Positions 1 to 64,000 of a DNA stretch of 64,000 nucleotides are shown one piece after another. The stretch is from Bacillota bacterium (GTDB lineage Bacteria > Bacillota > Clostridia > Oscillospirales > Oscillospiraceae). Location of the stretch: contig JAEWRY010000028.1 in NCBI GenBank assembly GCA_023459875.1, positions 1 through 64,000 of the forward strand, in the 5' to 3' direction. Below the pieces are notes generated by a model. That model was given only the letters and a program-made list of their open reading frames with translations. It did not search any database and was not told where the DNA came from. Numbering within the stretch: position 1 is the stretch's first letter; the number at the start of each line of letters is the position of its first letter. The position numbers and the translations under genes were made by a program.

Positions 1-165
1 CTCCGGGGGGGGGGGGGGGCGCTTTTTGGCTTCGCCGCGCCGCCCCAGCGCCGGGATAAGGGCCAGAACCGAAAGTACCGCCCGCCCCGGGTGTCCGCCG
101 GTGGCAAAAAGGAAGAAAAAAACCACAAGTCCCACGCAGACCAGATTCCAGAGGGCGAAGATCAT
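1..165 (-). CDS. Partial ORF running off the window start; small hydrophobic membrane protein (MIFALWNLVCVGLVVFFFLF...).
   Basis: ATG at 165 (minus), 3 codons after the stop of the upstream gene. Hydrophobic N-terminus. The 3' part crosses a 16-nt poly-G tract (5..20), giving a poly-Pro run, so the sequence there may be unreliable. Weak RBS. Confidence 0.25.
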   Translation of the reverse strand, partial: MIFALWNLVCVGLVVFFFLFATGGHPGRAVLSVLALIPALGRRGEAKKRPPPPPE

Positions 166-192
166 ATCGGAGTGGTCTGCTGCTTCCTTTTT

Positions 193-570
193 TAAAGAGA
201 GCTCCTTTTCCAGATACCGGCCGGCGGCGGGAGGAAGGCTCCGTCCGGCGCCAAGCAGGTTTCTCGCCGCCGCCAGGGTCCCGGGCACCGCCGGCTGGGA
301 CAGGGAATAGTTACGGCTCAGGGCGGCGGCGAGGCCCAGATAGCCCTCCGGGTCCTCGGGACGCAGGTCCCGCAGCTCCCGGTACAGACCCTCCGCCTCG
401 GTCCACCGCCTTGCCAGGAGAAAGGCGCGGCCCCGGGCGGACTTTTGTTCCCAGAGCAGATCGTCCTGGGGAAGGTATCCCCCCGCCGGAGCGCCGCAGC
501 GGGCGCATTCCAGGCGTCCGTTGCGGCGGCGCAGGACGGTGCTTCCGCAGGCTTGACAGGTGTAGGGCAT
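193..570 (-). CDS. Zn-ribbon (CxxC-x17-CxxC) N-terminus plus TPR-like helical protein, 125 aa (MPYTCQACGSTVLRRRNGRLECARCG...). NOT present in the supplied ORF track.
   Basis: Hand translation of the minus strand: ATG at 570 preceded by AAAGGAGGAAG (spacing 7), open to TAA at 193-195. Two CxxC pairs are seen directly. Sits immediately after the stop of the 600..1073 gene. Confidence 0.5.
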
Positions 571-599
571 AGAGCTTCCTCCTTTCTCCGGGAAAAAGT

Positions 600-1073
600 T
601 CAGGGACGGTGGGGGGCGCGGGGCGATTCGGGCTCCGTAAAGGGTCCGCGCCGGGTTTCGGCGGAATCGGGGCCTGATTTTTTGTCCGCAAAGGGGTTGG
701 TCCGGCAGTCAACGCGGGGTACGGGGCGCACCACGTGAAAGGCCGTCACCACCGCCAGAGCCATGGAAACAAGCAGGATTGCCGAGAGAAAAAGGGCGGT
801 GCGCACGGTGACGGCAAAGAGGGAAAGCCCCAGGCAGAGCAGTGCGGCAAAAAGACCGGCTCCCCAACCCACAGCCGCTGCGCTGAGGCCGCTTACCGCG
901 TCCCGGCGGGCGGCGGCGAAGAGGCAGACCGCAGAGGCGCCCAGTATAAAGAGATTGGAGGCTACCCACAGCAGACACTGGGCGGGGCCGGGAGCGCCGC
1001 CCAGCAGAAAAGCGAAAGTCAGATTCATGAGAATAAGAACAAGGGCGCAGAGGATGAATTTTACCGGCTTCAT
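600..1073 (-). CDS. Polytopic small membrane protein (about 4 TM), 157 aa.
   Basis: Internal ATG of ORF 600..1205 with AAAGGAGTG RBS (spacing 7) gives MKPVKFILCALVLILMNL... Four hydrophobic stretches. Begins 6 nt after the stop of the SPFH gene. Confidence 0.6.
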   Translation of the reverse strand: MKPVKFILCALVLILMNLTFAFLLGGAPGPAQCLLWVASNLFILGASAVCLFAAARRDAVSGLSAAAVGWGAGLFAALLCLGLSLFAVTVRTALFLSAILLVSMALAVVTAFHVVRPVPRVDCRTNPFADKKSGPDSAETRRGPFTEPESPRAPHRP

Positions 1074-1078
1074 GATTA

Positions 1079-2188
1079 TCACTCCTTTTTTGGTTCGCGT
1101 TTGGGCGGACAGGAAGGACCGGGGACCCGTGGAGGACCGCCCTTGGACGGTCCGGACGGACGGGTGGAATCGGAAGGCGGCTCCCAGTCGGAAGGACCTT
1201 CCCAATGGACGGGACTGCTCCGGGAAGAATATTCATAGGGAGGTTCGCTCCGGTCGGGGGGCGTGCTGTGATCTCCACCGCCGAAGAAGTCGCAGGCTTC
1301 CCGCTCCAGTTCCCGGGTCTGGGGGAGGAGGGAGCGGCTCATCTGCTGGCCGAAGCTGAACGCCATGGGAAAGGCGGCGATGCCCGCCGCCGCTCCGGCC
1401 GCCCCGCTGCGCGAGCTATTCAGGAGAGCCTCCGACACCACCCGGCGGGCCATGCTGCCGCCGTAGAGGGCGTTCAGCTCGTCGCGCATGTTTTCCAGTT
1501 CCGTCTTTTTGCGCATACGGCTCTCCCGCAACTCTTGCAGCAGTGAGATTTCCTCCGGGCGTGGTTTCAGGTCGGCCATGCGCAGATCGGAGAGAGCCAC
1601 CCCGTACCCGGCCAGGGCGGCGGCCAGATCGTTTCTTAAAAGAGCCGAAAGCTCTCCGGTGAGCAGGGAGAGCTCCGCCGCCTGCCTGCCCGCCAACGCG
1701 GCGGAGAGCCGTGACTGGGCGGTCTGGCGGATGACGCCGGAGAAATACTGCTCGAAGGTCTCGCTCTCCAGATTGTCCCAGCCGGACACCGTCTGGAGGA
1801 GCCGCCGGCCGTCGATGACGCGCAGGTAGAGCGACAGCTCGGCGCTCAGGTGGAAGAGATAGCCCCCGTCCATGGAGGAGAGCAGCTCGCCGGTGGAGGA
1901 CTGGACCAGGGACTCGGCATCCAGATTGACGAACCATACCTGGGCCTGCACCGGCAGCACCCCGCCCGTCATCATGGTCTGGAGCCGGCGGAAGAAGGGG
2001 CTTACGCCGGTGGTGAGGTTATAGCTTCCCGGCGGGTATTCTCCGCTCCAGGCGCCGTTCAGGAGAAAATAGGCCCGCCAGCCGGGCGGGACGAAGAGCC
2101 TGGTCCCGTCGGCAAAGGCGGTCACCGCGGCTCTGGAAACAAGCTTGCCCGCGCCAGGGGCGGGCTGAAGCACCGAAATGGGGATCAT
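1079..2188 (-). CDS. SPFH/band-7 (stomatin/flotillin-like) domain protein with a Pro/Ser-rich disordered C-terminal tail.
   Basis: ORF 1079..2218 trimmed to the ATG at 2188 (AGGAGG RBS, spacing 8). N-terminal domain resembles SPFH (Band_7_1, YqiK-like) proteins. C-terminal ~70 aa is low-complexity and P/S/E-rich. Confidence 0.65.
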   Translation of the reverse strand: MIPISVLQPAPGAGKLVSRAAVTAFADGTRLFVPPGWRAYFLLNGAWSGEYPPGSYNLTTGVSPFFRRLQTMMTGGVLPVQAQVWFVNLDAESLVQSSTGELLSSMDGGYLFHLSAELSLYLRVIDGRRLLQTVSGWDNLESETFEQYFSGVIRQTAQSRLSAALAGRQAAELSLLTGELSALLRNDLAAALAGYGVALSDLRMADLKPRPEEISLLQELRESRMRKKTELENMRDELNALYGGSMARRVVSEALLNSSRSGAAGAAAGIAAFPMAFSFGQQMSRSLLPQTRELEREACDFFGGGDHSTPPDRSEPPYEYSSRSSPVHWEGPSDWEPPSDSTRPSGPSKGGPPRVPGPSCPPKREPKKE

Positions 2189-2205
2189 TGTTTCGCGCCT
2201 CCTTT

Positions 2206-2250
2206 CTGATGATTTCATACTATCAAAAACCGTCTCTAGATTCTTCAGGG
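2206..2250 (-). promoter_or_regulatory. Promoter-motif copy C upstream of the SPFH/membrane/ZnR-TPR block.
   Basis: Minus strand reads CTGAAGA-atc-TAGAGA-cggtttttga-TAGTAT-gaa-ATCATCAG-aaaGGAGG. Overlaps the 3' end of the transglutaminase-like ORF. Confidence 0.5.
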
Positions 2251-2957
2251 TACCTGGGCGTGTGGTCCCTGGACATTTTCTCGGGAGTGAGGTTAAAGTA
2301 CCGGCGGCTGGAGAGGCCCATGAACCTTCGCAGCGGACCTGTCTGTCCCCCGTCCCAGGTCACGTCCACCATTCGCGGCTCCCCGCCGAGCTCCACCAGG
2401 TTCCAGGCGTGGCCCTCCCCTCCGGCGAAGCCCCTCACCACGGCGCAGGGGATGCCGCTCCGGCGGCAGAGCAGGGCGAAGGCCTTGCTGTAGCCCTCGC
2501 AGAGAGCCTCGCACTCCAACAGGGCGGCAGCCGCTGTGGCGGGATAGTAGCCGGCTCCGTCCCGGTAAGAGACATAGCCCGCCAGGGCGTCGTGCAAAAT
2601 GAGCTCGCGCTTCTCCGGGTTCGCTTCCCGCATGGCGAGCTTTGTGATGCGCTCCACCCGCCCCTCCAGCGCCCGGCCTACAGACGAGCGCCCGGACGGA
2701 GTAAAGAGGTAGTTGGGGATTAACCGGAAGGTGTTGGGGCCCTCCGCATGGCGGTAGCTGCACAGGTCGGCCCAGAAAAGCCCCGGGCAGTCGAAGCGCA
2801 GGGCCAGCATGGCGGCGTTCAGATCGCCGGCCCGCCCGGGGCCGCCGTCCGGGGGAAGGGGAATTTTTCCGCTCATGGAGAAAAGCCCGCCTCTGATGAG
2901 GCGGTAATAGAACTTGCCTCGAGGGGTGAGGCTGCCATAATAGAGACGCTCCAGCAT
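2223..2957 (-). CDS. Transglutaminase-like superfamily cysteine protease.
   Basis: Cys-His-Asp core visible: ...GIPCAVVRGFAGGEGHAWNLVEL...MVDVTWDG. AGGAGGA RBS, spacing 4. Confidence 0.7.
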   Translation of the reverse strand: MLERLYYGSLTPRGKFYYRLIRGGLFSMSGKIPLPPDGGPGRAGDLNAAMLALRFDCPGLFWADLCSYRHAEGPNTFRLIPNYLFTPSGRSSVGRALEGRVERITKLAMREANPEKRELILHDALAGYVSYRDGAGYYPATAAAALLECEALCEGYSKAFALLCRRSGIPCAVVRGFAGGEGHAWNLVELGGEPRMVDVTWDGGQTGPLRRFMGLSSRRYFNLTPEKMSRDHTPRYPEESRDGF

Positions 2958-2966
2958 AGCGTCCTC

Positions 2967-3695
2967 CTACTGCGTATCCCGGCGGAGGGTGAAGGTGCCC
3001 CGGCGGTGGCCCAGGGTCCACTCCCCGGCCCAGACCCGTTTTGACTTTTTCAGTTTCGGCAGGGCGCAGCGCCAGACGGAAGCCTCCTCCTGTCCTGGGC
3101 CGCACCAGGCCTTGATGACGCTTGTGTGGGGATTTGAGATGAGGGTGGTCCACGCGTTGTTCCGGCAGGCCCGGCTGTGGGCCAGCTGATCCGTCCCGCT
3201 CATGAAGACGCCCAGGTCTCCGGGGTGGGTGTGGGCCATGGAGGTAACCAGCCACGCGGGCCCATACTGGTCGCAGAAGGGATTGAGGGAGTGGGGATCG
3301 TCCCGATAGCGCAGTTGCTCCCGGTTGAGATCGGCAAGGCTCTCGGAGGCGCGGCTTGCCATGACCGAGGTGCGCTCGGGGCACTGGATACTCTGGAAGA
3401 AGCTCTGGACGTGATAATGATACTCCCCGTCCTCCAGCAGCAGCCCCAGGCCCCGCAGCCTCTGTTCGTCCCGGTTCATGGGGTGGATAAGGCCCCAGTG
3501 CAAAATGGCTGCGTACTCCTCCCAGCCTTGAGGTGTGAAGAGAATCACATGTTTACCCGATCCCTCCCCGAGACATTCCGGCTCCGCCCCCGGCCACCGA
3601 GTACGGATGAGGTCCATGAGGGCGGCGCCGCTATCAATGTGCTGGTAGAGGGGGGGAAGGGGGCCCCGCATGGGGAGACGTTTGTTCTTTTCCAT
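2967..3695 (-). CDS. JAB/MPN (JAMM)-like metallopeptidase, candidate deubiquitinase/Ubl-processing peptidase.
   Basis: Motif MAHTHPGDLGVFMSGTDQ is H-x-H-x8-S-x2-D, i.e. the JAMM Zn site with one extra residue in the spacer. AAGGAGGA RBS, spacing 6. Lies directly downstream of the E2-like gene. Confidence 0.55.
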   Translation of the reverse strand: MEKNKRLPMRGPLPPLYQHIDSGAALMDLIRTRWPGAEPECLGEGSGKHVILFTPQGWEEYAAILHWGLIHPMNRDEQRLRGLGLLLEDGEYHYHVQSFFQSIQCPERTSVMASRASESLADLNREQLRYRDDPHSLNPFCDQYGPAWLVTSMAHTHPGDLGVFMSGTDQLAHSRACRNNAWTTLISNPHTSVIKAWCGPGQEEASVWRCALPKLKKSKRVWAGEWTLGHRRGTFTLRRDTQ

Positions 3696-3707
3696 AGCCG
3701 GTCCTCC

Positions 3708-4295
3708 TTAATGAATCCGCCCGGGTACGCGCCCGGGAGCGCGTGCCGCCGCACGCATTCCGGTACTGCCGGGGCTTCTGGAAGAGCCCGCCTTGGGGAT
3801 AAGGGTGTAAATGAGGTGCGGCGGCAGCAGAGGCAGGGAGAAGCGGCGGCATACGGCGGGGTAGACCGCCTTGATTTTTTTGTTGGCCGCGTCATTGGGA
3901 TTTACGGCGGAGTCGTCCAGAATGCACTCCAAAAGCAGCTTGCGCAGCAGATCGGTGATGGAGGTATCGCTGTAAAAATTGCCGATACAGGCCTGGCCGC
4001 TCTCGAAAATGTTGGGGCTGAAGGGGCGGCGGCTCGGATCGGGGAAGGCGACCAGAGGCTTGCCGCCCAGAGGGAACCCGGTTGGGAGCCAAAACTCCAG
4101 GTACGCCCCCTTGGACATGCGCACCCCCGCGGGGTCCTCGGGGCTTCCTACTAGAATGGGGATGCCCGCCTCCACGGAGATATGGTCGCCGCTTATCATC
4201 TTGACGCGCAGCGCTCCGCCCGCGCGCCCGTCCAGAGCCAGTAAAGCGTCCGTCTGGCGCTTTTTCGCAGCGAGATTGGCTTCAAATTCCGTCAT
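3708..4295 (-). CDS. UBC-fold E2-like ubiquitin-conjugating enzyme homolog (BilB/bacterial-E2-like).
   Basis: Active-site signature FSPNIFESGQACIGNFY matches the UBC HPN-x(5-7)-G-x-IC-L pattern, with SPN in place of HPN and a catalytic Cys. Its ATG overlaps the E1 stop (ATGA). AAGGAG RBS, spacing 7. Confidence 0.6.
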   Translation of the reverse strand: MTEFEANLAAKKRQTDALLALDGRAGGALRVKMISGDHISVEAGIPILVGSPEDPAGVRMSKGAYLEFWLPTGFPLGGKPLVAFPDPSRRPFSPNIFESGQACIGNFYSDTSITDLLRKLLLECILDDSAVNPNDAANKKIKAVYPAVCRRFSLPLLPPHLIYTLIPKAGSSRSPGSTGMRAAARAPGRVPGRIH

Positions 4296-5521
4296 GATAA
4301 CCACTCCTTATCATCGCCCGAGTGCAGTTCGGACTCGTCGTTTGCGCAGCAGAAGCAGGTGAGGCCCCGTTCGTTCTCAGCGTAGAGGAAGTCCCCAACT
4401 CCGAAGCCCAGCCGGAAGAGGGAGAGGTTCAGAAGCTTGGGGTCTGATGATGTCGTGAGGAAGGCGCACAGCTCGGGCAGGGGCAGCTCCAGGCGTTCCA
4501 GCCTGGCGGGGGAGCCAGACGAAGCACAGGCGCGGCAGAGAAGGTTTTTTTCCACTACCCGGCGGGCGGGGGCCATCGGTTCGAGGGGAGCCCCGCAGGC
4601 ACGGCAATAATCCCGAAGCAGAAAGGGGGAGCCGGGCGGCAGATGGAGGCGTGTGGGACCCATTTTGCGCTCGATGCGCGAGAGCGCTTCGCCCGCTGTG
4701 AGAGAAAAGACCGAGGAGCCTTCCAGCGTCAGCAGCTTCACCGGGGGCGTGAGGGGGCAGGCCTTGCAGTCCCGGGTCTTGGTGAGGGGGGCGCTGCGAA
4801 ACTCCAGGGTCCGGCCGCTGAGCCAAAAGCGGCGGTTGAGGCACCAGCGCTCTCCGCGCAGGTCAGCCAGCAGCAGGTAAATTCCCGCCGTCACCGACGC
4901 CGTCCCCGCCAGCACGCTGGTCTGAACCTGAAGGGAGGAAGTATCCGTTCCGTAAGAAACCCCGCAGCGGCGGCGGTGTTCGGCGTCTTCACCCTCCAAC
5001 TCGCCCAGGTAACATTCAAGGCAGGAGTCCTCCCCGTCCAGCAGGGCGGCGGAGGAGAGCTCTTCCATGGTGCCCAGGAGAATAAGGCGGGGCCGCCGGC
5101 GGCCCGGCAGGAGCGGTATCTGCTTCCACAGGCGGTTTATCCAGAGCTTGGCGGCGTAGTTGTCCACGCCCACGAAGAGGTAGTCGAACCCCGCCAGGGC
5201 GGAGGGACCCAGGTCCTGCACCAGACCCCTGATGCCGGTGACCTCTCCGGAGGGCATCAGTTCCCGGAGCCTCCGGGCGGCTGCGGGGGCCTTATAGTCC
5301 CCCACGTCGGCGCCGGTGTAGAGGGCGGATTTGGCCAGGTTGCGGGCCTCCAGGCGGTCGGGGTCGATGAGGGTGAGGTGCTCCGCGCCCGACTGAACCA
5401 GCAGGGAGCACAGCAGGGAGCCAAGGGAGCCCGCCCCCACCGACAGAATGCGCAGGGCGCGCATCTCCTCCAGGGGCACTGAGAGCTTTGCGGGGTCGAG
5501 AATCATTTTTTGGCTCTTCAT
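4292..5521 (-). CDS. E1-like ThiF/MoeB-family adenylyltransferase with an extra Cys-rich (multi-CxxC) C-terminal domain.
   Basis: Rossmann GxGxxG: RILSVGAGSLGSLLCSLLVQSGAEHLTLIDPDRLEARNLAKSALY. C-terminal ~200 aa carries CLEC, CKAC, CRAC, CRAC and CFCC pairs. GAGGAGG RBS, spacing 7. Confidence 0.85.
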   Translation of the reverse strand: MKSQKMILDPAKLSVPLEEMRALRILSVGAGSLGSLLCSLLVQSGAEHLTLIDPDRLEARNLAKSALYTGADVGDYKAPAAARRLRELMPSGEVTGIRGLVQDLGPSALAGFDYLFVGVDNYAAKLWINRLWKQIPLLPGRRRPRLILLGTMEELSSAALLDGEDSCLECYLGELEGEDAEHRRRCGVSYGTDTSSLQVQTSVLAGTASVTAGIYLLLADLRGERWCLNRRFWLSGRTLEFRSAPLTKTRDCKACPLTPPVKLLTLEGSSVFSLTAGEALSRIERKMGPTRLHLPPGSPFLLRDYCRACGAPLEPMAPARRVVEKNLLCRACASSGSPARLERLELPLPELCAFLTTSSDPKLLNLSLFRLGFGVGDFLYAENERGLTCFCCANDESELHSGDDKEWLS

Positions 5522-5533
5522 AAAGCCGCCTCC

Positions 5534-5917
5534 TCAATGGATTTTCACATGGGGATGAAACCGGTACTGGCAGCGGGTGCAGAAGTACTCTCCCCCGCCA
5601 GCCCTGCGGATCACGCGGCGGTTTTGCGCGGTGTTGCGGCAGCCCAGAACCGGGCAGACGGGAAACCGCAGCTCGGGCGGCAGCGCGGCCCCGGAAACGG
5701 GCAGGCGGGTGGGTAAGGCGCGCGCGCTCGGGCAAGGGGAGGTGGGGACTGCGGTACTGCGGGTCACGGCCGGGGAAGCGTGTCCCGAAGCGGGATGGGG
5801 CGAGCGGGGCGGGTGGTCGGGGCGTCTTCCGCGCCCGAACCGTTTTCGCAGGAAACCCAGGAGCGCGGCGGCCGCCGTGCCCGCGCAGAAGACGCATATC
5901 AGCAGGTGCCACGCCAT
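5534..5917 (-). CDS. Small protein: N-terminal TM helix, Pro/Ser-rich linker, C-terminal zinc ribbon (CPVLGC...CTRC).
   Basis: Strong RBS AGAGGAGGAG, spacing 6. Hydrophobic N-terminus MAWHLLICVFCAGTAAAALLGFL and two CxxC pairs at the C-terminus. Sits between the Ubl candidate and the E1. Confidence 0.5.
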   Translation of the reverse strand: MAWHLLICVFCAGTAAAALLGFLRKRFGRGRRPDHPPRSPHPASGHASPAVTRSTAVPTSPCPSARALPTRLPVSGAALPPELRFPVCPVLGCRNTAQNRRVIRRAGGGEYFCTRCQYRFHPHVKIH

Positions 5918-5935
5918 GGAAGCTCCTCCTCTTTT

Positions 5936-6337
5936 TTAGCTGACCGCACCCGCGCCGGTGTCGTTGTCAATGAGCAGCCGGTCGCCCTTTTGTATGCCCA
6001 TGTCCTCCACGGTGACGTTCAGGGCGCTTTTTACCGACAGAGGCTTCTCCCCGCGCACCACGCAGCAGGTGAACTTCTCCTTGGCCCGATTCCCGGCGAG
6101 TTCCTCCTCGGTGATGAGACCCAGGTTGCGGAGAATCTGACCGAAGGTGTTTTCGGGGTAAACGTAGTAAGGCTCCTCCACCGCGCTGCCTTCCACCGAA
6201 AACTGCACGCTGATGTGGATGGCGTCCGGGTCCTCCCGGGAAAGGGACGCGCTATCTTCCCCGGCGGCTGTGTAGGCCTTCGTATCCTCCGGGGTCATGA
6301 TGCTGGAAAGCTCGTCGTTGTAATCACTGGTTTTCAT
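5936..6337 (-). CDS. Candidate ubiquitin-like (beta-grasp) protein with an acidic N-terminal extension; 133 aa.
   Basis: First gene after promoter copy B. AAGGAGG RBS, spacing 8. A ~90-aa C-terminal region alternates hydrophobic strands (HISVQFSV..., ...IQKGDRLLI) and ends ...DNDTGAGAVS, Gly-containing but not GG-terminal. Position directly upstream of E1/E2/JAB. The fold is inferred, not demonstrated. Confidence 0.4.
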   Translation of the reverse strand: MKTSDYNDELSSIMTPEDTKAYTAAGEDSASLSREDPDAIHISVQFSVEGSAVEEPYYVYPENTFGQILRNLGLITEEELAGNRAKEKFTCCVVRGEKPLSVKSALNVTVEDMGIQKGDRLLIDNDTGAGAVS

Positions 6338-6372
6338 CGCAATAACCTCCTTTTTTTGTGGGGTGTTGTTCC

Positions 6373-6418
6373 CCTGATGATGAGAGTATACCGCCGCGCA
6401 TCTCTAAGTTCTTCAAGG
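6373..6418 (-). promoter_or_regulatory. Promoter-motif copy B upstream of the Ubl/ZnR/E1/E2/JAB/TGase block.
   Basis: Minus strand reads TTGAAGA-act-TAGAGA-tgcgcggcgg-TATACT-ctc-ATCATCAGG. Lies in the 95-nt gap between the phosphatase stop and the Ubl RBS. Confidence 0.55.
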
Positions 6419-6432
6419 CCCCGCGGCGGTGC

Positions 6433-7086
6433 TCACGCGTAAAACTCCGCCATGTCCTCCAGACGCAGGCAGGCCAGGCGGCGGCCGGGAAGCTCCAGAT
6501 GTCCGCAGCCGCAGTCGATGCCCACGGCCCCCGCGCCCCGCCAGACGCGCCAGTGACCGTCCAAAAGCCGCGGGGAGTAGAGCCAGGTGGGCGTGTGGCC
6601 GAAGATAACCGCCTCCTGTCCCGTAAGGCGGCAGCCAGCGTCCGCCTCAAAGCGTCCCCAGAGCCGCAGATAGGGGTCATCCGAGGGCATCCCGTGCACC
6701 AGATGAAACGTTTTATCCCCCACCCTCAGATGAAGCGCATCGGGCAGCGCCCCAAGATGCGCGAGCAGCTCTTTCCTCTTTCCGGGCGGCAGGGTCAGAA
6801 ACCGGCACAGGGTCTGCTCGCCGCCGTTATTGGCCCACTTGGTGAGGGCCGTGGCGGGGTAGCCAGGCATCAGCGCCTCCAGCATCATCTGCTCGTGGTT
6901 TCCCCGGAGCAGAACAGCGCCGGACAGGGCAAGCACGTCCTGCAAAAGCTCGATGGATTCCGGCCCACGGTCGATCACGTCGCCGAGGATATAAAGCCGG
7001 TCGCGGGTCCCAAAGCTTACCGCCTCCAAAACGGCGTGAAACCGGTCCCGCTCTCCGTGGGGGTCCGAAAGGCAATAGGTGCTCAT
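6433..7086 (-). CDS. PPP-family (PP2A/ApaH-like) Ser/Thr metallophosphatase.
   Basis: Calcineurin-like motifs DPHGE...GDVIDRG...GNHE. GGGAAGGA RBS, spacing 5. Confidence 0.85.
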   Translation of the reverse strand: MSTYCLSDPHGERDRFHAVLEAVSFGTRDRLYILGDVIDRGPESIELLQDVLALSGAVLLRGNHEQMMLEALMPGYPATALTKWANNGGEQTLCRFLTLPPGKRKELLAHLGALPDALHLRVGDKTFHLVHGMPSDDPYLRLWGRFEADAGCRLTGQEAVIFGHTPTWLYSPRLLDGHWRVWRGAGAVGIDCGCGHLELPGRRLACLRLEDMAEFYA

Positions 7087-7108
7087 AACAGTCCTTCCCG
7101 CGCCCGGC

Positions 7109-8278
7109 TCAGAAGCCGATGGCGCTCCGGGTAAGCCGGTCCCGGCACCGCAGGCTTCCCTCCAGCTCCCGCTGGGTGAGGGTGACGCAGCCGCCGCCCT
7201 TCACATGGCTGAGGTACCCGGCGCTCACCATGTCTTCAATGAGGGTCTGGTAGGGCCTCACGCTGCGCACCCCCTGGCGGTAGAGCCGGTCGGTGAGCTG
7301 CTCCACCACGCCGGGGGCAAAGGAGACGGCCGAGCCGCAGCCGAAGCGGGCCATGGCCTCGGGAATGGTGTGGCGGCGCAGGATCTGGGAAATCTGCTCC
7401 CGGTCGCAGGCTGGGAAGCTGATGACGTCGCACCGGTCCAGGAGAGGCTCGCTCACGCAGTTCAGGTCGTTGGCCGTAAGCACCTTGGGACAGTAAAGGG
7501 CGTTAATGGGAAAGCCCAGGAAGTGATCGGTAAAGCCCAAGGCCGATTCGTCGGTGAGATCGAGAAGATCGTTTTGCAGGTCTCCACCCATAGGGGTGCG
7601 CTCCGGAATTTTATCCACCTCGTCAAAGAGCAGCTCCGGACTGCCGCAGCGGGTGAGGCACATGCCCTCCGCCACCGCGCCGGGTCCCGAGTTTACCACC
7701 GAATTGGGCTCTCCCCCCAGGCCGCGCCCCCGGGCGGCCCTGGGGGCGTTAATGTAGTGGCAGGGAAGTCCCAGCATAAGCGCGAAGGTCCTGGCCGCCC
7801 TGGTTTTGCCGCAGCCCGGAATCCCCGTGAGCAGAATGGGACGGGTCATGCCCGTGCAGGCGTGTTCGGCCGCGTGGAGCAGCAGCTTGTCATAGACCTC
7901 GTCCAGCCCGCACATTTCCCGTTCCCAGACAGAGCGGCAGTACTCGACGAAAGCGCCGTCGGCGGGTCCCGTTTCTGCGGCCCACTGGGGCAAGTCCCGG
8001 ATGGCGGCTACCCACCTGCGCAGATGGCCGCTGCCGCTGCGCAGAGCCGCGCGGTACTGCTCCTCCACCATGGGGGGCATTTCATAGATTTTCCGACCGC
8101 CGGGCTTTTTCCCGCCGTTTTGGGGCAGGGGACGAAGGGGAGAAAGCCGCGGCTCAATTTCCTCGTCCTCTATTTCGTCTTCTTCCCCCTCGGGGATCAG
8201 CAGCTCAAGGAGCTGCCGGAGCGATAATTTTCCGAGCATTCTCAGAACCTCCTCCTTGCGCGCGTCTTCTCGCTGCAT
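7109..8278 (-). CDS. AAA+ ATPase with an acidic N-terminal region.
   Basis: Walker A ILLTGIPGCGKT and Walker B LLFDEVDK. AGGAGGTG RBS, spacing 5. Confidence 0.8.
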   Translation of the reverse strand: MQREDARKEEVLRMLGKLSLRQLLELLIPEGEEDEIEDEEIEPRLSPLRPLPQNGGKKPGGRKIYEMPPMVEEQYRAALRSGSGHLRRWVAAIRDLPQWAAETGPADGAFVEYCRSVWEREMCGLDEVYDKLLLHAAEHACTGMTRPILLTGIPGCGKTRAARTFALMLGLPCHYINAPRAARGRGLGGEPNSVVNSGPGAVAEGMCLTRCGSPELLFDEVDKIPERTPMGGDLQNDLLDLTDESALGFTDHFLGFPINALYCPKVLTANDLNCVSEPLLDRCDVISFPACDREQISQILRRHTIPEAMARFGCGSAVSFAPGVVEQLTDRLYRQGVRSVRPYQTLIEDMVSAGYLSHVKGGGCVTLTQRELEGSLRCRDRLTRSAIGF

Positions 8279-8310
8279 AGCCGCACCTCCTATGGGGATT
8301 CCGGCGAATA

Positions 8311-9108
8311 TCAGACCGCCGCATCCCCGTTTTTCCTTTCGGACAAAGCCTTTCCGCCGTCTTCTCCCCAGGGTTCCTCGGTGGCATTCTCCCCGCCCTC
8401 AACAAGACGAACCGGCCCGGCGAATCGTTCGGCGGCAAGCCTGGCCAGAAGCCGTCTGGCGCGGTCAAAGCCGTCGCTCCCGTCCGGCTCGGTCTCGCAC
8501 TCGGCTATTGAGATTGCTTCGGCCTGAGGTTCCTCGTCGGCGGGAAAACCGTCATCACCGTCTTCCTCCTCAGCCTCTTCCAAAAGGGCCATTTTCTCCT
8601 CGTACTCGTGCTCCCGGTTCATCCGCCTGATCTCCGCCCTGATTTCCGCGACGCTTTTGGGCTTGCAGGGGGGCTCGCCGTGGGTGACGCGCTCCAGATT
8701 TTCAAAGTGGATTATGAGATGCATGACCATGCGGGATTCCAGCTCGCTGAAGTTTTCAGCCGAAATTGGGCCTCCCGAGAGGCTCTGGGCGTAATAGAGA
8801 TAGACGCGGCCGGTCTCCGAGCGCAGGAACTTGAAAATCATGTTCGCGTCGTTGATGGGGGAGACGTAAGCGTCGAAGGCGCGCTGGTAGCACTTATCGC
8901 AGGTGATGCCGGGGGCGATCTCGATCATCGCCACCCGGGCGCGTTGGTTCACGATGAACTTAATATAATAGGTATGGCCATAGGAAATGGTCTCCACCAA
9001 AAATCCGTCCCGCTCGGCGAAAAGCTCACCCTTGCAGTTGTAAGCACTGTGCGAAACGTATTCCTTCAGACCGGTTAGGGTTTCCATAGCGTAGCTGCGT
9101 TCGTTCAT
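8311..9108 (-). CDS. Hypothetical protein: possibly YbjN/T3SS-chaperone-like N-terminal domain, highly acidic C-terminal tail.
   Basis: GAAGGAGACG RBS, spacing 6. First gene after promoter copy A. N-terminal ~150 aa globular, C-terminal ~100 aa rich in E/D. The YbjN-like assignment is a weak inference. Confidence 0.45.
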   Translation of the reverse strand: MNERSYAMETLTGLKEYVSHSAYNCKGELFAERDGFLVETISYGHTYYIKFIVNQRARVAMIEIAPGITCDKCYQRAFDAYVSPINDANMIFKFLRSETGRVYLYYAQSLSGGPISAENFSELESRMVMHLIIHFENLERVTHGEPPCKPKSVAEIRAEIRRMNREHEYEEKMALLEEAEEEDGDDGFPADEEPQAEAISIAECETEPDGSDGFDRARRLLARLAAERFAGPVRLVEGGENATEEPWGEDGGKALSERKNGDAAV

Positions 9109-9148
9109 GACGATCGTCTCCTTCTATTCATTTTGCGCGGTTGTTCTT

Positions 9149-9192
9149 CCTGACGATAAGAATACGCCGCGGTATCTCTAAAATCTTCAAGG
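9149..9192 (-). promoter_or_regulatory. Promoter-motif copy A upstream of the 265-aa/AAA+/phosphatase block.
   Basis: Minus strand reads TTGAAGA-ttt-TAGAGA-taccgcggcg-TATTCT-t-ATCGTCAGG, ~40 nt before the RBS. Confidence 0.55.
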
Positions 9193-9231
9193 CAAAAAAA
9201 TCCGCGGTACGATGAAAATCGTACCGCGGAT
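9193..9231 (-). terminator. Intrinsic terminator after the 511-aa gene.
   Basis: Perfect 14-bp stem ATCCGCGGTACGAT / ATCGTACCGCGGAT with a GAAA loop, followed on the minus strand by TTTTTTT. Confidence 0.75.
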
Positions 9232-9247
9232 GAGATTTAATATAAAC

Positions 9248-10783
9248 TTATAGAAAGTCCCGGTGCCAGGCGCCGTCGGAGAGCTTCAGGCAGGGGAAGG
9301 AGATGCCCTCGTCGGCGATGCGCTCCACGAAGGCCTCCAAAAAGCAACCTTTTCCCTCCCGGCCCGGGCAGTCCAGCAGGGCAGACATCAATGCGTCGTC
9401 AGCGTTGTGTGGATCGAGGGGGGAGAAGCCCGCGCGGATGAGCATTCCGTCCAGCCGGGCAGCCGAGAGGCCCTCTCCCTGGGGGGAGGGATCGGCCAGG
9501 AAGACCAGCATCCTCACAAGAACGGGCCGGGAAATGGGGAGAAAACCGCTCACCAGCTGCTGGATTTTGTCCCGGCTGAAGCCCCGGGCAGAAAAACCCA
9601 GCGCGCCGTCCCCCGACGAACCATCTTCACCGCCACGTCCGGGTTTTCCTCGGCCTTGCGGGGCCTCAAAGACGCCGCACAGGAAGAATTCCAGCGCATC
9701 CTCTCGGATGCCGCTGTAGGTGAGCCGGAGCAGGTCGATATGTGCCGGCGTGAGGGCGGCTGTCCTGTCCCGGTACTGGGAAAGAGCCCCCAGGGTGAGA
9801 TACTCCGTCGGTTGAGGGCCGCGGAAAAGGGCAAGCCCCTCCGACAGGGCTTCCGGCGGGGCTTCGTCCGGCTTTCCAAAGACCCAAAGGGGGGCAAGAA
9901 GGTCGGAGATAAGACTCCGGTCGTAATCAGCGGGCCGGTTCAGCAGTCCGTCCCGCCGGGAAAGAGCCTTGTCCCGCCGGGAGAGAAAACCGGAAATCTG
10001 CCGGTCGACCTCTCGGAGAAGGGCGCGGCACAGGTAGATCCTCGCCCGCTCCCTGGCACCCGAGAAGTAGAGCGCCGCTTCTTTGCTCTCCAGGTACGCC
10101 CGAAAGACCTCCGGAGAGCCCCGGAGGCGGCTCACCGTGTCGTGGGCGTCACTGGTGAGGTCCAGGGTGATCTCCGGTGTGCCGGGCTGTCTGCTTTCGG
10201 TTACGAAACGGCGCAGCTGCCAGAGATATTCGATCATGCCGCCGGAAACGCCGGGCCTGTATCCGTCGCAGACCGGCTTCAGCTCCGACTGCCAGCGGAA
10301 GAGGTCCATGCCGTTATTGAGGGCGAAGATGACGCTGGCATCCTCCACCGAGCGGGCGTAGAGCCGGTCGTACCCCGTAAAGCGCAGCAGCTCGTTGGCT
10401 CCCTTCTCGTCCCGCCCCAGAGCGAAGGCCAGGGCGATGACCGCCCGCCGCTCCGAGGCGCAGTCCAGCCCCGCCTGATCGGCGAGGACCCCGCGTTCCA
10501 AGCTGCGCTCCAGGTAGCGGGCCGCCCGCTCCCGGCCACTCCCCTGGGAGAGCGTGTCCCCCACGTAGGCGGATACCATTTCGGCGTACCGCTCGTCCCG
10601 GGTCCAGTTGCACAGGAGCTTGGTTAGCTTCTTGCGGCGGCGGGAGTTCATATTCTCGGGCTTGGTGAGGTTCAGGGGACGGCAGAGATCGGGATCCAGG
10701 CTGTACCAGTACTCCTGCTTGTCGAAGAAACGGCTTATGTAGCGGTCGGCGAAGCCGGCGCCGGAAAGTTGGGGCTCGGGCAT
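9248..10783 (-). CDS. Hypothetical protein, 511 aa, no recognisable domain.
   Basis: ORF 9248..11077 trimmed to the ATG at 10783 with AAGGAGG RBS (spacing 6), 13 nt after the stop of the giant kinase-NACHT gene. Followed by an intrinsic terminator. Confidence 0.6.
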   Translation of the reverse strand: MPEPQLSGAGFADRYISRFFDKQEYWYSLDPDLCRPLNLTKPENMNSRRRKKLTKLLCNWTRDERYAEMVSAYVGDTLSQGSGRERAARYLERSLERGVLADQAGLDCASERRAVIALAFALGRDEKGANELLRFTGYDRLYARSVEDASVIFALNNGMDLFRWQSELKPVCDGYRPGVSGGMIEYLWQLRRFVTESRQPGTPEITLDLTSDAHDTVSRLRGSPEVFRAYLESKEAALYFSGARERARIYLCRALLREVDRQISGFLSRRDKALSRRDGLLNRPADYDRSLISDLLAPLWVFGKPDEAPPEALSEGLALFRGPQPTEYLTLGALSQYRDRTAALTPAHIDLLRLTYSGIREDALEFFLCGVFEAPQGRGKPGRGGEDGSSGDGALGFSARGFSRDKIQQLVSGFLPISRPVLVRMLVFLADPSPQGEGLSAARLDGMLIRAGFSPLDPHNADDALMSALLDCPGREGKGCFLEAFVERIADEGISFPCLKLSDGAWHRDFL

Positions 10784-10796
10784 AAAAGGCCTCCTT

Positions 10797-13700
10797 TCAG
10801 TCTCCGAACACGGCGCCGCAGCGGCGGAAAAATTCCAGGTCCCACGGGGTGGGCTCGGGCATGATGCCGCGCATGGAAGCGCCCGACACCTCCAGGCGCT
10901 CCATTTGCGCCAGGGGCGAAGCGTCCACAAAGACCGCGGCGGAAGGGGATGGGGAGCCCAGTCGCCGGAGCGCGAAGGCCTTTTTGGAACGTTTCTCCGT
11001 CTTGCGATAGTACTGCGCGTGTTCGGAAGCAGTTGTTTGTGGGTCGGAGAGATCGATGGGGGAATCGAGCAGCACAATGGTGCGGTTGTTTATCTGCCGC
11101 AGGTCGGCGACGGCCATGGCGTCGTACCGCTCCAGCACCTGTCCGTCAGACAGGCTAACCTCCAGGGTGAGCCAGGCGTCGAAGAAGGAGAGCAAAACGG
11201 TATCTCCGCTCAGAAGGAAGACTCGAAGGCTGCTCCCCCTTCTGTTTCTTGGGCATTTGAGCTGTCCTATTTTGAGAAGGCGCGGATCAGTAGCAACCCG
11301 GGCGGCAAGGAGGGGGGCGGTGTCCACGGGAACGGCTGTGCCGGCGCTCAGGGCAATGCGGCAGAGACCCGCTCTGGCGGGAAGTTCCTCTCCGCTTGTC
11401 AGTCTTCTAGCGAAATTATAAATAAAGGAGCAGGCGGTGTCTCCCAGAAAACCCAGATCGGCCTCGGCCAGGAGGAGCTTCTTTTTGCTGCCCTTTTCGG
11501 AGCTTCCCGCGTCGGGGAACGGATCGAACCGGCACAGGGGAATTCCCGGCTCCCCCGGAGTTCCCCGCGTCACCACGGCGGTATCCGGGTCGGGAAGGCT
11601 TAGGGTGAGCAGAACGCCGTCCCCGGTGAGAACGGCGGGCCAGCCGCCGTAGAGCCTCCGGTTGACCTGCGCAGCGTCTTGCCCCGCGAGATCGGTGAGA
11701 TATTCCATGCCGGGAAAGTCCACGCCAAAGATCAGGTTGTTTTCCAGGCGCCGTCCAGGGCCGATCCAGTGCTTCAGCGTGCCCAGCACCTTACCGACGG
11801 CGGTCGGCGCGTCGATGGCGGCGGACTCTTCCAAACACCAGATTCTTCCGTCCGCCGTCACGGGGCGCGCCTGACCTACCTCATCCAGAAACAACATCTG
11901 CACCCGGTGGCTGCGGAAGACGATCTGTGAAGTGAGAAGTCCGCTTTTTGTGCTGTATTCTTCCAGACCGTCCGCGCTGAGCATGGCAATGCGGTCGGCG
12001 CTGCGGGAATAGACCGCGCCCAGATAACCGCTTGCCTTCCTGCCTAACTGCCGGGGCTGCCCCCCGGCGGCATTTCCGCCCGCCGTCAGCTCACGAAAGC
12101 TGGAGCCCAGACGCTGGAGGACATAGCCGGGGCGGGAGGTCTTACCGCTTTTGAACTCCTCCAGTTGGGTGTAGTGGGAATGGTCTTTCGTTAATTCCAG
12201 ACGGGCGGAGAGGCTGCCGTCCTCCTCCTGAACGAGATAATACTGAAGAATCCTCATCTGTCTATGCTCACCCTCAAGCTGGACTCCCAGCCGTCCCTCC
12301 GGCTGGGGGACGGCACAGGTGAGCCGGAACCCTTGGGCGGTCTCTCCGTCGGGCGGACAAAACTCCAGGAGGCCTTCCCCCGTGCCCGCGTTTATGATGC
12401 ACACCGTGTTGTCCGAGAGGATCACCGCCAGCCATCCCTGCTCAGGCAGGAGAATGAAATGTACCAGCGCCGCGTCGCCGTGGGTTTCGGGCGAGACCGC
12501 CAGGCTGAACACAAGGCCCTCCTCCCACAAATCGAGACAGAAAAGGGTTTTCGTGTACGCCAGATAGAGAAAACGGCCGGAGGGCCCGTATTCCATTCTG
12601 CGATAACCGGAGTCGCCGGGCAGATCAAGTTCCCGCAAGTCGTCCAGCATCAGGAAGGCTCCGTCCAGTCTGGCACCGGATAGGGGCGCCGTGCGCAGCC
12701 GCGCCCGGGAGAGGTCCAGGCGGGACAGGTCTTCGCCCGCCAGGGTGCCGCGGCGGAGCAGCAGGGCCTCCGTCAGGTTGGCCGCCGCCGTGGCGAAACT
12801 GCCCCCCATGGCTCCCGCGTATTCCACGGCGTTAAAAAGGGTGAGTCGGGTGTGCTCCTTCCTATCCCCCAGGGTAAAACGCAGGGTTAAATTCTGCGCG
12901 GACAATACGGGCAGTAATGGAAAGACTGTTGAATCCGGAATTTCAAACGGAAGGTCGTCGGTCTCCAGGAGTTCGTCCAGATCATCCGCCGTCAGAGGCC
13001 TCTTACGATTAAGCGACATGTTGATGATCCAGATGAGATTGGAAAAGTTGATCCAATTCTCGCTTAAAAGTTCCAGGGCCTCGTTGCCGTAGCCAGCGAG
13101 GCTTTGACTGTTGATGGGATCGAAGAACCCACGAAGGCTCTCCAGCGCCCCGCGCAGAGACGCGCAGTCCTCCCCACACAGCTCTCCCAGCCGCAGGCAG
13201 ACCGCCCGGCTCAGGTGATAGCGGCCCAGTTCGCTTTTAAGGCTCTCCGGGCCGGAGTGGCGCAGGAGGGATTGGAGCAGCCCGTCGGCGCAGAAAATTT
13301 CCCGCATGCTGTCATGGGCCAAGGAATACCACCGGTCCTCCAGGCGCAAAAGGCCGGTGCCGAGCAGCATGTTCAGAACCCGGCCGTTGCGGAGGGAGGT
13401 CAGGCGCAGGTCGCCGTAAGGGTCGGCACTTTTTTGCCATTGAGGGTCGAGCAGCTGCTGTAATTCTTCCTTACTGTCGAAATATCCGAAGTCCAGGAGC
13501 ATTTTCTCCGCCGGGCGGAGCAGGCCGTCGGGGCTGTCCGCCAGCAGCAGGGATTCGACAGTTCTTACCCGGGCGATGTCTTTGTCGAAGGAGGCCAGCG
13601 AGCGCTCCTCCTCCCTGTCCTCTCCAAAGGCGGGATAGCCGTATTCCCGCAGCTCCATGGCGCTCTCCGGGAGGGTCATACGGTGGAAAAAGAAGTTGAG

Positions 13701-15797
13701 GATGCTTTCGATCCCGTTGCGGCTGATGCCGAACCAGAATTCGTCGGTGCACAGCTGGCAGGCCAGGTAGGGCAAAAATTCCCGCACCAGCAGGCAGTAC
13801 GCGCCGAAGCTGCCGCCGCTGCGGTTATCCCAGAGCTTGGAGAGCACATATTCCCGGTAGTTGAGCATGATCTGGGAAGCCGTGCGGGCGGAGGGAAGGA
13901 ACCGGAAGCGCGGGTCGCGCAGAAGGGAGCGGTCGATGACTGCCCGTTCGCTCAGGGCGTACATCTTGAGAAGCATGGGAGATTCCAGCACCTGGCGCAG
14001 GCTGTCGCCCTCGGGAACCGGCGGTAAGCCCGAAGCGGAAAGGTAGCCGTCGATCTGGCCTGTGTCCAGGGCCGCGAGCTCGGCAAGGCCAAGCCCCAAG
14101 CCCATAAAGTTCGTCTGCCGCATGTCCGACTGGGCCGAGAGCACGACCCTGATGCCGGGCAGAGCCATGAGTCGCGAAAGCTCCGATACCAGCGCTCCGA
14201 AGTCCTCCTCTCCCGCCGCCTCGTTGAGGCCGTCCGCCAGGAGGAGAAAGCCCGGAGCGTCCCCGGCAGTCTCCCGGAAGCAGTTTAGAAAGGGCAGCTC
14301 GGCGTCATCCTCGTCCAGACGCCCGGCGTAGCGGGAGAGGATGTAGTCCCGGACAAAGTTAGCCTTATCCCCTGCGTCCCTAAAAGCACGAAGAGGCACA
14401 TAGAGGGGTACCGGAGCGTCGGGCCGGTAACATTCCGTCAGAGTCACGGCGGCGTGGAGCAGGGCGAAAGTCTTGCCCCGCATGCCGGAGCCCTGGAGAA
14501 ACAGATGGCCCCGGGTACTGTCAAGCAGGGCAAAAAGGTTCTCTTCCGCCGGGGAGGAGGCGCTCTCCTCCGGAACCAGCCGGCAGCGGGCAAGAAGGGC
14601 TTCCTGCGGCGTTTCCGGCAGCGCCCGGGCAAAGCGCCGGGCGCCTGTAAAAAGCACCTCCCGGCAGACGCCCCGGTTTTCGATCACCCGGCGCAGACGG
14701 TCGAGACCCCGGGTGAGGGCGGCGAGGGTGAGGCGGCTCTCCGCCGGGCGCTCCAGCGCCGGACGGAGAAGTTCTTCTTTGAGAAGGCTCCGGGCCGACT
14801 CGGGGATAGCGTCGAGAGCGGGGGAGGAGAGCTCCAGCTCGTCGCAGTCGTAAGGCTGGCCGGTGACCATTTCAAAGAGGATGGCGGCAATGGAATAGAC
14901 GTCGGTCTCGGGCCGCAGGAGCCGCAGGGCCTCTCCGGGGTCGGGGTGGTTCACCTGCCGTCCAAGCTCGGGCGCGGCGTAGTGAAGGGTGGAGGTGAGC
15001 CTGGGCAGGATGGCGAGGCGGAGGCGGCGGTCCTCTTCGCCCTTTCCCAGCGGGAAGGCGCTGCCCAGGTCCAGCATCCGGAAGACCCGCCGTCCCTCGT
15101 CTCCGTCCAGCTCCAGGCGGGTGCAGTAGATGTTGTCGGGTTTTATATCCAAATGAAGATAGGGGGCGGGGCTGCCGTCCCGTCCCAGATGGCCGTGGAG
15201 CTGGGCGGCGGCTTCGGCGATCCGCCGGGTCCAGGCGAGGGCGGTCAGCGCGCCCTGCTCCCGGTCGTCGTGGAGCTTCCGGCGCCGCAGCAGGTCGGAG
15301 AGGGGCTCGCCCCCCGTGGTGTCGCACAGGAGAAAGGCACCGTACCTGGGCGCGCCAGCTCCCAGCCACTCCGGGCCGTCGCAGCCCTCGCGGATGAGAG
15401 AGGCATAATCCTCCAGCTCGGTGAGGGCGGCGTAGTAGAAATAATCGTTATTGCTCCTTTCCCCGTACAGGGCGCACAGCTCCCCGCACACCGCCGCCTC
15501 CCGCCGGAAGAGCAAGGCCGACTGAAGAAACCGGCGGCGCTCCTCCGCAGAGGCATCCTCCAGCACCATGACGCCCTCCGGAGTGACGCGCAGCTTTTCC
15601 CGCAGAGAAGCGGGGCAGAAGAGTTTGAGGGCGAACACCCGCGCCTCTCCCTGCCGCGCCGCCTTGAAACAAAGAGAGCTGCCTCCTGAAGACAGCCGTT
15701 CCAGCAGCCGGAAGCCTCCCAGAGCGAAAAAAGAATCCATATCCAAGACAAGCCGCCTCCTTCCGACAGAGTATTTAAATATTCTAAATAATAACAT
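10797..15797 (-). CDS. Giant STAND protein: eukaryotic-like Ser/Thr kinase, then NACHT NTPase, helical/pentapeptide repeats and a WD40-like beta-propeller. The true start is probably the internal ATG at 15740.
   Basis: Kinase: G-loop LSSGGSSLCFKA, VFALKL, catalytic HLDIKPDN (~15130-15160), DLGSA, YAAPE. NACHT: Walker A GSGMRGKT (~14466-14500) and Walker B FLLLADGLNE. Pentapeptide repeats: DLSRLDLSRARLRTAPLSGARLDGAF. C-terminus: WD40-like repeats. The first ATG at 15797 lies inside promoter copy D. ATG 15740 has a GGAAGGAGG RBS upstream, spacing ~15. Confidence 0.85.
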   Translation of the reverse strand: MLLFRIFKYSVGRRRLVLDMDSFFALGGFRLLERLSSGGSSLCFKAARQGEARVFALKLFCPASLREKLRVTPEGVMVLEDASAEERRRFLQSALLFRREAAVCGELCALYGERSNNDYFYYAALTELEDYASLIREGCDGPEWLGAGAPRYGAFLLCDTTGGEPLSDLLRRRKLHDDREQGALTALAWTRRIAEAAAQLHGHLGRDGSPAPYLHLDIKPDNIYCTRLELDGDEGRRVFRMLDLGSAFPLGKGEEDRRLRLAILPRLTSTLHYAAPELGRQVNHPDPGEALRLLRPETDVYSIAAILFEMVTGQPYDCDELELSSPALDAIPESARSLLKEELLRPALERPAESRLTLAALTRGLDRLRRVIENRGVCREVLFTGARRFARALPETPQEALLARCRLVPEESASSPAEENLFALLDSTRGHLFLQGSGMRGKTFALLHAAVTLTECYRPDAPVPLYVPLRAFRDAGDKANFVRDYILSRYAGRLDEDDAELPFLNCFRETAGDAPGFLLLADGLNEAAGEEDFGALVSELSRLMALPGIRVVLSAQSDMRQTNFMGLGLGLAELAALDTGQIDGYLSASGLPPVPEGDSLRQVLESPMLLKMYALSERAVIDRSLLRDPRFRFLPSARTASQIMLNYREYVLSKLWDNRSGGSFGAYCLLVREFLPYLACQLCTDEFWFGISRNGIESILNFFFHRMTLPESAMELREYGYPAFGEDREEERSLASFDKDIARVRTVESLLLADSPDGLLRPAEKMLLDFGYFDSKEELQQLLDPQWQKSADPYGDLRLTSLRNGRVLNMLLGTGLLRLEDRWYSLAHDSMREIFCADGLLQSLLRHSGPESLKSELGRYHLSRAVCLRLGELCGEDCASLRGALESLRGFFDPINSQSLAGYGNEALELLSENWINFSNLIWIINMSLNRKRPLTADDLDELLETDDLPFEIPDSTVFPLLPVLSAQNLTLRFTLGDRKEHTRLTLFNAVEYAGAMGGSFATAAANLTEALLLRRGTLAGEDLSRLDLSRARLRTAPLSGARLDGAFLMLDDLRELDLPGDSGYRRMEYGPSGRFLYLAYTKTLFCLDLWEEGLVFSLAVSPETHGDAALVHFILLPEQGWLAVILSDNTVCIINAGTGEGLLEFCPPDGETAQGFRLTCAVPQPEGRLGVQLEGEHRQMRILQYYLVQEEDGSLSARLELTKDHSHYTQLEEFKSGKTSRPGYVLQRLGSSFRELTAGGNAAGGQPRQLGRKASGYLGAVYSRSADRIAMLSADGLEEYSTKSGLLTSQIVFRSHRVQMLFLDEVGQARPVTADGRIWCLEESAAIDAPTAVGKVLGTLKHWIGPGRRLENNLIFGVDFPGMEYLTDLAGQDAAQVNRRLYGGWPAVLTGDGVLLTLSLPDPDTAVVTRGTPGEPGIPLCRFDPFPDAGSSEKGSKKKLLLAEADLGFLGDTACSFIYNFARRLTSGEELPARAGLCRIALSAGTAVPVDTAPLLAARVATDPRLLKIGQLKCPRNRRGSSLRVFLLSGDTVLLSFFDAWLTLEVSLSDGQVLERYDAMAVADLRQINNRTIVLLDSPIDLSDPQTTASEHAQYYRKTEKRSKKAFALRRLGSPSPSAAVFVDASPLAQMERLEVSGASMRGIMPEPTPWDLEFFRRCGAVFGD

Positions 15798-15819
15798 AGC
15801 TCTTCTCTAAATTCCACAG
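15788..15819 (-). promoter_or_regulatory. Promoter-motif copy D (divergent, weaker match) upstream of the kinase-NACHT gene.
   Basis: Minus strand reads GTGGAA-tt-TAGAGA-agagctatgt-TATTAT. Same TAGAGA-N10-TAnnnT core as copies A-C, with the upstream TTGAAGA-N3 half shifted by one base. Confidence 0.35.
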
Positions 15820-16110
15820 GAAGAGAAAAAGAAAATCCCCAGACCGAGCCGGAGCCGCTGAGCAGGTCAGGCAATTGCGGGTAAAAAGCGGCTTGCATTG
15901 TTACAGAAACAGATGCTTTAAGCCGCGCGGCGCAAAATCAATTGAAATCTTTCTTTAAAAATGTTAACATATCGTTGAAAAGCAAAAGCTTTTCCGTCGG
16001 ATAAAAAGGGGCGTTGCAAAGGTCCAGGCAATGATGAATGTAAAGGTAGGCGCGGGGCCGGCCTTGCCGGTTTACTATTTTTCCGCAGATGAAAGGAGTG
16101 CTAACACAGT

Positions 16111-16773
16111 ATGAATTTGTCCACGTTTTTTGATTTGACTTACGGAATGTTCCTTTTGGGCAGCGTGAAGGACGGAAAGCCGACGGGCTGTATTGTCAAC
16201 ACGGCCGTCCAGATCTCCAGCAAACCGCCCCTTCTGTCGGTCAGCGTGAGCCACAACAACTATACGAACAGTGTGATCAAGGAGTCCGGGCTGGCCTCAG
16301 TGAATATTTTGGCCCAGGGCGTCTCCATGGACGTCATCCGGACCTTCGGGTTCCAATCCGGCCGGGACACGGACAAGTTCGCGGGTGTGCCTTATATCCA
16401 GACGCCCGATGGTTTGCCCGTTCTGGAAGACGGCATCTGCGGCTGGTTTGAGTGTAAGGTAAGGGATACTGTGGAGCTGCCGGACTACACGCTGTTTATT
16501 CTGGAAGTCTTTGAGTGCGACCGGTTGGGAGAGCGTGTGGCCCCTATGACTTACGCTTACTACCAGATGGTGAAGAAGGGCGGCGTGCCAAAGAACGCTC
16601 CCGCGCACACCCTGCCCGAGGAAGAGGGTGGCCGTGCCGCCGGGCCGAAATACGTTTGTTCCGTTTGCGGCTATGAGTACGACAATTCCCAGGGCCCCTT
16701 CGAGTTTCTTCCCCCCGATTGGAAGTGCCCCCGCTGCGGCGCCCCCAAGTCGGCCTTTGTCGTAAAAACCTGA
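16111..16773 (+). CDS. Flavin reductase-like (FMN-binding split barrel) domain fused to rubredoxin (high-molecular-weight rubredoxin type).
   Basis: AAAGGAGTG RBS. C-terminus carries CSVCGYEYD and CPRCGAPK, the canonical rubredoxin CxxCG pairs. Confidence 0.8.
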
Positions 16774-16871
16774 TGGGGCAGGCGGCCGCTCACAACAGAA
16801 GCAAATATATCAATTGAAAAGTCGTTCGCGTTTTTATAACTCATATCAGGCGAATCGCCGGCTTCAGCGAA

Positions 16872-16910
16872 AATCCTTAGAACCCGCAGGGTTCTAAGGA
16901 TTTTTTTATT
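16872..16910. terminator. Bidirectional intrinsic terminator between convergent genes.
   Basis: ATCCTTAGAACCC-gca-GGGTTCTAAGGAT stem, flanked by an A-run on the left and TTTTTTTATTT on the right. Confidence 0.7.
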
Positions 16911-16978
16911 TCGGGTCCGACGATATCGACAATGGCAATGCCGCACTAGCCTCATAATTTCAGGGATAACCGGCAACC

Positions 16979-17557
16979 CTACAAAACCGCCATCGTCACG
17001 GAGATGCCGGCCATGACAAGGGGTAAGATAATCAGCGGAACCATACCGTCGATATAACCCGCGGTTAGCTCCAGCCGGTAATACAGCACATAGCAGATCA
17101 GACTGATCACCGCCGCAAACCCGATCACAACGCTCAGAATGACTGCCGCTTTGAGCCCAAACCGGCCTGCCCCATAGAGCGCGTCGATCTCCGACATCTC
17201 CATCATGGCCCAGCCGACGATCAGGATCAGTTCCGTCGTCACCTGCCGCTTGAAGAATAAGCTGGTAACCGCCAGCAGGACGAAGTATGCGGCAATCCCG
17301 CCCCATAGGATGGAATTCGTCGGAAACAGCTTTGCCTCATGAGGAATGGCACGCATTCCCTTTACTGTCAGCACCACGGCGGCGATTCCCGCCGCCGTGG
17401 CCGCGGCAAGCAGCAGTCCGGTTTGAAGCCCCTTGGATGGCGTATTGGGGTGAAAGGCCACGATCCACCACGCGAGATAAAATAAGCAGCAGACCATGAG
17501 CAGAATATTTCCCCAAAACAGTTCCCAGGTATGTAGATTAAAATTCATAAACGACAT
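16979..17557 (-). CDS. Polytopic membrane protein, hypothetical.
   Basis: ORF 16979..17566. ATG at 17557. About 6 hydrophobic segments. Weak RBS. Confidence 0.5.
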   Translation of the reverse strand: MSFMNFNLHTWELFWGNILLMVCCLFYLAWWIVAFHPNTPSKGLQTGLLLAAATAAGIAAVVLTVKGMRAIPHEAKLFPTNSILWGGIAAYFVLLAVTSLFFKRQVTTELILIVGWAMMEMSEIDALYGAGRFGLKAAVILSVVIGFAAVISLICYVLYYRLELTAGYIDGMVPLIILPLVMAGISVTMAVL

Positions 17558-17755
17558 GTTTACCACCCTGCATTCAAACGTACAAACTAAATGGGTTATT
17601 AGGTTGTATGGATAACAAGCAGTTCACCGTTTATAACATTTTGCGAATAAAAAACATAATGGACAGCCGACGCCCATCATAATATTGGTACTTATCTTCT
17701 GTTTCGACATACTGAAAATCATAAACATGATGGGAAGTAATCTGATAAAAGTATA

Positions 17756-18667
17756 TTAAACAGTCTTGCCTCTAATATATATTGGGTTTTCCGTGTCACT
17801 ATTTTCAAAAACAACTTCAGTGGTAGCATTGCATTCATCACATTTCAAGTATAACTTTTGTACAATGCCGTTTTCATCTGAAGCATCACCATTTATTGTT
17901 AATTTTTTGCTTTTACATACTGAACATTTATACTGTGAAATCGGATCGTACACTTTTTGTACTATATTTTCGTAGACTCCAACCAGAGATGTGCATAACA
18001 TTACACAAGTTGACGCTTCGTAAAATGTAGTGCTACTTGAATGTGTTGTTTTATTAATGTATTCCCATGTAGATTCTGTCAATTTTTTTATTATACTTCG
18101 ATAATCGGCGTTTTCAGAACCAATTAAATAAAATTGAATAAAAAGCTCAGATTTTCTCTTAAAGTTAGACTCTTGAGGCTGTTCATGTGCATCAGCCATA
18201 GTTGGATTATAAATATAATTTCCAAGCTCAATAAGTATTTCTCTGCATTGAACTCCTAACGACTGGAAGTCCTCGATTTCTTTAGCAGTATCTATTAATA
18301 AAGCAACATTTTTTAGCTTTCTCAGAAGCTGCGGGGCAATCTCTGCCCCCAGAGTTACTCTACGCACAAAAGCGTCTGGGTTGTACTTGTCATGAGAAGC
18401 ACTCATTCTTTGCATCAATCCCATGTGAAACGAATAAACCTCATCTGCCCCAAAATAATAGGCACTCTGCGGATATAAGTTCATTGGAACAGTGTCACCC
18501 TCTACTACCCACCAGTCTCCGTCTGTATCTGTTTTAACATTCCAAACGCAAACCGCTACTCCGAGATCATCAAAATTGTGTTCTGGCTTTGCACTTAAAA
18601 CTTTGCACTTATCTTGGCTTTGCCATTCAACATATTTTTTTACATCCTCAAATGTGCGTTCACCCAT
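17756..18667 (-). CDS. Hypothetical protein on the low-GC island, with a C-terminal Zn ribbon (CSVCKSKK...CDECN).
   Basis: GGGAGGA RBS, spacing 7. AT-rich codon usage, unlike the neighbouring genes. 13 nt downstream of the 319-aa gene. Confidence 0.6.
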   Translation of the reverse strand: MGERTFEDVKKYVEWQSQDKCKVLSAKPEHNFDDLGVAVCVWNVKTDTDGDWWVVEGDTVPMNLYPQSAYYFGADEVYSFHMGLMQRMSASHDKYNPDAFVRRVTLGAEIAPQLLRKLKNVALLIDTAKEIEDFQSLGVQCREILIELGNYIYNPTMADAHEQPQESNFKRKSELFIQFYLIGSENADYRSIIKKLTESTWEYINKTTHSSSTTFYEASTCVMLCTSLVGVYENIVQKVYDPISQYKCSVCKSKKLTINGDASDENGIVQKLYLKCDECNATTEVVFENSDTENPIYIRGKTV

Positions 18668-18680
18668 AATAGGGTCCTCC

Positions 18681-19640
18681 CTAAAATCGTCTATAGCGTT
18701 CTAACAAAGTTTGTATTTTTTCTCCATCAATAAAGATGAGATTGTTCTTCAAGGGGTAGTCTGTGATACCTTCTATAATTTTTTCAATTGCGTTTAGGGT
18801 GAACTTTCCGGATACAGCAATAATGAGTTTTGAAATTCTAACTCTATTTCGGGAATAAACATCGTAAAAAGGCATCTTAAATGCATCAATTGCTTGAGCA
18901 ACCAATTCATTCACATCACCGCTAGCACCACCGGAAACATCGCCATATTTTACTTGAACGCCATAATATTCATATTCATCAAACTCTGATCGTCTAGAAA
19001 AAGTTATATCTTTTCCATACTCTTTGTTTCCATGATTGTACTTCACATTAGAAAAGCCTAAATTACGGAATAGCGGGAGTAGTATTTTTATCGTAAAGTC
19101 ACTCTCTTTGTTGCAGTTTTTTATTTTTTCAAACGGTGAACCTAGAGCGATATCCGTGGCACCATCTATTTCAGCATATGTTTGATCGATAGCCTGTAGC
19201 AACTCTTTGAATGTTCCCACTTCAACTTCACAAGAGTAGACTAAGCTGATATATGCTCCATCATCGTCAAATTGTTCAAGGTTAATATCACCTAAGTTTT
19301 TGTTCCTGTCCAAAATAATATCTCGCCTTGTTTCCATCCAAAGCTTTAAGCCAACAGGTGCGTCCCAGTATTTTCTTGTCATTGTTTCATCAAAGGAGAC
19401 GTTGAACTTATTCTTGGAAAGTAGTGTACACCTTGTTGGGACATTGTGTGTCATGATAACATTCTCACTAATATCGTCACACAACTCGATGGTTATTCCT
19501 TGTGGGAAATCGTCAATATTCTGTTCAAGCAAGGCGCGTATTGGAATGATAATCAGGTTATCCTCTTCCGTGTCAAAATGCTCACCATCTATAATAATTG
19601 CGCAAAGATCCTTCTCTTCATAAACAACTTCAACGCTCAC
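18681..19640 (-). CDS. Protein with a C-terminal Mrr-like (PD-(D/E)xK) restriction-endonuclease domain and an unknown N-terminal domain; GTG start.
   Basis: C-terminal pattern ...LLPLFRNLGFSNV...EYGKDITF...YYGVQVKYGD...IIAVSGKFTLNAIE...LIFIDGEKIQTLL parallels Mrr_cat (GxDGGIDi...QcK...TtssFT...lidgeeL). GGAGGGG RBS, spacing 4. Low GC. Confidence 0.55.
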   Translation of the reverse strand: MSVEVVYEEKDLCAIIIDGEHFDTEEDNLIIIPIRALLEQNIDDFPQGITIELCDDISENVIMTHNVPTRCTLLSKNKFNVSFDETMTRKYWDAPVGLKLWMETRRDIILDRNKNLGDINLEQFDDDGAYISLVYSCEVEVGTFKELLQAIDQTYAEIDGATDIALGSPFEKIKNCNKESDFTIKILLPLFRNLGFSNVKYNHGNKEYGKDITFSRRSEFDEYEYYGVQVKYGDVSGGASGDVNELVAQAIDAFKMPFYDVYSRNRVRISKLIIAVSGKFTLNAIEKIIEGITDYPLKNNLIFIDGEKIQTLLERYRRF

Positions 19641-20107
19641 ATAACCCCTCCATAATAGCCGTCAAAACACATTACATAATTTTTATATAAACTTAACTTC
19701 GCATAATTGCTATAATGAAAAACATCCTGAATAATCGGTTCACATTAAGCCGTTAATGTTTTCTATATTATACCGCGAGAGCTTCCACAAAACAACAAAA
19801 TGGCAAATAATATCCTAAATCCCCCTCCGTATATGGCCGAAGGCCAATATGGTTTAGCTTACCGCCAGGTGTGCAAAGGTTCCTCGCGTCATGCCCGGGA
19901 TGACGCTGCCCTCCCGTTTCTTAAGCTGTCCTCCCTGCGGCCGCAGGGGGGTTATTGTTTTTTCCCGTTTTTTCCGCACCGCCCTTACAAATTAACGGAA
20001 ACGGCAAAAACCGAGACATATTTGCGGGGCAAGCCTAATACATCTATCCATGACAGCGGGACTACCTTTCCCTTAGCAAAATTTAAGATTTTCGGGAGGA
20101 AGAAAGA

Positions 20108-21184
20108 ATGGGACAGAAGAAAATCAGGCTTGCCCTCATGGGCGTGGGCAATTGCTCCGCCTCTTTGGTGGAAGGCATCCAGTTTTATAAAAACGAGGAG
20201 ATCGCCGGAAAGTACGGGGGCCTGATGCACTACGACGTTGGCGGCTATGAGCCGGGAGATATCCAGGTTGTACTGGGATTCGACATCGATTCCAAAAAGG
20301 TGGGCAGGGACGTGAGCGAGGCCATCCGGGAAAAGCCCAACTGTGCCTTTAAAATTGCGGATGTGCCCTTCCTGGACGCACCCGTCCTGAGAGGACCCAC
20401 CCTGGATGGTGCGCCGGAGCATCTGCGCCATTACTACGGCAAGGAGTATTACTCTGTTGACGATAACCAGGAGCCCGCCGATGTAGTCCAGGCCCTCGTC
20501 GATTACAAGGTGGACATCATTCTCATTAACCTGCCCACCGGCTCGGCCCAGGCCGCCCGTTTCTACGTGGACTGCGCCAAAAAAGCGGGATGCGGCGTTG
20601 TGAACGGCATCCCCGAATTTCTCGCCTCCGACCCCGCCGTTGCCGCCGGCTGCGCCGAGGCGGGCATCCCCATTTTGGGGGATGACTGGAAGTCCCAGAT
20701 CGGCGCCACCATCATCCACAGGGCCCTGGCAAAGCTCTTCGAGGACCGGGGTATCCGCATCGACAAGTCCTACCAGCTCAACTTTGCGGGCAACACCGAC
20801 TTTATTAATCTGGTGATGCGCGGCGAGAGCAAGCACGTCTCCAAGCACGACGCCATCTCCTCCATTCTGCAGAATAAGGACACGAAAATCGCCCCGGGCT
20901 TTGCCTTCGTGGACAACCAGGGCGACCAGAAAACCGCCCAAATCTACATGGAAGGGGCCAAGTTCGGAAACGCCCCGGTGAAGCTTCTCCTCCATCTGGA
21001 GGTGGAGGACTCCCCCAACTCAGGCGGCATTTCCATCGACGCGGTGCGCTGCTGCATGCTGGCCAGGGAGCGCGGCATCTCAGGCGCCGTCATTGAGCCT
21101 TCCTCCTATTTCTTCAAGCACCCGCCCGTGCAGTACATCGACGAGGTCTGCAAGGAGAAGGTCGACGCGTTTATCCGGGGATAG
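20108..21184 (+). CDS. ino1: myo-Inositol-1-phosphate synthase (inositol-3-phosphate synthase) family.
   Basis: GGGAGG RBS. 358 aa, size and motifs of the bacterial/archaeal MIPS family (N-terminal NAD-binding MGVGNCSASLVEG, ...NGIPEFLASD...). Confidence 0.7.
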   Translation: MGQKKIRLALMGVGNCSASLVEGIQFYKNEEIAGKYGGLMHYDVGGYEPGDIQVVLGFDIDSKKVGRDVSEAIREKPNCAFKIADVPFLDAPVLRGPTLDGAPEHLRHYYGKEYYSVDDNQEPADVVQALVDYKVDIILINLPTGSAQAARFYVDCAKKAGCGVVNGIPEFLASDPAVAAGCAEAGIPILGDDWKSQIGATIIHRALAKLFEDRGIRIDKSYQLNFAGNTDFINLVMRGESKHVSKHDAISSILQNKDTKIAPGFAFVDNQGDQKTAQIYMEGAKFGNAPVKLLLHLEVEDSPNSGGISIDAVRCCMLARERGISGAVIEPSSYFFKHPPVQYIDEVCKEKVDAFIRG

Positions 21185-21213
21185 AACCCCGTACCGGGAG
21201 GCGGAGAGAAAAG

Positions 21214-22167
21214 ATGAATTGGAGAACGCGTTTTTCCGCTGCGGAGAAAAAAGTCGATATCGTCGTCATCGGAACGATTCTAAAGGAAATTGTACACTTC
21301 CCCGACGGCCGCGAAATCGGGCCGGTCATCGGGAGCCCGGTGGCGTATTCCAGCCTGGTCATGGCCGCTCAGGGCGTGAACGTGGGCATTGTCACCTATT
21401 ACGGCGGCGATATGCCCGAAATCATCGGAGAGCTGGACATGCTCGACAGGCGCAACATGATGCCCTGGGAGCACACGACCACCAATATGCTCATGTACCG
21501 GGAGGATGGGACAAAGTACATAAATTATATCAAGAAAGCTCCCCCGATCCGCTACCGGGATATCTGCCGCGCCTTCCGGGCCTGCCGGTATTTCAAAATC
21601 TGCCCCATGGACTACGAGGTGGAACCCAAGCTGGCGAGACGTTTGTATCGCGAGGGCAAAACGGTTTTCGTGGACCTTGGGGGATACGGCGGCGCCACCA
21701 GCGACGTGCGCTACTCGGTGGAGGACGCCTACGGATACAAGGTCGTCTCCACGCTCTGCAAAAACAGCACCATTGTCAAGGCCAGCCAGGAGGATTTGGC
21801 CTCCATCGTCCCCGGAAGAACCGCCGAAGAGGCGGCCCGGTACCTGCTGGAGCTGGGGGCGCGCACCGCCGTCGTCACCTGCGGCGGCAGCGGTGCCTTT
21901 TACAGCCAGGCGGGACGGGAACCCGTCTGGTTCAGGCCCTTCAAAGCCGTGAGCGAGGAGGCAAACGGCAAACTGGATATGACCGGAGCCGGGGACTCCT
22001 TCGGGGGAGGCTTTATGGCGTCCTACATCCAAAACGGCGATATAAACGCCGCCATGGCAAACGGCAACTGCACCGCCTCCCTGGTGATTCAGCGTTCGGG
22101 CGGCTGCACCTTCAAGCGGATGCCCACCCGGGAGCGCATCGCCCGCCGTGCGGCGACGGGGGAGTAG
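21214..22167 (+). CDS. PfkB-family carbohydrate kinase (ribokinase-like).
   Basis: C-terminal signature DMTGAGDSFGGGF (DTxGAGD). Confidence 0.8.
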   Translation: MNWRTRFSAAEKKVDIVVIGTILKEIVHFPDGREIGPVIGSPVAYSSLVMAAQGVNVGIVTYYGGDMPEIIGELDMLDRRNMMPWEHTTTNMLMYREDGTKYINYIKKAPPIRYRDICRAFRACRYFKICPMDYEVEPKLARRLYREGKTVFVDLGGYGGATSDVRYSVEDAYGYKVVSTLCKNSTIVKASQEDLASIVPGRTAEEAARYLLELGARTAVVTCGGSGAFYSQAGREPVWFRPFKAVSEEANGKLDMTGAGDSFGGGFMASYIQNGDINAAMANGNCTASLVIQRSGGCTFKRMPTRERIARRAATGE

Positions 22168-22252
22168 GGGAGTGAGACCCAACCGGGGTGGGACGAAAAC
22201 CGGAAACCCCCAGGACTATCTGAAAACATAAAGGAATAAAGGAGGAAATCGT

Positions 22253-23428
22253 ATGGCACAAATCGGCGTAGGCATCATCGGCGCGGGCTCCATTGCCGAC
22301 ATCGGCCACTGCCCGTCCATTCGGGCCCTTCCCAACGCGAAGCTTGTGGCCCTGTGCGACTCCAATGAGGAGATCCTCGGGAGGATGGCGAAGAAGTGGG
22401 AACCGGAAAAGACATATTCCAATTATGAAGACCTGCTGGAGGACAAGGACATCGAGGCGGTGATCATCGCCTCGCCCAACCGCTTCCACGCCCAGCAGGC
22501 CATCGACGCCATGCGGGCGAAGAAAAACGTCATTGTGGAAAAGCCCTTTGCCTGCACCCACGAAGAGGCCTGGAAGATGGTGGAGGTCTGCCACAAAGAG
22601 GGCGTGCTCCTCATGGCGGGCACCAACCAGCGTTTCTGGGCGCAGAACATCATTGCGCACGACCTGATTTCAGACGGCTTCATCGGAAAACCCATGATGG
22701 GCCGCTCCTCCCTGCATGAGAGCTGGAACCTCTACCATGAGCAGCTTTCCTTCACCGATTTCCGCGCGAAGCCCTTCGAGGCCGGCGCGGGCGCGCTCTT
22801 CGACCTGGGCGCCCACAGGACCGATCTGCTTATCTACCTCATGAACGCCATGCCCAAACGTGTGGTCGGCATGATCAAGCGCCTTGTGACGCCGGAGGAG
22901 TACACCCCCCTGGACGACTCCTTCTGGATCATGATTGAGTTCGACAACGGAGCCACCGGTATCGTGAGCGGCGACCGGTACTCCCCGGCGGTCTCCAATA
23001 TCTCGGAAGTGTACGGCAGCGACGGCACCATCTTTACCGGCTCCGAGGCCACGAACCCCTTTCAGAGCGCGCCGCTGGCCGTCTTCACCAGCAAGAACTT
23101 CCGCCAGGAGGAGCTGCCCGCCATCATCAAGGATTACCGCTATCCCCAGCTCTTCTGGTCCGAGGATATCATGCAGCCCGACGGCTTTGTCCCTAAGCGC
23201 TGGGTGCCTGTCTACCCGCCCCGGGGCTGGGCCTACAAGTCCATGCTGGAGCACTTCCTGGACTGCATAGAAAAGGGCGTGACCCCCTCCCTGACGCCCG
23301 AGGTCAGCGCCATGGTGACAGACGTGCTCATCGGCGCGTACAAATCCATGGAGACTGGGTCCTGGGTCGATCTGCCCCTCACCGAGGAATATATCGTCCC
23401 GGGCTACAGCGCCCCCGGTATCCGCTGA
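22253..23428 (+). CDS. Gfo/Idh/MocA-family NAD(P)-dependent oxidoreductase (inositol-dehydrogenase-like).
   Basis: N-terminal Rossmann IGVGIIGAGSIA and EKP motif VIVEKPFA. GGAGG RBS. Confidence 0.85.
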   Translation: MAQIGVGIIGAGSIADIGHCPSIRALPNAKLVALCDSNEEILGRMAKKWEPEKTYSNYEDLLEDKDIEAVIIASPNRFHAQQAIDAMRAKKNVIVEKPFACTHEEAWKMVEVCHKEGVLLMAGTNQRFWAQNIIAHDLISDGFIGKPMMGRSSLHESWNLYHEQLSFTDFRAKPFEAGAGALFDLGAHRTDLLIYLMNAMPKRVVGMIKRLVTPEEYTPLDDSFWIMIEFDNGATGIVSGDRYSPAVSNISEVYGSDGTIFTGSEATNPFQSAPLAVFTSKNFRQEELPAIIKDYRYPQLFWSEDIMQPDGFVPKRWVPVYPPRGWAYKSMLEHFLDCIEKGVTPSLTPEVSAMVTDVLIGAYKSMETGSWVDLPLTEEYIVPGYSAPGIR

Positions 23429-23503
23429 TTCCTTCCCTTATGCGCCGCCATCCGCACAAACCTCAGGGTGGTTCATTAATAAGATTTTTGAGGAGGTAAA
23501 GAA

Positions 23504-24598
23504 ATGAAGAAAATAATCGCGCTGTCTCTGGCCCTTGCGCTGGCGCTCGGGCTCTGCGCCTGCGGCTCCAGCACCCCCGCCGCCTCGCCCGCGGCTTCCC
23601 CTACGGCTTCCGCAGCCCCCACCGCGACCGCCAAGCCCATTGTGACCGGGCTCATCGGCTTCTCTTTCCCCACCAGCAACAACGAATTCTGGCAGTACTG
23701 CATCAACTACTTTGAGGAAGCCTGCAAGCAGCTCGGCTGCGAGGGTTACTACGACGACTGCAACAACGACACCGCCGAGCAGCTCACCGATGTGGAGGCC
23801 ATGATCTCCAAGGGAATCAAAGCGCTGATCCTGGCGCCCCAGGACAGCTCCGTATGCGCGGGTATCTGCGGTATCTGCGCCAAGGCCGGTATCCCCGTGG
23901 TCATCATCGACCGCACCCCCAGCAATGACGTGACAGTCGGCAAGGATTACATCACCTTCATCGGACCCGACGACGAAACCTGCGGCTACAACCAGGCCGT
24001 CGCGCTCATCAAGGCGGGGGCCACCAAGCTCGTGGCCATCGTGGGCTACAAGGGCACCTCCGTGGCCGAGGGCCGCTACGCCGGACTCCAGAAGGCGCTC
24101 AAGGAATATCCCAACGTGAAGCTCCTGGGCGAGGAGTGGCCGGGCGAAAATCAGGACGAGGGCGACCAGGCCTTCCGCAACCTCTACTCGGCCTATCCCG
24201 ATCTGAACGGCGTCTGGTGTTATAACGACTCCCACGGCCTGGCCGTAGCAAACGTGAAGCAGGAATACGGCATTCAGGCTAAAGTAGTTTCCGGCGGCAT
24301 GGACGGCCTGTCCCCCGCTGTGGACGCCATTAAGGCAGGAACCATGTCCCTCACCTCCGGCGGCCACTACATGATGCCCGCCATGGCAGCCGTCATCCTC
24401 TTCGACGCCATGAACGGCGTGAAGTACGACGGCGCCGCAGCCACCAAGCTGACCCTCATGGTCATCACCAAGGACACCGCCGACGATTATCTGAAGAACT
24501 ACATCAACAGCACCGAGACCATCGACTGGGCCTCCAGAAGCAAGACGCTCAACGCCGGCGCCGTGTACGATTTCGCCACCCTCTTCAGCAAGAAGTAA
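23504..24598 (+). CDS. Sugar ABC transporter substrate-binding lipoprotein (PBP type I).
   Basis: Signal peptide plus lipobox LGLCAC, Ala/Pro/Ser-rich linker. GGAGG RBS. Confidence 0.85.
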   Translation: MKKIIALSLALALALGLCACGSSTPAASPAASPTASAAPTATAKPIVTGLIGFSFPTSNNEFWQYCINYFEEACKQLGCEGYYDDCNNDTAEQLTDVEAMISKGIKALILAPQDSSVCAGICGICAKAGIPVVIIDRTPSNDVTVGKDYITFIGPDDETCGYNQAVALIKAGATKLVAIVGYKGTSVAEGRYAGLQKALKEYPNVKLLGEEWPGENQDEGDQAFRNLYSAYPDLNGVWCYNDSHGLAVANVKQEYGIQAKVVSGGMDGLSPAVDAIKAGTMSLTSGGHYMMPAMAAVILFDAMNGVKYDGAAATKLTLMVITKDTADDYLKNYINSTETIDWASRSKTLNAGAVYDFATLFSKK

Positions 24599-24689
24599 AC
24601 TGAAAACTTATAACACAGCGGAGCCCCCGGCCCCCCAGACCCCCCCCGCCGCCCCCGGATGGAGTACGGCGGGATTGGGAGGATCGCAG

Positions 24690-26192
24690 ATGGATAACAC
24701 AGTGGTGCTCAAGGGAATTAAAAAATACTTTCCCGGAACAAAGGCGCTCGACTGGGACGAGGAAGACACGGCCCAGTTCCGCGCCGGTGAAATCCACGGC
24801 CTGGTGGGGGAGAACGGGGCGGGGAAATCCACCCTCTTTCAGGTGCTCATGGGTATTTACGACAAGACCGCCGGGGAGATGACCCTCTTCGGCGAGCCGT
24901 ATGACCCCAAGAACCCGCTGGATGCCGAGAAGGCCGGAATCTCCATCATTATGCAGGTTCCGAACTTTGCCTCCAACCTCACCGTGGCCGAAAACATTTT
25001 CCTGGGGCAGGACGGCAAATTCACCAGATTCGGCGTGATCGACTGGAAGGAGCAAAACAAGGCTGCGGCCCGGGTTTTAGAAAAATGCCATTTTGAACAC
25101 ATAAAGCCCACCGACGTGTTGGAGAACCTCTCCTTTGAGGAGAGAAAGCAGGTGGAGATCGCCCGCGCCCTCTCCCTGGACCCCAGGGTGCTGCTGGTAG
25201 ACGAGACCTCGGCGGCCGTTTCCAAGGACAGCGTGGAGTCCCTTTACGAGCTCCTGCGGGAGCAGCGGGACAAGGGAGTCGCCGTCGTCTACATATCACA
25301 CTTCATCGACGAGGTCCACGCCCTGTGCGACCGGGTGACCGTCCTGCGGGACGGAAGGCTGGTGGACAAGATGAACGTGGCGGAGACCACCGAGCAGATG
25401 ATCATCAACAGCATGGTGGGGCGCGACATCTCCGCGTCCAGCTACCGCTCGGAGGAGAGTAGTTCCATCGGGGAGGTCATGCTCAGGGTGAAGGATTTCA
25501 CTATGGAACCAAGCTTCCGGAATATTAATTTGAATGTTCGGGCCGGGGAAATCGTCGGCATCGCCGGGATCGGCGGATGCGGATCCGAGGATTTTGTCCG
25601 CGCCATATTCGGATATGAGACCGTTAAGTCAGGGGAAATGATCTATAAAGGAAAATCTCACATTATGAAATCTCCCTGCGAGGCCATTGCCTGCAACATC
25701 GGCTACATTCCCAAGGACAGGGACGGCGAAGGTTTGTTCCTCCTCTACGACCTCATCTGGAACATCTCCTCGGCCAAGGTGAAGACCCGCGCCAGAAAGG
25801 GTATAGTGGACCTGAAGGGGGAGAAGTCGGAGGCGAGGGACGCCGTGGAGGAATACCGGATCAAGACTCCCGGCATAAACACGCATCTCGAGGACCTGAG
25901 CGGCGGCAACAAGCAGAAGGTGGTCATCGCCAAATGGATCAAAAACAACTCCGACCTGCTCATGGCATGCTCGCCCACCCGGGGCGTGGACGTGGGAGTC
26001 AAGTACGAGATCTACAAATTCCTGGAACTCCAGAAAAACGAGGGCAAGGCCATCCTGCTCACCTCGGACGAGCTTCCCGAGCTCATCGGTATGTGCGACC
26101 GCATCTACACCTTCAAAAACGGAGAGGTTACCTGCGAATTTTGCAGGATGGACGGCTTCACCGAGGAGGCCATCCTTTCCAGGATGGTCTGA
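24690..26192 (+). CDS. Sugar ABC transporter ATP-binding protein, two fused ATPase domains (RbsA/MglA-like).
   Basis: Walker A GENGAGKST, signature LSGGNKQKV. GGGAGG RBS. ATG is internal to ORF 24675... Confidence 0.9.
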   Translation: MDNTVVLKGIKKYFPGTKALDWDEEDTAQFRAGEIHGLVGENGAGKSTLFQVLMGIYDKTAGEMTLFGEPYDPKNPLDAEKAGISIIMQVPNFASNLTVAENIFLGQDGKFTRFGVIDWKEQNKAAARVLEKCHFEHIKPTDVLENLSFEERKQVEIARALSLDPRVLLVDETSAAVSKDSVESLYELLREQRDKGVAVVYISHFIDEVHALCDRVTVLRDGRLVDKMNVAETTEQMIINSMVGRDISASSYRSEESSSIGEVMLRVKDFTMEPSFRNINLNVRAGEIVGIAGIGGCGSEDFVRAIFGYETVKSGEMIYKGKSHIMKSPCEAIACNIGYIPKDRDGEGLFLLYDLIWNISSAKVKTRARKGIVDLKGEKSEARDAVEEYRIKTPGINTHLEDLSGGNKQKVVIAKWIKNNSDLLMACSPTRGVDVGVKYEIYKFLELQKNEGKAILLTSDELPELIGMCDRIYTFKNGEVTCEFCRMDGFTEEAILSRMV

Positions 26193-26245
26193 GCCCGGGA
26201 GAGTCACTTTTTCAGCGGAATCGGAAAAAGAAAGGACTGCTACAT

Positions 26246-27199
26246 ATGACGCTTCAGAATAGGGGAAAGCTCTCCGAGTTTTTCAGGAAGAATATTTCCT
26301 TCCTGGCCTTCGTCATTCTGTTTTTCGCGTTTTCGGTCACGGTGCCGGATAAATTCCTGACCAGTTCCAACCTTCTGACTTTTCTCGGCAGCTCCATGGA
26401 TGTGCTGGTGGTCGCCATGGGCGGCACCTTCATCATCCTGCTGGGCAGCATCGACCTGTCCGCGGGCTCCATGGTGGCGCTGTGCGGCGTCATCGCGGCC
26501 AAGCTTTTCGTTTCCACCGGGAACCTGTTTGTCTCCGTCGCCGTCACCTGCCTCTTCTCCTGTGCGGTCTATGCCCTTCAGGGGACCCTGCACGCCTTTT
26601 TGAAGGTCCCGACCTTCATCGTGACCCTGGCCTTTCTCTCTATCGCCAGAGCCTGCGCCACCCTGCTCAGCGGAGGCGTAAACACCAGTGTGCCCTACAG
26701 CTCCCCCTTCAAGACCATATTCGGCCTGCGGCCCTGGACCCTCTTCATCGGCTTCGGTATTTTCTTCTTCTGCCTGTTCCTCGAAAAGTACACGGTCTTC
26801 GGGCGCTTCACCAAGCTCACCGGAGGCGACGAGGTGGTCGCCCAGCTGAGCGGCCTTAACGTCAATAAAATAAAGATCATGGTTTACGCCTTTGCCGGAG
26901 TCATGACGGGACTGGGCGCCTGCCTCATGGCCGGGCGGATCGGCTCCGGCTCCCCCTCCATCGGGGACGGCTACGAGCTCACCATCATCTCCTCAGTGGT
27001 ACTGGGCGGCACCTCCCAGCGGGGCGGCGTGGGCAGCGTCGTGGGTACGCTGGTGGGCTGCGTCACCCTCAAACTGCTGGCAAACGGCCTTGTCATCTGG
27101 GGCATGTCCTCGGAGGTCCAGAAGCTCATTACGGGCGCCATTCTGATCCTCGCCGTGTTCGTCTCCCAGGAGCGCAGGAAAAATATGATTGTGAAGTAA
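26246..27199 (+). CDS. Sugar ABC transporter permease (RbsC-like).
   Basis: Internal ATG with AAAGGA RBS. About 9 TM segments. ORF 25934.. extended spuriously upstream. Confidence 0.85.
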   Translation: MTLQNRGKLSEFFRKNISFLAFVILFFAFSVTVPDKFLTSSNLLTFLGSSMDVLVVAMGGTFIILLGSIDLSAGSMVALCGVIAAKLFVSTGNLFVSVAVTCLFSCAVYALQGTLHAFLKVPTFIVTLAFLSIARACATLLSGGVNTSVPYSSPFKTIFGLRPWTLFIGFGIFFFCLFLEKYTVFGRFTKLTGGDEVVAQLSGLNVNKIKIMVYAFAGVMTGLGACLMAGRIGSGSPSIGDGYELTIISSVVLGGTSQRGGVGSVVGTLVGCVTLKLLANGLVIWGMSSEVQKLITGAILILAVFVSQERRKNMIVK

Positions 27200-27210
27200 G
27201 GTGTGAAGAG

Positions 27211-27834
27211 ATGCTGACGGACGAAGAGATCATTGCTTGCTGCAAAGAGCAGATGATAAAAGAGGCCCAGGCGCTCGCGCGTGTGGCGGAGCAGGCGGAC
27301 GGGGCCTACGCGGAAGCTTGCCGGGCGATTCTCGGCTGCCGTGGCCGCGTAATCGTCACCGGCTTGGGCAAGACCGGTCACGTGGGCAGAAAGCTTGCCG
27401 CCACCATGGCGAGCCTCGGCATCCCCGCCTTTTTCGTGCACAGCGCCGAGTCCCTCCACGGGGACATGGGCATGATCACAAAGGACGATCTCGTGATCCT
27501 CATCTCGAACAGCGGCAAGTCCCAGGAGATTTTAAACATGCTCACGCCGATTAAAATCATCGGGGCGAAGACCGTTTCCATCACCCGGGACAGAGAGTCT
27601 CCTCTGGCCGCCGCCGCAGATATCAAAATCCTCTGCGACGCGGGGGAGGAAATCGACCACTTGGGTCTTGCCCCCACCGCCAGCTCCACCGCCGCCCTGG
27701 CGGTGGGGGACGCGCTCGCCACCGTGGTTTGCCGGATGAAGGGGTTTCACAAGCAGGACTTCGCCCTGTTCCATCCGGGCGGTGCGCTGGGCCAGGCGCT
27801 CATGAGGGAATATCTGGAGAGGACAATCAAATAA
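27211..27834 (+). CDS. SIS-domain sugar-phosphate isomerase family protein.
   Basis: VIVTGLGKTGHVGRKLAATMASLG...ISNSGKS, the SIS signature. Confidence 0.8.
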   Translation: MLTDEEIIACCKEQMIKEAQALARVAEQADGAYAEACRAILGCRGRVIVTGLGKTGHVGRKLAATMASLGIPAFFVHSAESLHGDMGMITKDDLVILISNSGKSQEILNMLTPIKIIGAKTVSITRDRESPLAAAADIKILCDAGEEIDHLGLAPTASSTAALAVGDALATVVCRMKGFHKQDFALFHPGGALGQALMREYLERTIK

Positions 27835-27881
27835 GAAAAAGCGGTTGTCGCAAGACGGCCCCTTTGCCAAAGGAGTTCGTT

Positions 27882-29057
27882 ATGACCGCGGTGCAGAAAA
27901 AACGCCTGACCGCAGCCCTGTGCGCCATGATGTTCGCGGGGGCCTGCTGCAACATGACCCAGGGCGCGCTGCTGACCGATTTTATCGGTCACTACGTCCT
28001 GGTGTCCGCCCGTCAGGGCGCGGTCAGTTCCTTCCAGACGGCGGGCAATATCGCCTCGCTGCTCCTCGTCGGTTTTCTCCTGGGCAGGCTGCGGAAGTAC
28101 TGTCTGCTGGCCGTTTCCGCCGTGGTCATTCCCAGCGTGTTCTTTCTCATGGGGATAAAGCCTGCTTTTGCCGCGCTGCTGCTTTTGTACTTTTTTTACG
28201 GAGCGGCCTTCGGCTTCGTGGACACTCTGGCTTCCTCGGTGATGGTCGACCTGCACCCCGACGGTTCCGGACGCTTCCTCAACCTCATTCACGGCGTCTA
28301 TGGGGTCGGCGCACTCTGCGCTCCCGCTGTCCTCCAGCTTTTGAGCGAAGCGGGGGTGGAGTGGAATATCCTTCTGGTCTGCTGCGGCGCCCTGGCGCTT
28401 GCCTCCGGTTTTCTTTATCTCTCCAGCGCCGTTCCGGTCCTGCGAATTAAAAGGAATGCTCCTGAAAACGCCGGGAAGCTGCGGCTGGGGGACATCAAAA
28501 AATACCTCTCCTCGCCCCCACGGCGCATCCTGCTTTTCTGCGCCGTGCTCTACGGGGCGCATCAAATCGGCGTTACCGTCTGGGTGAATCGCTATATTTC
28601 GGAGTACCTCGGCTCTCCCCGCTGGGGCGCCGCGGCATTGTCCTTCTTCTGGCTCGGGATCGCGTCCTCCCGCCTGGCGGTGATGAAACTGCGTTTTGAG
28701 CCGAGAAAGATCCTTCGGTACGGCTATCTTTTTTCCGGACTGTTCCTCCTTGCGGGCGTGGTGGCGGCGAGGGGGCCCCTCATGGCGGTGTGCACCCTCC
28801 TCGCCGGGGCTGCCGAGGGTCCCACCCTGCCCATCGCCCTGGACCTCGCCTGCCGGCGGGAACCTCAGAACACCTCCTTCGGCAGCACCATGCTGCTCCT
28901 GGGGCACAATCTGGGGCTGGTGGCCGCGCCGCCGGCCATGGCTTTTCTCATTTCAAACGTGAGCCCCGCCTGCGGAATGCTGCTGCCGGTTATCACCGCA
29001 CTGCTGGCCTCTGTATTTGCCTGCAGACTGCCGGTATCGGCGGAGGATAAAACATGA
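27882..29057 (+). CDS. MFS transporter.
   Basis: Internal ATG with AAAGGAG RBS. 12 predicted TM segments. Confidence 0.8.
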   Translation: MTAVQKKRLTAALCAMMFAGACCNMTQGALLTDFIGHYVLVSARQGAVSSFQTAGNIASLLLVGFLLGRLRKYCLLAVSAVVIPSVFFLMGIKPAFAALLLLYFFYGAAFGFVDTLASSVMVDLHPDGSGRFLNLIHGVYGVGALCAPAVLQLLSEAGVEWNILLVCCGALALASGFLYLSSAVPVLRIKRNAPENAGKLRLGDIKKYLSSPPRRILLFCAVLYGAHQIGVTVWVNRYISEYLGSPRWGAAALSFFWLGIASSRLAVMKLRFEPRKILRYGYLFSGLFLLAGVVAARGPLMAVCTLLAGAAEGPTLPIALDLACRREPQNTSFGSTMLLLGHNLGLVAAPPAMAFLISNVSPACGMLLPVITALLASVFACRLPVSAEDKT

Positions 29058-29479
29058 AGAGCACCGGGTCGGGCCAGACTTCCCCAAAACCCCTGTTAAA
29101 GGGATTCCACCATGCCGCCATTGTGTGCCGGGATTATAAAGAGGCAGTTGACTTTTACGTAAATAAACTTGGCCTTCGCCTTTACAGGGAGACATATGAC
29201 GCCGAGAAAAACAGGCTCAAGCTGGAGCTGTGGCTGGAGGAGCGCTATCTGCTGGAGATTTTCATCATGCCCGACGCGCCTGAGGGCGAGAACAATAGGA
29301 TCACCCGTGCCGGTCATGATCACCTCTCTTTTTTGGCCGAGGACGTCGTTGCCGCCGCGGCGCGCCTCAGGGAGATGGGCGTTCAAACAACGGAAGTCTT
29401 GAAGGATAAAAGCACCGGGAAAAACTACGCTTTTTTCTTTGGCCCCCACGGCCAGAAACTGGAGCTCTATCAGGAATAG
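29054..29479 (+). CDS. VOC/glyoxalase-family protein.
   Basis: Glyoxalase-fold pattern HHAAIVCRDYKEAVDFY...GHDHLSF. Confidence 0.7.
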   Translation: MKSTGSGQTSPKPLLKGFHHAAIVCRDYKEAVDFYVNKLGLRLYRETYDAEKNRLKLELWLEERYLLEIFIMPDAPEGENNRITRAGHDHLSFLAEDVVAAAARLREMGVQTTEVLKDKSTGKNYAFFFGPHGQKLELYQE

Positions 29480-29600
29480 AAAGTGGTGGCCAGTGTTCTA
29501 ATGGAAAACGTCCGAATAAAAGCGCTATCCTAAACGCGGCAAAGAATCTCGTGATATCCGGGCCGCTGAGAGCGGGTCTGCGGTATCGGAATGACAGCTT

Positions 29601-29634
29601 AAGAGGGTGTCTCATACACATGAGACACCCTCTT
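29601..29634. terminator. Perfect 15-bp hairpin between convergent genes (putative terminator).
   Basis: AAGAGGGTGTCTCAT-acac-ATGAGACACCCTCTT. Flanking U-tracts are weak on both strands. Confidence 0.45.
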
Positions 29635-29660
29635 TATGAACTCAGCTGTTTACGGATCGT

Positions 29661-30152
29661 TTATCTCGCACAGTCGGCGCTGCCCTCGCTCCTGAGCATG
29701 TCAAGCCCGTGCGTCAGCGCGCCGATGGCGTAGGTGAGGTTTTCCGCAACCGCCTTAGGGCTGCCGGGAAGATTGACGATCAGCGTCCGTTTGCGAATGA
29801 CTGAAACGGCCCGGGAGAGCATGGAGCGGTCGGAGTATTTGAGACTGTATATCCGCATGGCCTCGGGAATGCCGGGCACAACGCGCTCGCCGATGGCGAG
29901 AGTGGCCTCCGGCATGCAGTCCCGGGGGGAAAAGCCCGTGCCGCCGGTGGTTAAGATAAGGTCGGCCTCGCCGCTGTCGCAGATGTGCTCCATTTCCGCG
30001 CTGAGCATTTCCTTTTTGTCAGGCAGGATCACGCGGCTTACCACCTGAAAACCGGCTTCCTCCGCGATCTTCTGGACTGCGGGGCCGCTCAGGTCCTCGC
30101 GTTCCCCGGCGTAGCCCCTGTCGCTGGCTGTGATGATGGCAACAGTGTACAT
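29661..30152 (-). CDS. mogA: Molybdopterin adenylyltransferase MogA/MoaB.
   Basis: ...IITASDRG...GGTGFSPRD. GAAGGGAG RBS. Confidence 0.85.
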   Translation of the reverse strand: MYTVAIITASDRGYAGEREDLSGPAVQKIAEEAGFQVVSRVILPDKKEMLSAEMEHICDSGEADLILTTGGTGFSPRDCMPEATLAIGERVVPGIPEAMRIYSLKYSDRSMLSRAVSVIRKRTLIVNLPGSPKAVAENLTYAIGALTHGLDMLRSEGSADCAR

Positions 30153-30595
30153 TTCAGATCGCTCCCTTCGTAAATTACGATGCTGTCTCCCACGCGCAGA
30201 GTGCCGCCCCGCAAAACCCGGCAGAACACCCCTTCCCGGGGCATGATGCAGTCGCCCATCGCCTCAAAAATAGTGCAGCCGTGATGGCATTCCTTCCCAA
30301 TCTGAGTCAGTTCCAGAAGGGCCTCGCCGCTCCGAAGGCGGGTGCCCAGGGGGAGGCTTTTCAGATCAATGCCCTCCACTACGAGGTTTTCGCCGAAGGC
30401 GCCGTCCTCCACCCTGGCGCCCCGCGCGCGGAACTCATCAATTTTGTCCAGACTCAGCAGGCTTACCTGCCGGTGCCAGTCGCCGGCGTGGGCGTCGCCA
30501 CGGATGCCATAGCCGCTCACAAGCTCGGCCTCAGAAACCGAATGCTTGGAGGTGCCCCGGGCTTCGCTCACGCAGATCGCCGCAATTTTACCCAT
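30089..30595 (-). CDS. MOSC-domain protein (YiiM-like). Its 3' end overlaps mogA by 64 nt.
   Basis: MOSC beta-barrel pattern. ATG at 30595. Confidence 0.65.
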   Translation of the reverse strand: MGKIAAICVSEARGTSKHSVSEAELVSGYGIRGDAHAGDWHRQVSLLSLDKIDEFRARGARVEDGAFGENLVVEGIDLKSLPLGTRLRSGEALLELTQIGKECHHGCTIFEAMGDCIMPREGVFCRVLRGGTLRVGDSIVIYEGSDLKCTLLPSSQPATGATPGNART

Positions 30596-30596
30596 C

Positions 30597-31574
30597 CTAG
30601 CCACCTATCTCGTTCATGGTTTTCTGTTCGGTATGCTCCGCCGCGCTGTCCCCGAAACGGTGCCCGGCGGGCTTTTCCGTTACTGTTTCCCGAATCAGCC
30701 TACTCAGAGCCTCGTCCCCGCAGCCCGACCGCAGGGGAGCACGCAGGTCGCAGCCGGTGTCGTAATAAAGGCAGGGCTTCAGAAGCCCGTCGGACGTGAG
30801 CCGAACCCGGTTGCAGGAGGCGCAGAACGCGTGGCTTAGCGCGCCAATCAGGCCGATCTTTCCAAAAAAACCGGGAAAGCTGTAATAACCGGCGGGACCG
30901 CTGCCCAGCATTTCTTCCGAGCGCAGGGGAGTCCCGAATTCTTCCGTCAGCCTCGCCAGAACCTCCCTGCCGCTTACCGGGCTGTACTCCTTTCCGAGTC
31001 CGATGGGCATCAGTTCGATGAAGCGCACGCTCAGATCCCGGTCCCGGGCCAGGGAGGCGAGGGGGAGGATTTCATCGTCGTTTACCCCGCGCATCAGCAC
31101 CGAATTGATTTTCAGCGGACGAACCCCGGTGGAATAAGCGGCGTCGATGCCGCGAAGAGCCCGGTAGAGTTCGTCTTTCCGGGTGACGCAGGAGTATTTT
31201 TCGGGGCTCAGCGTATCAAGGCTGACGTTGATGCCGTCGATCCCGGCTTCCAGCAGCGCGGGAAGCTCTTGTTCCAGGAGCACCCCGTTGGTGGTGAGCG
31301 ACACCCGCTCGATGCCGTCAAGCCTCTTCGCCTGCGCGATCAAGCCGGCCGCGCCCCTGCGCACCAGCGGTTCCCCGCCGCTGACCCGAAGGTGCTTCAC
31401 TCCGAGACCTGCCATGATGCGGCAAACACGCAGAATTTCCTCGTAGGTCAGAATCTGTTCATGCTTAAGCCGCGCCACACCGTCCTCCGGCATACAGTAG
31501 ACGCACCGGAGGTTGCAGCGGTCGGTGATGGAGATACGCAGATAGTCGATGGTCCTGCCAAAACGGTCGGTCAT
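30597..31574 (-). CDS. moaA: GTP 3',8-cyclase MoaA (radical SAM).
   Basis: CNLRCVYC radical-SAM cluster. C-terminal second Cys cluster. Confidence 0.9.
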   Translation of the reverse strand: MTDRFGRTIDYLRISITDRCNLRCVYCMPEDGVARLKHEQILTYEEILRVCRIMAGLGVKHLRVSGGEPLVRRGAAGLIAQAKRLDGIERVSLTTNGVLLEQELPALLEAGIDGINVSLDTLSPEKYSCVTRKDELYRALRGIDAAYSTGVRPLKINSVLMRGVNDDEILPLASLARDRDLSVRFIELMPIGLGKEYSPVSGREVLARLTEEFGTPLRSEEMLGSGPAGYYSFPGFFGKIGLIGALSHAFCASCNRVRLTSDGLLKPCLYYDTGCDLRAPLRSGCGDEALSRLIRETVTEKPAGHRFGDSAAEHTEQKTMNEIGG

Positions 31575-31575
31575 A

Positions 31576-32061
31576 TCAGGACTCCCGGACATAGACGCCG
31601 GATTTTCCGCCGCTCTTCTTCTGCAGATGGATTGCGGTGATCTCCATGCCGCGGTCCGCGGCCTTCACCATGTCGTAAACGGTGAGAAGCGCCGCCGAAA
31701 CGCCGGTGAGCGCCTCCATCTCCGCGCCGGTCCGGGCGTTCACATGCACCGAACAGACCGCTTCGATTTCGCCCAGTTCCTCGTGCAGGATAAAATAAAG
31801 CTCACAGCCGTCCAGCGAGATGGGGTGCGAGAGCGGAATGAGGTCGCTGGTCTTTTTCGCCGCCATGATCCCAGCGATCCGGGCGATGCCCAGAACGTCC
31901 CCTTTTTTTGCCGAGCCGCTTTTCACCATCTGGAAGGCTGCGTTCTGCATCCTGATGCGCCCCGAGGCGACCGCCTCCCGGTCGGTGATGTCCTTAAGTC
32001 CTACGTCCACCATATGCGCCTCGCCCGCCTCGTTAAAATGATTCATACGGTTTTCCATCAT
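31576..32061 (-). CDS. moaC: Cyclic pyranopterin monophosphate synthase MoaC.
   Basis: MoaC family throughout the 161 aa. Confidence 0.9.
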   Translation of the reverse strand: MMENRMNHFNEAGEAHMVDVGLKDITDREAVASGRIRMQNAAFQMVKSGSAKKGDVLGIARIAGIMAAKKTSDLIPLSHPISLDGCELYFILHEELGEIEAVCSVHVNARTGAEMEALTGVSAALLTVYDMVKAADRGMEITAIHLQKKSGGKSGVYVRES

Positions 32062-32191
32062 TTTATCTCCTTTATCCTTGCAGAAGCATAATTCTCCCTA
32101 TAATATATACTTGATGGCGCACTGAATCAAGGGTTCCCACATCCAGATATAAAATTTGCGCTTCTGATGCATTATGACGGGAGGAATCAAA

Positions 32192-32539
32192 ATGTATGCG
32201 AAAATCCGCATTACCCTGAGAAACGACGACTGCGAGCACGAAGGACACGGGTTCGGACGAGGCATCGAGCTGCTGCTGGCGGGCGTGGAGCGCCACGGGT
32301 CCCTGAACCGGGCCGCCAAGGAGATGGGCATGGCGTACAGCAAGGCGTGGCGCATCATCAAGCAGGCGGAGGAGGAATTCCATATTGGGCTTTTAAACCG
32401 GGACGGCCCCCACGGCTCCACCCTCACCGAGGAAGGAAGCGTACTTTTCGCGCATTACAGGGAAATGCTCTCGGCGGCCGAGCAGGCGGCGGGGGCGGTA
32501 TTTGATCAATATTACAAACGCGACTGCAGAGAAGACTAA
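32192..32539 (+). CDS. ModE-N-terminal-like (LysR-type HTH) small regulator, putative molybdate-responsive.
   Basis: ...SLNRAAKEMGMAYSKAWRIIKQAEE... winged HTH. GGGAGG RBS. Divergent from moaC and upstream of modABC. Confidence 0.6.
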   Translation: MYAKIRITLRNDDCEHEGHGFGRGIELLLAGVERHGSLNRAAKEMGMAYSKAWRIIKQAEEEFHIGLLNRDGPHGSTLTEEGSVLFAHYREMLSAAEQAAGAVFDQYYKRDCRED

Positions 32540-32620
32540 AGGACCGGGAAAGTCTTCCTCAGTTCTTATTGACATATTATTCTCGCATGAGTATAATTCA
32601 AGAAAACAGGGGGTAAGAGT

Positions 32621-33643
32621 TTGAAACTCATAGCGACCAAAGACGCGGTGGGGCATGTGCTCTGCCATGATATTACCCAGATCATCCGCGCTCAGACGAA
32701 GGACGCCCGCTTCCGCAAGGGGCATATCGTGACCGAGGAGGATATCCCCGTTCTGCTGTCCCTGGGCAAGGATTCCCTGTATGTCTGGGAGAATCGTCCC
32801 GGCATCCTTCACGAGGACGAAGCGGCTGAGATCCTGTGGAACATGCTCAAAGCCGAACATATCCGCCCTTCCGCGGTTAAGGAAGGCAAAATAGACGCAT
32901 TCGCGGAAATGGACGGCCTTCTGAAGACGGATAAAGAGCGCATCCGCCTGGTAAACAGTCTGGGTGAAATGATGATCGCCGTCCGGCACGGCAACACCCA
33001 GGTCTTGGCCGGAGACAAGCTGGGCGGCACCCGTATCATCCCGCTGGTCATCGAGGAGGCCAGGATGAAGAAAGCGGCTGAGCTGGCGGGACCGGAACCG
33101 CTGCTGCGGATACTGCCCTATGAGATCAAAAATGTCGGGGTGATCACCACCGGCAACGAGGTGTATCACAGCCGCATCGAGGACACCTTCACCCCGGTGA
33201 TCGAGGAGAAGATCGGGTATTTCGGCGCAAAGATGACGCAGCACGTCATTCTGGACGACGACGATAAAAAAATCACCGAGGCCATTAGAAATATGGCCTC
33301 TTCCGGCGCGGAGCTGATCCTTTGCACCGGGGGCATGAGCGTGGACCCCGACGACAGGACCCCCCTTGCCATCAAAAACAGCGGCGCGCGGATCGTGAGC
33401 TACGGCTCCCCCGTACTGCCGGGCGCCATGTTCCTTTTGTCCTATCTGGGCGAAATCCCCGTCCTGGGCCTTCCCGGCTGCGTGATGTACGCCCGGCGCA
33501 CCATATTTGATATCGTCCTGCCCCGCATCCTGGCACGGGACCCCATCACCGCGACCGAGCTTTCGCGGCTTGGCGAGGGCGGATTGTGCCTGGACTGCGG
33601 GACCTGCGTTTTCCCCAACTGCGGCTTCGGCAAGGGCTGGTGA
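32621..33643 (+). CDS. MoeA-like molybdopterin-binding (MoCF-biosynthesis domain) protein; TTG start.
   Basis: ELILCTGGMSVDPDDRT (GGT/MS motif) and GLPGCVMY (GLPGNP-like). AGGGGG RBS then TTG. Confidence 0.55.
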   Translation: MKLIATKDAVGHVLCHDITQIIRAQTKDARFRKGHIVTEEDIPVLLSLGKDSLYVWENRPGILHEDEAAEILWNMLKAEHIRPSAVKEGKIDAFAEMDGLLKTDKERIRLVNSLGEMMIAVRHGNTQVLAGDKLGGTRIIPLVIEEARMKKAAELAGPEPLLRILPYEIKNVGVITTGNEVYHSRIEDTFTPVIEEKIGYFGAKMTQHVILDDDDKKITEAIRNMASSGAELILCTGGMSVDPDDRTPLAIKNSGARIVSYGSPVLPGAMFLLSYLGEIPVLGLPGCVMYARRTIFDIVLPRILARDPITATELSRLGEGGLCLDCGTCVFPNCGFGKGW

Positions 33644-33738
33644 TCAGGCGCAGTCATGGTGCGTATCGGCCGCGCTTGGAAAATCAAAGATAGCGGCGTT
33701 TGCCGTACTATAAATTTACCAGACAGGAAGGATGCGCC

Positions 33739-34572
33739 ATGAAAAAACTGCTTGCTTTGTCCCTTGCCCTGAGTATGCTCCTCACCATTACCGCCTGCTC
33801 CTCTTCCCAGCCCGTCCAGACTGCGGCCCCGTCACCCTCGGCGTCGCCCTCGGCCACCGCCGCCCAGCATGAGGCGGTCACCCTCACCATCGCCGCCGCC
33901 GCTTCCCTGGAAAAAACCTTTACCGACAAGCTGATTCCCGCCTTCGAGGCCAAGTATGATTATATTACAGTGGAGGGGACCTACGACAGCTCCGGCAAGC
34001 TGCAGACGCAGATTGAGGCGGGTCTTGCCGCCGACGTCTTCCTGTCCGCAGCCACAAAACAGATGACCGCCCTGACGGATGAAAAGCTGGTTGACAAGGA
34101 CAGCGTCGTGCAGCTTCTGCAAAACAAAATTGTCCTCATTGAGCCGTCCTCGAAAGCTTCCGGAATTACGAGCTTCCAGGATGTCCCGAGCGCCAAAGCC
34201 ATCGCCATCGGCGATCCCGATTCTGTCCCGGCCGGCCAGTATGCCAAGGAAGTCTTCACCTCCCTGGGTATTTGGGATAAAGTATCCGCCAAGGCTTCCC
34301 TGGGCACCAACGTGACCGAGGTGCTTAACCAGGTCGGTGAAGGCAGCGCGGATGTGGGCGTGGTCTACGCCACCGACGCCGCCTCCACGGATGCCGTCAA
34401 GGTCATTGCCGAGGCCCCCGAAGGCTCCCTTGCTAAGCCGGTTATTTATCCGGTCGGCATTGTAACCGCCGCCAAGAACAAGGATACGGCCCAGCTTTTT
34501 GTCGATTTTCTGAAGAGCGACGAGGCGATGGCCATCTTCGAGGCCGCCGGTTTCACCTCAAATCTTAAGTAA
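33739..34572 (+). CDS. modA: Molybdate ABC transporter substrate-binding lipoprotein ModA.
   Basis: Lipobox LTITACSS. ModA-family pattern. AGGAAGGA RBS. Confidence 0.85.
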   Translation: MKKLLALSLALSMLLTITACSSSQPVQTAAPSPSASPSATAAQHEAVTLTIAAAASLEKTFTDKLIPAFEAKYDYITVEGTYDSSGKLQTQIEAGLAADVFLSAATKQMTALTDEKLVDKDSVVQLLQNKIVLIEPSSKASGITSFQDVPSAKAIAIGDPDSVPAGQYAKEVFTSLGIWDKVSAKASLGTNVTEVLNQVGEGSADVGVVYATDAASTDAVKVIAEAPEGSLAKPVIYPVGIVTAAKNKDTAQLFVDFLKSDEAMAIFEAAGFTSNLK

Positions 34573-34663
34573 ACTAAAAGATACAGAGGGCGGAGCTTGT
34601 CGCTCCGCCCTTTCCCGTATATAATAAGCTGTGAATTTCTTAAACGGAAGGAAGGCGAAGGGC

Positions 34664-35347
34664 ATGACCGTCGAAGCGTCCCCCATACTTATTTCCATGA
34701 GGACGGCGAGCCTTGCCATTCTCATCACCTTTTTTCTCGGCATCATGGCCGCCCGCGGCGTCATGGCGCTTCGCCCAGCCAGGCTGAGGGTGGTGCTGGA
34801 CAGCCTTCTCACGCTCCCGCTTGTTCTGCCGCCCACGGTGGCGGGCTTCTTTCTCCTCTATATTTTCGGGGTGAGACGCCCGGTGGGCAAGTTCCTGCTG
34901 GAATTTTTCGGCTGGAAAATCGCCTTTTCCTTCTCCGCCACGGTGCTGGCCGCCGTGGTCATCAGCTTCCCGCTGATGTACCGTTCCGCCCGCGCCGCTT
35001 TCGAGCAGGTGGATGAGAACCTGGTTTACGCCGCCCGTACCCTGGGCATGTCCGAATGGCGCATCTTCTGGCGCATTGTGATGCCCCTGGCGCGGCCCGG
35101 CGTGGCCGCCGGAGGGATTCTGGCCTTTGCCCGGGGCCTGGGGGAATTCGGGGCAACCGCGATGATCGCGGGGAACATCGCGGGGAAAACAAGAACGCTT
35201 CCGCTGGCCGTCTATTCCCAGGTGGCCGCGGGCAATATGGAGGCCGCCTACCAATATGTTGCCATTCTCGTGGCGGTCTGCTTCGCGGTGGTGGCGGCCA
35301 TGAGCTATTTCTCGGCCAAAGAAAACCGTTACCGGCAGAGGATGTAA
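34664..35347 (+). CDS. modB: Molybdate ABC transporter permease ModB.
   Basis: EAA-loop ARTLGMSEWRIFWRIVMPLARPG. Confidence 0.85.
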   Translation: MTVEASPILISMRTASLAILITFFLGIMAARGVMALRPARLRVVLDSLLTLPLVLPPTVAGFFLLYIFGVRRPVGKFLLEFFGWKIAFSFSATVLAAVVISFPLMYRSARAAFEQVDENLVYAARTLGMSEWRIFWRIVMPLARPGVAAGGILAFARGLGEFGATAMIAGNIAGKTRTLPLAVYSQVAAGNMEAAYQYVAILVAVCFAVVAAMSYFSAKENRYRQRM

Positions 35348-35348
35348 C

Positions 35349-36383
35349 ATGAGTCTGGAAATGAACGTCAAAAAGAAGCTGAGGGGCTTCAATCTGAACC
35401 TGGAATTTACGAATACGGAAGGGAAGTTGGGCCTTCTGGGAGCCTCGGGCTGCGGGAAGAGCATGACCCTCAAGTGCATCGCCGGGGTCGTGACGCCCGA
35501 TTCCGGCCGAATCGTGCTGAACGGCCGGGTGCTCTACGACAGCGACAGAAAGATCGACCTGCCCCCGCAGCGCAGAAAGGTCGGCTATCTTTTCCAGAAT
35601 TACGCGCTTTTCCCCCACCTGACGGTGAATGAGAACATTGCCTGCGGCCTTGCCTTATCCAAGGGGGAAGTGCGGCGCAATTCTCAGGTTGGCGAAATGG
35701 TCGGGCTCATGCATCTGGAAGGGCTGGAGGAGCGCTATCCCGGCGAGCTCTCCGGCGGGCAGCAGCAGCGGGTGGCGCTCGCCCGCATCTTGGTCTGCCG
35801 GCCGGAAATCCTCCTTCTGGACGAACCCTTCGCCGCCCTGGACGAATACCTCAAAGAAAAGCTGCAGCTTGAGCTTGCCGAGCTCATGCGCGGTTACGGC
35901 AGCAATGTTGTTCTGGTAACCCACAACAGGGACGAGGCCTACAAGCTCTGTGACAAGCTGGTGGTGATGGATAACGGCGGCATCATAGGACAGGGCGGCA
36001 CCGCCGAGCTGTTCGCCGACCCCGGACGGACCCAGACGGCAAGGCTCACCGGCTGCAAGAATATTTCCGCCGCCAGAAAGCGCGGGCCTTACCAGGTGGA
36101 AGCTCTCGAATGGGGAGTATCCCTCACCGCCGCCAAGCCGGTAAGCGATACCATCACCTCCGTTGGTATCCGGGCACACAGCTTTTATGCCGCTGAAGCA
36201 GGCGAGCCCAACGCCATGGCGGTCACCGTGACCGATCTGAACGACGGCCCCTTTGAACACAACGTCATTTTCAAGGCCTCCGGGAAGGAGAAGCTCTGGT
36301 GGAAGCTCCCCCGGGGCGCCGTCCTGGAAACGCCCGCCTATCTCGCCGTCTCGCCCGAAAACGTGCTGCTGCTGGAAGACTAA
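35349..36383 (+). CDS. modC: Molybdate ABC transporter ATPase ModC with C-terminal TOBE domain.
   Basis: Walker A GASGCGKS, signature LSGGQQQRV. Confidence 0.85.
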   Translation: MSLEMNVKKKLRGFNLNLEFTNTEGKLGLLGASGCGKSMTLKCIAGVVTPDSGRIVLNGRVLYDSDRKIDLPPQRRKVGYLFQNYALFPHLTVNENIACGLALSKGEVRRNSQVGEMVGLMHLEGLEERYPGELSGGQQQRVALARILVCRPEILLLDEPFAALDEYLKEKLQLELAELMRGYGSNVVLVTHNRDEAYKLCDKLVVMDNGGIIGQGGTAELFADPGRTQTARLTGCKNISAARKRGPYQVEALEWGVSLTAAKPVSDTITSVGIRAHSFYAAEAGEPNAMAVTVTDLNDGPFEHNVIFKASGKEKLWWKLPRGAVLETPAYLAVSPENVLLLED

Positions 36384-36547
36384 GCTTGCTGTTCCTTTTT
36401 GCAGCATAGGCTTTTTATTTTACGGTTTTATAAACAGGTGCTATATCCGGTGATATGGTGCCTGTTTTCTGGTACTTTGAGAGACCAGCGATATGAACTA
36501 AAACAGAGTTTCTTAAATTAATGAACCTCTTTTCTATGCGCATCTTG

Positions 36548-36564
36548 AAACCTGATTCATGTTG
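36548..36564. promoter_or_regulatory. Imperfect palindromic operator (AAACCTGA-T-TCATGTTG) within the tetR promoter spacer.
   Basis: TTGAAA-N17-TAAACT promoter with the palindrome inside the spacer. 6 of 8 positions match operator 2. Confidence 0.5.
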
Positions 36565-36644
36565 TGATAAACTCAATAAATATTAGTTTGTTATGAAAGA
36601 CGACAAATTATTTTCTTGTTTATCCTTTCGACGGGGTGATTGAT

Positions 36645-37262
36645 ATGACCATAGAAGACAGCCAAACTCTGCTCGCGAACCTGCCGAAGACCAGCCGCGG
36701 CCAGGAGACGCTGGATAAAATTTGTCAGGCGGCCGAGCAGGCGTTCTACGAAAACGGCTATTACAGGACCATGATCAGCGATATCGCGAGGCTTGCGGGA
36801 ATCGGGACGGGTACGTTCTATATCTATTTTGAAAGCAAGCTGAACGTTTACAAATACCTGCTGACCCAGTACAGCCATAGGATCAGAAAGCACATCAGCA
36901 TCGCGATTGCGGGAATTGGAGACCGCCGGACGGCCGAGCGGGAAGGCCTGCGTGCGTGGCTTAAGTATGTGTCTGAGCATAAATACATGTTTAACATCAC
37001 CTGGGAATCCCTCTTTATCGACAGGGCGCTCTTTGACGATTATTACGCCAAGTTTTCGGAAGCCTATGTGGCCAAGTTGGACGAGGCAAAGGAGCGCGGC
37101 GATGTGAAAGACATCGATTCGGAGGTTCTCAGCTTCGCGCTTATGGGAATCGCGAACTTTGTCGGCCTGCACTGGGTGGTGCTTAAGGACGAACAGAATT
37201 TTGACTATCTGGTGGACGAGGCGATGAAGCTGATCGACGGTATGTTTGCTGCAAAAAAATAA
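36645..37262 (+). CDS. TetR/AcrR-family transcriptional regulator.
   Basis: TetR_N HTH ...RTMISDIARLAGIGTGTFYIYFESK... Confidence 0.85.
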   Translation: MTIEDSQTLLANLPKTSRGQETLDKICQAAEQAFYENGYYRTMISDIARLAGIGTGTFYIYFESKLNVYKYLLTQYSHRIRKHISIAIAGIGDRRTAEREGLRAWLKYVSEHKYMFNITWESLFIDRALFDDYYAKFSEAYVAKLDEAKERGDVKDIDSEVLSFALMGIANFVGLHWVVLKDEQNFDYLVDEAMKLIDGMFAAKK

Positions 37263-37409
37263 AAGTTCACAGCGTAGAATTTTACGGGCGGACCCGGCGG
37301 AAAATTGCCGGTTCCGCTTTCTTTTTAAAGGGAAATTCCAAATATTTCAATGCTTTGAAATGTCTATGTGATTTTGACGAACCGGTGTTTTTTATCCCCC
37401 ATATTTTTG

Positions 37410-37468
37410 TTGACATTGTTTCCTCATACTGGTAATCTATAGATGAACATGAAACATGATTCATGTTT
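37410..37468 (+). promoter_or_regulatory. Sigma-70-type promoter (TTGACA-N17-TAATCT) followed by a perfect 8-1-8 palindromic operator AAACATGA-T-TCATGTTT (37452..37468).
   Basis: Seen directly. Operator half-sites match the tetR-proximal site. Lies upstream of the small-membrane/SSS/FMN-reductase/acyl-CoA-ligase cluster. Confidence 0.6.
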
Positions 37469-37539
37469 TATATCTGCTGTTCAGCCGGCGGACAGTGGAC
37501 ATGAACCGCAAATTGAATAAGGGATAGGGAGGTAATCGT

Positions 37540-37998
37540 ATGGACATTTCCAAGCAAAGAACCCCGATCATTGTTCTTATCGCGATTTTATGGCTCGCCT
37601 GTATCGTTACCGGAACCACAGGCCATTTTGTCATCGGGATGTGTCTGGGCGTCGTACTTATGTTCCTGCATCTTCTCCTTGGGACCTCCAAAAAGGGAAT
37701 CGTATCGAAAAAATTCCTGGCCTATCCGCTGCTCGTGTGGGCGGCACTCTGGATCGTCAGCTTTATCCTCTCCGGCTATTACGCGACGCTTTTCAAAGGC
37801 GTCATGCCGACCTTCACTGTATTTGGATTCCACCCCTCTTTTGCTCCCACAGTTTTCCTTTACTGGATCGGTGGACAGCTTACCCTGAATCTGGGCTTAT
37901 ACCTCCTCCAGGACGAGTGGTTATCACAAAAGGACTGGGACGACTTCTGCAATGAAATCAAGCGGCTGGACAGCGCGGAAAAGAAAGGGGTAAAGTAA
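37540..37998 (+). CDS. Small membrane protein, possibly symporter-associated small subunit.
   Basis: 3-4 TM segments. Immediately precedes the SSS transporter by 2 nt. Confidence 0.5.
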   Translation: MDISKQRTPIIVLIAILWLACIVTGTTGHFVIGMCLGVVLMFLHLLLGTSKKGIVSKKFLAYPLLVWAALWIVSFILSGYYATLFKGVMPTFTVFGFHPSFAPTVFLYWIGGQLTLNLGLYLLQDEWLSQKDWDDFCNEIKRLDSAEKKGVK

Positions 37999-37999
37999 G

Positions 38000-39496
38000 A
38001 TGTCGCAGGGAACGGTTTTTCTTATTATCCTTTCCTCTGGGCTCATGATTGCCATCTCCTTTTTGATTGGTGTCTGGTCTAAAAAGAAAGCCAACACGAT
38101 GCAGGCATATTTCGGAGGCACGGCCATGTTCGGGCCCGTCGCCGTCGGACTCTCCAGCATGGCGGGCATCGCCAGCGCCTTCGCCATTGTAGGCGTGCCC
38201 GGCATTATTTATAAGAGCGGGAACGCCATGACCTTCTGGATGCTCTCCGGCGCGGCTTTCGCCATGAGCTATCTCATTCTGGGCAAAAGAGTGCGCGCCA
38301 TGGCCGAGATAGCGCCTATTTCAAGCCTCGGCGATATCTGTGATATCCGCTTCAACCATAACAGAGTGATAAAAGCCTTTATGTCGCTCATTATTTGCCT
38401 GGGCTGCGTGGGGTATCTGGCCGCCCAGATTTCCGCGGGCTCCAAGCTGATCGCCACCCTGGTGAACTGTCCTCCCATTGTGGCGGGCTTCGTCATCTTC
38501 GGCCTGCTGACCGTTTACACGGCTCTCTCCGGCGAAGTGGGCGGCCTCCTGAGCCAGGCCTTCCAGGGCCTCGTCATGGTCGTTGCCGGTGTCATTATTA
38601 TCACCGCCTTCTTTGTGGTCACCGGCGGCTTCGGCAACGTCTTGGCGGCGGTCAGCGCGGTTCCGGAAATTACGGGCGCCAACGGCGTCACCAAGGCTCT
38701 CGGCCCCGATTTTCTTAACGCATGGGGCGCGATGCCGGGAGGATACAGCCTCACCTGGATGCTGATCCCCATTCTCGGCTGCGTGGGACAGCCGCAGGTC
38801 CTTACCCGCATGTATGCCGTGAAAAGCCCCCGCGACCTGCCCAAGGCCGGACTTGTAACAGCCATCACCCACACCATCGTCGGCTTCCTGGCCGTCGTCG
38901 GCGCGTACGGCGCCCTTTACCTTGTGGCCACGGGAAAAATTGACCCGCTCGCCTCGCCCGATTCGGCGATCTACGCGTTTGCGGGCTATCTGGGAACTTA
39001 CGCCCAGGTCCTGGTCTACGCCACGATCCTGGCCGCGGCGCTCTCCTCGGCCAGCATGTTTCTCACTTCCTCCTCCACGCTGCTCTCCAAGGACCTGCCC
39101 AGCGCGGTGGGCATCAAAATTCCCCCCGAGAAGCAGATTTCCGTCTCCCGCATCTTTATGTTTATCCTGGGCGCGATTGCCATCGTGGTGTCCATTTACA
39201 GCACCGATATGGTCGCCATCCTGGGCACGTTCGGATGGGGCACTCTGGTTTCCGGCACCTTCCCGGTATTTGTAGTGGGCCTATTATGGGACCGCTGCAA
39301 TGAGAAGGGCGCGGTGTGGGGTACCATCGTATCCGTTATCCTGAATATCATCCCGTTCTTTGGCTTCAAGTATCCCAGCGCGCTGCCGGGCTACTTCATC
39401 ACCTCCGCCATTGCCGTTGCGGTCACGGTGGTCGTTTCCCTGCTCACACGCCGCCAGGAGAACTCCCCCAAGCTGGAGGCGGTTCTGAATCTGTAA
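38000..39496 (+). CDS. Sodium:solute symporter (SSS) family transporter.
   Basis: About 13 TM segments. SSS family pattern. Confidence 0.85.
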   Translation: MSQGTVFLIILSSGLMIAISFLIGVWSKKKANTMQAYFGGTAMFGPVAVGLSSMAGIASAFAIVGVPGIIYKSGNAMTFWMLSGAAFAMSYLILGKRVRAMAEIAPISSLGDICDIRFNHNRVIKAFMSLIICLGCVGYLAAQISAGSKLIATLVNCPPIVAGFVIFGLLTVYTALSGEVGGLLSQAFQGLVMVVAGVIIITAFFVVTGGFGNVLAAVSAVPEITGANGVTKALGPDFLNAWGAMPGGYSLTWMLIPILGCVGQPQVLTRMYAVKSPRDLPKAGLVTAITHTIVGFLAVVGAYGALYLVATGKIDPLASPDSAIYAFAGYLGTYAQVLVYATILAAALSSASMFLTSSSTLLSKDLPSAVGIKIPPEKQISVSRIFMFILGAIAIVVSIYSTDMVAILGTFGWGTLVSGTFPVFVVGLLWDRCNEKGAVWGTIVSVILNIIPFFGFKYPSALPGYFITSAIAVAVTVVVSLLTRRQENSPKLEAVLNL

Positions 39497-39603
39497 TTCA
39501 TAAGAAGCTGCAGCATCACCTCACGGACGCCGCCGGTGTCCGGCGGTGTCCGTCTTTCCCCCTGCGTATTTAAGATAAGATGTATCTATTTGGAGGAACC
39601 TGA

Positions 39604-40230
39604 ATGAAACTGCTCGCCATCTGCGGGAGTCCCCGGAAACACGGGAACACGGATTATTATTTAAATCTGGTTTTGGAAGAAGCGAACAAGCTCGGCGCCG
39701 AGACCAGCCTCATCTGGCTGGGCGATAAAAACATACGTGGCTGCAGAGGCTGTTACGGCTGCGTGAAGGAGAAGCGCTGCGTGACCCAGGACGATTTCCA
39801 GGAGGTTTTTTCCGCCATGGGGCACGCCGACGGCATCCTGCTGGGGTCTCCGGTCTATCACAGCTCGGTTACCAGCGAGATGAAAGCCCTGCTGGACCGC
39901 GCCGGTTTTTCAGGACGTTGGGCTGTGAACGACATGCAGGCCAAGAACAGCAGCTATGAGTGGAAGGGCAGCGTTTTTTCCGGAAAGGTGGTCGCCCCCG
40001 TCACCGTCGCCCGAAGGGCCGGGCATAATTTCGCCTTTGCCCAGCTGTTGCTGTGGGCGGCCTGCAACGACTGCGTCATTGTCGGCAACACTTACTGGAA
40101 CGTGGGAGTAGCCGGTAAAGGCGGCGCAATGGACGCCGCCGAGGACAAGGAGGGCGCAGATATCATGAAGGGCCTGGCCCGCCGGATGGTGGGAACCATC
40201 TCGGCTCTCAATCAACATAAAGGAGCGTAG
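39604..40230 (+). CDS. NADPH-dependent FMN reductase / iron-sulfur flavoprotein family.
   Basis: LLAICGSPRKHGNT flavodoxin-like, plus Cys cluster CRGCYGC...C. Confidence 0.8.
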   Translation: MKLLAICGSPRKHGNTDYYLNLVLEEANKLGAETSLIWLGDKNIRGCRGCYGCVKEKRCVTQDDFQEVFSAMGHADGILLGSPVYHSSVTSEMKALLDRAGFSGRWAVNDMQAKNSSYEWKGSVFSGKVVAPVTVARRAGHNFAFAQLLLWAACNDCVIVGNTYWNVGVAGKGGAMDAAEDKEGADIMKGLARRMVGTISALNQHKGA

Positions 40231-40235
40231 ATACT

Positions 40236-41795
40236 ATGCCGAACGGATGGATTGGGAACTATTCTTATTTCAGAGCCCGTCTGGACGCCGGCCGCGTGGC
40301 GGTCGTCGATATGGATACGGGTGAAACGTATACATACGGCGATCTGGATGAGCGGGCCAACCGTCTGGCCAACTGCCTTCGGGAACGGTTCGGCGTCGGC
40401 AAGGGGGACCGGGTAGCCTTCCTTTCCCGAAACCGGGTGGAGCTGCTGGACGCCTATTACGCCACCGGAAAGCTGGGGGCCATACTGGTACCCTATAACG
40501 CCCGCCTTTCGGTGAAGGAACTGGGTCAGCTCATGACGAGCGAAAGGCCGAAAGTCCTTTTTTACGAGGAAATTTACCGTGAGAACGCGGCCGCGCTGGT
40601 GGGTAATTGCCCCGTCGATGACTTTGTGGTGCTGGGTAAGGGCGGCTGTCCCGGCCACGCCGCATATGGCGATCTGCTTGCCCAGCACAGCAACTCGCCG
40701 GTCTCCTGTGACAGCCTGGAGCTGGAGGATATCCACCTTATCATCCACACGGGTGGCACCACCGGCCTGCCCAAGGGCGGCCTGGTTTCCCACCGGTGCG
40801 AGATTTTCAACTCTTTCAATGAAATCTGCACCTGGGGCTTAAACCACGAGGACAGCGCGACCATTCTGCTGCCCCTCTTCCACACGGGCGGATGGAACCT
40901 GCTTACCCTGCCCCTCCTCCACGTGGGCGGGAAGCTCTTTATCAGCCGCGTTTACGATCCCAAGCAGGCCCTGGAGGTGATCGAGCGGGAGAAGACCACC
41001 TGCCTCTTTGGCGCGGCCACGATCTTCCGCATGCTGGCCGAGCAGCCGGAATTTGAAAAGGCCGACCTCTCCAGTCTCAAGTGGATTATGGCGGGCGCAG
41101 CGCCCACCCCGCTCAACATCATGAAGATTTTCTGGAACAAGGGCCTCAAATTTATCCTGGGCTACGGCATGACCGAAGCGGGGCCCAACAATCTGTCCAC
41201 GCCCGCCCAACTGGTGCCCCAGCCGGTGGTGGAAGAAAAGTTTGCTTCGGTGGGCAAGCCCATGTATCTGACCATGATTAAGCTCATCGACGACGACGGC
41301 AATGAGGTTACCGAGCCGGATACGCCGGGCGAAATCCTCTGGAGCGGCCCTCAGATTTTTTCCGGCTATTGGGAGAACCCAAAGGAGACGGCCAGCACCC
41401 TGGTGGACGGCTGGGTGCACACGGGGGATATGGCCACCCGGGACAAAGACGGCTTCTATTACATCGTCGGCCGTAAGAAAAACATGTTCATTTCGGGCGG
41501 AGAGAACGTGTTCCCGCCGGAAGTGGAAACCGCGCTCTACGAAATCGACGCGGTGCGGGAATGCTGCGTCTTCGGCGTACCGGACGAGAAGTGGGGTGAG
41601 GTAGGCAAGGCCGTGGTCTCCCTGAAGCCGGGCAGGACCCTCACCAAGGAGGAAATCCTCGCCGCGCTGAAAGGTAAGCTGGCGAGATACAAGATTCCCA
41701 AGTATGTTGCCTTTGTGGACGACGTACCCAAAAATAACGTCGGAAAGATCGTGGTGAAGCAGGTGACCGATCTATACGGCGGTGCACGGGATTGA
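40236..41795 (+). CDS. AMP-dependent synthetase/ligase (acyl-CoA synthetase family).
   Basis: AMP-binding box IIHTGGTTGLPKG. C-terminal ...GEIL..GPQ...GY motif. Confidence 0.85.
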   Translation: MPNGWIGNYSYFRARLDAGRVAVVDMDTGETYTYGDLDERANRLANCLRERFGVGKGDRVAFLSRNRVELLDAYYATGKLGAILVPYNARLSVKELGQLMTSERPKVLFYEEIYRENAAALVGNCPVDDFVVLGKGGCPGHAAYGDLLAQHSNSPVSCDSLELEDIHLIIHTGGTTGLPKGGLVSHRCEIFNSFNEICTWGLNHEDSATILLPLFHTGGWNLLTLPLLHVGGKLFISRVYDPKQALEVIEREKTTCLFGAATIFRMLAEQPEFEKADLSSLKWIMAGAAPTPLNIMKIFWNKGLKFILGYGMTEAGPNNLSTPAQLVPQPVVEEKFASVGKPMYLTMIKLIDDDGNEVTEPDTPGEILWSGPQIFSGYWENPKETASTLVDGWVHTGDMATRDKDGFYYIVGRKKNMFISGGENVFPPEVETALYEIDAVRECCVFGVPDEKWGEVGKAVVSLKPGRTLTKEEILAALKGKLARYKIPKYVAFVDDVPKNNVGKIVVKQVTDLYGGARD

Positions 41796-41802
41796 GAGAA
41801 AA

Positions 41803-42822
41803 ATGACAGAGTGTAATGTTGGCATCCGAAGCATCGGCATTTACGTTCCCTCGGGGGTCCGCGACAGCCGCTTTATCGGCGAGGCCTCCGGCATTCCCGA
41901 GGCGGTGATCCGGGATAAATTCGGGATCAAGCAGGTACATAAGGCGGGCCCCGAGGAAACGGTCTCCTCCATGGGTTCCCAGGCGGCCCTGCGGGCGCTG
42001 GGAGGGTTCGACCCCCGTGAGTTGGACATGGTAGTATACTGCGGTAGCGAGTACAAGGATTATTACCTGTTCAATTGCGCGGCTAAAATCCAGTATGACC
42101 TGGGCGCGGTGAACGCGGCGGTTTTCGAGGTTCACAACCTCTGCTCCGCGGGGGTGTGGTCTCTCAAGATTCTTAAAAGTATGATGATGGCGGACCCCGA
42201 CCTCAAGCACGTGCTGCTGGTTTCCTCCTCTAAGGAGGGCGACCTCATTAACTACAGGGATCCGGACAGCCGGTTCATGTTCAACTTCGGGGACGGCGCG
42301 GCCGCTGTGCTGCTGGAGCGGGGACTCAATCAAAATATCATTCTGGAGAGTGCGATGATCGCCGACGGGCGTTTTTCCGAGGACGTGTTGGTGCCCGGCG
42401 TGGGCTGCAAGAACTTTGAGCGCTTCGCGCAGATGCCCTGGGAGGACCACTATCTGCGGGTGATAGATATCAAAAGCATGAAGGAGCGGCTGGATCCCAT
42501 TACCCTTGACAATTTCGCCGCGGTGGTCGCCAGAGCAGCGGAGAAGAGCGGCTTTAGCCGGGATCATATTGATTATTTCGCACCTATTTTCATGAAAAGC
42601 TCCATCCTCAACTATCTGCTGGGACAGTTCGGGCTGTCCGAGGAAAATACTTTTATTCTGGAAGACTACGGCCACTGCCAGTCCGCCGACTGCTTCATCT
42701 CCCTGGCCGAGGGCGAAAAGCTGGGCAGGCTGAAGACGGGCGACCGGGCGGTATTGGTGTCCGCCGGAACCGGCTATACCTGGGCGGCCACGGCGGTCCA
42801 ATGGGGGCCGGTGCAGGGATGA
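41803..42822 (+). CDS. 3-oxoacyl-ACP synthase III (FabH/KAS-III-like) condensing enzyme.
   Basis: Active-site Cys in NLCSAGV. C-terminal His/Asn region. Confidence 0.75.
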   Translation: MTECNVGIRSIGIYVPSGVRDSRFIGEASGIPEAVIRDKFGIKQVHKAGPEETVSSMGSQAALRALGGFDPRELDMVVYCGSEYKDYYLFNCAAKIQYDLGAVNAAVFEVHNLCSAGVWSLKILKSMMMADPDLKHVLLVSSSKEGDLINYRDPDSRFMFNFGDGAAAVLLERGLNQNIILESAMIADGRFSEDVLVPGVGCKNFERFAQMPWEDHYLRVIDIKSMKERLDPITLDNFAAVVARAAEKSGFSRDHIDYFAPIFMKSSILNYLLGQFGLSEENTFILEDYGHCQSADCFISLAEGEKLGRLKTGDRAVLVSAGTGYTWAATAVQWGPVQG

Positions 42823-43241
42823 AGGAGCCATTTTACATTTCCTACGACCAGATCAAAACGGGCGACTTGGCGGAAATGACCGCCCGGATGGAAGACTCGC
42901 TGGTTCGGGAGTTTTCCCGCCTCGTCGGCGACAAGGATTCCTTCCATGTGAGCGACGAGGCGGCGGCGGCCACCGTGTTCGGCAGCCGTATCTGCCACGG
43001 AGTCCATCTGCTCGCCTATGTGTCCGTCGCCATCGGGCAGAAGCTGCCGGGTTTCGGCACCGTTTATCTCTCCCATGCCTTTACCTTTGCGAGGCCCGTT
43101 TACATCGGGGATACCATCACGGTTTCCATCAAGGTGCTGGAAAAGCTGGACGGACACCGGGTGCGTCTGGATACCACCATCACAAGGGAGGACGGAGAAC
43201 TGGTGCTCACCGGGCAGGCTGTGATAAAGACCTACCGCTGA
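42819..43241 (+). CDS. MaoC-like (R)-hydratase/dehydratase, hotdog fold.
   Basis: Hotdog MaoC pattern ...FGSRICHGVHLLAYVS... Confidence 0.65.
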   Translation: MKEPFYISYDQIKTGDLAEMTARMEDSLVREFSRLVGDKDSFHVSDEAAAATVFGSRICHGVHLLAYVSVAIGQKLPGFGTVYLSHAFTFARPVYIGDTITVSIKVLEKLDGHRVRLDTTITREDGELVLTGQAVIKTYR

Positions 43242-43293
43242 GATGGAATCCGTATCCACTCTTTCCGGAAAAATCGCGGGAAAGGAGCGATTT

Positions 43294-43710
43294 ATGGAGG
43301 GGCTTACCATGAACCGGCTTGCTGTCGGCCAGACCGCCAGCGTCAGCAAGACCATCAGCGAGGCGGACGTCTATCTGTTCGCGGGGATCACCGGCGATTT
43401 TAACCCCGCCCACGTTAATGAGAAGTATGCCTCGGAAACCCGCTTCGGCGGACGCATTGCCCATGGCATTTTGTCCGCGGGGCTCATTTCCGCCGTAATC
43501 GGAATGCAGCTTCCCGGGCCTGGCACCGTGTATGTGGGACAGAATCTCAAATTCCTGGCGCCGGTCCATATCGGAGATACGGTGACCGCCTCGGTAACCG
43601 TAAAAGAGATGGACACAGGGCGCAACCGGGTTGTCCTGGAGACGGTCTGCACCAATCAGGACGGTAAGCGCCTCATCTCCGGCGAGGCGCTTGTGATGCC
43701 GCCGCAGTGA
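43294..43710 (+). CDS. MaoC-like dehydratase, second copy.
   Basis: ...GDFNPAHVNEKYASETRFGGRIAHG... AAAGGAG RBS. Confidence 0.7.
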   Translation: MEGLTMNRLAVGQTASVSKTISEADVYLFAGITGDFNPAHVNEKYASETRFGGRIAHGILSAGLISAVIGMQLPGPGTVYVGQNLKFLAPVHIGDTVTASVTVKEMDTGRNRVVLETVCTNQDGKRLISGEALVMPPQ

Positions 43711-43765
43711 CGCGCGTTCATTGTCGTCGTGGAAGCAGTATGAAAACTGAGAAAGGAAGATTGAA

Positions 43766-45613
43766 ATGAAAATCAGGAAAACGACAGCGGTTCTTCTCGC
43801 GTTTGCGTTCCTCGTTTCATGTATGCCGTGTGCCCTGGCCACCGACTCTTCGCTTTATCAGTACTCCGGGGTGATCGGGGAATCCGCGGGCACGGCCTCT
43901 CCCGGCTACACCCTGGGAAATCCGGTCGCCATCTCAAAAAGCAGCGGCGGCTACTATTTTGTGGCGGACCTGGCCAACAACCGCGTGCTGAAGCTCAACT
44001 CCTCCTTCCAGCGCGTCGCGACTCTGGAGGGAATCGACATGCCGATTTTTGTTTACGTCGATAACGACGACAATGTCCTGGTAAACGAGATGGGCACGAG
44101 CATGGTAAAGAAGTACGACGACGACTTTAATTTCATTCTGGAATGGGGCAGCCCTGGCGACGGGGACGGAGAGTTCAGCATTCCTCGCTCCATCGTTCAG
44201 GACAGCAGCGGGAATTATTTTGTGAGCGACGAACTCAACCACCGTATCCAGAAGTTCACCTCCACCGGCACATTCCTGGCTTCTTACGGCTCCTACGGCA
44301 GCGGCAACGGACAGTTCGCGGTGCAGCAGGGGCTCTCCATCGACGCCCAGAACCGCCTGTACGTGGCGGATACCTATAATAATCGGATTCAGGTTTTTCA
44401 GACAACCCCCTCCTGGGGCTATCTGACCTCCTTCGGCACCTACGGAGTCTACGACCCTTTTAACTATTTCAGCTTTCAGCCGGGCATCTTCAATCACCCC
44501 AGGGGAGTGTACGTTGAAAAGAGCACCGGACGGGTGGCGGTTACCGACAGCGCGAACAACCGCGTCATGGTCTACAACAATTACTCCAGCGGGTTTACCT
44601 TCTATCAGGCCCAGAACGGGTACCTGGGAATGAACCTCCCCACCCATGCCATCATGATCAACAACAAGCTGATTGTCCTGGATTCCCACAGCAGGATCAT
44701 GAAGTACAACTCCACGTTGAATGTAACAAATCTGTTCACCGAATACGGAACCTACCGGTGGAATTCCGACGAGCTGTCCAATCCACAGAGCGTCTGCGTG
44801 GACCAGTCCTCGGGAAACATCTACATTTCCGACTCCTTCAACCACCGAATCAAAAAGTGCGATTCCTCCGGCAATCTGATCGCCACTTACGGCGGCATCG
44901 GCGGCCCCTACGGCTATGGCACCGCGCTGGGTTATTTCCTCTACCCCAAGCAGGTCGCCACCAACTCCTCCGGCTATCTTTACGTGGCCGACTACGGAAA
45001 CAGCCGGGTTGTGGTCAAGAGTCCAAACAGCAGCTCGTTTTCCCGGGCGGCGACCGTTTCCTATCCCTGGGGAGTGGCGGTAAACGGCAGCGGAAGGCTC
45101 TATGTTTCCAGTTGGGCGGACGATACCGTTAAAGTCTACCAGAACGGCGTTTATCAGTTCAGTTTTGGCGGCACGGGCTCGGACGACGGGGAGCTGAGCA
45201 GGCCATGCGACCTGAAGCTCGGAATCTATCAGGGGACGAACGCGGTTTTCGTAGCCGACTGCGGCAATAACCGCATCGAGATCTTCAGCACCTCCGGGAC
45301 TTTCCTGGGCTCCCTGGGGGAATCCACGATTGATCCTCTGCAGTACTACGTGGAAAACGAAGAGGACGGTGGGATGCTGCTCCCTTATGGCATTGCCATC
45401 GCGGCCAACGGAAACATCATCGTGTCCGACACCTCCCATAAGTGCATGCGCGTTTACGACGACGACGGAGATTTGCTTGAAAGCTGGGGCAGCATGTCCA
45501 ACTCCGACGGAAATTTCTTCTCTCCCATGGGCTGCGATATCAATCAGTCCACCGGCCGCCTCTATATTACCGACGGCGTTTTGGAGCGGGTGCAGTATTT
45601 CGACCCGATTTAA
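43766..45613 (+). CDS. Secreted NHL-repeat beta-propeller protein.
   Basis: Signal peptide. Repeated ...ADxxNNRIQxF... NHL units. Confidence 0.7.
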   Translation: MKIRKTTAVLLAFAFLVSCMPCALATDSSLYQYSGVIGESAGTASPGYTLGNPVAISKSSGGYYFVADLANNRVLKLNSSFQRVATLEGIDMPIFVYVDNDDNVLVNEMGTSMVKKYDDDFNFILEWGSPGDGDGEFSIPRSIVQDSSGNYFVSDELNHRIQKFTSTGTFLASYGSYGSGNGQFAVQQGLSIDAQNRLYVADTYNNRIQVFQTTPSWGYLTSFGTYGVYDPFNYFSFQPGIFNHPRGVYVEKSTGRVAVTDSANNRVMVYNNYSSGFTFYQAQNGYLGMNLPTHAIMINNKLIVLDSHSRIMKYNSTLNVTNLFTEYGTYRWNSDELSNPQSVCVDQSSGNIYISDSFNHRIKKCDSSGNLIATYGGIGGPYGYGTALGYFLYPKQVATNSSGYLYVADYGNSRVVVKSPNSSSFSRAATVSYPWGVAVNGSGRLYVSSWADDTVKVYQNGVYQFSFGGTGSDDGELSRPCDLKLGIYQGTNAVFVADCGNNRIEIFSTSGTFLGSLGESTIDPLQYYVENEEDGGMLLPYGIAIAANGNIIVSDTSHKCMRVYDDDGDLLESWGSMSNSDGNFFSPMGCDINQSTGRLYITDGVLERVQYFDPI

Positions 45614-45777
45614 GCCGGACCTGCGCCTTGAATACCCATAACCTGCTTTGCCCTCATCATCCGCACTGCGGTGTACCATTAACTTAAAATGAATGGGGGA
45701 GTTGAAACCCAGAAAATGATTCGTTGCTTTTCCTTCCAAAACGCTTTGCCATGCGTACAAACCCCATTGCACGCAAA

Positions 45778-45823
45778 GAGAAACCCCCACAGTGATGAAT
45801 ACTGCGGGGGTTTCTCGTTTTTT
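45778..45823 (+). terminator. Intrinsic terminator after the NHL gene.
   Basis: 11-bp stem GAGAAACCCCC/GGGGGTTTCTC followed by GTTTTTT. Confidence 0.7.
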
Positions 45824-45861
45824 GCCCAAGGGATGAACCTATATATAATAGTATGAACCAG

Positions 45862-47703
45862 TTATTCTATGGCGATATTATATTCCTTCAGCCAATAGTT
45901 CACCTGCAGCAGATACGCCATGAGCTGAGGCGCATTCATGAGCTGGCCGAACCAGGGCAGGTTGGTGTCCGGCCCAACCGTGAGCGCCAGCTCTTTTACC
46001 GCCGGACTGCTGATAAACGGCAGAATGGGCGACGACGGATCGTCCAACATGGCAAGGGTGAGCTTGCGCACCGCCTCCAGGAAAGCGGGGTTGTGGGTCT
46101 TGGGATACGGGCTTTTCTTCCGCCACAGCACGTCGTCGGGTAATATCCCCGCCAGAGCCTGCCGCAGAAGCCCTTTTTCCCGGTTCCGGTAGTTCTTCAT
46201 CTCCCAGGGAATATTCCAGACATATTCCACAAGCCGGTGGTCGCAGAAGGGCACTCTCAGTTCCAGGCCCGTCGCCATGCTCATCCGGTCTTTCCGGTCC
46301 AGGAGCGTGGGCATCCAGCGGGTCAGGTTCAGATAGAACAAATCTCTCATCCTTGCCTCCTGGGGGGAGTCACCGCTCCAGCGGGGCACTTCCTGAAGAG
46401 CTTCGGAGTACCGGCGGGCCATATATTCCTCCGGCTTCACAAGGCTCATAAGCTCGCCCGAGTAAAGGTTCAGCCGGTCCTTCAGACGCCTGGACCAGGG
46501 GAAGGTGTTTTCCGCATCCGCCGGATTGTAGAACCACGGATACCCGCCGAAAACCTCGTCGGCGCATTCGCCCGAGATTCCCACCGTTGAGCGCTTCTTG
46601 ATAAACCGGCTGAAGAGGAGCAGGGAGGAGTCCACGTCGGTCATCCCCGGCAGATCCCTGGCCAGGACGGAGGGGAAGAGGGCCTCCGCCAGCTCGAAAT
46701 TGTCGACGGTGCAGATTTCGTGGCTGGTACCCAGAAAGTCGGAAACTTTTTTCACCCAAGGGGCGTCCGCGTTGGGCTGGAACTCGTTTACGTGAAAATA
46801 AGTATCGTTTCCCACATAGTCCACCGAGAAGGTGCGTAGCGCGTCTTTTCCCTGCTCCCGGTAAACACCCGAGGCCACCGCGGTGATGGCGCTGGAGTCA
46901 AGCCCGCCCGAGAGCAGCACGCAGAGCGGCACGTCGGAGACCAATTGGCGGGTGATGGAATCGGTCACCAGTTCCCGCACTGAGTTAACGGTGTGTCCGA
47001 AGTTTTCCCCGTGCTCGTGGCTTACGAGGGACCAGTACGGCCGGATTTTGATTCCGGATTCATCCACGTACATACAGCAGCCCGGTCTGAGCTCCGAAAT
47101 GCCCGAGAAAACGCCGTGTCCGGGCGTCCTGGAGGGGCCCATCACAAAGATTTCCGCCAGACCTTCCCGGCCGATTCTCGGAGAGATTTCCGGATGCGCC
47201 AGAAGCGCCTTGATTTCCGAGGCAAAGAAGAAAGTGTTTTCCTTCCGGCTGTAAAACAGCGGCTTGACGCCGATCCGGTCCCGGGCGAGAAAAAGCCGGT
47301 TCTTTTCCCCGTCCCAGACAGCAAACGCAAAGATTCCGTTAAATTTCTCAAGGCATCCTTCGCCCCACTCAATGTAAGAAGTGAGAAGCACCTCGGTGTC
47401 CGACCAACCCTCAAAGGAGTAACCCTTGGCGGCCAGTTCACGCCGGATGTCTTCCGTATTATAGAGCTCCCCGTTGTAAACCAGAGCATAGACGTTTTCG
47501 CCCCGATAACGGACCATCGGCTGCTTGCCGCCTTCCGGATCGACTACCACGAGCCGCGAGTGCCCCAGAACGGCGTGATGGGAAAACCAATAGCCTTCCG
47601 CGTCCGGTCCCCGGCGGCGCAATTGTTCCGTCATTGCCGTGATCTCGGTTTTCTCGCTGCTGAGTACTCTGGTAACGTCCGCATAACCAGAAATTCCGCA
47701 CAT
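45862..47703 (-). CDS. asnB: Asparagine synthetase B (glutamine-hydrolysing).
   Basis: N-terminal MCGISGY with the Cys2 nucleophile. SGGLDSS PP-loop. ORF 45862..47757 trimmed to this ATG. Confidence 0.9.
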   Translation of the reverse strand: MCGISGYADVTRVLSSEKTEITAMTEQLRRRGPDAEGYWFSHHAVLGHSRLVVVDPEGGKQPMVRYRGENVYALVYNGELYNTEDIRRELAAKGYSFEGWSDTEVLLTSYIEWGEGCLEKFNGIFAFAVWDGEKNRLFLARDRIGVKPLFYSRKENTFFFASEIKALLAHPEISPRIGREGLAEIFVMGPSRTPGHGVFSGISELRPGCCMYVDESGIKIRPYWSLVSHEHGENFGHTVNSVRELVTDSITRQLVSDVPLCVLLSGGLDSSAITAVASGVYREQGKDALRTFSVDYVGNDTYFHVNEFQPNADAPWVKKVSDFLGTSHEICTVDNFELAEALFPSVLARDLPGMTDVDSSLLLFSRFIKKRSTVGISGECADEVFGGYPWFYNPADAENTFPWSRRLKDRLNLYSGELMSLVKPEEYMARRYSEALQEVPRWSGDSPQEARMRDLFYLNLTRWMPTLLDRKDRMSMATGLELRVPFCDHRLVEYVWNIPWEMKNYRNREKGLLRQALAGILPDDVLWRKKSPYPKTHNPAFLEAVRKLTLAMLDDPSSPILPFISSPAVKELALTVGPDTNLPWFGQLMNAPQLMAYLLQVNYWLKEYNIAIE

Positions 47704-47760
47704 GTGTGCTCGCACCCCCAAAAAAATCGTCCTGACAAAAGGAAACCACCCTTTCATCAG
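47704..47760 (-). promoter_or_regulatory. Leader-region intrinsic terminator (attenuator) immediately upstream of the asnB start codon.
   Basis: Minus strand: CGTCCTGA-(21-nt loop containing AAAGGGTGGTTTCCTTT)-TCAGGACG then TTTTTTT, 16 nt before the ATG. Confidence 0.5.
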
Positions 47761-47924
47761 GACGCCATTGTCCAGATTCAGTCCGTTCCATACTATGAGC
47801 CATTGCTCGTGTTCGTGCCGGTTTTACCCGGCTCACGTCAGCGGTTTCCCTGACGCGGAAGACATCTGGAATTGAGCTGTTGCCTTCTGCGTGAAATAGT
47901 AAGAAAAATCAATTTATTCAGAAA

Positions 47925-47955
47925 TCCTGTTGCATTTGTATTTTTTATCCTGTAG
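47925..47955 (+). promoter_or_regulatory. Sigma-70-type promoter TTGCAT-N17-TAGTAT upstream of the diguanylate cyclase gene.
   Basis: Seen directly in the sequence. Confidence 0.45.
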
Positions 47956-48193
47956 TATGTTATTTGTTCGCCCGGCTGAAAAATCCGGAACTGTCCCATT
48001 TGGCATACCGGAAAATGCGGAGGGACGGGAGCGTTGCGGGCGGTCTCTGCAGTTGAGAGACGCCGTTCAATACTTATTTTGCATAAGTGTATGCATTTTT
48101 GCTGCTTTGCTGCTCGCCATCAGCGAGCGTTGGAAAGCGGATTTTATCTTTTCCTTAATGAAAATCAGTTTGATTTCGGGAAGGGAATGTGAT

Positions 48194-51151
48194 ATGGAAG
48201 AAAAAAGGCCATGTTTACTCTATCTCCTTTTTGCTGAACTTGCCACCGGCATAGGCTGTATCCTCTATACCTTACTGTGTCCCAATGCGCCTTTCCTTCC
48301 GAACCCGGCTTATGGCGCAGGCGCTCAGCAGCTTCCGGATCACGCGGCTGTTTCCATATGGGTTTTTGCGTTCCTGGTGTTTACCGCCGCGATTTTATTG
48401 GCCATGGCGGTTTTGAGTAAAAAGAACGAAACCAATCAGAACATCGCTTCCATTGTCAGCCTGGCCCTTTTTATTCTTTTGGCGGCGGTCTGGATCTTTT
48501 TTGAAAACGGCGTGCCTTCCCAATATATCAGCAATCTGCTTGTCTTGCGGCTGGTTTCGTTTTTTTGCTTTCATTTATTGCCGGCGCCCTATCTGCTATT
48601 TGTCAAAGACCTCTGTGGCTATGGAAAGCGCTGCTTCACCATTTTGTTTTACCTGCTTTTCGGGCTTTATGCCGGTAATTCGGTCTGGCTGGTCACCCAT
48701 CAATTAGAATATCCCCACACCCTGCTGCTCATTCATATTCTGATCGCGGTCAGCTTGGCGGCTTCTCTATGGATTTGCGTGGCCGAGCTGCTGCGCAATC
48801 AGAATTATGAAGCCAGGGAACTGCTAGTGGGCCTGATCGTTCTCGCCGTCGTTTCCGCCGTCAATCTCCTGCTGTTTTATACCGAGCAGGACAGAGACTA
48901 TTCCCTGTATATCATCGGTCTTGTGGTGCTCATCTTTATGATCAGCATAGGCGCGATCCGAAGGATCGCCTTGAGCTTCTCCAAGGCGAAGAGCTTTTCA
49001 GCCATTGCCGCAGCGATTCCCACCGGTATTTTCTGCGCGAAGAACGACGAACACATGACCCTTCTCTACGCTAACGAATCCTATTATCAGATGTACGGAT
49101 TTTCCTCTGAGAAAGAAGCGCGCCAGGCCGGTATGACCTGTGCGGATCAGATGATAGCGGACAGCGAGGTTCCCGTGGCAAACTCCGCCCGCTTCACCCA
49201 AATCGGGCAGGGGGAGAGGCACATAGAAATCGAGACCCGTGAAAATGACCGGTGGGGCAAAGAAATCTGGGTGATGAACCGGCTCCAATACCAGCCGGTC
49301 AGCGACGAGGTAATCGGCTCCGTGATCGACATCACGGACCGCAAGCATATGGAGGAAGAACTGCGTATCCGCGAGGAAGAGTACCGTGTCGCCGTAGAGC
49401 AAAGCGACAAATACGTCTTCCGCTATGATATTGCCACAAAAACGGCATATCTGCGTCCGAAAACCATGGAGATCTTCGGCCTGGAAGCCATTGTTCCAGA
49501 TCTGCCGCACAGCGTCGCGGTGAGAGAAAATCTGGAGGAAGGCAGCGTTCAGGAGTTTATCCAATTTTTCGAAGACATCAACCGGGGAGAGCCCTCTGGG
49601 GAAATGAACATACATATCAAAAACGCTCTGTCGCCGGGATATCGCTGGTATCATACCGTGTTTACCACCATATACGGCGGCGACGGGAAAGCGATCTCCG
49701 CCATCATATCCTGCGAGGATATCAGCGACCTGCATGAAAAAGAAGTGGCGTACAGACGGTGGCGGCAGAATGTTGAGGCCATATCTCAGGAAAGCATCGT
49801 ATGTTATGAACATAATCTGACAAAAGATGTCTGCGAACGGCAGGAAGGAAAATCCGAATGGCTGGTGCGCGGCCACGTGCCTCTCAAATGGGATCAGATG
49901 AAAGACTACAGCGTGGGGCATTTTGTATATCCGGAAGACACAGAGCGGTTTCTCAGCTTCTTCGACCGGGAAAGGCTGCAGCACTCCTTCCGCAACGGTA
50001 CGGCGGAAGAAATACTGGAATATCGCCAGCAATCCAAAGATGGACCGCGCTGGGTGCGCAGTGTCGTTCAGATGATCGAGGACCCGTATTCCTCAGACAT
50101 CAGGGCATTTATCCGCTTTCGGGATATCGACAGCAAAAAGAAGGAGCAGATACGGCTGCAGACCCAGTCGCGGGAAGATGCGCTCACAGGCCTCCTCAAC
50201 AGAAGCGAATTTGTCTGCCAGATTAATCATCTGCTGGCTTCTTCCCCCGCGGGCACTCAGCACGCCTTCCTCATGATTGATCTGGACGGGTTTAAGCAGG
50301 TCAACGACCGGCTGGGACATATGGTTGGCGACAGGGTGCTTTCGGAATTGTCACATGATCTTAAGGCCCTGCTGCGCGCCGGCGATCTGATCGGCAGGAT
50401 CGGCGGCGACGAAGTCATGCTTTGCCTCAAGAATATTCCCTACGACGACGTGATCGAACGCCGCGCAATCCTCATCCGCAAGCTTTTAACAAAAAATCTG
50501 GAAAGCGACCTTACGGTTACCGGCAGCCTTGGAGTAGCAATGTATCCCAGAGACGGAACTACCTTCGAAGCCCTTTACCGCAGGGCGGATCTTGCCCTTT
50601 ATCAGGCGAAGGCCCAGGGACGCAACCGGTATGTTTTTTATCACGCCTCGATGGATGCCGGCGTTTGTATTCCCACCGGCACGTCCGACGGTACCCCCGC
50701 CGGCGGGATGAAGTCGGAAAGAAACAACTGGATGGATGATCTGATCCGCGAGAACGACGCCGTTGTTTTGCGGCAGAGCGAGGACGAACGGTACCGGCTT
50801 ATTATGGAAAACAGCACCCAGGCTATTATGGACTGGAACCTGGAGACCGGCGCCTGTTTCCATTCGGAGCGGCTCGGACAATATGAGTTAAGCCCTATGG
50901 AAGACCTTATGCTTTATGATGGGAAAGGCGTTATTCAAGGGGTTCATCCAGACGATCTGGAAGCAGTCAAAGAGATGTACCGGCAAGTCAGACAGGGCAC
51001 TCCGGTGGCCGAGGCTGAGCTGCGTCTTCTGAAAATCAGCGGAGCTTATGTCAGGTGCCGTGTCGTGGCCATCAATATTTTTGGAACCGATCAAAAACGG
51101 ATCAGGACAATCGTCACCTTCTCCGATCTTCCGATGAAGAAAGAGACGTAA
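48194..51151 (+). CDS. Membrane sensor diguanylate cyclase: N-terminal polytopic domain, PAS domains, GGDEF domain with GGDEV variant, C-terminal PAS.
   Basis: GGGAAGGGAA RBS. About 8 TM segments. GGDEF domain with RIGGDEVMLCL. ORF 47930.. extended upstream. Confidence 0.8.
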   Translation: MEEKRPCLLYLLFAELATGIGCILYTLLCPNAPFLPNPAYGAGAQQLPDHAAVSIWVFAFLVFTAAILLAMAVLSKKNETNQNIASIVSLALFILLAAVWIFFENGVPSQYISNLLVLRLVSFFCFHLLPAPYLLFVKDLCGYGKRCFTILFYLLFGLYAGNSVWLVTHQLEYPHTLLLIHILIAVSLAASLWICVAELLRNQNYEARELLVGLIVLAVVSAVNLLLFYTEQDRDYSLYIIGLVVLIFMISIGAIRRIALSFSKAKSFSAIAAAIPTGIFCAKNDEHMTLLYANESYYQMYGFSSEKEARQAGMTCADQMIADSEVPVANSARFTQIGQGERHIEIETRENDRWGKEIWVMNRLQYQPVSDEVIGSVIDITDRKHMEEELRIREEEYRVAVEQSDKYVFRYDIATKTAYLRPKTMEIFGLEAIVPDLPHSVAVRENLEEGSVQEFIQFFEDINRGEPSGEMNIHIKNALSPGYRWYHTVFTTIYGGDGKAISAIISCEDISDLHEKEVAYRRWRQNVEAISQESIVCYEHNLTKDVCERQEGKSEWLVRGHVPLKWDQMKDYSVGHFVYPEDTERFLSFFDRERLQHSFRNGTAEEILEYRQQSKDGPRWVRSVVQMIEDPYSSDIRAFIRFRDIDSKKKEQIRLQTQSREDALTGLLNRSEFVCQINHLLASSPAGTQHAFLMIDLDGFKQVNDRLGHMVGDRVLSELSHDLKALLRAGDLIGRIGGDEVMLCLKNIPYDDVIERRAILIRKLLTKNLESDLTVTGSLGVAMYPRDGTTFEALYRRADLALYQAKAQGRNRYVFYHASMDAGVCIPTGTSDGTPAGGMKSERNNWMDDLIRENDAVVLRQSEDERYRLIMENSTQAIMDWNLETGACFHSERLGQYELSPMEDLMLYDGKGVIQGVHPDDLEAVKEMYRQVRQGTPVAEAELRLLKISGAYVRCRVVAINIFGTDQKRIRTIVTFSDLPMKKET

Positions 51152-51308
51152 ATAGGCGGAAGAAAGACAAAAGCAGGCAATTTGCATCCCCGGGGCAAAT
51201 TGCCTGCTGCTTATTTAGGCTGATTTCTGTTTGGGGTTCTTAGGAAAAGGGGCTTTCCTTCCGGTTTTAGACGCAGGTTTCCGTTAAACGGCCGGCTGGG
51301 TTATTCTA

Positions 51309-51449
51309 TCAGTACCGATTCTGCAGTAATCCCGAAGAGGATTCGCCGCTGGATCCCAATGTTCCTTTATCGGTATTGCGGCCTTGGTTCTGCTGTTTTA
51401 CCTGTTTGTTTTTATCTTTGTTTTCCTTCTTGAAATTTTTGTCGGACAT
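51309..51449 (-). CDS. Small hydrophilic ORF, 46 aa (MSDKNFKKENKDKNKQVKQQNQGRNTDKGTLGSS...), possible small spore/stress protein.
   Basis: Not in the ORF track (<60 aa). GAGGTGAT RBS, spacing 6. Lys/Asn/Gln-rich. Functional guess is weak. Confidence 0.35.
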   Translation of the reverse strand: MSDKNFKKENKDKNKQVKQQNQGRNTDKGTLGSSGESSSGLLQNRY

Positions 51450-51681
51450 TCGATCACCTCATATCGTTTGTTTTTGATGCGGTGGCAACCAATAGTATGC
51501 GCACGTCCGAGGAAAAATATAGGAATGCAATACAAAATTTGTTAAATTATATGGATGCAGCCCGAAAGCCAAAGTTCCGGATGACAGGCTTTCTTCGTTA
51601 TGCTATAATCCTCCCATTAACTGCCTGTCAGGATAACGGACGGCATACATCCCAATCACTGCATGGAAGGACGGCGCATAA

Positions 51682-52539
51682 ATGATTTATATGGTAATCA
51701 TCGACACTTTATTTGACGGCGTAAAAATGCTTCCCTTCCTGTTGGGAACTTACTTTTTTATTGAATGGCTGGAACACCTGGCCTCCGACGGATTTATCCT
51801 AAAACTGCGCACCGCGGGCCGTTTCGGAAGCGTTGCAGGCGCCCTTCTGGGTCTCATTCCCCAATGCGGAATTTCCGTGGCTGCCGTGGGACTTTATCGC
51901 GCGGGAGTCGTCACTCTGGGAACGCTTCTCGCCGTGTTCCTTTCCACTTCCGACGAGGCTCTGCCTGTTTTGCTTGCCAACCCGGGCAGTTGGGGAGATA
52001 TCTGGAGGCTCCTGTTATGTAAGCTGGTTGTGGCAAGTCTGGCGGGAATTGCCGTGGATCTGCTTGGAATCGATAAACGCGGCGCCGGAAACGGCGTTAA
52101 AGAGTCCTGGGAGGATAAGCGCCGCTATGACTCCTGCCGCTGCCGCGAGGAAGAAGCCCTTTTTAAATCGGTGCTCCGGCATACAGCCGAGACCTTTTTC
52201 TTTATTCTTGCGGTCACGCTGGCAATCAATCTGACAATCGCGACGTTAGGGGAGGACAAACTCTCCGTTCTGCTGCTGACCAACACGGTATGGCAGCCGC
52301 TGCTTTCGGCTCTTGTGGGCTTCATTCCCAGCTGTGCCGCTTCGGTAGCCCTCACCCAGCTCTATGTTGCCGGAAGCATCAGCTTCGGAGGCGCCCTTGC
52401 CGGGCTTTGTACCAGCGCCGGAGTGGGACTTGCCGTTCTGTATCAGAGCCGGGACGGGAAGAATACCCTTAAGATCTGTGCGCTGCTCTATGAAGTCGGA
52501 GCGGCGGCGGGATTTACGGCAAACGCCTTATTTTTGTAA
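51682..52539 (+). CDS. Polytopic membrane permease of unknown specificity, with internal repeat and two P-x-C-(G/A)-x-S-V-A motifs.
   Basis: About 8 TM segments. Repeats IPQCGISVAAV and IPSCAASVALT. Confidence 0.5.
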   Translation: MIYMVIIDTLFDGVKMLPFLLGTYFFIEWLEHLASDGFILKLRTAGRFGSVAGALLGLIPQCGISVAAVGLYRAGVVTLGTLLAVFLSTSDEALPVLLANPGSWGDIWRLLLCKLVVASLAGIAVDLLGIDKRGAGNGVKESWEDKRRYDSCRCREEEALFKSVLRHTAETFFFILAVTLAINLTIATLGEDKLSVLLLTNTVWQPLLSALVGFIPSCAASVALTQLYVAGSISFGGALAGLCTSAGVGLAVLYQSRDGKNTLKICALLYEVGAAAGFTANALFL

Positions 52540-52867
52540 AGCAGGAGCAAGGTTTCTGGGATTTTTCACAAAATGAGGGCCGGTTTTCAAGATGCATGAG
52601 TGCCTTATGGCAAACATATGCTTTTACAGGGAGCATCTGCGGTGCGGGACCCAAAATATTGAAGCCGTGAAAGCGCTGAGCGCTCTCCCGGGCGACAGGA
52701 ACTGACAGCAAAATGCTGTCAGTAATCCGACACTTTGTCAAATAACTGACGATATTTTCGCCTAAATTTATGACATTCATAAAACGAATAATAATCTCTT
52801 CTTCATATTCCCTTTGCACACAAGGCATGCGGGGTTCGCTTCACCAATTGTGAATAATTTTTGAATT

Positions 52868-52884
52868 CTGGCATGGAACTTGCA
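52868..52884 (+). promoter_or_regulatory. Sigma-54-type promoter (TGGCAT-N5-TTGCA) in the long cstA leader.
   Basis: GG and GC elements spaced exactly as in the -24/-12 consensus. About 335 nt upstream of the cstA ATG. Confidence 0.45.
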
Positions 52885-53218
52885 AGGTATTTGCAGCGTG
52901 TAGGCGCAAACAGTGCGCGGGCGAACGGATTTACTTACCGAAGGAAAGGCGGCACCTTAATACGATCTTGTAGATTGGTGGACGTTTTTTGACAAGCGGC
53001 AAAGGAAAGAAATTCGCCTTCTCTGCGCTCAGAGGGTATCTTAGCCCTTAAGTCCGGCTTTTTGGCCGGGCGGAGACGCCGGGACCTGTTATTCCGCATG
53101 GCCTTTAGGGCAAATAGAAGGAGAGGGGGCTTTGACGAAAAATTTTCACTGCATTTCAAGAAAGAGATATCGCAAGGAGAAAATTTTTTAGTGTTTGGAA
53201 GGGAGGCAATTTCTCGCA

Positions 53219-54862
53219 ATGACTACTACTACAATGACAATTATCGCCCTGGTGATTTGGGGATTTGGTTACCTGGTCGTCAGCACTTTCCTCCAGAAGA
53301 AGTACTTTATTTACAAGCCCGACCGTATGGTGCCCGCCATTCAGTTCCGTGACGACGTGGACTTCTATCCCGCGCATATCGGTTCCCTGTTCGGTGACCA
53401 CTGGGCTTCCATCGCCGGAGGCGCTCCTCTGTCCGGCGGCGCGACCGGCGCCATGTGGGGCATCCTGCCCGCGTTCCTTTACATCACCGTCGGCAATATC
53501 TTCCTTGGCTCTCCCCATGACTACGCCACCATGCACATCTCCGTGCGTAAGGAAGGCAAGACCATCGGTCTGCTGATTCAGGACCTGATCGGCTCCAGAG
53601 CTTCCAAGCTGGGCGTGTTCCTCGGCTGGGCCTCCATCGCCGCCTTCACCGCGAGCTTCCTGTCCGCGCTGCCCGCCCTGTTTAACGGAACTCCGTCCCT
53701 GACTATCCCCACCCTGACCTTCACCATTCTGGGTGTCATCATGGGCTTCATGATCTACAAGGCCGGTATTTCCCTGAAGATCGTCTCCATCTTCGGCATC
53801 ATTGTTGAAGTCATCGCCGTTTGGGTCGGCCTTCAATTCCCGATCGTCCTTGCCAAAGACGTATGGCTTGTTATTTTCATAGTATACCCCGTCCTCTCGG
53901 CCTGCCTGCCCGCGTGGGTCCTGGTGGAGCCTAAGAACTACCTGAGCTTCTGCCTTATCGTCATCGGCTGCCTGGCGCTCTTCATCGGCGGCATCATCGG
54001 CAACATTCCCCTCCAGCTGCCCCTGTTCATCGCCAACTCCGCGAAGGGCCCCGTGTGGCCCATGCTGTTCCTCACCATCTCCTGCGGCGCTCTGACCGGC
54101 ATGCACTCCTTCTGGACCACCGGTTATACTTCCCGCCGTATCCCCGATGAGAAGTACGTCCGCCTGGTCGGTTACGCCGGCGAAGTTCTCGAAGGCGTCA
54201 CCGCTTACATCGCTTTCGCATGCGCGTGCGTGCTGCCTCTGGCCACTTACCTTGAGTACATCGCCAAGGGCTGGATCTTCATCCTTCAGAACGGCTATGC
54301 CGTTATCTGCGGCAAAGTGTTCCCCTTCGTTTCCTACGACACTTGGAAGGTGTTCGGCGGACTGCTCGGCTCCATCTTCATGATCACCACCCTGGAGTCC
54401 GGCTGCCGCAACATGAGAATCTTCATGATCGAGCTCTTCACCATGGTCACCAAGAAGTCCGTCACCAACAGCTGGGCCAAGTGGGTCGCCGGCGCTCTGT
54501 CGATGATCATCTGCGGTCTGCTCTGCAAGTCCGGCACCTGGTTCTACGTGTGGATCCTCTTCCCCGCCCTCTCCAGCCTGCTCGCCTGCAACTCCTTCAT
54601 GGTCGTTATCATCTGGCTGAAGATGGTCGGCAGACCCCAGGGATACTGGTGGACCGCCCTGTGGCTCACCATGTTTGGTATTGCTATCCCCGGCTCGGCT
54701 TACCTGACCTGGACCTACATCAAGACCGCCACCTACTACCTGGCCTGGATCCCCGCTCTGGCCATTATCTTTGTGGCTATCTTCTTCCATGATTTCTGGG
54801 CTCGCCTGAAATCCATTACCCCCGAGGAGATCGCCATCGCCACCGCGAAGGAAGACGCGTAA
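53219..54862 (+). CDS. cstA: Carbon starvation protein CstA (peptide/pyruvate transporter family).
   Basis: CstA-family polytopic pattern throughout. Confidence 0.9.
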   Translation: MTTTTMTIIALVIWGFGYLVVSTFLQKKYFIYKPDRMVPAIQFRDDVDFYPAHIGSLFGDHWASIAGGAPLSGGATGAMWGILPAFLYITVGNIFLGSPHDYATMHISVRKEGKTIGLLIQDLIGSRASKLGVFLGWASIAAFTASFLSALPALFNGTPSLTIPTLTFTILGVIMGFMIYKAGISLKIVSIFGIIVEVIAVWVGLQFPIVLAKDVWLVIFIVYPVLSACLPAWVLVEPKNYLSFCLIVIGCLALFIGGIIGNIPLQLPLFIANSAKGPVWPMLFLTISCGALTGMHSFWTTGYTSRRIPDEKYVRLVGYAGEVLEGVTAYIAFACACVLPLATYLEYIAKGWIFILQNGYAVICGKVFPFVSYDTWKVFGGLLGSIFMITTLESGCRNMRIFMIELFTMVTKKSVTNSWAKWVAGALSMIICGLLCKSGTWFYVWILFPALSSLLACNSFMVVIIWLKMVGRPQGYWWTALWLTMFGIAIPGSAYLTWTYIKTATYYLAWIPALAIIFVAIFFHDFWARLKSITPEEIAIATAKEDA

Positions 54863-55095
54863 TCAGAATAGTTTATTGCGAAATCGGTTCCGGCCGGGGG
54901 GAGTATGCTCTCTCCGGCCGGAACCCGAACCTGTTCTACTATTTTCATTTAATCGGCAGACAAAATCTGCCGATTAATGCCGCCGCAAAATGTGGCGGCC
55001 GGCGGCAAGCCGCCGGGAAAGCCGTATAATACTGATTTTGCAAAAATGCAGGCACTTTTGCGCTCGCCATCGGCGAGTTTTTGAAAGTTTACCTT

Positions 55096-55125
55096 GTCAA
55101 GTTCCCAAAAAATGTGTATGATAAA
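55096..55125 (+). promoter_or_regulatory. Sigma-70-type promoter TTGTCA-N17-TATGAT.
   Basis: Seen directly. Upstream of the small 91-aa gene. Confidence 0.4.
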
Positions 55126-55277
55126 TAAGAAATCAGGGAGATCGAATCGATTCTCCATTGGTTAACAAGTCCCCATAATTCCGTTTCCAACCGCATTACC
55201 ACGTACCTTTTGACACAAGATATAAGTATATGCTTCTGCATATACAACCCCGGAAAAATGAATCGGAGGTGTAAATT

Positions 55278-55553
55278 ATGGCAGAGAAAATCAGCTTTAT
55301 TGAACAGATTGTCCTTGAGTGCGCGGCGAGCGGCGAAGTCGTCGATGAAAAAGACCTATCCGCAAAAGCTGTTTCCACTGTTAACAGCAAGAAGCAGGGC
55401 AACAATCCCGGCGTGACCAACCGCGTTCGGACGGTACTGCAGGAAATGCAGACCAAGGGTTATCTTGTGAAGGCCCCCGGCGGCGGTCTTTTCAGCAAGA
55501 AACTCCAGATTACCGAGAAGGGCAAGCAGGCCCTCGCAGAGAACCAGCAATAA
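55278..55553 (+). CDS. Small soluble hypothetical protein (91 aa).
   Basis: GGAGGTG RBS, spacing 8. Confidence 0.5.
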   Translation: MAEKISFIEQIVLECAASGEVVDEKDLSAKAVSTVNSKKQGNNPGVTNRVRTVLQEMQTKGYLVKAPGGGLFSKKLQITEKGKQALAENQQ

Positions 55554-55579
55554 AATTAGAATAGAATAGGAAGTCAATA

Positions 55580-56545
55580 ATGCAGCAAACGGAATTGGGG
55601 GGACTTGAAAAGCGCCTCGTCAAGCTGGAAAAAAGCTTGGCGGGGCTAAGACGCGCGGCCCAGCGGGGCTGTCCTCTGAGCACTACATTGGACGATATCG
55701 ACCGGGAACTTATTGAAATGAGTAAGTTCCTGAAAAGCGTTAAGGAGAGTAACGAAAACAGAACGAATCAGGAGTATGACAAGGTAGCGGCGCTGTTTAA
55801 AAGAGTCCGTGACGAATTGGAATCCATAGCGGACGTTCAGGAAAGCGCGGATCAGGGGATTACGCTTACCAGCAGCGACAAAATCCCCAGCTTCATCTAT
55901 CGCTTGTCATCCCGTTTCCCTAGGTTTTGGAAGGCGTTTGAGTATATTACGGCGGCACTTGGAATTGCTATGGTACCGTTCAGCATTTGGTTCATGACTT
56001 ATCTCATTGCTTTTTGGAGGCTTCCGTTCCTGCCATGGCAGAGCGGGATGTTTTCCGGATTAAATATGGCGGGCTTTGCAGTCGGCTTTTTAATTGCGGC
56101 TGTTTTTCACGAGGGCGCTCACGGCATTGTTCTCGCAAACAACGGAATAAAGATCAGGCGGGTCGGCGCGGTGATCGGTCTTCTTGTGGGCGGCATGGTG
56201 GAAGCTGACGAGGAAACTTTTGAAAAGGCCGATCCAAAGGTGAAATTGCGTTTCAACGCGGCCAGTATCGGCAACAACGCGCTTATCGCCATCTTACTTG
56301 AACTGCTGTGGGTGGTTTCACGCGTTGATTTTTTTGCGTTCATGGCCATAGGCGATCTGGTCTTCGGAGTCATGAATTCCATGCCGGTCAGTCCCAAGGA
56401 CGGCGGTTGGGTTTACGACGATCTTGTGGATATGTATCTGCACAGCGATGGCCTCAAAAAGGCGGCGTCCTCCGTCCGCTTTATACTGCTCATCGGTTGG
56501 GTCGTTCTTTTGGCTTGGGCAGGCTTTGCAAAGGCATTAGGCTAG
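55580..56545 (+). CDS. Site-2-protease (M50)-like intramembrane metalloprotease with an N-terminal coiled-coil cytoplasmic domain.
   Basis: HExxH in a TM segment (AAVFHEGAHGIVLA) plus the downstream S2P second motif N-x2-P-x2-P-x-DGG (MNSMPVSPKDGGW). Confidence 0.55.
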   Translation: MQQTELGGLEKRLVKLEKSLAGLRRAAQRGCPLSTTLDDIDRELIEMSKFLKSVKESNENRTNQEYDKVAALFKRVRDELESIADVQESADQGITLTSSDKIPSFIYRLSSRFPRFWKAFEYITAALGIAMVPFSIWFMTYLIAFWRLPFLPWQSGMFSGLNMAGFAVGFLIAAVFHEGAHGIVLANNGIKIRRVGAVIGLLVGGMVEADEETFEKADPKVKLRFNAASIGNNALIAILLELLWVVSRVDFFAFMAIGDLVFGVMNSMPVSPKDGGWVYDDLVDMYLHSDGLKKAASSVRFILLIGWVVLLAWAGFAKALG

Positions 56546-57119
56546 CTAGGAAGGACTGAGTGTGCGGATTTGTATATCCGCATTTGTACTACAATCAAAG
56601 GAAAGAGAATGTATTAATGAAATGGAACCTTATTCAGGTTTTATTTCATTGATACATTCTTTGCTTTTTGTGTACTTAGCTGGACATGCCGTCTGCCGGC
56701 GATAAAAGGCAATCGGCTGAGCGGATTTGCCGTATGCAGATTACAAATGACAAGGTGATTCGACAGAGCGTTTATTGAATTGACAATATCGAAACCGCTC
56801 GAATATTGTCGGAAATAAAATATGGACAATTCTGGAAAACTAAAGTATACTTTATTAAAAATGTTAATACGGTCTTAGGCGGCTGAAGAGTTACTCCCAA
56901 CCAACTTATGGCACAGTTGCTTAACGGTAGTGATGCAAATCGAAAATCGGTCGGGTTATCCGGGCCTTTTTTGGAGTATCATTCGGTTGCACACAGATTT
57001 TGAAAGCAGAAATGCCAATAGGTGTTTGCTGCTTTATTTATTTTTACTTGCTCATTTATAGAAGAAACTAAAATGTGCCGATATGGAGAAAGAATGGCTA
57101 TGAAAACTGAAGTATTGAT

Positions 57120-58931
57120 ATGATGAAGATATTAAGGGTTGCGGCCGCCCTGTTCCTGGCCGTAATGACAGCCACGGTTGCATTGTTTTTCGGCATGAGA
57201 TCGCAGACGGAGAAATACGTGTTGCACGAACTGTACCAAACCGCCGACACTTATAAAAAAGCTGTCGAAACTCAAATGGAAAAACGGATGCAGGAACTCA
57301 AAGGCATTGCTGACGGTTTTGTTTTGCAGAACCCGGGCGACGAAGAAGAAATACGTGCCAATCTCTCTCGCGTAGGCGCGAACAACGGTGGTTTTATGGA
57401 GATCGACTTTGTCATGCCGGACGGGGAGATTGTGACGCGAAGCAGGACGGGAAACACTCTGACGGAGGACTTTTCAAAGAAGGAGTATTTTCAGCAGGCC
57501 TTGCATGGGACAAGTGCTGTCCAAAAAGGCAAGGATGACCCCCCGGGTGTTTTCAGCTTTGCGGTTCCAATCGTAAAAAACAGCGCCGTGGTAGGCGTTC
57601 TCACCGGGACGCATGACATTCAGCTGGATAATATTCTTTCCCTCCCGTCTTATAAAGGCGCCGGGTATGTGAATATTATGGATGACGCCGGCGCTTTTCT
57701 CGTTCGGCTCGGCGGACCGAATCTGAGCGGAAGCGAAAAGACAATGGAAGACCTTGGTTTTGCCGATTCGGGCGTGTTTGAACAGGTAAAACAGAACCTC
57801 GCAGAACGGAAAAGCGGAACTTACATATTTAAGGACAAGTCCGGGAATAAAATGTTCGCCGTATATACGCCGAGTGAATTTGACGGATGGAATATTCAGT
57901 GCGTGATTTCCGCCGGTTACGTGTACGAGAGATTTGCCTCAGTTTCGCGGGGACCGCTGTTCTTTTTCGGAGCAACTCTCTTTCTGTTTTTTGCCCTTAC
58001 ATTAATTTTAATTTGGCGAACATACAAAAACCGTTTTGAAAGAGGCGTGCAAACGGAGCGGTATCTTATCCTGGAAGAGACCGCTCACGATCTCCTGTTC
58101 AAATATACGCCGCAGACCGACTCTTTCGATTATTCTTATCTGTCAGCCGACGGACAAATGGTCAAGGGGCATTATGACTCCTATCTGTCCGATGGGAAGT
58201 TTATAGAAATGATTCACGCGGCCTCCTGCGCTGTCTGGGAGAAGACGCTTACTATGGCCGCTGCGCGCCCGATGCGGGTGACGGTTGAATTTCTGCCGAA
58301 GAATATTGCCAATGGGTGCGAATGGCATCTTGGAACCTTCCAAAGCGTGGCGGATGAAAACGGGCAGGTCGTCAGCGTATTTGGCCGGGGTGAAAATATT
58401 CATCCCATTGTGGAGACGCGGAATAACGCGATTTGTCAGGCCACAATGGATAAAATGACCGGAATCAGCAACAAGTCGGCGGTGGAGGAAAGAATCACGC
58501 AGATCCTTACGGACTGCGGAGATGCCTGCTGCGCGCTCCTTATGATCGATCTGGACGATTTCAAAGCCATCAACGACCAGTATGGGCATATCGCCGGGGA
58601 CAGAGCGCTTAAAAATTTTGCACGGCTCTTGCAGCGGGTATTCTCCGCTGAGGACGTCATCGGCCGGTTTGGCGGCGATGAGTTTGTGGTCTTTATGCAG
58701 AATATCTCACGGGAAAACGTGTGGAAAAGAGTCGAGCAATTCCGGCGCCTGCTGGTCGAACAGCAGAGAGACAGCGCGTTTGTCATGACCTGCAGTATAG
58801 GCATCCTGTACTCGGAGAAGGGCATAGATTCTTTTGAAACCTTACTTAGGAGTGCCGACGACGCAATGTACCATATTAAGAAAAACGGGAAAAACGGTTA
58901 CTATTTTCTGGATGCGAGCCAGTGTTCCTAG
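57120..58931 (+). CDS. Diguanylate cyclase with extracellular Cache-like sensor domain.
   Basis: N-terminal TM, periplasmic ~250-aa domain, second TM, GGDEF domain with RFGGDEF. Confidence 0.85.
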   Translation: MMKILRVAAALFLAVMTATVALFFGMRSQTEKYVLHELYQTADTYKKAVETQMEKRMQELKGIADGFVLQNPGDEEEIRANLSRVGANNGGFMEIDFVMPDGEIVTRSRTGNTLTEDFSKKEYFQQALHGTSAVQKGKDDPPGVFSFAVPIVKNSAVVGVLTGTHDIQLDNILSLPSYKGAGYVNIMDDAGAFLVRLGGPNLSGSEKTMEDLGFADSGVFEQVKQNLAERKSGTYIFKDKSGNKMFAVYTPSEFDGWNIQCVISAGYVYERFASVSRGPLFFFGATLFLFFALTLILIWRTYKNRFERGVQTERYLILEETAHDLLFKYTPQTDSFDYSYLSADGQMVKGHYDSYLSDGKFIEMIHAASCAVWEKTLTMAAARPMRVTVEFLPKNIANGCEWHLGTFQSVADENGQVVSVFGRGENIHPIVETRNNAICQATMDKMTGISNKSAVEERITQILTDCGDACCALLMIDLDDFKAINDQYGHIAGDRALKNFARLLQRVFSAEDVIGRFGGDEFVVFMQNISRENVWKRVEQFRRLLVEQQRDSAFVMTCSIGILYSEKGIDSFETLLRSADDAMYHIKKNGKNGYYFLDASQCS

Positions 58932-59238
58932 CTGCCGGAGAAGTCGTTGGGACTTCTTCGGCAGGATGCTTGCAAAAGAAATCGGCGCAAACTTTGCTGA
59001 TTGTATGTGCGGAAGTGTGCGGCTCTTAGGAGCCGCACAAAGTGTGTCTGCGGGAAATGAATTTTCGCAGACATATTTTATGATCTTTCCGTCACGCACG
59101 GTGGAAGCACCGCGACACAACTTATATTGGGAGCCGCCTTTTTGGTGGCTCCCTTTTCCTTCAACGATTGGGCTAAGGACAATCTGAAGAGGAATAGGAT
59201 ATAGAAGCTGAAAATTCTAGTTTGGAGGTGTGCCGCGC

Positions 59239-59934
59239 ATGATCACAGCCTGGCTTATGTTAATGCTGAACGGCCTCTATTTTACCCTGCGGTTGGGGGA
59301 CGGAGGCAGCTCCTTTCCCCGGCCCCTAAAAGCGGATGAGGAGCGGCGCTACCTGGAACGTCTCGCCGAGGGTGACTGGGATGCCAGAAACAAGCTCATT
59401 GAACATAACCTCCGCCTTGTGGCCCATATCATCAAAAAGTATTACACTCAGGCAGGAGGGCAGGACGATCTGATTTCCATCGGCACCATCGGCCTCATTA
59501 AAGGAGTGACAACCTTCCGCAGTGATAAGAACGTAAGACTCGCTACCTATGCCAGCCGGTGTATTGAAAATGAGATACTAATGTATTTCCGCAGCCAGAG
59601 AAAACTCCAGGGGGAAATTTCCCTCTCCGACTCCATAGATACCGACCAGGACGGGAACTCCTTATCCCTCATGGATGTCATCAGCGTCGACGACGATATG
59701 CTCGACAACCTGAACGCCCGGGAAGTGTGTCTCAAGGTTCGGCAGAGCGTGGAAAAATGTTTGAGCGGCAGGGAGGCCATGATTATCGGCCTGCGCTATG
59801 GACTGGACGGCGAACCCCCGCGGACTCAGAGAGAGGTGGCCGCACGCTGCGGAATATCCCGTTCCTATGTCTCCCGCATCGAGAAAAAAGCGCTTGAGAA
59901 GCTGCGGCTGGAACTGGAGCCAAGCGGACGCTGA
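59239..59934 (+). CDS. sigK: Sporulation sigma factor sigma-K (pro-sigma-K with N-terminal pro-sequence).
   Basis: Close match to SigK: ...ERRYLERLAEGDWDARNKLIEHNLRLVAHIIKKY...GISRSYVSRIEKKALEKL. GGAGGTG RBS. Confidence 0.9.
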   Translation: MITAWLMLMLNGLYFTLRLGDGGSSFPRPLKADEERRYLERLAEGDWDARNKLIEHNLRLVAHIIKKYYTQAGGQDDLISIGTIGLIKGVTTFRSDKNVRLATYASRCIENEILMYFRSQRKLQGEISLSDSIDTDQDGNSLSLMDVISVDDDMLDNLNAREVCLKVRQSVEKCLSGREAMIIGLRYGLDGEPPRTQREVAARCGISRSYVSRIEKKALEKLRLELEPSGR

Positions 59935-59989
59935 CTATAGAAATCAGAAGGGAATAGGCGGTAAAAAGGCGTGGAGCAGAGAATAATAA

Positions 59990-60022
59990 GCGAAAAGCAA
60001 CTGCTTTTCGCTTTTTGTTTTT
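59990..60022 (+). terminator. Intrinsic terminator after sigK.
   Basis: GCGAAAAGCA / TGCTTTTCGC stem followed by TTTTTGTTTTT. Confidence 0.8.
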
Positions 60023-60130
60023 GGGATGCGCTTCCGATTCGCGGGAAAATGCAAACCACTTGCAAAATGAGCCATTTGCTGATAAACTAAGCTTACAAGT
60101 TGCTCAAAGTTTTTCATATGGGGGTCTGCT

Positions 60131-61909
60131 ATGAAAAGCCAGTGGTTTAACAATATAAAAGTTGAGGATGTGATATCCACCTCCTTTTATACCGTGCCCG
60201 GAACCCTCACAATTGAAGAAGTATTCACAAAAATGAACAAAGAGAATGTGGAGGACATTCTGGTTACGGACGAGGAGGGGAAATTCCTTGGCCTGACCAC
60301 GAGAAAGCACCTGGATCTGGTGTTCGCCCAGAGCAGGATCGACTGTTCCGGCATGACGGTGGACAAGGCTATGATCGCGCAACCCATCGCCACTTTTCCA
60401 CAGGAAGATTTGAACGATGCCAGAAGAAAGATGCGCAGAGCCAAGGTCGGCAGACTGCCGGTGGTTGACGAGGACAAGATACCAAAGGGCATTCTCACTG
60501 CCGTGGAAGTGTGCACGGCATTTTCCGCGAAGCTGGAAGCCATGGGAAAACAGATGGAGACCGTCTTCAACACGGTTGAGGAAGCCATCATTCTCATTGA
60601 CGACGAGCAGAGGGTGCTTTACTGGAACACCGGCGCCGAAAAGATTTATGAGATCAAGCAGGAAGAAGTTACCGGCAAATTGATCGGAGAAGTAATAGCC
60701 AACAGCTTTGCACTCAAGGTTCTGAAAACCGGAAAGCCTGTTTATCACGAGTATGAGATCACCCCTTCCGGGAGGCATCTTCTGAAGAGCGGCATCCCGT
60801 ATTACCAGTATCCCGGCCGCCTTTGGGTGGTTTGCACCGCTCAGGACGTAACCCGTTTCGTGAACATTTTGAGCGAACTCAATCAGACACGGGACAAGAT
60901 TTCCGCGCTGGAGAAACAAAGCAACGCGGATGAAGCCAATATGGACCTCTTCGTGCGCACCAAGAGCAAGGCTTTCCATGAAGTCCTGGAAACCGCAAGG
61001 CTCCTGGCCCGTACTGATTCCACCGTTCTGATCCTGGGAGAAAGCGGTACCGGCAAGGAACTCATGTCCAGCACCATCCACAGCCTCAGCAACCGGCGGG
61101 ACAAGCCCTTTGTGGTCATCAACTGCGCGGCGATTCCCGAAAGCCTGTTTGAAAGCGAGCTCTTCGGCTACACCAAGGGGGCATTTACCGGAGCTTCCAA
61201 GGAAGGTATGCCGGGTAAATTCGAGTTGGCAAACGGCGGCACTCTCTTTTTGGACGAGATCGGCGAACTGTCTTTCGACATGCAGGCCAAGCTGCTCCGT
61301 GTCCTGCAGGAAAAGACCTTCTACCGCATCGGCGGCATCACCCCGGTGAACGCCAACACCCGGATTATCGCCGCAACCAACAAGGATTTATGGAAAATGG
61401 TTCAGGAGAGCAAGTTCAGAGAAGATCTCTTTTACCGTCTTAACGTGTTTAACCTGAGGATGCCCGCCCTGCGCCAGCGCCAGGAGGATATCCCGCCTCT
61501 CATTGAATACTATATCGACCAGTTCGCGAAGAAATACAACCTGGGTGCGCCTCTGATCTCTCCGGACGCCATGCGTTTTCTCATGGAATATGAGTGGCGG
61601 GGGAATATCCGCGAACTCAAGAATTTTGTGGAGCGCATTGTGGTATTCAGCCAGAACGAAACCGTCAGCAGGGAACAGGTCATTAAAATTATCCAGGGAG
61701 ATTCTCAGGTTGAAACTGCGTCGGACTCGGGAGAATCCGCGGCGGGGGAGAGCGGCGGCCTCAGCGATATTCTGGAAAGCAAGGAACGGGAAATTATCTC
61801 CGACCTGCTAAAAAAATATAACAACAATAAATCGGATGTGGCAAAAGCTTTAAATATTCCCAGAAGCACGCTGTACTACCGCATGAAATCACTGGGAATT
61901 GCTGACTGA
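60131..61909 (+). CDS. Sigma-54-dependent transcriptional activator (CBS pair, PAS, AAA+ sigma-54-interaction domain, Fis-type HTH).
   Basis: GESGTGKE Walker A, GAFTGA motif, C-terminal HTH. Confidence 0.9.
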
Positions 61910-61980
61910 TGATTCATAAATTGGAATGACAGAGACGGAACCTGCGTAACACAATTAAATTGCGTTTGCCGGTTCAAAAC

Positions 61981-62034
61981 GAAAACGACTGTCGAAAGCC
62001 TGACGAAATGTCAGGTTTTCGACAGTCGTTTTTG
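61981..62034 (+). terminator. Long-stem intrinsic terminator after the activator gene.
   Basis: GAAAACGACTGTCGAAA ... TTTCGACAGTCGTTTTT with an internal hairpin. Confidence 0.7.
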
Positions 62035-62141
62035 CAATAAATGATGAATAAAATAAGAAGGAAAATATTAACAAACTTCTCGTCCCCTTGTGGGCAAGGG
62101 TTACAGGGAAAAAGGGAAAAGCCTGTTTAATATGATCGGAT

Positions 62142-62157
62142 TGGCACAAAAATTGCT
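62142..62157 (+). promoter_or_regulatory. Sigma-54 promoter TGGCAC-N5-TTGCT.
   Basis: Exact -24/-12 consensus. 180 nt upstream of the CoA-transferase A start and just downstream of the sigma-54 activator gene. Confidence 0.7.
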
Positions 62158-62337
62158 TGTAAATAAGGCCAGTGTAGAATGTCGACTGTTTTACATGTGT
62201 TTAAGAGCGCCAATTCTGGCCCCCGGTGATCTCTTACGCAAAGATGGGGAACGCAGAAAAGGGATAGCCTTTAACAAGGGAAAACAGTCGGTGTTTTCAC
62301 GAAATAGCAGACCAATTTTTAGAAGGAGGGAAATTTG

Positions 62338-63327
62338 GTGCAAAATAAACTTATCTCCATGCAAGACGCAGTCAAGAAGTTCACCTGGGATGGCATGACC
62401 TATGCCCATGGCGGAGCGATTCCTGTCGGTTCCGACTCCATCGCCTTCGGTCGTGAGATGGTTCGTCAGGGCAGAAAGGACCTTAATTGCATTTCCAACT
62501 GCAATACTCAGCAGACCAACCTGCTGGCCGCTGTGGGTGCCATCAAGAGGATTGAAATCGGCTTCTCCGGCTTGGAAGTCTATGGTTTCGCCAATGGCCT
62601 CAAGCGCGCTGTCGAGTCCGGCAAGACCATCCTGGAGGACTACTCCAACGGTGGTATCCCGCTTCGTCTCCTGGGTGGCGCCATGAACTGGCCCTTCGTC
62701 CCCGCCTCCGCCAGCTACGGCAGCGATCAGCAGTGGTGCTGCGCGGACCGTCCTGACGAATATCCCTGCAAGACCAAGATCCCGGAGGTTGTCGATCCCT
62801 TCACCGGCAAGACCTTCGGCGTAATGTCCGTCCTTAAGCCCGATGTGGGCGTTATCCATGTGACCATGGCCGACATCTACGGCAATGCCATTATGCTTGG
62901 CACCGAGTGGAACCGCTATGAGCTGTCCCGCGCCGCCAAGAAGGTCGTCCTCCAGGCCGACTTCATCGTTGACACCGACTGCATGAAGCAGTATCCCAAC
63001 CTGGTCCGTATCCCCGGCGAGATCGTCGACGCCGTGGTGTATTGGCCCATGGGCGTGTGGCCCGCCTGCTCCGTCGGCGTGTACGACAGCGACGAGCAGC
63101 ACTTCAAGTATATGAACACCTGCCTGAAGACCGACGAGGGCACCAAGGAATACGTCGACAAGTTCGTTATGAGCTATAGTAACCGTAAAGAGTACCTGGC
63201 CATGATTGGCGAGGAGAAGATTAAGCAGCTGTGCACCAACCCCACCACCCACCTCATGGATCCTTACCGCAAGTGGATCAAGAGCGATGCTGAGGTTGAA
63301 AAGCTCGAAGCTGAAGGGAGGCAATAA
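62338..63327 (+). CDS. CoA-transferase subunit A (glutaconate/3-oxoacid CoA-transferase family); GTG start.
   Basis: AGAAGGAGGG RBS, spacing 7 to GTG. CoA-transferase family I alpha-subunit pattern. Confidence 0.75.
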   Translation: MQNKLISMQDAVKKFTWDGMTYAHGGAIPVGSDSIAFGREMVRQGRKDLNCISNCNTQQTNLLAAVGAIKRIEIGFSGLEVYGFANGLKRAVESGKTILEDYSNGGIPLRLLGGAMNWPFVPASASYGSDQQWCCADRPDEYPCKTKIPEVVDPFTGKTFGVMSVLKPDVGVIHVTMADIYGNAIMLGTEWNRYELSRAAKKVVLQADFIVDTDCMKQYPNLVRIPGEIVDAVVYWPMGVWPACSVGVYDSDEQHFKYMNTCLKTDEGTKEYVDKFVMSYSNRKEYLAMIGEEKIKQLCTNPTTHLMDPYRKWIKSDAEVEKLEAEGRQ

Positions 63328-63339
63328 TAATGGCTCTTG

Positions 63340-64000
63340 ATTATACAAAACAGGAATATATGGCCATTGCCACCGGCCGTGAGCTTCGCGACGGCGAGCT
63401 TGCCATCTTCGGCGTCGGCCTTTCCATGCTGGCCGGCTATTGGGCCATTAAGAACCACGCTCCCAACCTTCGCGCCTTCACCGAGGGCGGCGTGTTCGGT
63501 TCCTCCCCCGTGGGCGGCCTGCCCTGGGGCATTGAGGACAACCGCATTTCCGCCAACGCCACCAGCTTCACCAACGGCCTCGACGCCCTTATGTGCTTAG
63601 TGGCTTCCGGCAAGGTTGACTGCGGCATCATCGGCGCCGCTCAGGTCGATAAGTACGGCAACGTCAACACCACCGGTATTTGGAACGAGGATCCCTGGCA
63701 GGTCGGCAAGTACACCCTGCCCAAAGTCCGTCTGAACGGTTCCGGCGGCGCCAATGAAATCGCCGTGGGCTGCAAGCGCTACATTATCATGCCCTCCCAT
63801 GAGAAGAAGCGCTTCGCCGACAAGGTCAGCTACATTTCCACCCCCGGCTATCTGGGCGGCGGAAACGATCGTGACAAGTACAACTTCCCCGGCGGCGGCC
63901 CCTCCGCCATCGTCACCACCCTGGGCATCATGAGGCCCGATCCGATCACCAAGGAGTTCTATCTTGACGCTTATTTCGCTTATTCCAGCGTCGAAGAGAT
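63340..64000 (+). CDS. CoA-transferase subunit B, partial (runs off window end).
   Basis: MALDYTKQEYMAIATGRELRDGELAIFGVGLS... beta-subunit pattern. Frame open to the window end. Confidence 0.7.

Follow-up and report, generated by a model that had tools for sequence, protein, structure and literature searches.

A probable composite conflict island in a Clostridial genome: a conserved ubiquitin-like conjugation module with a clade-specific accessory layer

Genes and signals of the island

From position 1 to 15797 of the window (the whole 64-kb stretch of DNA analysed), every real gene lies on the minus strand, with GC3 values of 0.73-0.81. A preliminary description counted about 15 co-directional genes and placed their left limit at position 193. 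The common orientation holds, but the count is 14 (13 complete genes and the start of one truncated at the window's left end), and the island goes on for about another 3.5 kb to the left of the window, the whole composite measuring about 19 kb. Housekeeping genes surround it in its own genome, and no mobility genes are in view around this copy. Read along the minus strand, the features are:

15788..15818 (-): promoter-like motif copy 1, TAGAGA (15809-15804), N10, TATTAT (15793-15788); 5' of the STAND gene
10797..15746 (-): kinase-NACHT-like STAND protein, 1649 aa from TTG 15746 (also 1649 aa by the gene caller)
9248..10786 (-): unk512, all-alpha protein, 10 nt after the STAND stop, in the STAND transcription unit
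9193..9231 (-): intrinsic terminator, hairpin 9231..9200 (14-bp stem, 8 G-C pairs, loop of 4, T7), closing the STAND-unk512 unit
9159..9192 (-): promoter-like motif copy 2, CCTTGAAGAttTTAGAGA-N10-TATTCT; 5' of unk265; family D10
8311..9108 (-): unk265, acidic C-terminal tail
7109..8278 (-): Lon-like AAA+ ATPase module, 389 aa, without protease domain (Pfam AAA, 36 bits)
6433..7086 (-): PPP-family (lambda-phosphatase/ApaH-like) metallophosphoesterase, 217 aa (Pfam Metallophos, 48 bits)
6385..6418 (-): promoter-like motif copy 3, CCTTGAAGAacTTAGAGA-N10-TATACT; 5' of the Ubl gene
5936..6337 (-): ubiquitin-like (beta-grasp) protein, Ubl, 133 aa
5534..5917 (-): small membrane (TM/Zn-ribbon) protein, 127 aa, C-terminal CxxC...CxxC Zn ribbon, weak zinc-finger match; between Ubl and E1
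4292..5521 (-): E1-like adenylating enzyme, 409 aa, single ThiF domain at aa 17-252 (Pfam, 95 bits) and C-terminal Zn-ribbon domain
3708..4295 (-): E2-like (UBC-fold) protein, 195 aa, SPN...C motif
2967..3695 (-): JAB/JAMM metallopeptidase, 242 aa
2223..2957 (-): transglutaminase-like cysteine peptidase, 244 aa (Pfam Transglut_core, 39 bits)
2217..2250 (-): promoter-like motif copy 4, CCCTGAAGAatCTAGAGA-N10-TAGTAT; overlaps the 3' end of the transglutaminase gene, 5' of SPFH
1079..2188 (-): SPFH/Band-7 protein, 369 aa, Pro-rich tail (Pfam Band_7_1, 47 bits)
600..1073 (-): polytopic membrane protein, 157 aa, positional equivalent of the 'TM13' (DUF6159-like) family at other loci
1..570 (-): Zn-ribbon, helical and TM protein (232 aa), first 190 codons in the window, the rest beyond its left edge

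For the STAND gene the most likely start is TTG 15746, which has a ribosome binding site (GGAAGGAGG) 9 nt upstream, and not at the earlier proposed ATG 15797, which would be upstream of the predicted -10 box. Its product opens with a Ser/Thr kinase domain (Pfam Pkinase, 34 bits, aa 157-317) in which the HLDIKPDN, DLG and APE motifs are intact, and a P-loop NTPase carries Walker A GSGMRGKT at aa 419 and LLLADGLNE, a DGLNE-type Walker B motif. The NACHT assignment lacks a direct Pfam match but is backed by these two motifs and by a homologue in another locus that scores NACHT above the Pfam threshold. Residues 16-597 are homologous to a Pkinase+NACHT protein of locus L020 (E 1.7e-16) and residues 370-726 to a NACHT-like+WD40 protein of L039 (E 2.7e-13). 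The WD40 repeats claimed before found no Pfam or PDB match, and the AF2 model has a pLDDT of 34; the protein has only pentapeptide repeats at aa ~975-1045 (NCBIfam pentapeptide and PDB pentapeptide matches), and its beta-rich C-terminal ~600 aa are without domain assignment. Most of the other domain calls were confirmed, through Pfam (Pkinase, AAA, Metallophos, ThiF, Transglut_core and Band_7) or through family profiles against PDB, which returned only the expected folds (E2, JAB and Ubl). unk512 and unk265 are without match in Pfam, NCBIfam or PADLOC, and the AF2 single-sequence model of unk512 (pLDDT 36) is unusable.

Downstream, the AAA+ protein aligns with positions 290-549 of the lon model TIGR00763 (69 bits) and has only seven relatives among 5.8 billion clusters. 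The phosphatase motifs DPHG, GDVIDRG and GNHE are intact; 'PP2A-type' was a loose label for what is a phosphatase better described as a PPP/lambda-phosphatase-like Metallophos enzyme.

Within the conjugation core, the E1 has PDB matches to NAE1/UBA3, MoeB and Cap2, an invariant Cys186 between two CxxC pairs and 25 subfamily representatives at E<1e-30. The fold assignments of E2, JAB and Ubl depend on modest E-values (6e-4 to 4e-3). The E2 family profile gives a best E of 6e-4, all 60 matches listed of 106 (E<=1) being UBC E2 enzymes, and Asn95 and Cys103 are invariant. JAB, a sequence orphan by word search, matches Rpn11/PSMD14 through its family profile at a modest E of 0.004, keeps Glu60, His155, His157, Ser166 and Asp169 invariant, and has a homologue in L012 with a weak Prok-JAB match. 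The Ubl profile matches the Ddi1 UBL (E 1.3e-3), Dsk2 and BilA (8u38, E 0.03), the L012 homologue gives weak matches to UN_NPL4 and Rad60-SLD, and C-termini across the family read ...GVA.

Beyond the window's left edge (14952-19033 of L001, the island's own locus) lie an 872-aa HerA-like ATPase and then a 242-aa nuclease with Pfam WHH and Colicin-DNase matches, likely an effector pair that the preliminary description missed just outside its view. In L001 the end of HerA and the beginning of WHH share 8 nt, and more generally the two genes overlap or abut. The HerA profile matches Sulfolobus HerA (4d2i, 5.6e-12) and several solved anti-phage HerA complexes, as well as the PADLOC HerA, DndH and mad8 models.

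The four copies of one promoter-like motif, reported before, are borne out: the regular expression TAGAGA-N10-TAnn[ACT]T, composed after the copies had been seen, has exactly four matches across the window, all on the minus strand, at 15809, 9180, 6406 and 2238, immediately upstream of STAND, unk265, Ubl and SPFH respectively, and a stricter 19-mer has three matches against 0.10 expected. The site of copy 1, whose upstream half-repeat is less well kept than those of copies 2-4, also appears in a sigma-70 scan as TAGAGA-17-TAGAAT (15809..15781). The orthologous loci L002 and L005 carry the motif too, and copy 3 is kept in L002, L003 and L005, with a similar element in L006. The terminator at 9193..9231 is indeed the single clear one among the genes; its hairpin is the strongest minus-strand match within the island and is kept in L002. 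Given that all units carry the same motif, they are probably switched on together, and the four common motifs speak for joint regulation of the four transcription units within the island's own clade.

Conservation of the module and its neighbours

The module was found in about 100 loci of gut and rumen Clostridia, and synteny was compared across 103 related loci in 45 lineages, presence being counted among lineages with enough sequence. A syntenic core of Ubl, TM/Zn-ribbon protein, E1, E2 and JAB is near-invariant, with Ubl in 35/36 lineages, the TM/Zn-ribbon protein in 39/41, E2 in 37/38 and JAB in 31/35. About two-thirds of lineages extend this core by the transglutaminase-like peptidase (23/31), SPFH (20/30, directly after the transglutaminase gene) and membrane proteins, and HerA and WHH occur together in 11/26 (~40%). 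From Ubl to WHH the genes keep one order and one strand throughout. There is a real conflict-system-like multigene unit, as had been proposed, in which the Ubl cassette, two peptidases, SPFH and Zn-ribbon membrane proteins are inherited together, always in the same order, in dozens of lineages.

Co-inheritance of all the parts, the wider claim, holds for the Ubl cassette side but not for the rest. The phosphatase occurs only in L002, L003 and L005 (2-3 close relatives) among the 103 loci, and unk265 is likewise confined to 2-3 close relatives among these three. unk512 is present in L002, L003 and L005 and has a homologue outside its own clade at a single distant locus, L020, an Erysipelotrichaceae MAG in which it adjoins a kinase-NACHT-pentapeptide-WD40 homologue of the STAND protein. 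The Lon-like AAA+ family lies beside the module in 5/45 lineages, at two different positions. In L002, gene order, motifs and terminator are kept at ~85% protein identity; most genes neighbouring STAND are 84-89% identical to those of L001 and unk512 86%, while unk265 stands at 59% and the STAND sensor half at 62%, the latter as expected for a fast-evolving receptor.

Upstream of Ubl, the contents vary. Even where E1 identity between loci is 90% or more, this place is filled differently, by T4SS genes, by NACHT pairs, by an NB-ARC-like gene or by AAA+, and the island's own kinase-NACHT gene is not conserved across lineages. A STAND, kinase or TIR protein nevertheless occupies this place in ~10-11 of ~24 lineages with enough flank (~40%), drawn from at least seven non-orthologous kinds, a pattern that fits plug-in sensors or a defence hotspot.

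A two-layer reading and its alternatives

The reading we favour, with a probability of roughly 60%, is that of a composite conflict island in two layers, a conserved Ubl system and a clade-specific accessory layer. The first, from 6418 to 1 of the window and about 3.5 kb further left, would be a complete thioester-type conjugation pathway of Ubl, single-domain E1 (Cys186), E2 (SPN...Cys103) and JAMM peptidase, joined by the TM/Zn-ribbon protein, the transglutaminase-like cysteine peptidase, the SPFH scaffold, two more membrane proteins, and the HerA-like ATPase translationally coupled to the WHH DNase. E1 and E2 would conjugate Ubl, a protein whose family ends in ...GVA, to a target at the membrane, either a protein of the invader or one of the system's own components, and JAB and/or the transglutaminase-like peptidase would process or remove it. 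The HerA-WHH pair, in analogy to the HerA-nuclease and HerA-Sir2 complexes of other defence systems, may be a DNA-degrading effector; absent from over half of the lineages, it cannot serve as a universal one. This left part is apparently a conserved bacterial ubiquitin-like tagging system, undescribed so far, and we infer its defence role from domain content and context alone.

The second layer, in the island's own clade, would comprise two units: the kinase-NACHT STAND gene and unk512, with their own promoter and terminator, and unk265 with the Lon-like AAA+ and PPP phosphatase genes. These are most likely optional sensors or regulators, or independent defence-hotspot neighbours, and not obligate parts. 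Because STAND, kinase or TIR genes recur upstream of Ubl, the STAND/kinase/phosphatase block may be functionally coupled with the Ubl module.

A truly integrated system would account equally well for the common promoter motif and the recurring STAND slot. In such a system the STAND kinase-NACHT protein would sense the invader, and the Ubl cascade would be switched on by the Lon-like AAA+ and by phosphorylation, which the PPP phosphatase would reset; the cascade would then act with SPFH and the effectors. Besides a motif common to all four units and found nowhere else in the window, this account can draw on the order, motifs and terminator kept in L002, on the intact kinase and phosphatase motifs, on the recurrence of the AAA+ family with the module, and on the upstream STAND, kinase or TIR genes, which are mostly co-directional and include that of L020 with its unk512 homologue. 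However, a STAND or kinase gene is absent from over half of the lineages whose flank is long enough, the phosphatase never leaves the clade, the STAND genes are non-orthologous, swapped among near-identical modules and sometimes on the opposite strand (L020, L039), and a strong terminator parts STAND-unk512 from the remaining units. STAND proteins with N-terminal enzymatic domains, as in the Avs and bNACHT families, are moreover usually self-contained. We therefore regard full integration as unlikely.

Somewhat harder still to credit is a role in conjugative-element biology, the Ubl module serving establishment, exclusion, control of transfer or HerA-WHH DNA processing and not anti-phage defence. 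T4SS coupling-protein genes (Pfam T4SS-DNA_transf, 121 bits) lie on one or both sides of the module in 13/45 lineages, accompanied by recurrent TPR/RNPP-like and ClpP-like genes, and VirD4 is also on the sole 'viral' contig with the module. Against this, the window's own copy and several others are without a nearby T4SS gene, no homologue was found among 72,556 plasmids, the variable-slot neighbours are typical defence genes (NACHT, TIR, kinase-STAND), and defence systems are common cargo of conjugative elements. Very improbable, finally, is toxin delivery or competition, with WHH an exported polymorphic-toxin-like effector, a HerA/FtsK-type ATPase as pump, SPFH and Zn-ribbon TM proteins as membrane complex, and Ubl acting like YukD/EsaB of Firmicute type VII secretion: WHH and Colicin-DNase are classic toxin modules, the module has three or four membrane proteins and a pumping-ATPase superfamily member, and Ubl (YukD) and FtsK-HerA ATPases have been treated together for ESAT-6 secretion (PMC1779556), but an immunity gene does not consistently follow WHH (none does in L001), WXG100, LXG and signal-peptide domains were not found, Ubls of the YukD type act without the E1, E2 and JAB cascade that is fully conserved here, and the ATPase is nearest HerA proper and anti-phage HerA proteins, not FtsK/EssC.

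Comparison with known systems

The combined architecture had been called no textbook system, and this stands: PADLOC v2 holds no model for the module, and the literature searched describes no such system. The Ubl cassette corresponds neither to Bil nor to Bub/6E nor to CBASS Cap2/Cap3. With Bil (bacterial ISG15-like) Type I/II and the '6d' operon type of Iyer, Burroughs and Aravind 2006 (definitions from bioRxiv 10.1101/2024.11.21.623953 and PMC1779556), it shares separate genes for Ubl, E2 (with catalytic Cys), JAB/JAMM and E1, the absence of an E3, a mobile or defence-like context, and a Ubl profile that matches the solved BilA structure. It differs in its 409-aa E1 of one ThiF domain and a C-terminal Zn-ribbon domain, in gene order with an always inserted TM/Zn-ribbon gene, in up to six additional conserved genes (TGase, SPFH, two TM proteins, HerA and WHH), and in a Ubl family end of GVA, not Gly. 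Type II CBASS and the related Pycsar/MBL E2-E1-JAB modules have a homologous E1 adenylation domain (PADLOC E1-E2 models, 57 bits; Cap2 in PDB) and a JAB peptidase as antagonist or processor, but Cap2 is an E2-E1 fusion without dedicated Ubl whose substrate is the CD-NTase, whereas the island has separate E1 and E2, a Ubl and no cyclase. Bub/6E (DUF6527) operons likewise join Ubl, E1, E2 and peptidase on mobile elements. Their fused E1/E2 proteins lack catalytic cysteines (Tyr and Ser oxyesters) and the DUF6527 protease BubE is always present, whereas the island's E1/E2 cysteines are invariant and Pfam found no DUF6527 protein in it.

The vWA-MoxR 'FtsH ternary systems' (Kaur et al. 2020, PMC7159879) also tie an NTPase-centred conflict system to a full Ubl conjugation set with JAB and E1; of their vWA, MoxR and FtsH-like components, RING-type E3, Ubl-E2 fusion, EAD adaptor domains and caspase-like effectors, none was found in the island. 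HerA-effector complexes (DUF4297-HerA, Sir2-HerA) and archaeal HerA-NurA resemble the island in a HerA-clade ATPase translationally coupled to a nuclease gene, but here the nuclease is of the WHH (HNH/EndoVII) type, the ATPase family (~850 aa) has a ~360-aa N-terminal region to which no fold is assigned, and the pair sits inside a Ubl operon and is absent from ~60% of lineages. Bacterial NACHT/Avs-type STAND receptors, lastly, share with the island's protein the N-terminal kinase, the P-loop NTPase with DGLNE-type Walker B and the long, repeat-bearing, fast-evolving C-terminus; the island's protein differs in having no direct NACHT or WD40 Pfam match, in its pairing with the 512-aa unk512, and in a promoter motif that its gene has in common with the Ubl system.

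Gene content and transcriptional layout

The preliminary description had drawn a single conflict-system-like island of about 15.6 kb between 193 and 15797. Its genes hold up but its left boundary does not, as the locus continues past the left end of the window: metagenome scaffold ENA ERZ28598037 (482.6 kb) carries the same DNA with gene calls that agree, and this record (L001, the window's own locus extended leftward) adds about 6 kb. Across 1-15797 GC is about 0.60-0.66, and the row of minus-strand genes shows GC3 of 0.73-0.81 and AGGAGG-type ribosome-binding sites; the numerous plus-strand ORFs of this region were set aside as high-GC artefacts, and antisense ORF families in high-GC loci (one labelled f5) as artefacts of naive ORF calling.

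Genes of the locus in transcription order, first to fourteenth, followed by the two lying outside the window
10797-15746, minus strand: kinase-STAND protein, 1649 aa
9248-10786, minus strand: unk512, a 512-aa protein without family assignment
8311-9108, minus strand: unk265, a 265-aa protein without family assignment
7109-8278, minus strand: AAA+ ATPase, 389 aa
6433-7086, minus strand: metallophosphatase, 217 aa
5936-6337, minus strand: ubiquitin-like protein (Ubl), 133 aa
5534-5917, minus strand: TM/Zn-ribbon protein, 127 aa
4292-5521, minus strand: E1
3708-4295, minus strand: E2
2967-3695, minus strand: JAB peptidase
2223-2957, minus strand: transglutaminase-like peptidase
1079-2188, minus strand: SPFH protein
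600-1073, minus strand: membrane protein, 157 aa
start at 570, running out of the window, minus strand: Zn-ribbon/TM protein
outside the window (L001), after the Zn-ribbon/TM gene: HerA-like ATPase, 872 aa
outside the window (L001): WHH/Colicin-DNase nuclease, 242 aa, its start overlapping the HerA stop

In the window's genome the island is flanked by a flavin-reductase/rubredoxin gene and by LemA, the latter followed in L001, beyond WHH, by DUF2207 genes; farther to the right come inositol, ABC-transporter and MoaA genes. The flavin reductase-rubredoxin fusion gene (plus strand) and then a terminator with a 17-bp stem (16869-16905), together spanning 16111-16905, mark the right-hand boundary. 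No mobility genes are in view around this island, and a search for a tRNA or att-like boundary found none. Just left of the window start, at about 15500 of L001, the Zn-ribbon/TM protein p232 contains XXXX from a run of N in the scaffold, and the C-terminal part of its translation is consequently unreliable. To the right, a two-gene block on the minus strand (17756-19640) whose GC of 0.39-0.41 contrasts with about 0.6 in the surrounding contig, has the look of recently acquired foreign DNA and is possibly another defence pair: its 319-aa protein has a weak Mrr_cat restriction-endonuclease match (E 0.0037), and its 303-aa partner ends in CxxC...CxxC.

The four copies of one promoter-like motif reported in the preliminary description, and the clear terminator among the genes, were both recovered. 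Two copies, at 9192-9159 and 6418-6385, read CCTTGAAGA-N2-TTAGAGA-N10-TAnnnT, and the copies at 2250-2217 and about 15818-15788 are close variants. The 19-mer of the motif gives three matches at up to three mismatches against 0.10 expected, and the expression TAGAGA-N10-TAnn[ACT]T, written post hoc once the copies had been seen, matches exactly four times in 128 kb (both strands), every time at the correct position and on the expected minus strand. The terminator at 9231-9200 (14-bp stem, T7 tail), between unk512 and unk265, is the best minus-strand match in the island. Motif and terminator are conserved in the orthologous loci L002 and L005, and a similar element precedes the Ubl gene of L006; outside this clade, in more distant relatives, the motif was not found. 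Because 20 nt separate the TTGAAG box from the -10-like box, a distance that misfits sigma-70 spacing, the motif is not called a proven promoter; a regulator may instead bind its upstream half as a direct repeat. In copy 1 the -10 box falls downstream of the ATG at 15797, the start previously given for the STAND gene. This position, together with that of the ribosome-binding site and the public gene call, favours a start at TTG 15746. Four transcription units are likely: STAND-unk512 with the terminator, unk265-AAA+-phosphatase, Ubl to the transglutaminase-like peptidase, and SPFH to WHH.

A ubiquitin-like module and its distribution in Clostridia

Close relatives of the island are very rare. 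L002/L003, a bioreactor contig, has an AAA+ protein 87% identical and the same order from STAND to Ubl, and L005, a 3.5-kb JGI contig, has an E1 84% identical and the same order from AAA+ to E2. Word-indexed protein searches returned seven matches for AAA+ (one of them close), JAB itself only, and two for E1 at a strict E-value; one distant AAA+ relative (P0003) sits in an unrelated relaxase/RM context and was discarded. The window-clade alignment (A4) found no match in metagenome and viral contigs, leaving L002, L003, L005 and L006 as the only clade-level relatives.

The E1 subfamily (400-440 aa) reaches much further, with 25 representatives at E<1e-30 and 28-38% identity in an exhaustive HMMER search. 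Alignment of its core members drew 29 loci out of GTDB genomes. Going by record titles, their carriers are all Clostridia-type Firmicutes (Lachnospiraceae, Oscillospiraceae, Anaerovoracaceae, Erysipelotrichaceae and others), and the carrier of L012, DFI.6.37, is labelled a strain and not a MAG; further E1 loci came from one IMG/VR contig and 80 metagenome contigs, mostly of human gut and rumen. All were scanned with tblastn and with family HMMs built for this analysis, and the resulting 103 loci form 45 lineages at 90% E1 identity. A single order and strand is common to all 103: Ubl, TM/Zn-ribbon, E1, E2, JAB, transglutaminase-like peptidase, SPFH, membrane protein, Zn-ribbon/TM, HerA, WHH. 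Conservation across this module is nested. Counting lineages with the gene over those with enough sequence, Ubl, directly upstream of the E1 operon, is present in 35/36, TM/Zn-ribbon in 39/41, E2 in 37/38, JAB in 31/35, the transglutaminase-like peptidase in 23/31, SPFH in 20/30 and the Zn-ribbon/TM protein in 19/28, and HerA and WHH occur in the same 37 loci (11/26 lineages with room). The proposed linkage of the Ubl cassette, two peptidases, SPFH and Zn-ribbon proteins is thus strongly supported by lineage counts and common order.

Since genes for T4SS coupling proteins flank the module in 13 lineages, it often rides conjugative elements; no core E1 homologue was found in PLSDB plasmids or INPHARED phages. 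In many loci (for example L007 20119-21277; L015, L031, L035) WHH is followed by a ClpP-like protease of about 200 aa, a protein termed f14 of about 260 aa and a second VirD4-type coupling protein, and on the upstream side of the module VirD4 has a TPR/RNPP-like partner of about 345 aa. A "second small E1" suggested by clustering proved to be a ClpP-like protease, a clustering artefact. Other, unrelated genes follow the Ubl-E1-E2-JAB core in lineages without SPFH, HerA and WHH (L016, L022, L023, L029, L034, L041), for example a 244-aa protein, a 520-aa protein and a kinase downstream of JAB in L029, which suggests alternative partner modules.

Pfam matches in the island are Pkinase, AAA, Metallophos, ThiF, Transglut_core and Band_7. 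None falls on Ubl, E2 or JAB themselves, whose folds were sought by comparing PDB sequences with family alignments made from the related loci. For the E2 profile there were 106 matches at E<=1 (best 6e-4), and all 60 listed are UBC E2 enzymes; the JAB profile matched Rpn11/PSMD14 JAMM enzymes only (0.004), and the Ubl profile the UBL domains of Ddi1 and Dsk2, the solved BilA (8u38) and SUMO. The E1 (409 aa) has a single ThiF match at aa 17-252, the remainder being a domain with two CxxC pairs; an invariant Cys186 lies between two CxxC pairs, and two more pairs are present. In E2, Asn95 and Cys103 (SPN...C motif) are invariant in 16 sequences, and in JAB Glu60, His155, His157, Ser166 and Asp169 are invariant. 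The SPFH protein exceeds threshold for both Band_7_1 (47.3 bits) and Band_7 (38.8 bits). These profile folds and catalytic residues, with Transglut_core and Band_7, bear out the Ubl cassette, peptidases and SPFH protein of the preliminary description. Judged by sequence, the module encodes all parts of a thioester-type Ubl cascade, along with several membrane proteins and two peptidases whose catalytic residues are intact. Family members of the Ubl end in ...GVA, and tandem or extended forms occur: L030, L038, L017, L048 and L049 have two to four Ubl genes upstream of E1 or tandem Ubl repeats, fused directly after ...GVA. Such tandem forms would imply poly-Ubl precursors needing proteolytic maturation.

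At the far end of the module, the HerA profile matches Sulfolobus HerA (4d2i) at 5.6e-12 and several solved anti-phage HerA complexes, and DUF87 scores 27.2 against a threshold of 23.2, supporting predicted membership of the HerA clade. The downstream gene appears to encode an HNH-type nuclease translationally coupled to this ATPase, and HerA-WHH, just out of the window's view, is likely an effector pair.

The variable upstream block

The block upstream of Ubl behaves differently. Phosphatase and unk265 are confined to the window's clade. For unk512 there is a single distant homologue, in L020, adjoining that locus's kinase-NACHT homologue. The Lon-like AAA+ family occurs in five lineages, lying upstream of Ubl in part of them and following WHH in the rest. 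The STAND gene of the window is itself not conserved across lineages; the slot it occupies is often filled.

Occupants of the upstream slot in related loci
L020: kinase + NACHT + pentapeptide + WD40
L016, L023: kinase + STAND + TPR
L031, L057, L059, L079, L088, L089; also L035, L092: one or two NACHT genes
L022: two other STAND proteins
L021, L078, L101: NB-ARC-like protein
L038: kinase + TIR + propeller
L039: NACHT-like + WD40
L041: a further relative

By our own count, STAND/kinase/TIR-type genes stand upstream in about 10-11 of about 24 lineages having at least 7 kb of upstream sequence. The L038 occupant (1606-6096) is an unusual kinase-TIR fusion of 1497 aa, with Pkinase, TIR and a beta-propeller-like C-terminus. 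Within the largest lineage (E1 at least 90% identical) upstream neighbours vary among T4SS genes, NACHT pairs, the NB-ARC-like gene and AAA+; the module therefore persists without them. Such variation fits optional plug-in sensors and, equally well, a cargo hotspot collecting self-contained STAND defence genes. On the neighbourhood check proposed in the preliminary description, the Ubl module is co-inherited, but phosphatase and unk265 are clade-confined and the STAND gene is not conserved. The one-unit view consequently stands for the Ubl/peptidase/SPFH part and is not supported as stated for kinase-NACHT, phosphatase and AAA+, which are a probably co-regulated, clade-specific addition that may be coupled to the module in function.

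The predicted domains of this addition partly follow those first assigned. The STAND N-terminus scores 34.1 for Pfam Pkinase (threshold 31.7) and carries HLDIKPDN, DLG and APE, which points to a eukaryotic-like Ser/Thr kinase (HxDxKxxN loop, DFG, APE). A NACHT domain is defined by Walker A GxxxxGK[ST], Walker B hhhhDGxxE and a NACHT model match. The protein has GSGMRGKT at aa 419 and LLLADGLNE but no Pfam NACHT match, and its aa 16-597 align with the L020 homologue, which scores 35.0 against the NACHT threshold of 26.7; the NACHT identity is thus supported only indirectly. The WD40 propeller of the "kinase-NACHT-WD40" label was not borne out: Pfam, NCBIfam and PDB gave no WD40 match, only pentapeptide repeats near aa 990-1040 (NCBIfam). 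In L020 and L039, of the same architecture, WD40 follows the same pentapeptide stretch. Single-sequence AF2 models are of low confidence (pLDDT 34 for the last 609 STAND residues, 36 for unk512). The phosphatase (Metallophos, 48 bits; DPHG, GDVIDRG, GNHE) is predicted to belong to the PPP family (Metallophos fold, DxHG, GDxxDRG, GNHE), for which the "PP2A-type" first named is a loose label, and the AAA+ ATPase is confirmed by Pfam AAA and, by NCBIfam, is a Lon-type ATPase module without protease domain.

Between L001 and L002, the C-terminal two-thirds of STAND (aa 574-1649) is 62% identical and unk265 59%; E1, AAA+, unk512, phosphatase and Ubl are 84-89% identical. The STAND divergence is what might be expected of a receptor under diversifying pressure.

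Proposed mechanism and relation to known systems

In the proposed scheme, E1 would adenylate the ...GVA C-terminus of Ubl, extended or tandem forms first requiring cleavage, and Ubl would pass from E1 Cys186 to E2 Cys103 for conjugation to a target at a membrane platform of SPFH and Zn-ribbon TM proteins. JAB and the transglutaminase-like peptidase would mature or remove Ubl, and HerA-WHH, by analogy with HerA-nuclease and HerA-Sir2 systems, would be a DNA-degrading effector. The Ubl might either mark invader proteins, as in Bil, or serve to license an effector encoded by the system itself, much as Cap2 licenses CD-NTases. For this clade, the promoter element common to the units would bring on the kinase-NACHT receptor, phosphatase and Lon-like unfoldase along with the module, and a phospho-switch might plausibly act on the module. 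A bolder and tentative reading, to which a probability of 0.3 is given, is of a previously unrecognised bacterial ubiquitination-like immune family that conjugative elements often carry in Clostridia of gut and rumen. In it, a minimal single-domain E1, E2 and JAMM enzyme would attach a GVA-ended Ubl at an SPFH-organised membrane platform, licensing a HerA-WHH DNase, with interchangeable STAND/kinase/TIR receptors as upstream sensors in one slot, shared in this clade with a kinase/phosphatase switch and a Lon-like AAA+ protein.

The implications extend beyond this locus. Abundant in human-gut and rumen Clostridia on conjugative elements, the module may influence the dynamics of phages and plasmids within the microbiome. 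Its variable STAND/kinase/TIR slot offers a natural experiment on whether NLR-like receptors and Ubl tagging were already coupled in bacteria. If DFI.6.37, the L012 carrier, is a cultured isolate, as its record title suggests, these questions are directly testable.

To our knowledge, the ubiquitination-like pathways characterised in bacteria to date are three, namely CBASS Cap2/Cap3, Bil and Bub. These pathways changed views on the origin of eukaryotic ubiquitin signalling. Full-text searches within the searchable library returned nothing relevant on the present gene combination. PADLOC-DB v2 gave generic matches only (kinase to PD-T4-6 and mad6; E1 to CBASS E1-E2; HerA to HerA, DndH and mad8) and none for Ubl, E2, JAB, the transglutaminase-like peptidase, SPFH or WHH. 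The components of the Ubl-linked "FtsH ternary systems" (PMC7159879) differ from those of this module. Bub/6E has E1/E2 without catalytic cysteines and a DUF6527 protease (BubE); the invariant cysteines here, and the lack of a DUF6527 match in Pfam scans of the island or L012, place the module outside it. Type II CBASS Cap2/Cap3 is likewise excluded, given that it has a fused E2-E1 and an operon CD-NTase, whereas E1 and E2 are separate here, PADLOC E1-E2 models match the E1 part only, and no cyclase was found in the island. Among known systems Bil (operon type 6d of PMC1779556) comes closest, with separate Ubl, E2, JAB and E1 genes. Its stand-alone Ubl (BilA), E2 with catalytic cysteine (BilB) and JAB/JAMM peptidase (BilC) with E, HxH, S and D motif residues all have counterparts here. 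However, the Bil E1 is defined by the BilD architecture IAD-AAD-CYS (bioRxiv 10.1101/2024.11.21.623953), which the single-ThiF E1 lacks, and the module therefore falls outside Bil. As a system, the Ubl/peptidase/SPFH part is genuine, widespread and apparently undescribed, and it is classed among bacterial ubiquitination-like conflict systems as a new variant set apart from Bil, Cap2/Cap3 and Bub. It would be a fourth architecture, with the simplest E1 seen alongside a full Ubl-E2-JAB set, in which Ubl conjugation is joined to an SPFH scaffold at the membrane and, in many lineages, also to a HerA-nuclease pair.

Follow-up and report, generated by a model that had tools for sequence, protein, structure and literature searches.

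The segment at 2223-6337 (minus strand) of the window, the whole 64,000-nucleotide stretch of DNA analysed here, which comes from an uncultured bacterium, probably (roughly 0.7) encodes a genuine ubiquitin-type protein-conjugation module that forms part of a conserved island, plausibly one concerned with conflict or defence. By the same estimate, the module represents a rare, divergent clade of eukaryote/archaea-like bacterial Ubl systems, which combine E1, Ubl, E2 and JAB genes with a gene for a RING-like zinc-finger (ZF) protein. Domain identities, catalytic residues and synteny carry this reading at the level of sequence, and the components are more similar to ubiquitin enzymes of eukaryotes and archaea than to the Bil and Bub systems known from bacteria.

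Composition of the conjugation cassette

The first-pass annotation had proposed a complete Ubl/E1/E2/JAMM cassette of six co-directional, tightly packed genes, in which a transmembrane (TM) zinc ribbon and a transglutaminase-fold Cys enzyme are the two extras. All six ORFs are present at the annotated coordinates, an independent gene caller applied to the source scaffold (L001) recovered the same genes, and the domain tests agree with the proposed composition:

5936..6337, minus strand: Ubl precursor, 133 aa; N-terminal extension of about 38 aa, beta-grasp domain, tail ...LLIDNDTGAG-AVS
5534..5917, minus strand: membrane-anchored zinc-ribbon protein (ZnR), 127 aa; N-terminal TM helix, C-terminal CPxxGC...CxxC
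4292..5521, minus strand: E1 activating enzyme, 409 aa; single ThiF/Uba adenylation domain (Pfam ThiF)
3708..4295, minus strand: E2 conjugating enzyme, 195 aa; UBC-type core, S93-P94-N95, predicted catalytic Cys103, basic disordered tail
2967..3695, minus strand: JAMM/MPN+ metallopeptidase (JAB), 242 aa, Rpn11-like; E77, H155-x-H157, S166, D169
2223..2957, minus strand: transglutaminase-fold Cys enzyme, 244 aa; triad C153 (LCEGY), H183 (GHAWN), D198 (VDVT)

The genes thus run in the order Ubl-ZnR-E1-E2-JAB, with the transglutaminase gene after JAB, and are separated by 18, 12, -4, 12 and 9 nt. Direct reading of the sequence (...tta tcATGAcg gaa) confirmed the ATGA in which E1 ends and E2 begins. 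All previously annotated motifs were found in place, namely GAGSLG (residues 29-34) and CxxC (at 167, 252, 306 and 329) in E1, SPN (93-95) and GQACIG (100-105) in E2, and HTHx8SxxD (155-169) in JAB. Given that independent metagenomic contigs keep this gene order at protein identities of 30-45%, the cassette is not a chance arrangement.

The beta-grasp assignment of the 133-aa protein is supported by an AlphaFold model with that fold, which was built with an alignment of a related 85-aa Ubl family and therefore depends in part on the homology claim. The window protein is linked to this family by hhalign at 82% probability, the Ubl profile matches ubiquitin, and the best Foldseek match of the model is 6fj7 from Caldiarchaeum, at a sequence identity of 17%. 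Compared with the wider family, the window protein is longer by the 38-aa extension at its N-terminus and by an insertion that follows helix 1. Within the family, AG is invariant and is followed by 0-19 variable residues, and head-to-tail di-Ubls and Ubl-TM fusions have their junction at ...DAG(G). The close relatives of the window protein end in ...DGDIA, ...DGPVA or ...SGGNG, which makes the exact mature C-terminus uncertain.

The E1 is of ThiF type with a GxGxxG motif, as annotated (Pfam ThiF 4e-27, residues 17-252). It has one adenylation domain, whose short crossover loop contains Cys186, and, towards the C-terminus, a four-Cys zinc ribbon and a further domain of about 70 aa. G29/G31/G34, D120-N121, C167/C170, R183, C186, C252 and C306/C309/C329/C332 are invariant in its family. 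In a PDB search, the family profile scored Uba1 (2.5e-37), UBA3 (6e-36) and SAE2 (2.5e-34) above ThiF (1e-26) and MoeB (4e-22).

The E2 was assigned to the UBC fold from sequence profiles rather than from its single-sequence AF2 model, which has a pLDDT of 37. As a single sequence, it gave 56 weak PDB matches, nearly all of them UBC E2s, in alignments that pair SPN with HPN and the two Cys residues with each other, in keeping with the annotated replacement of HPN. The family profile A3 reached UBE2A/Rad6 at 1e-11 and matched 293 PDB sequences overall; Pfam UQ_con was matched by 20 of the 29 family members, and the L043 ortholog has a precomputed weak UQ_con match. The first-pass identification of a UBC-like E2 thus gains profile support.

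The JAB has 69 relatives among 1.84 billion representative proteins, and 59 sequences all keep E77, H155, H157, S166 and D169. Its profile matches the Caldiarchaeum Rpn11-like protein, Rpn11/PSMD14, CSN5, AMSH and BRCC36 (1e-9 to 1e-3). The best PDB match is 6fjv (Caldiarchaeum), and 17 family members match Pfam Prok-JAB and four match JAB. The Rpn11, CSN5 and AMSH matches at 1e-9 agree with the annotated JAMM-like peptidase.

The transglutaminase-fold enzyme matches Pfam Transglut_core (8e-10) and has no signal peptide. C153 and H183 are invariant, and the Asp of DVT is kept in all homologs that reach that position. Its gene lies beside JAB in L041, L040, L020, L023, L034, L035, L037 and L031 and at other positions in L016 and L024. 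It occurs also in loci from the human gut, but not in L039, L042 and L043, the closest full-length syntenic loci. Fold and triad therefore stand as annotated, whereas the enzyme is a variable accessory and not special to this locus. The L020 Ubl ends exactly at AG although that locus has both JAB and transglutaminase, so the transglutaminase is not needed for maturation.

The zinc-ribbon protein, likewise recognized at first pass, has a TM helix at residues 5-23, followed by RKRFGRGRR, a Pro/Ser/Ala-rich linker and the C-terminal CPxxGC...CxxC. The gene occupies the same position in L039, L042, L043 and L040, with C88, C93, C113 and C116 invariant. The protein matched no Pfam family and has no relation to the RING-like ZF protein that occurs in the wider family, and no E3 was identified in the window module.

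The surrounding island and its possible function

The first-pass annotation had overlooked a larger conserved island, the middle of which is formed by the cassette. Twelve genes make up the conserved core of the island, namely those for the giant kinase and p511, the cassette genes Ubl, ZnR, E1, E2 and JAB, and then SPFH, two genes for membrane proteins and those for a HerA-like ATPase and a WHH DNase. Genes for the transglutaminase, an AAA+ ATPase and a phosphatase are variable additions to this core. The additional features within the window are as follows:

600..1073, minus strand: multi-pass membrane protein p157, a conserved neighbour (gene call on L001)
1079..2218, minus strand: SPFH/Band-7 protein, directly downstream of the cassette (Pfam Band_7_1 2.6e-12)
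6433..7086, minus strand: PPP-family metallophosphatase, 217 aa (Pfam Metallophos 2.6e-12; NCBIfam Ser/Thr phosphatase 1e-11)
7109..8278, minus strand: AAA+ ATPase, 389 aa (Pfam AAA 1e-8; NCBIfam Lon 3e-19 over the AAA+ module)
8311..9108, minus strand: p265, first gene after the terminator
9200..9231, minus strand: intrinsic terminator, 14-bp stem and T-run
9248..10783, minus strand: p511, conserved neighbour (matches of about 1e-8)
10797..15797, minus strand: giant Ser/Thr-kinase-domain protein, 1666 aa, at the island edge (Pfam Pkinase 2.5e-8)

L039, L042 and L043 keep the same island gene order, which L040/L041 match in part. SPFH orthologs occupy the same position in the first three loci (1e-56). 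Beyond p157, mostly past the window start, lie p232 (zinc ribbon, TPR, TM), the HerA/FtsK-like 872-aa P-loop ATPase p872 and the WHH/colicin-DNase p242, the last two assigned from Pfam and PADLOC matches; phmmer searches against these three loci gave 1e-28, 1e-150 and 1e-47, respectively. On the other side, p511 weakly but consistently matches the gene that immediately precedes Ubl in the same loci (about 1e-8). The giant kinase-domain protein carries a Walker-A motif (GSGMRGKT) and repeats; L039 is also flanked by a giant Pkinase-match protein and L042 by Pkinase matches. The metallophosphatase, upstream of the Ubl gene and co-directional with it, was not found in loci related to the window and is specific to the window locus. 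For p265, there was no match in Pfam, PADLOC or NCBIfam. The terminator likely marks the boundary between the kinase/p511 unit and the operon from p265 to SPFH.

In the mechanism that we propose, the 133-aa precursor would be cut after Gly130 (between ...TGAG and AVS), most likely by the Rpn11-like JAMM peptidase. Two earlier reports describe such precursor processing by archaeal Rpn11 (PMC6043591) and by BilC (PMC10557695). The single-domain E1 would adenylate the exposed glycine and then hold the Ubl as a thioester on Cys186, from which it would pass to Cys103 of the UBC-type E2 and be ligated to lysines of membrane-bound or membrane-proximal targets. The TM-anchored, cytosolic zinc-ribbon protein, whose gene takes the place of the RING-like gene in the window clade, may serve as an adaptor or E3-like factor or be the primary substrate. 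The JAMM peptidase would reverse the modification, and a further, optional activity, (de)conjugating or cross-linking, may come from the transglutaminase-fold enzyme. The Ubl module would be one part of an island that also comprises the giant Ser/Thr kinase, p511, SPFH, two membrane proteins, the HerA-like ATPase and the WHH DNase, to which the window locus adds the AAA+ ATPase and PPP phosphatase. The most plausible role is that of a regulated conflict or defence system with the HerA-like ATPase and the DNase as effector. PADLOC assigned the island to no defence system and returned only generic kinase and P-loop matches, and searches of phages, plasmids and viruses gave no relatives that could link it to conflict.

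Alternatively, the system could be a ubiquitin-proteasome analogue, in which the Ubl tag would lead to the AAA+ unfoldase, the Rpn11-like JAB would strip the tag and a ClpP-type protease would degrade the target. In its favour, the Lon-like AAA+ module, which has no protease domain, lies two genes upstream of the Ubl gene, the JAB is Rpn11-like, and an AAA+ homolog (about 1e-27) adjoins ClpP and E2-Ubl-E1-ZF-JAB-transglutaminase genes in the human-gut loci L020 and L023. ClpP also lies within the L039, L042 and L043 islands. However, these three lack this AAA+ ATPase, ClpP is absent from the window island, the AAA+ protein showed no identifiable Ubl-binding domain, and the co-occurrence is partial and limited to few loci, which leaves this reading rather unlikely.

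It is still less probable that the island belongs to a mobile element or DNA-translocation apparatus, with the Ubl module modifying its components or the proteins of a recipient. A TraG/VirD4-type coupling ATPase is present in L039, L042 and L043, L039 has an FtsK_gamma protein close by, and TraG-like ATPases recur in L016, L024, L026 and L027. Together with the HerA/FtsK-like character of the 872-aa ATPase and earlier reports of E1/E2/JAB operons on ICEs and plasmids (PMC1779556), these genes suggest such a connection. Nevertheless, TraG, relaxase, integrase and T4SS genes are all absent from the window island, ordinary metabolic genes abut it (chromosomal housekeeping past 16 kb), and no relatives were found in 72,556 plasmids, 50,697 phages or IMG/VR.

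Position among known conjugation systems

The first-pass annotation had regarded the cassette as Bil/Bub-related, which would imply an antiphage system that, like BilABCD, attaches its Ubl to structural proteins of phages. The cassette shares four activities with these systems (Ubl, E1, E2 and JAB), which in type I/II Bil are encoded by separate genes, and the island context makes a defence role plausible. In Bil, JAB pre-processes the Ubl, which is conjugated to lysines; the same is proposed for the window. The E1 partly matches the PADLOC CBASS "E1-E2" models (3e-16, residues 14-175) and the NCBIfam 6A-MBL cap2_3 model, in both cases over the adenylation domain only. However, no PADLOC or NCBIfam defence model matches E2, JAB or Ubl. 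The E2 is UQ_con-type with SPN...C instead of the Bil CEHH motif, the E1 has one adenylation domain in contrast to the IAD, AAD and CYS domains of BilD (PMC11354881), and the JAB is Rpn11-type. Type I/II Bub ("6E"/DUF6527) systems share the Ubl, E1 and E2 chemistry and an extra non-JAB peptidase, yet they use Ubl-E2, JAB-E1 or E2-E1 fusions and a DUF6527 serine protease (PMC11601603); the window has neither these fusions nor a DUF6527 protease, and its additional enzyme, encoded like the others by a gene of its own, is the transglutaminase-fold one. The PDB profile matches listed are eukaryotic or archaeal (for E1 also ThiF, MccB, MoeB and TcdA) and include no Bil or Cap chains. Membership in the Bil or Bub systems is therefore very improbable. 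Type II CBASS Cap2/Cap3 shares the E1 adenylation domain and a JAB partner, whereas the window lacks a CD-NTase and an E2-E1 fusion and has a dedicated Ubl.

A sulfur-carrier (MoaD/ThiS-MoeB/ThiF) biosynthetic operon, suggested by the Pfam ThiF match and by NCBIfam ThiF/MoeB scores far below cut-offs (60 vs 275 bits), is effectively refuted by those missed cut-offs, the lack of MoaE, ThiG, ThiH or rhodanese genes nearby, the higher ranking of Uba1/NAE/SAE2 and the predicted UBC E2 and JAMM isopeptidase.

The Caldiarchaeum subterraneum ubiquitin operon, described in PMC5654768 and PMC6043591 as encoding Ub, E1, E2, a small RING E3 and Rpn11, is closer to the window module. Both have separate genes for a single-domain E1, a UBC-type E2 and an Rpn11-type DUB, and a Ubl precursor, which in the window would likewise be processed. 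Caldiarchaeum also provides the top Foldseek match of the Ubl model and the top PDB match of the JAB profile. Nonetheless, sequence identity is low (17% for Ubl), and the operon is archaeal, has a RING-H2 E3 and lacks the membrane zinc ribbon, transglutaminase and nuclease/ATPase island.

The window E1, E2 and JAB retrieve E1-Ubl-E2-JAB-ZF loci (L003-L038), a broad metagenomic family with a RING-like zinc-finger gene. Through sub-threshold Pfam Prok-RING_1 matches of its ZF proteins, this family appears to correspond to the computationally described "prokaryotic RING" Ubl systems, that is, the bacterial eukaryote-like systems with a prokaryotic RING-type E3 of Burroughs, Iyer and Aravind (2011, as cited in PMC7159879), which these loci represent here. 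Homologous E1, E2, JAB and Ubl are shared, as are the four-Cys zinc ribbon towards the E1 C-terminus and the AG terminus of Ubl, and some loci also have transglutaminase, AAA+, kinase or phosphatase accessories. In contrast to these loci, the window clade has no RING-like ZF gene and encodes an unrelated, N-terminally membrane-anchored zinc ribbon between Ubl and E1, the window E2 has SPN in place of HPN(W), the window Ubl has its extension and insertion, and the Ubl-ZnR-E1-E2-JAB order is embedded in the SPFH/HerA-like/WHH island. The clade is rare, with about six known loci, and by sequence is marked by SPN for HPN and by a membrane zinc ribbon where the wider family has its RING-like protein. 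The Cys-rich E1 domain, which had been considered unusual, is instead common property, with C306, C309, C329 and C332 invariant across the whole wider family.

Gene layout, activating enzyme and conjugating enzyme

The six genes of the cassette exist on the minus strand at the coordinates claimed for them in the first-pass annotation, and all the motifs quoted there are present. They are as follows:

5936-6337, minus strand, ubiquitin-like protein (Ubl), 133 aa
5534-5917, minus strand, transmembrane (TM) zinc-ribbon protein, 127 aa
4292-5521, minus strand, E1, 409 aa
3708-4295, minus strand, E2, 195 aa
2967-3695, minus strand, JAB, 242 aa
2223-2957, minus strand, transglutaminase-fold enzyme, 244 aa

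All six were also called independently on the source scaffold (L001), a 482-kb ENA metagenome scaffold. The gaps between them measure, in order, 18, 12, -4, 12 and 9 nt, and the ATGA in which the E1 stop and E2 start had been said to overlap was read directly from the sequence. A conjugation cascade of the ubiquitin/Bil type is the mode of working ascribed to the cassette, with covalent Ubl conjugation predicted from its sequence.

The E1 matches Pfam ThiF over residues 17-252 (4e-27), and its family profile scores higher against Uba1 (2.5e-37), UBA3 (6e-36) and SAE2 (2.5e-34) than against ThiF (1e-26) and MoeB (4e-22). Alignment to ten homologs showed that the GxGxxG motif, D120-N121, C167/C170, R183-x-x-C186 and C252 are invariant, as is a C-terminal set of four cysteines (C306, C309, C329 and C332). 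Owing to the invariance of this set across homologs, the Cys-rich domain initially regarded as unusual is better described as a family-wide zinc ribbon that is not peculiar to this locus. The 409-aa protein contains one ThiF domain, in which C170 and T201 are only about 30 residues apart, and the cysteine proposed to form the thioester is C186, which lies in the short crossover loop. The C-terminal 70 aa match Ubl profiles weakly (hhalign probability 5-16%), and this domain may be a ubiquitin-fold domain (UFD) that recruits the E2. Scanning genome contigs for the E1 gave a single match, an irrelevant ThiF from Dehalococcoidia. Residues 337-409 (window 4292-4513) also bear a weak local resemblance to the 'LGIxxGDxLxI' segment of the Ubl.

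As a single sequence, the E2 matched no Pfam family; a phmmer search of the PDB yielded 56 weak matches, almost all of them UBC E2s, in which SPNIFESGQAC pairs with HPNINSNGSIC. The reported replacement of HPN by SPN was thus confirmed, as SPN and the cysteine align on HPN and the cysteine. This replacement is confined to the window clade (the window, the related protein P0002 and loci L039-L043). Given that Ubc6/UBE2J-type E2s have TPN, S/TPN does not disqualify a protein as an E2. The family profile, built from the window sequence and 28 homologs from related loci, matched UBE2A/Rad6 at 1e-11 and 293 PDB sequences in total, and 20 of the 29 members match the eukaryote-type Pfam family UQ_con. 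Because the AF2 model from the single sequence (pLDDT 37) was uninformative on the fold, the UBC assignment rests on sequence profiles, by which the window E2 is predicted to be UBC-type with Cys103 as the catalytic residue. A homolog search of proteins with the E2 found only two; the iterative HMM was built on ORFs of at most 215 aa, with JAB matches excluded.

The ubiquitin-like tag and the accessory proteins

The window Ubl matched no Pfam or NCBIfam family and, used alone in an hmmsearch of the related loci, retrieved no relatives; its close-family profile matched nothing ubiquitin-like in the PDB. Because these direct searches were blank, the link was made through an abundant family of 85-aa Ubls with an invariant AG end. 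An alignment of close Ubl orthologs from syntenic loci matched this family with an hhalign probability of 82% (E 1e-5, 77 columns), placing the window TGAG on the invariant AG, and the 85-aa family profile matched polyubiquitin, di-ubiquitin (2e-5), ubiquilin and YukD in the PDB. All 15 of the 15 family members examined match Pfam YukD; a reading of the Ubl as a T7SS YukD was ruled out by the presence of E1, E2 and JAB genes and the absence of EssC and WXG100 genes. The Ubl-family search yielded only the 'HPTDG...PATDAG' clade, and a relative at least 90% identical to the window Ubl is named 'Ubiquitin-like domain-containing protein' in UniRef.

Since MAFFT put the N-terminal half of the window Ubl out of register with the 85-aa family, a 13-sequence subset reproducing the hhalign register was used instead. 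AF2 modeling of residues 36-133 with these 13 members, an alignment drawn from the very family whose homology is argued and hence not fully independent of that claim, gave a pLDDT of 79.6 and a pTM of 0.71, bearing out the beta-grasp fold proposed for the 133-aa protein. The model has the topology bb-a-bb-(a)-b, and its disordered tail holds G128 and G130. Within the Ubl family, the invariant AG is followed by variable tails of 0-19 residues. P0075 and P0076 are head-to-tail, polyubiquitin-like di-Ubls joined immediately after ...PATDAG, while in P0186 and P0194 the Ubl domain leads through ...PATDAGG into a C-terminal segment that is coiled or TM; these junctions imply endoproteolytic release after AG. 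Additionally, residues 1-38 of the window Ubl (window 6223-6337) contain a motif common to close orthologs, NE[LFM]...[LIM][TN]P[IVE], and this N-terminal extension motif may be a docking peptide.

Among 1.84 billion representatives searched exhaustively with HMMER, only 69 relatives of the JAB protein turned up, four of them below 1e-30. The JAMM motif (E77, H155, H157, S166 and D169) is invariant in 59 of these relatives, and 17 family members match Pfam Prok-JAB. The JAB profile matched the Caldiarchaeum Rpn11-like protein, Rpn11/PSMD14, CSN5, AMSH and BRCC36 in the PDB. The transglutaminase-fold enzyme matches Pfam Transglut_core (8e-10); neither its C153 nor its H183 varies, and the aspartate of DVT is present in all homologs extending that far. 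The absence of a signal peptide suggests that the enzyme is probably cytoplasmic. Since the Ubl of the human-gut locus L020 terminates exactly at AG, maturation does not require the enzyme, at any rate in L020; it probably acts as an additional deconjugase, or else catalyses cross-linking or deamidation.

The TM zinc-ribbon protein consists of an N-terminal hydrophobic helix, the stretch RKRFGRGRR, a Pro/Ser/Ala-rich linker and CPxxGC...CxxC, and its four cysteines are invariant among orthologs. The positive-inside rule would place the zinc ribbon in the cytosol. No window protein matched Pfam Prok-RING or zf-RING, and the TM zinc-ribbon protein, with only four cysteines, has no similarity to the RING-like zinc-finger (ZF) family of related loci (hhalign probability 0.5%).

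Related loci and the genomic island

JAB-guided retrieval yielded 36 metagenomic loci and five close ones, all of which were HMM-annotated. The commonest architecture is E1-Ubl-E2-JAB-ZF, in which three of eight ZF proteins have sub-threshold matches to Pfam Prok-RING_1. This family is probably the prokaryotic RING-type Ubl system, the computational description of which is cited in PMC7159879. Loci from the human gut follow the order AAA+-ClpP-E2-Ubl-E1-ZF-JAB-transglutaminase, after which come two putative products recognized only by sequence motifs, a PP2C-like protein and a Ser/Thr kinase. In L020 (4371-16015), as well as L023, L034, L035 and L037, all from human gut metagenomes, AAA+ and ClpP genes lie directly upstream of E2-Ubl-E1-RING-like ZF/TM-JAB-transglutaminase, and this layout is proteasome-pathway-like. 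A third architecture (L016, 1-20477; L024, 1-13194) contains three to four E2, two to four Ubl and three JAB genes together with TraG-like ATPases and a transglutaminase-fold enzyme.

The window clade represents a fourth architecture. Its gene order is conserved at about 30% identity in L039, L042 and L043: p511, Ubl, TM zinc ribbon, E1, E2, JAB, SPFH protein, p157, p232, HerA-like ATPase and WHH/colicin DNase. Upstream of this block, these three loci encode a giant kinase-domain protein, and downstream of it they carry TraG-like, ClpP and SprT-like genes. In L040/L041, the closest relative, a pair of Ubl genes precedes TM zinc ribbon-E1-E2-JAB-transglutaminase. In the window locus, p265, a Lon-like AAA+ ATPase and a PPP phosphatase intervene between p511 and the Ubl gene. 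Further features of the island are as follows:

9200-9231, minus strand, strong intrinsic terminator (14-bp stem and T-run) between p511 and p265
10797-15797, minus strand, giant kinase of 1666 aa, with a Ser/Thr kinase domain, then Walker-A GSGMRGKT and repeat regions
L001 13223-17807, conserved downstream block: TM protein p157, zinc ribbon-TPR-TM protein p232, 872-aa HerA-like ATPase and 242-aa WHH/colicin DNase

The terminator divides the island in two: the kinase and p511 genes form one unit, and a long operon runs from p265 to SPFH. The 1666-aa kinase protein looks STAND-like from its domain order; kinase-domain proteins also flank the syntenic loci L039 (a giant one) and L042. Window 1-1073 contains p157 and part of p232, the remainder of the downstream block lying just past the window start, right at which L001 contains a scaffold gap, seen as a run of N. 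Given that ordinary metabolism genes follow the kinase gene (15797) and that LemA and DUF2207 genes lie beyond the WHH gene, the island spans about 19 kb and is chromosomal. Among the flanking genes, window 16111-29057 encodes a flavin reductase-rubredoxin fusion, a PfkB kinase, a GFO/IDH oxidoreductase, a sugar ABC transporter and an MFS transporter, and three minus-strand ORFs at 17756-20995 match no Pfam family.

Relation to known systems and proposed role

The overall interpretation as a conjugation cassette was upheld, whereas the proposed relationship to Bil or Bub was not. BilB-type E2s carry a CEHH motif, with Glu/His/His at +6/+8/+13 from the cysteine (PMC11354881). The window E2, which reads C103-IGNFYSDTSITDLLRK downstream of its cysteine, has no Glu/His/His at these positions and thus no CEHH motif, and its family instead matches UQ_con. 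BilD E1 comprises two adenylation domains, one inactive and one active, plus a helical CYS insertion, whereas the window E1 has one adenylation domain. Bub systems contain fused Ubl-E2, JAB-E1 or E2-E1 proteins, while the four activities are separate genes here, and no DUF6527 serine protease was found among those genes that were scanned in the window and in the L001 island. With respect to type II CBASS, only the window E1 domain matches Cap2 models, and neither a CD-NTase among the neighbours nor a Cap2 (E2-E1) fusion was detected. Apart from this E1 match, the PADLOC run proposed as a check of defence-system membership returned only generic kinase (PD-T4-6, mad6) and P-loop (mad8, HerA) matches. 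A MoaD/ThiS sulfur-carrier operon, named at the outset as a refuting identity, was rejected: NCBIfam ThiF/MoeB scores are far below the cut-off, and no MoaE, ThiG or rhodanese genes lie near the cassette. The window E1, E2 and JAB retrieve loci of the prokaryotic RING-type (tri-ligase) Ubl systems, to which the Ubl is linked by the 82% hhalign match, although the window lacks their defining RING/treble-clef E3 gene. The cassette also structurally resembles the Caldiarchaeum operon. It falls outside Bil, Bub, type II CBASS and sulfur-carrier operons and is homologous to the RING-type prokaryotic Ubl systems.

In the proposed mechanism, the Ubl precursor would be cleaved after G130, given the invariant AG, the tails of 0-19 residues, the di-Ubls and the Ubl-TM fusions at DAG(G). 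Precedents for such processing are archaeal Rpn11 (PMC6043591) and BilC (PMC10557695). Conserved residues suggest that the Ubl would then be adenylated, form a thioester on E1 C186 and be handed to E2 C103. Ligation to targets would proceed without a RING protein, and, speculatively, the TM zinc-ribbon protein or p232 would be the best candidate for an adaptor or substrate; JAB would reverse the modification.

The fixed linkage to the SPFH protein, membrane proteins, HerA-like ATPase, WHH DNase and giant kinase suggests a conflict system that is regulated and uses a nuclease as its effector. The most far-reaching reading, which we put at roughly one chance in five, is a membrane-tethered ubiquitination machine of eukaryote-type parts (Uba-like E1, S/TPN UBC E2, Rpn11-like DUB and ubiquitin-fold tag) with a TM zinc ribbon replacing the RING E3 and an optional transglutaminase-fold enzyme; it would be switched by the giant Ser/Thr kinase and PPP phosphatase and would gate the HerA-like ATPase and WHH DNase and/or AAA+/ClpP degradation. 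If true, this would constitute an undescribed multi-layer immune or programmed-death pathway combining phosphorylation, Ubl tagging and proteolysis or nuclease execution in a gut Firmicute-like bacterium. An alternative is a Ubl-AAA+-ClpP degradation route; with the human-gut relatives, in which AAA+-ClpP adjoins E2-Ubl-E1-RING-JAB-transglutaminase, such a 'proto-proteasome pathway' can be put to a direct test. As a further alternative, the locus may play a part in a DNA-transfer element; TraG-like genes occur in related loci, and no relatives were found in plasmid and phage collections (tblastn with JAB) or in an IMG/VR scan.

Literature searches did not reveal a description of the gene combination of the window locus, which represents a rare clade, distinct in its accessory set and island context, within a general class predicted computationally long ago. 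No biochemical study of any bacterial member of the eukaryote-like Ubl lineage was found in the searchable literature, where the lineage of the window E1, E2, DUB and tag appears only in comparative genomics. The experimentally studied bacterial ubiquitination systems (CBASS Cap2, Bil and Bub) have E2 and E1 proteins that diverged from eukaryotic ones, whereas for those of the window lineage, and for its DUB and tag, the best-scoring matches are Uba1/NAE, Rad6/UbcH5, Rpn11 and ubiquitin. The parts are convincingly eukaryote-like and would be tractable experimentally; their role is one that we infer. The window clade adds a compact set of separately encoded genes that could be expressed and studied, a membrane zinc ribbon where the RING would stand, and a fixed linkage to an SPFH protein, HerA-like ATPase, WHH DNase and giant kinase. 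It thereby allows the function of such systems in bacteria to be addressed. This raises the question of whether kinase control, Ubl tagging and AAA+/protease or nuclease execution were combined before eukaryotes. Furthermore, L016 and L024 carry a far more elaborate version of the system, in which some E2 copies are UEV-like, without the catalytic cysteine.

Follow-up and report, generated by a model that had tools for sequence, protein, structure and literature searches.

In the pho-box promoters of E. coli, which are bound by PhoB and belong to the OmpR/PhoB-type class II, a tandem direct-repeat box with an 11-bp period replaces the -35 hexamer. Streptomyces SARP/AfsR promoters carry repeats 11 bp apart that end 8 bp from the -10, and AfsR, a STAND-type protein, is phosphorylated by AfsK. 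MerR targets have an over-long spacer of 19–20 bp with a dyad-symmetric operator centred in it, and phage T4 middle promoters have a MotA box centred at -30, 12 ± 1 bp from the -10, MotA and AsiA both being phage proteins. HipA is not a Hanks-type kinase, and HipB is a small, clear HTH repressor that binds palindromes in its own promoter. HipA/HipB is an example of a kinase paired with an XRE-HTH protein (PMC8262856).

We analysed a stretch of DNA of 64,000 nt (the window) that holds a very rare kinase/ubiquitin-like/nuclease island, in which four gene blocks on the minus strand are each headed by a copy of one promoter-like motif. Judged from the sequence, this common promoter of four operons points to one dedicated DNA-binding factor that would switch the whole island on. 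Copy D heads the genes for a 1649-aa protein (10797..15746) and an all-helical 511-aa protein ('p511', 9248..10783). The 1649-aa protein carries a Ser/Thr kinase at its N-terminus along with a P-loop NTPase and a pentapeptide repeat, and has a long C-terminal region. It had been described as a kinase-NACHT protein in an earlier, sequence-only reading; Pfam recovers Pkinase and otherwise only a weak Pentapeptide match, and lends NACHT no support. By eye, GSGMRGKT can be made out as a Walker A motif and LLLADGLNE as a NACHT-like Walker B. Copy C heads the genes for a 265-aa protein without known domain (8311..9108), which has only two homologues among 5.8e9 proteins, an AAA ATPase (389 aa, 7109..8278) and a calcineurin-like metallophosphoesterase (217 aa, 6433..7086). 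The block behind copy B (2223..6337) begins with a 133-aa putative 'Ubl', a 127-aa protein with a TM segment and a Zn ribbon and a ThiF-type E1 (409 aa), and continues with a 195-aa protein that is E2-like by eye, a JAMM-like 242-aa protein (HTHP..SGTD motif, by eye) and a transglutaminase-like protein (244 aa). Copy A precedes the genes for an SPFH/Band-7 protein (369 aa) and a 157-aa membrane protein (600..2188), and this operon runs past the window start with genes for a 232-aa Zn-ribbon/TPR protein, an 872-aa HerA-like ATPase and a 242-aa Colicin-DNase/WHH nuclease.

All four copies lie on the minus strand. Copy A (2248..2206) reads CTGAAGAATCTAGAGA-N10-TAGTAT-gaaatca-TCAG, with the box at 2248..2233, the -10 at 2222..2217 preceded by TGn, and TCAG at 2209..2206; it overlaps the 3′ end of the transglutaminase-like gene (last codons PEESRD, stop 2225..2223). 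Copy B (6416..6374) reads TTGAAGAACTTAGAGA-N10-TATACT-ctcatca-TCAG, with the box at 6416..6401, the -10 at 6390..6385 and TCAG ending at 6374. Copy C (9190..9150) reads TTGAAGATTTTAGAGA-N10-TATTCT-tatcg-TCAG, with the box at 9190..9175, the -10 at 9164..9159 and TCAG ending at 9150. Copies A–C had been said to align base for base; compared with A and B, C has lost 2 nt from the segment that separates the -10 from TCAG. Beyond the motif, the leaders of B and C have GAACAAC..CAAAA in common. The weaker copy D (15819..15788) reads CTGTGGAATTTAGAGA-N10-TATTAT, and its TAGAGA doubles as part of a canonical-looking promoter, TAGAGA-N17-TAGAAT (15809..15781), that was returned by a consensus promoter scan. 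The ATG at 15797, taken before as the first in-frame start, does lie inside copy D, whereas the public gene call starts at 15746 (1649 aa). The motif had also been placed 25–45 nt upstream of the ribosome-binding site of each first gene; this is wrong for copy A, where TCAG continues straight into the ribosome-binding site AAAGGAGG of the SPFH gene. Strong GGAGG ribosome-binding sites are a feature of this organism, which looks Firmicutes-like, in contrast to Streptomyces with its SARP promoters.

Four sites in the window fit the relaxed core YTGNNGA-NN-YTAGAGA-N10-TANNNT, against 0.0002 expected by chance, always on the minus strand and at the head of a gene block. The form YTGNNGANNYTAGAGA-N10-TANNNT likewise matches copies A–D only, with 2e-4 matches expected by chance, which bears out the claim that such a motif heads the island blocks, and a stricter YTGAAGA form matches A, B and C with 1e-5 expected. 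Allowing up to two mismatches in the 16-mer yields six matches against 0.95 expected, a number that none of 100 shuffles reached. The geometry had been read correctly: in A–C, TTGAAG stands 20 nt from the -10-like hexamer, and TAGAGA stands exactly 10 nt before it.

Comparison with orthologous islands from two other metagenomes, which covers copies A, B and C, shows that the 16-bp box is identical in all five pairs (16/16), against 4–9/10 in the spacer, 8–16/20 in the upstream flank and 6–15/20 in the downstream flank; the proteins behind these copies are 54–78% identical. The box is kept in full in the A orthologue (L143, with TATCCT at N10), in both B orthologues (L003 and L142) and in the C orthologue of L003, where the -10 is also kept (6/6). 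A further, truncated C orthologue (L004) begins with TAATAT-gaaaa-TCAG. In copy A, which is partly coding, all synonymous positions of six codons are kept between orthologues. The trailing ATCATCAGG, listed earlier as part of the motif, proved to be its least conserved portion and is lost in the A orthologue. Paralogous copies have 12–14 of the 16 box positions and the -10 hexamer in common, and their spacers match at 0–4 of 10 positions, which is the random level, while the distance between TAGAGA and the -10 is N10 in 10/10 full copies. Random paralogue spacers at a fixed N10 are the signature of two protein-contacted elements and not of recent duplication. The element is always co-oriented with the genes and always at a block head, and the comparison supports the view that it acts in cis as a regulatory promoter module peculiar to this family of islands.

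We find no copy beyond the four in 82 kb of scaffold. Among 13 metagenome loci with the strict motif, only the orthologous contig, with two copies, is real; the others are chance matches, all in contigs of lower G+C content (28–48%), and 2.9 million viral contigs yielded chance coding matches only. Because the strict form is confined to the orthologous island in these collections, it is not a generic repeat, the outcome that would have undermined the earlier proposal. A REP/MITE-like intergenic repeat was rejected since copies occur only at operon heads, co-oriented, with no others in the 82 kb. A host-wide regulon that uses only the short core TAGAGA-N10-TAnnnT may exist outside the searched ~82 kb. 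Ordinary promoters of the window have the form TTGACA/TTGAAA/TTGCAA-N17-TAnnnT (canonically TTGACA-N17-TATAAT) and the box is absent from them. Since these are canonical, the island promoters are a class of their own in this organism.

A -10 is found in 9/10 copies. A canonical sigma-A/sigma-70 promoter was rejected, as nothing -35-like stands at 16–18 nt and the consensus scan flags D alone. The extended -10 class was rejected because TGn occurs only in A (TGATAGTAT) and D (TGTTATTAT); in the B and C families the -10 is preceded by CGG, GCG or CCG. The 20-nt spacer is found in 7/7 A/B/C-type copies and neither in D nor in the two copies of a distant island (L146) described below. The TTGAAGA half is absent from D and the L146 copies, so that a -35 at 20-nt spacing is not the defining feature and the TAGAGA box is. 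An ECF promoter, which would have AAC in its -35 and CGT(C/A) in its -10 at a distance of 16–17 nt, was rejected because TGAAGA lacks AAC and no ECF sigma gene was seen; 17 nt downstream of TGAAGA stands GGTA, CGTA or GATA, with CGT only in C and its orthologue. A sigma-54 promoter was rejected because GG-N10-GC, its -24/-12 signature, is absent from all copies. Outside the island, at a distance of ~9 kb, the other strand carries a gene for a sigma-54 activator.

Of the described systems, the pho-box promoters share a sigma-70-type -10 without functional -35, a box that ends 10 bp upstream of the -10 and its regulon-wide use; the island box has a 9-bp period and an unrelated sequence, and no winged-helix response regulator was detected in or near the island. 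The SARP promoters resemble the island promoters in their heptameric direct repeats at a fixed short distance from the -10, substituting for the -35, and the AfsK–AfsR chain of Ser/Thr kinase and STAND NTPase has a parallel in the 1649-aa protein, in which both activities are fused; however, no SARP or BTAD domain was found in this or the 511-aa protein. A cognate PhoB/OmpR or SARP regulator was rejected, since no island protein matches Trans_reg_C, BTAD or Response_reg. As in MerR targets, TTGAAG of copies A–C stands 20 bp from the -10 and the box lies inside the spacer, where a factor could sit opposite the polymerase, but the spacer has no dyad, no MerR-family gene was found, and D and the L146 copies lack a -35-like hexamer at 19–20 bp. 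A MerR operator with its gene was rejected because the right half of the spacer is unconserved and not complementary to TAGAGA and no MerR domain was found. The T4 middle promoters likewise have a conserved box at a fixed distance above an ordinary TAnnnT -10 in place of the -35, though no homologue of MotA or AsiA was found here and the strict motif has only chance matches in viral contigs.

We consider it about an even chance that the four elements are promoters of the sigma-A type which lack a -35, are regulated together and rely on a factor binding at about -38 to -23. Their transcription units would be (i) kinase-NTPase and 511-aa protein, (ii) 265-aa protein, AAA ATPase and phosphoesterase, (iii) the E1-containing block and (iv) SPFH protein, HerA-like ATPase and HNH/WHH nuclease. 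Each element has an ordinary sigma-A-type -10 (TAnnnT) without a usable -35 at 17 ± 1 nt, a likely start at the A of TCA, 7–8 nt downstream of the -10, and a conserved 16-bp stretch fixed at about -38 to -23 and made up of two heptads, YTGAAGA-NN-YTAGAGA, 9 bp apart. The heptads are similar in sequence; the proximal TAGAGA never varies, with its end exactly 10 bp upstream of the -10, and the distal one is poorly kept in D and L146. Most likely, a dedicated sequence-specific factor would bind the element and act stereospecifically on the RNA polymerase holoenzyme. It could stand in for the absent -35 contact, or bring the TTGAAG -35-like hexamer, which lies too far off, back into alignment. Without the factor the island would be silent, and with it all four operons would fire together. 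Two placements bear on where transcription begins. A strong intrinsic terminator (9200..9231, minus strand; 14-bp stem and T7) directly upstream of C closes the kinase-NTPase/511-aa operon and is conserved in L003; copy C thus lies between terminator and ribosome-binding site, and the 90 nt that separate the two must contain a promoter. Where TCAG runs directly into the ribosome-binding site, as in A and the L146 copies, the start is forced to a position just after TAnnnT. Against a factor of this kind, tandem activators do not usually have a 9-bp repeat period, D and L146 have not kept the upstream heptad, and the -10 of one L146 copy is poor (CATTTG).

The proposal of a dedicated regulator or sigma factor is supported in part: the comparison favours an island-specific promoter module, but Pfam, NCBIfam, PADLOC and a PDB sequence search returned no sigma factor or recognizable DNA-binding regulator in the island. 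The only candidate seen for the box-binding factor, a weak one, is the 511-aa protein, whose residues ~107–168 show remote similarity to the C-terminal half and extension of small XRE-HTH proteins; searches for an HTH gave no confirmation, and nothing in phage or plasmid records matches the protein. The arrangement recalls HipA/HipB in that a Ser/Thr kinase gene is paired in an operon with a partner having XRE-type sequence features, yet the 511-aa partner is large and its HTH putative. L146 encodes a homologue with 40% identity to the 511-aa protein; behind it come a terminator and a different set of effectors (SprT-like, VWA, Tubulin_2). Two operons of this island are headed by further copies, TTTAGAGAT-N9-CATTTG/TACACT-N5-TCAGAAAGGAG, which read as TAGAGA-N10-hexamer-N5-TCAG promoters. 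An equivalent terminator follows the 511-aa homologue in both L146 and L148. The pair of kinase-NTPase and 511-aa protein is conserved in L148, where the protein upstream of the homologue is 31% identical to the 1649-aa protein over ~1300 aa, and fragments of the upstream protein are found in L145 and L146. The box factor probably travels with this conserved module, of which the 1649-aa protein is the presumed sensor; since the box is also found in D, the sensor operon would be autoregulated. Three kinase genes follow the gene of a distant 511-aa family member.

An alternative sigma factor, which we regard as unlikely, would read TAGAGA (or TGAAGA, 17 nt from sGTA) together with a G-TAnnnT -10 region, and could be encoded elsewhere in the host genome or be divergent beyond recognition. 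Two conserved blocks at invariant spacing do look like a sigma promoter, the layout sets the island promoters apart from the canonical ones of the window, and the ECF-like register TGAAGA-N17-(C/G)GTA fits A–C. However, no sigma-70 or sigma-54 family gene is found in the island or its flanks, and the downstream hexamer is a good sigma-A-type TAnnnT (TATACT, TATTCT, TACAAT, TAATAT). The ECF hallmarks AAC and, outside copy C and its orthologue, CGT are absent, as is the sigma-54 element, and D and L146 lack the TGAAGA half. We know of no sigma-70-family spacing as short as the 10-nt gap between TAGAGA and the -10.

Many defence operons are under local repressors, and the box could be an operator at -38 to -23 where a repressor shuts otherwise active promoters until a signal removes it. 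Its overlap with the core promoter is typical of operators, XRE-like proteins, which the 511-aa candidate remotely resembles, are commonly repressors, and in D, where TAGAGA serves as the -35 of TAGAGA-N17-TAGAAT, occupancy would repress. Yet B and C, with neither a -35 at 16–18 nt nor TGn, should be weak unaided and leave little to repress; a repressor would have no need of the exact N10 phasing seen throughout the diverged islands, and the box has no dyad symmetry. We infer activation, and hold repression to be improbable.

A factor of an invading phage or mobile element, such as a middle or late activator, is a very doubtful reader of the box; island promoters could then mimic phage promoters and act as an infection sensor. 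A box that keeps a short, constant distance from a sigma-A -10 with no -35, as in T4, and the lack of a regulator found in the island would fit, but the viral contigs and the phage and plasmid records gave no support for the motif or the 511-aa protein, respectively, and, as the box has moved together with the kinase-NTPase/511-aa module to an island whose effectors differ, a module-encoded factor is the simpler explanation.

Least probable by our estimate is that there is no dedicated regulation, the motif being a promoter cassette copied within the island or an RNA-level processing or translation signal in a polycistronic transcript: A and B, without upstream terminator, would also receive read-through and the B and C leaders share sequence past the motif, but paralogue spacers and flanks are random, conservation falls in discrete DNA blocks at fixed spacing with TAnnnT included, a strong terminator precedes C, and no structure or Rfam match is predicted. 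A known RNA family or riboswitch leader was rejected, with no Rfam match in the window and leader folds no better than shuffled sequence. With an energy likewise no better than that of shuffled sequence, a small GGGG-loop-CCCC hairpin (6360..6374, minus strand) lies 4 nt into the predicted B transcript and is predicted in 3/3 B orthologues, with differing loops.

The pattern YTGNNGANNYTAGAGA-N10-TANNNT matched exactly four sites in the 64 kb of the window, all on the minus strand, where 2e-4 matches were expected. These sites are copies A (2206..2248, cCCTGAAGAATCTAGAGAcggtttttgaTAGTATgaaatcaTCAGaaaggagg), B (6374..6416, gCCTTGAAGAACTTAGAGAtgcgcggcggTATACTctcatcaTCAGgggaac), C (9150..9190, gCCTTGAAGATTTTAGAGAtaccgcggcgTATTCTtatcgTCAGgaagaac) and D (15788..15819, tTCCTGTGGAATTTAGAGAagagctatgtTATTATttagaata), so that the four promoter-like motifs described by the sequence-only reading are real. 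We refer to the 16-bp element YTGAAGA-NN-YTAGAGA as the box, to TAGAGA as its proximal half and to the −10-like TAnnnT as the hexamer. With up to two mismatches allowed, the 16-mer TTGAAGANNNTAGAGA occurs six times in the window against 0.95 expected. The geometry of that reading is also correct, with 20 nt from TTGAAG and 10 nt from TAGAGA to the hexamer, while several of its details require amendment. The distance of 25–45 nt to the ribosome-binding site (RBS) does not apply to A, which is fused to its RBS, and the base-for-base alignment of A–C is interrupted in C, where the stretch from the −10 to TCAG has lost 2 nt. Copy D does overlap the first in-frame ATG (15797), but translation probably does not begin there (the public call begins at 15746 and gives 1649 aa), and the label NACHT for the encoded protein finds no support in Pfam.

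The copies precede four minus-strand operons. Operon D encodes a kinase-P-loop NTPase (1649 aa, 10797..15746) and a 511-aa protein (9248..10783), followed by a strong terminator; operon C encodes a 265-aa protein, an AAA ATPase and a metallophosphoesterase. Operon B comprises genes for proteins of 133 aa and 127 aa (the latter with a transmembrane segment plus Zn ribbon), a ThiF E1, proteins of 195 aa (E2-like by eye) and 242 aa (with a JAMM-like motif by eye) and a transglutaminase-like protein. Operon A encodes an SPFH protein and a 157-aa membrane protein inside the window and, beyond its start, a 232-aa Zn-ribbon/TPR protein, an 872-aa HerA-like ATPase and a Colicin-DNase/WHH nuclease. The window is part of a 482-kb metagenome scaffold, and the island spans 600..15746 and about 5.5 kb past the window start (10504..14585 of the adjoining scaffold stretch, L141). 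A run of N within the 232-aa gene (L001 19113..19122) lies directly before window position 1, so the window start coincides with an assembly gap. PADLOC recognized no known defence system in the island, only generic E1 and kinase matches. A search of 5.8 billion proteins gave two homologues for the 265-aa protein and one close homologue each for the 133-aa and SPFH proteins, which makes the island extremely rare; with billions of proteins searched, it was found in only about three metagenomes. Against species-representative genomes, the sole match of the AAA protein is 25% identical and lies on an unrelated contig.

Outside these four positions the full motif was hardly encountered in the DNA scanned. 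Position-weight and regular-expression scans of the window and about 18 kb of further scaffold yielded no additional full copy and a single one-mismatch core at 17774..17742. In the metagenome collection, the strict pattern matched 13 loci; only the orthologous contig, with two copies, is real; the rest arose by chance and all come from contigs of lower G+C content (28–48%). This collection is incomplete, as the scan missed the JGI contig L142 although L142 matches the pattern, and absence from it is therefore weak evidence. Viral contigs gave one repeated chance match to the strict pattern, in a coding region; a loose pattern of 15.5 bases produced at least 120 matches there, those listed being single chance matches. 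The hundreds of unrelated sites expected of a generic repeat were thus not seen for the full motif in the window, the ~18 kb of scaffold, the metagenome collection or the viral contigs. The window contains no Rfam family and no tRNA, and a literature search on the motif strings returned noise only.

For comparison of the promoters, two other metagenomes provide contigs (L003; L004/L142/L143), which together supply five orthologous pairs. The element is present at every promoter position represented on these contigs. The box is identical at 16/16 positions in all five pairs, the spacer at 4–9/10, the 20 nt upstream at 8–16/20 and the 20 nt downstream at 6–15/20, while the adjoining proteins share 54–78% identity. 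Copy A is embedded in the final codons of the gene for the transglutaminase-like protein, and all synonymous sites of the six codons covered by its box are kept. Paralogous copies A–D resemble each other only in the box (12–14/16) and the hexamer, their spacers agreeing at the random level (0–4/10), and the N10 spacing holds in 10/10 full copies. Such a pattern, in which two discrete conserved blocks keep a fixed distance while the spacer varies freely, is the mark left by protein contacts and not by recent duplication. Overall, the observation is confirmed and reinforced: on sequence comparison, the cis-element forms a predicted promoter module that is conserved, specific to the island and unusual in its geometry.

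The other promoters of the window are of the textbook type, unlike those of the island: TTGACA-N17-TATAAT before 32621, TTGACA-N17-TAATCT before 37540, TTGAAA-N17-TAAACT before 36636 and TTGCAA-N17-TAAACT before 60131. Island hexamers are sigma-A-like (TATACT, TATTCT, TACAAT, TAGTAT, TATCCT, TATTAT, TAATAT), and a TCA 4–5 nt past the hexamer predicts a pyrimidine-purine start 7–8 nt after it. In A and in the copies of L146, a distant island, the RBS follows the motif directly, so that the start cannot be further downstream; copy C sits between a terminator and an RBS. No −35-like sequence occurs at 16–18 nt from the island hexamers, and TGn is found in A and D only. With the hexamer at −12..−7, TAGAGA occupies −28..−23 and YTGAAGA −38..−32. 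Neither canonical sigma-A, extended −10, MerR-type, ECF nor sigma-54 promoters, nor PhoB or SARP repeats with their 11-bp period, fit fully, and no known consensus of the Firmicutes sigma factors H, E, K, F, G, D, B, W/X/M or I fits. An alternative register with TAGAGA as −35 and nATCAT at 16–18 nt as −10 fits D and, loosely, A–C; it fails in the A orthologue and its spacing varies, and we regard it as secondary. Inverted repeats around the spacer (CCTTGAAGA versus TCATCAGG, or AGAG...CTCT) are conserved neither in the A orthologue nor across copies, and a LexA/Cheo box was rejected by eye, since of GAAC-N4-GTTC the leaders of B and C have only GAAC.

By function, the island box comes closest to activator boxes such as the pho box, the SARP repeats and the T4 MotA box, which stand in for the −35 at a short, constant spacing from the −10; MerR-like realignment by a spacer-bound protein is also close for A–C with their 20-bp-spaced TTGAAG. 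Taken alone, the motif is an ordinary kind of element, a local regulon box, of unusual geometry. A dedicated DNA-binding factor that acts at the box together with a sigma-A-type polymerase is to us the likeliest mechanism, at about even odds. The proposal that a dedicated regulator or alternative sigma factor controls the island is partly supported, as far as the conserved, island-specific module and its unusual geometry go; none of the island proteins shows a recognisable sigma factor or DNA-binding domain of a standard type. Reading of the promoters by an alternative sigma factor is unlikely, none being detectable among the island proteins, and that the box serves as a repressor operator is improbable to the same degree. 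A factor supplied by a phage would be a long shot, and the absence of any special regulation, or a role at the RNA level, is more remote still. The 872-aa protein was considered as a single-subunit RNA polymerase with promoters of its own and rejected, since it is HerA/FtsK-like.

The sole lead to a box-reading factor is the 511-aa protein. Its residues from about 88 to 168 align with small proteins bearing XRE-type HTH matches (P0031, BLASTP E=8e-10; P0049, hhalign 96%), and of the HTH itself no more than the C-terminal half is included in the profile match. A Foldseek comparison of the protein found nothing, and a better model of residues 40–180 (pLDDT 82) gave no HTH match. In L153 (8001..16233), a distant family member, P0080, is immediately followed by three Pkinase (Ser/Thr kinase) genes, which suggests a kinase-partner relationship, and the association of the family with Ser/Thr kinases seems to extend beyond a single context; another distant member, from Hominisplanchenecus (L149), has no kinase neighbour. 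The partial HTH match, the Foldseek and HTH nulls and this kinase-less relative leave the 511-aa protein a weak candidate only. Tblastn of the protein against plasmid and phage records returned no match.

The family of the 511-aa protein has 43 representatives, with members of roughly 450–480 aa. Closer relatives (35–47% identity) stand directly after a large gene, which in L148 matches the kinase-NTPase at 31% identity across some 1300 residues. In L146 (544..8843), a homologue of the 511-aa protein (40% identity) follows an upstream gene present on the contig only as a 181-aa C-terminal fragment and is itself followed by a terminator, a 62-aa ORF and genes for an SprT-like membrane protein, VWA, Tubulin_2, 760 aa and 112 aa. 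The genes after the terminator are wholly different from those of the main island and resemble the vWA/tubulin conflict systems described in PMC7159879, yet two operon heads carry the TAGAGA box (ctctgtaattTAGAGAttttttctggCATTTGttgaaTCAGaaaggagg and cctcctgtttTAGAGAttgcacttggTACACTcacaaTCAGaaaggag). The box thus travels with the 511-aa gene while the effectors change, and also with the kinase-NTPase partner wherever this is visible. Main island and L146 together define a universal core, TTAGAGA(t)-N9/10-TAnnnT-N4-7-TCA. The YTGAAGA heptad is confined to A–C of the main island family, with a CTGT-type sequence in its place in D and the L146 copies. Distant members (22–23% identity) occur in unrelated contexts without the box, so that only the close subfamily is informative.

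We tentatively consider, with more doubt than confidence, that the NLR-like kinase-NTPase, together with the 511-aa protein, constitutes a portable cassette of sensor and regulator that switches interchangeable effector operons transcriptionally via portable TAGAGA-box promoters. A sensed threat would then turn on effector operons by transcription, with no effector fused to the sensor: a ubiquitin-like conjugation set and SPFH-HerA-HNH in the main island, SprT/VWA/tubulin-like operons elsewhere. The cis-element would be the 'plug' that admits new effector operons, and a bacterial NLR-like immune module would be wired like CIITA/NLRC5 or AfsK-AfsR. If this is true, one switch governs a 20-kb, four-operon island comprising the kinase-NTPase, the ThiF-type E1, the E2-like and JAMM-like proteins (both by eye), SPFH, the HerA-like ATPase and an HNH/WHH nuclease. 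Its compact, transferable DNA signature, TTAGAGA-N10-TAnnnT, would show which genes belong to the system, something that cannot otherwise be told for proteins lacking known domains, and would provide reporters for the inducing signal and bait for the DNA-binding factor. Interest would be greater if the module were indeed such a transcription-wired sensor with pluggable effector operons, as a bacterial example of an NLR-like sensor wired to modular effectors at the level of transcription.

Individual copies show further features. Where copy A overlaps the end of the transglutaminase-like gene (2223..2250, minus strand), its box encodes P-E-E-S-R-D, kept in the orthologue, and the residues beyond differ (GF* versus EIRYP*), which indicates that the C-terminus of the transglutaminase-like protein is constrained by the DNA element. 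In copy D (15781..15809, minus strand), TAGAGA also serves as −35 for a promoter that looks canonical, TAGAGA-N17-TAGAAT; a factor occupying the box could thus have an effect on the sensor operon opposite to that on the other three. B-type leaders carry a short G/C hairpin 4 nt past the predicted start in 3/3 orthologues, with different loops (6360..6374 on the minus strand of the window, about 7823..7843 in L003, about 984..998 in L142). This hairpin could be a 5′ stabiliser, but shuffled sequence folds with an energy just as good.

Beside the island, about 17600..19800 forms a block of 38% G+C within a region of 60–65% G+C; the block has the look of foreign DNA acquired in a separate event. 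Two proteins are encoded there, one of 319 aa that matches Mrr_cat (restriction endonuclease) weakly and one of 303 aa without matches. The one-mismatch core (17742..17774, minus strand; TAGAGG-N10-TAATAT-N7-TCAG) is located where the 303-aa gene has its 3′ end and is followed by a terminator-like hairpin (17681..17655), about 190 nt before the gene for a 192-aa membrane protein; the core could have arisen by chance in AT-rich DNA, or could be a weak fifth site with a short transcript. Further on, the ORFs 19985..20995 (minus strand) and 21093..22175 (plus strand) have low-complexity translations and look spurious. The real genes are probably the plus-strand ORFs 20108..21184 and 21214..22167, whose translations look normal and by eye appear inositol-phosphate-synthase-like and sugar-kinase-like.
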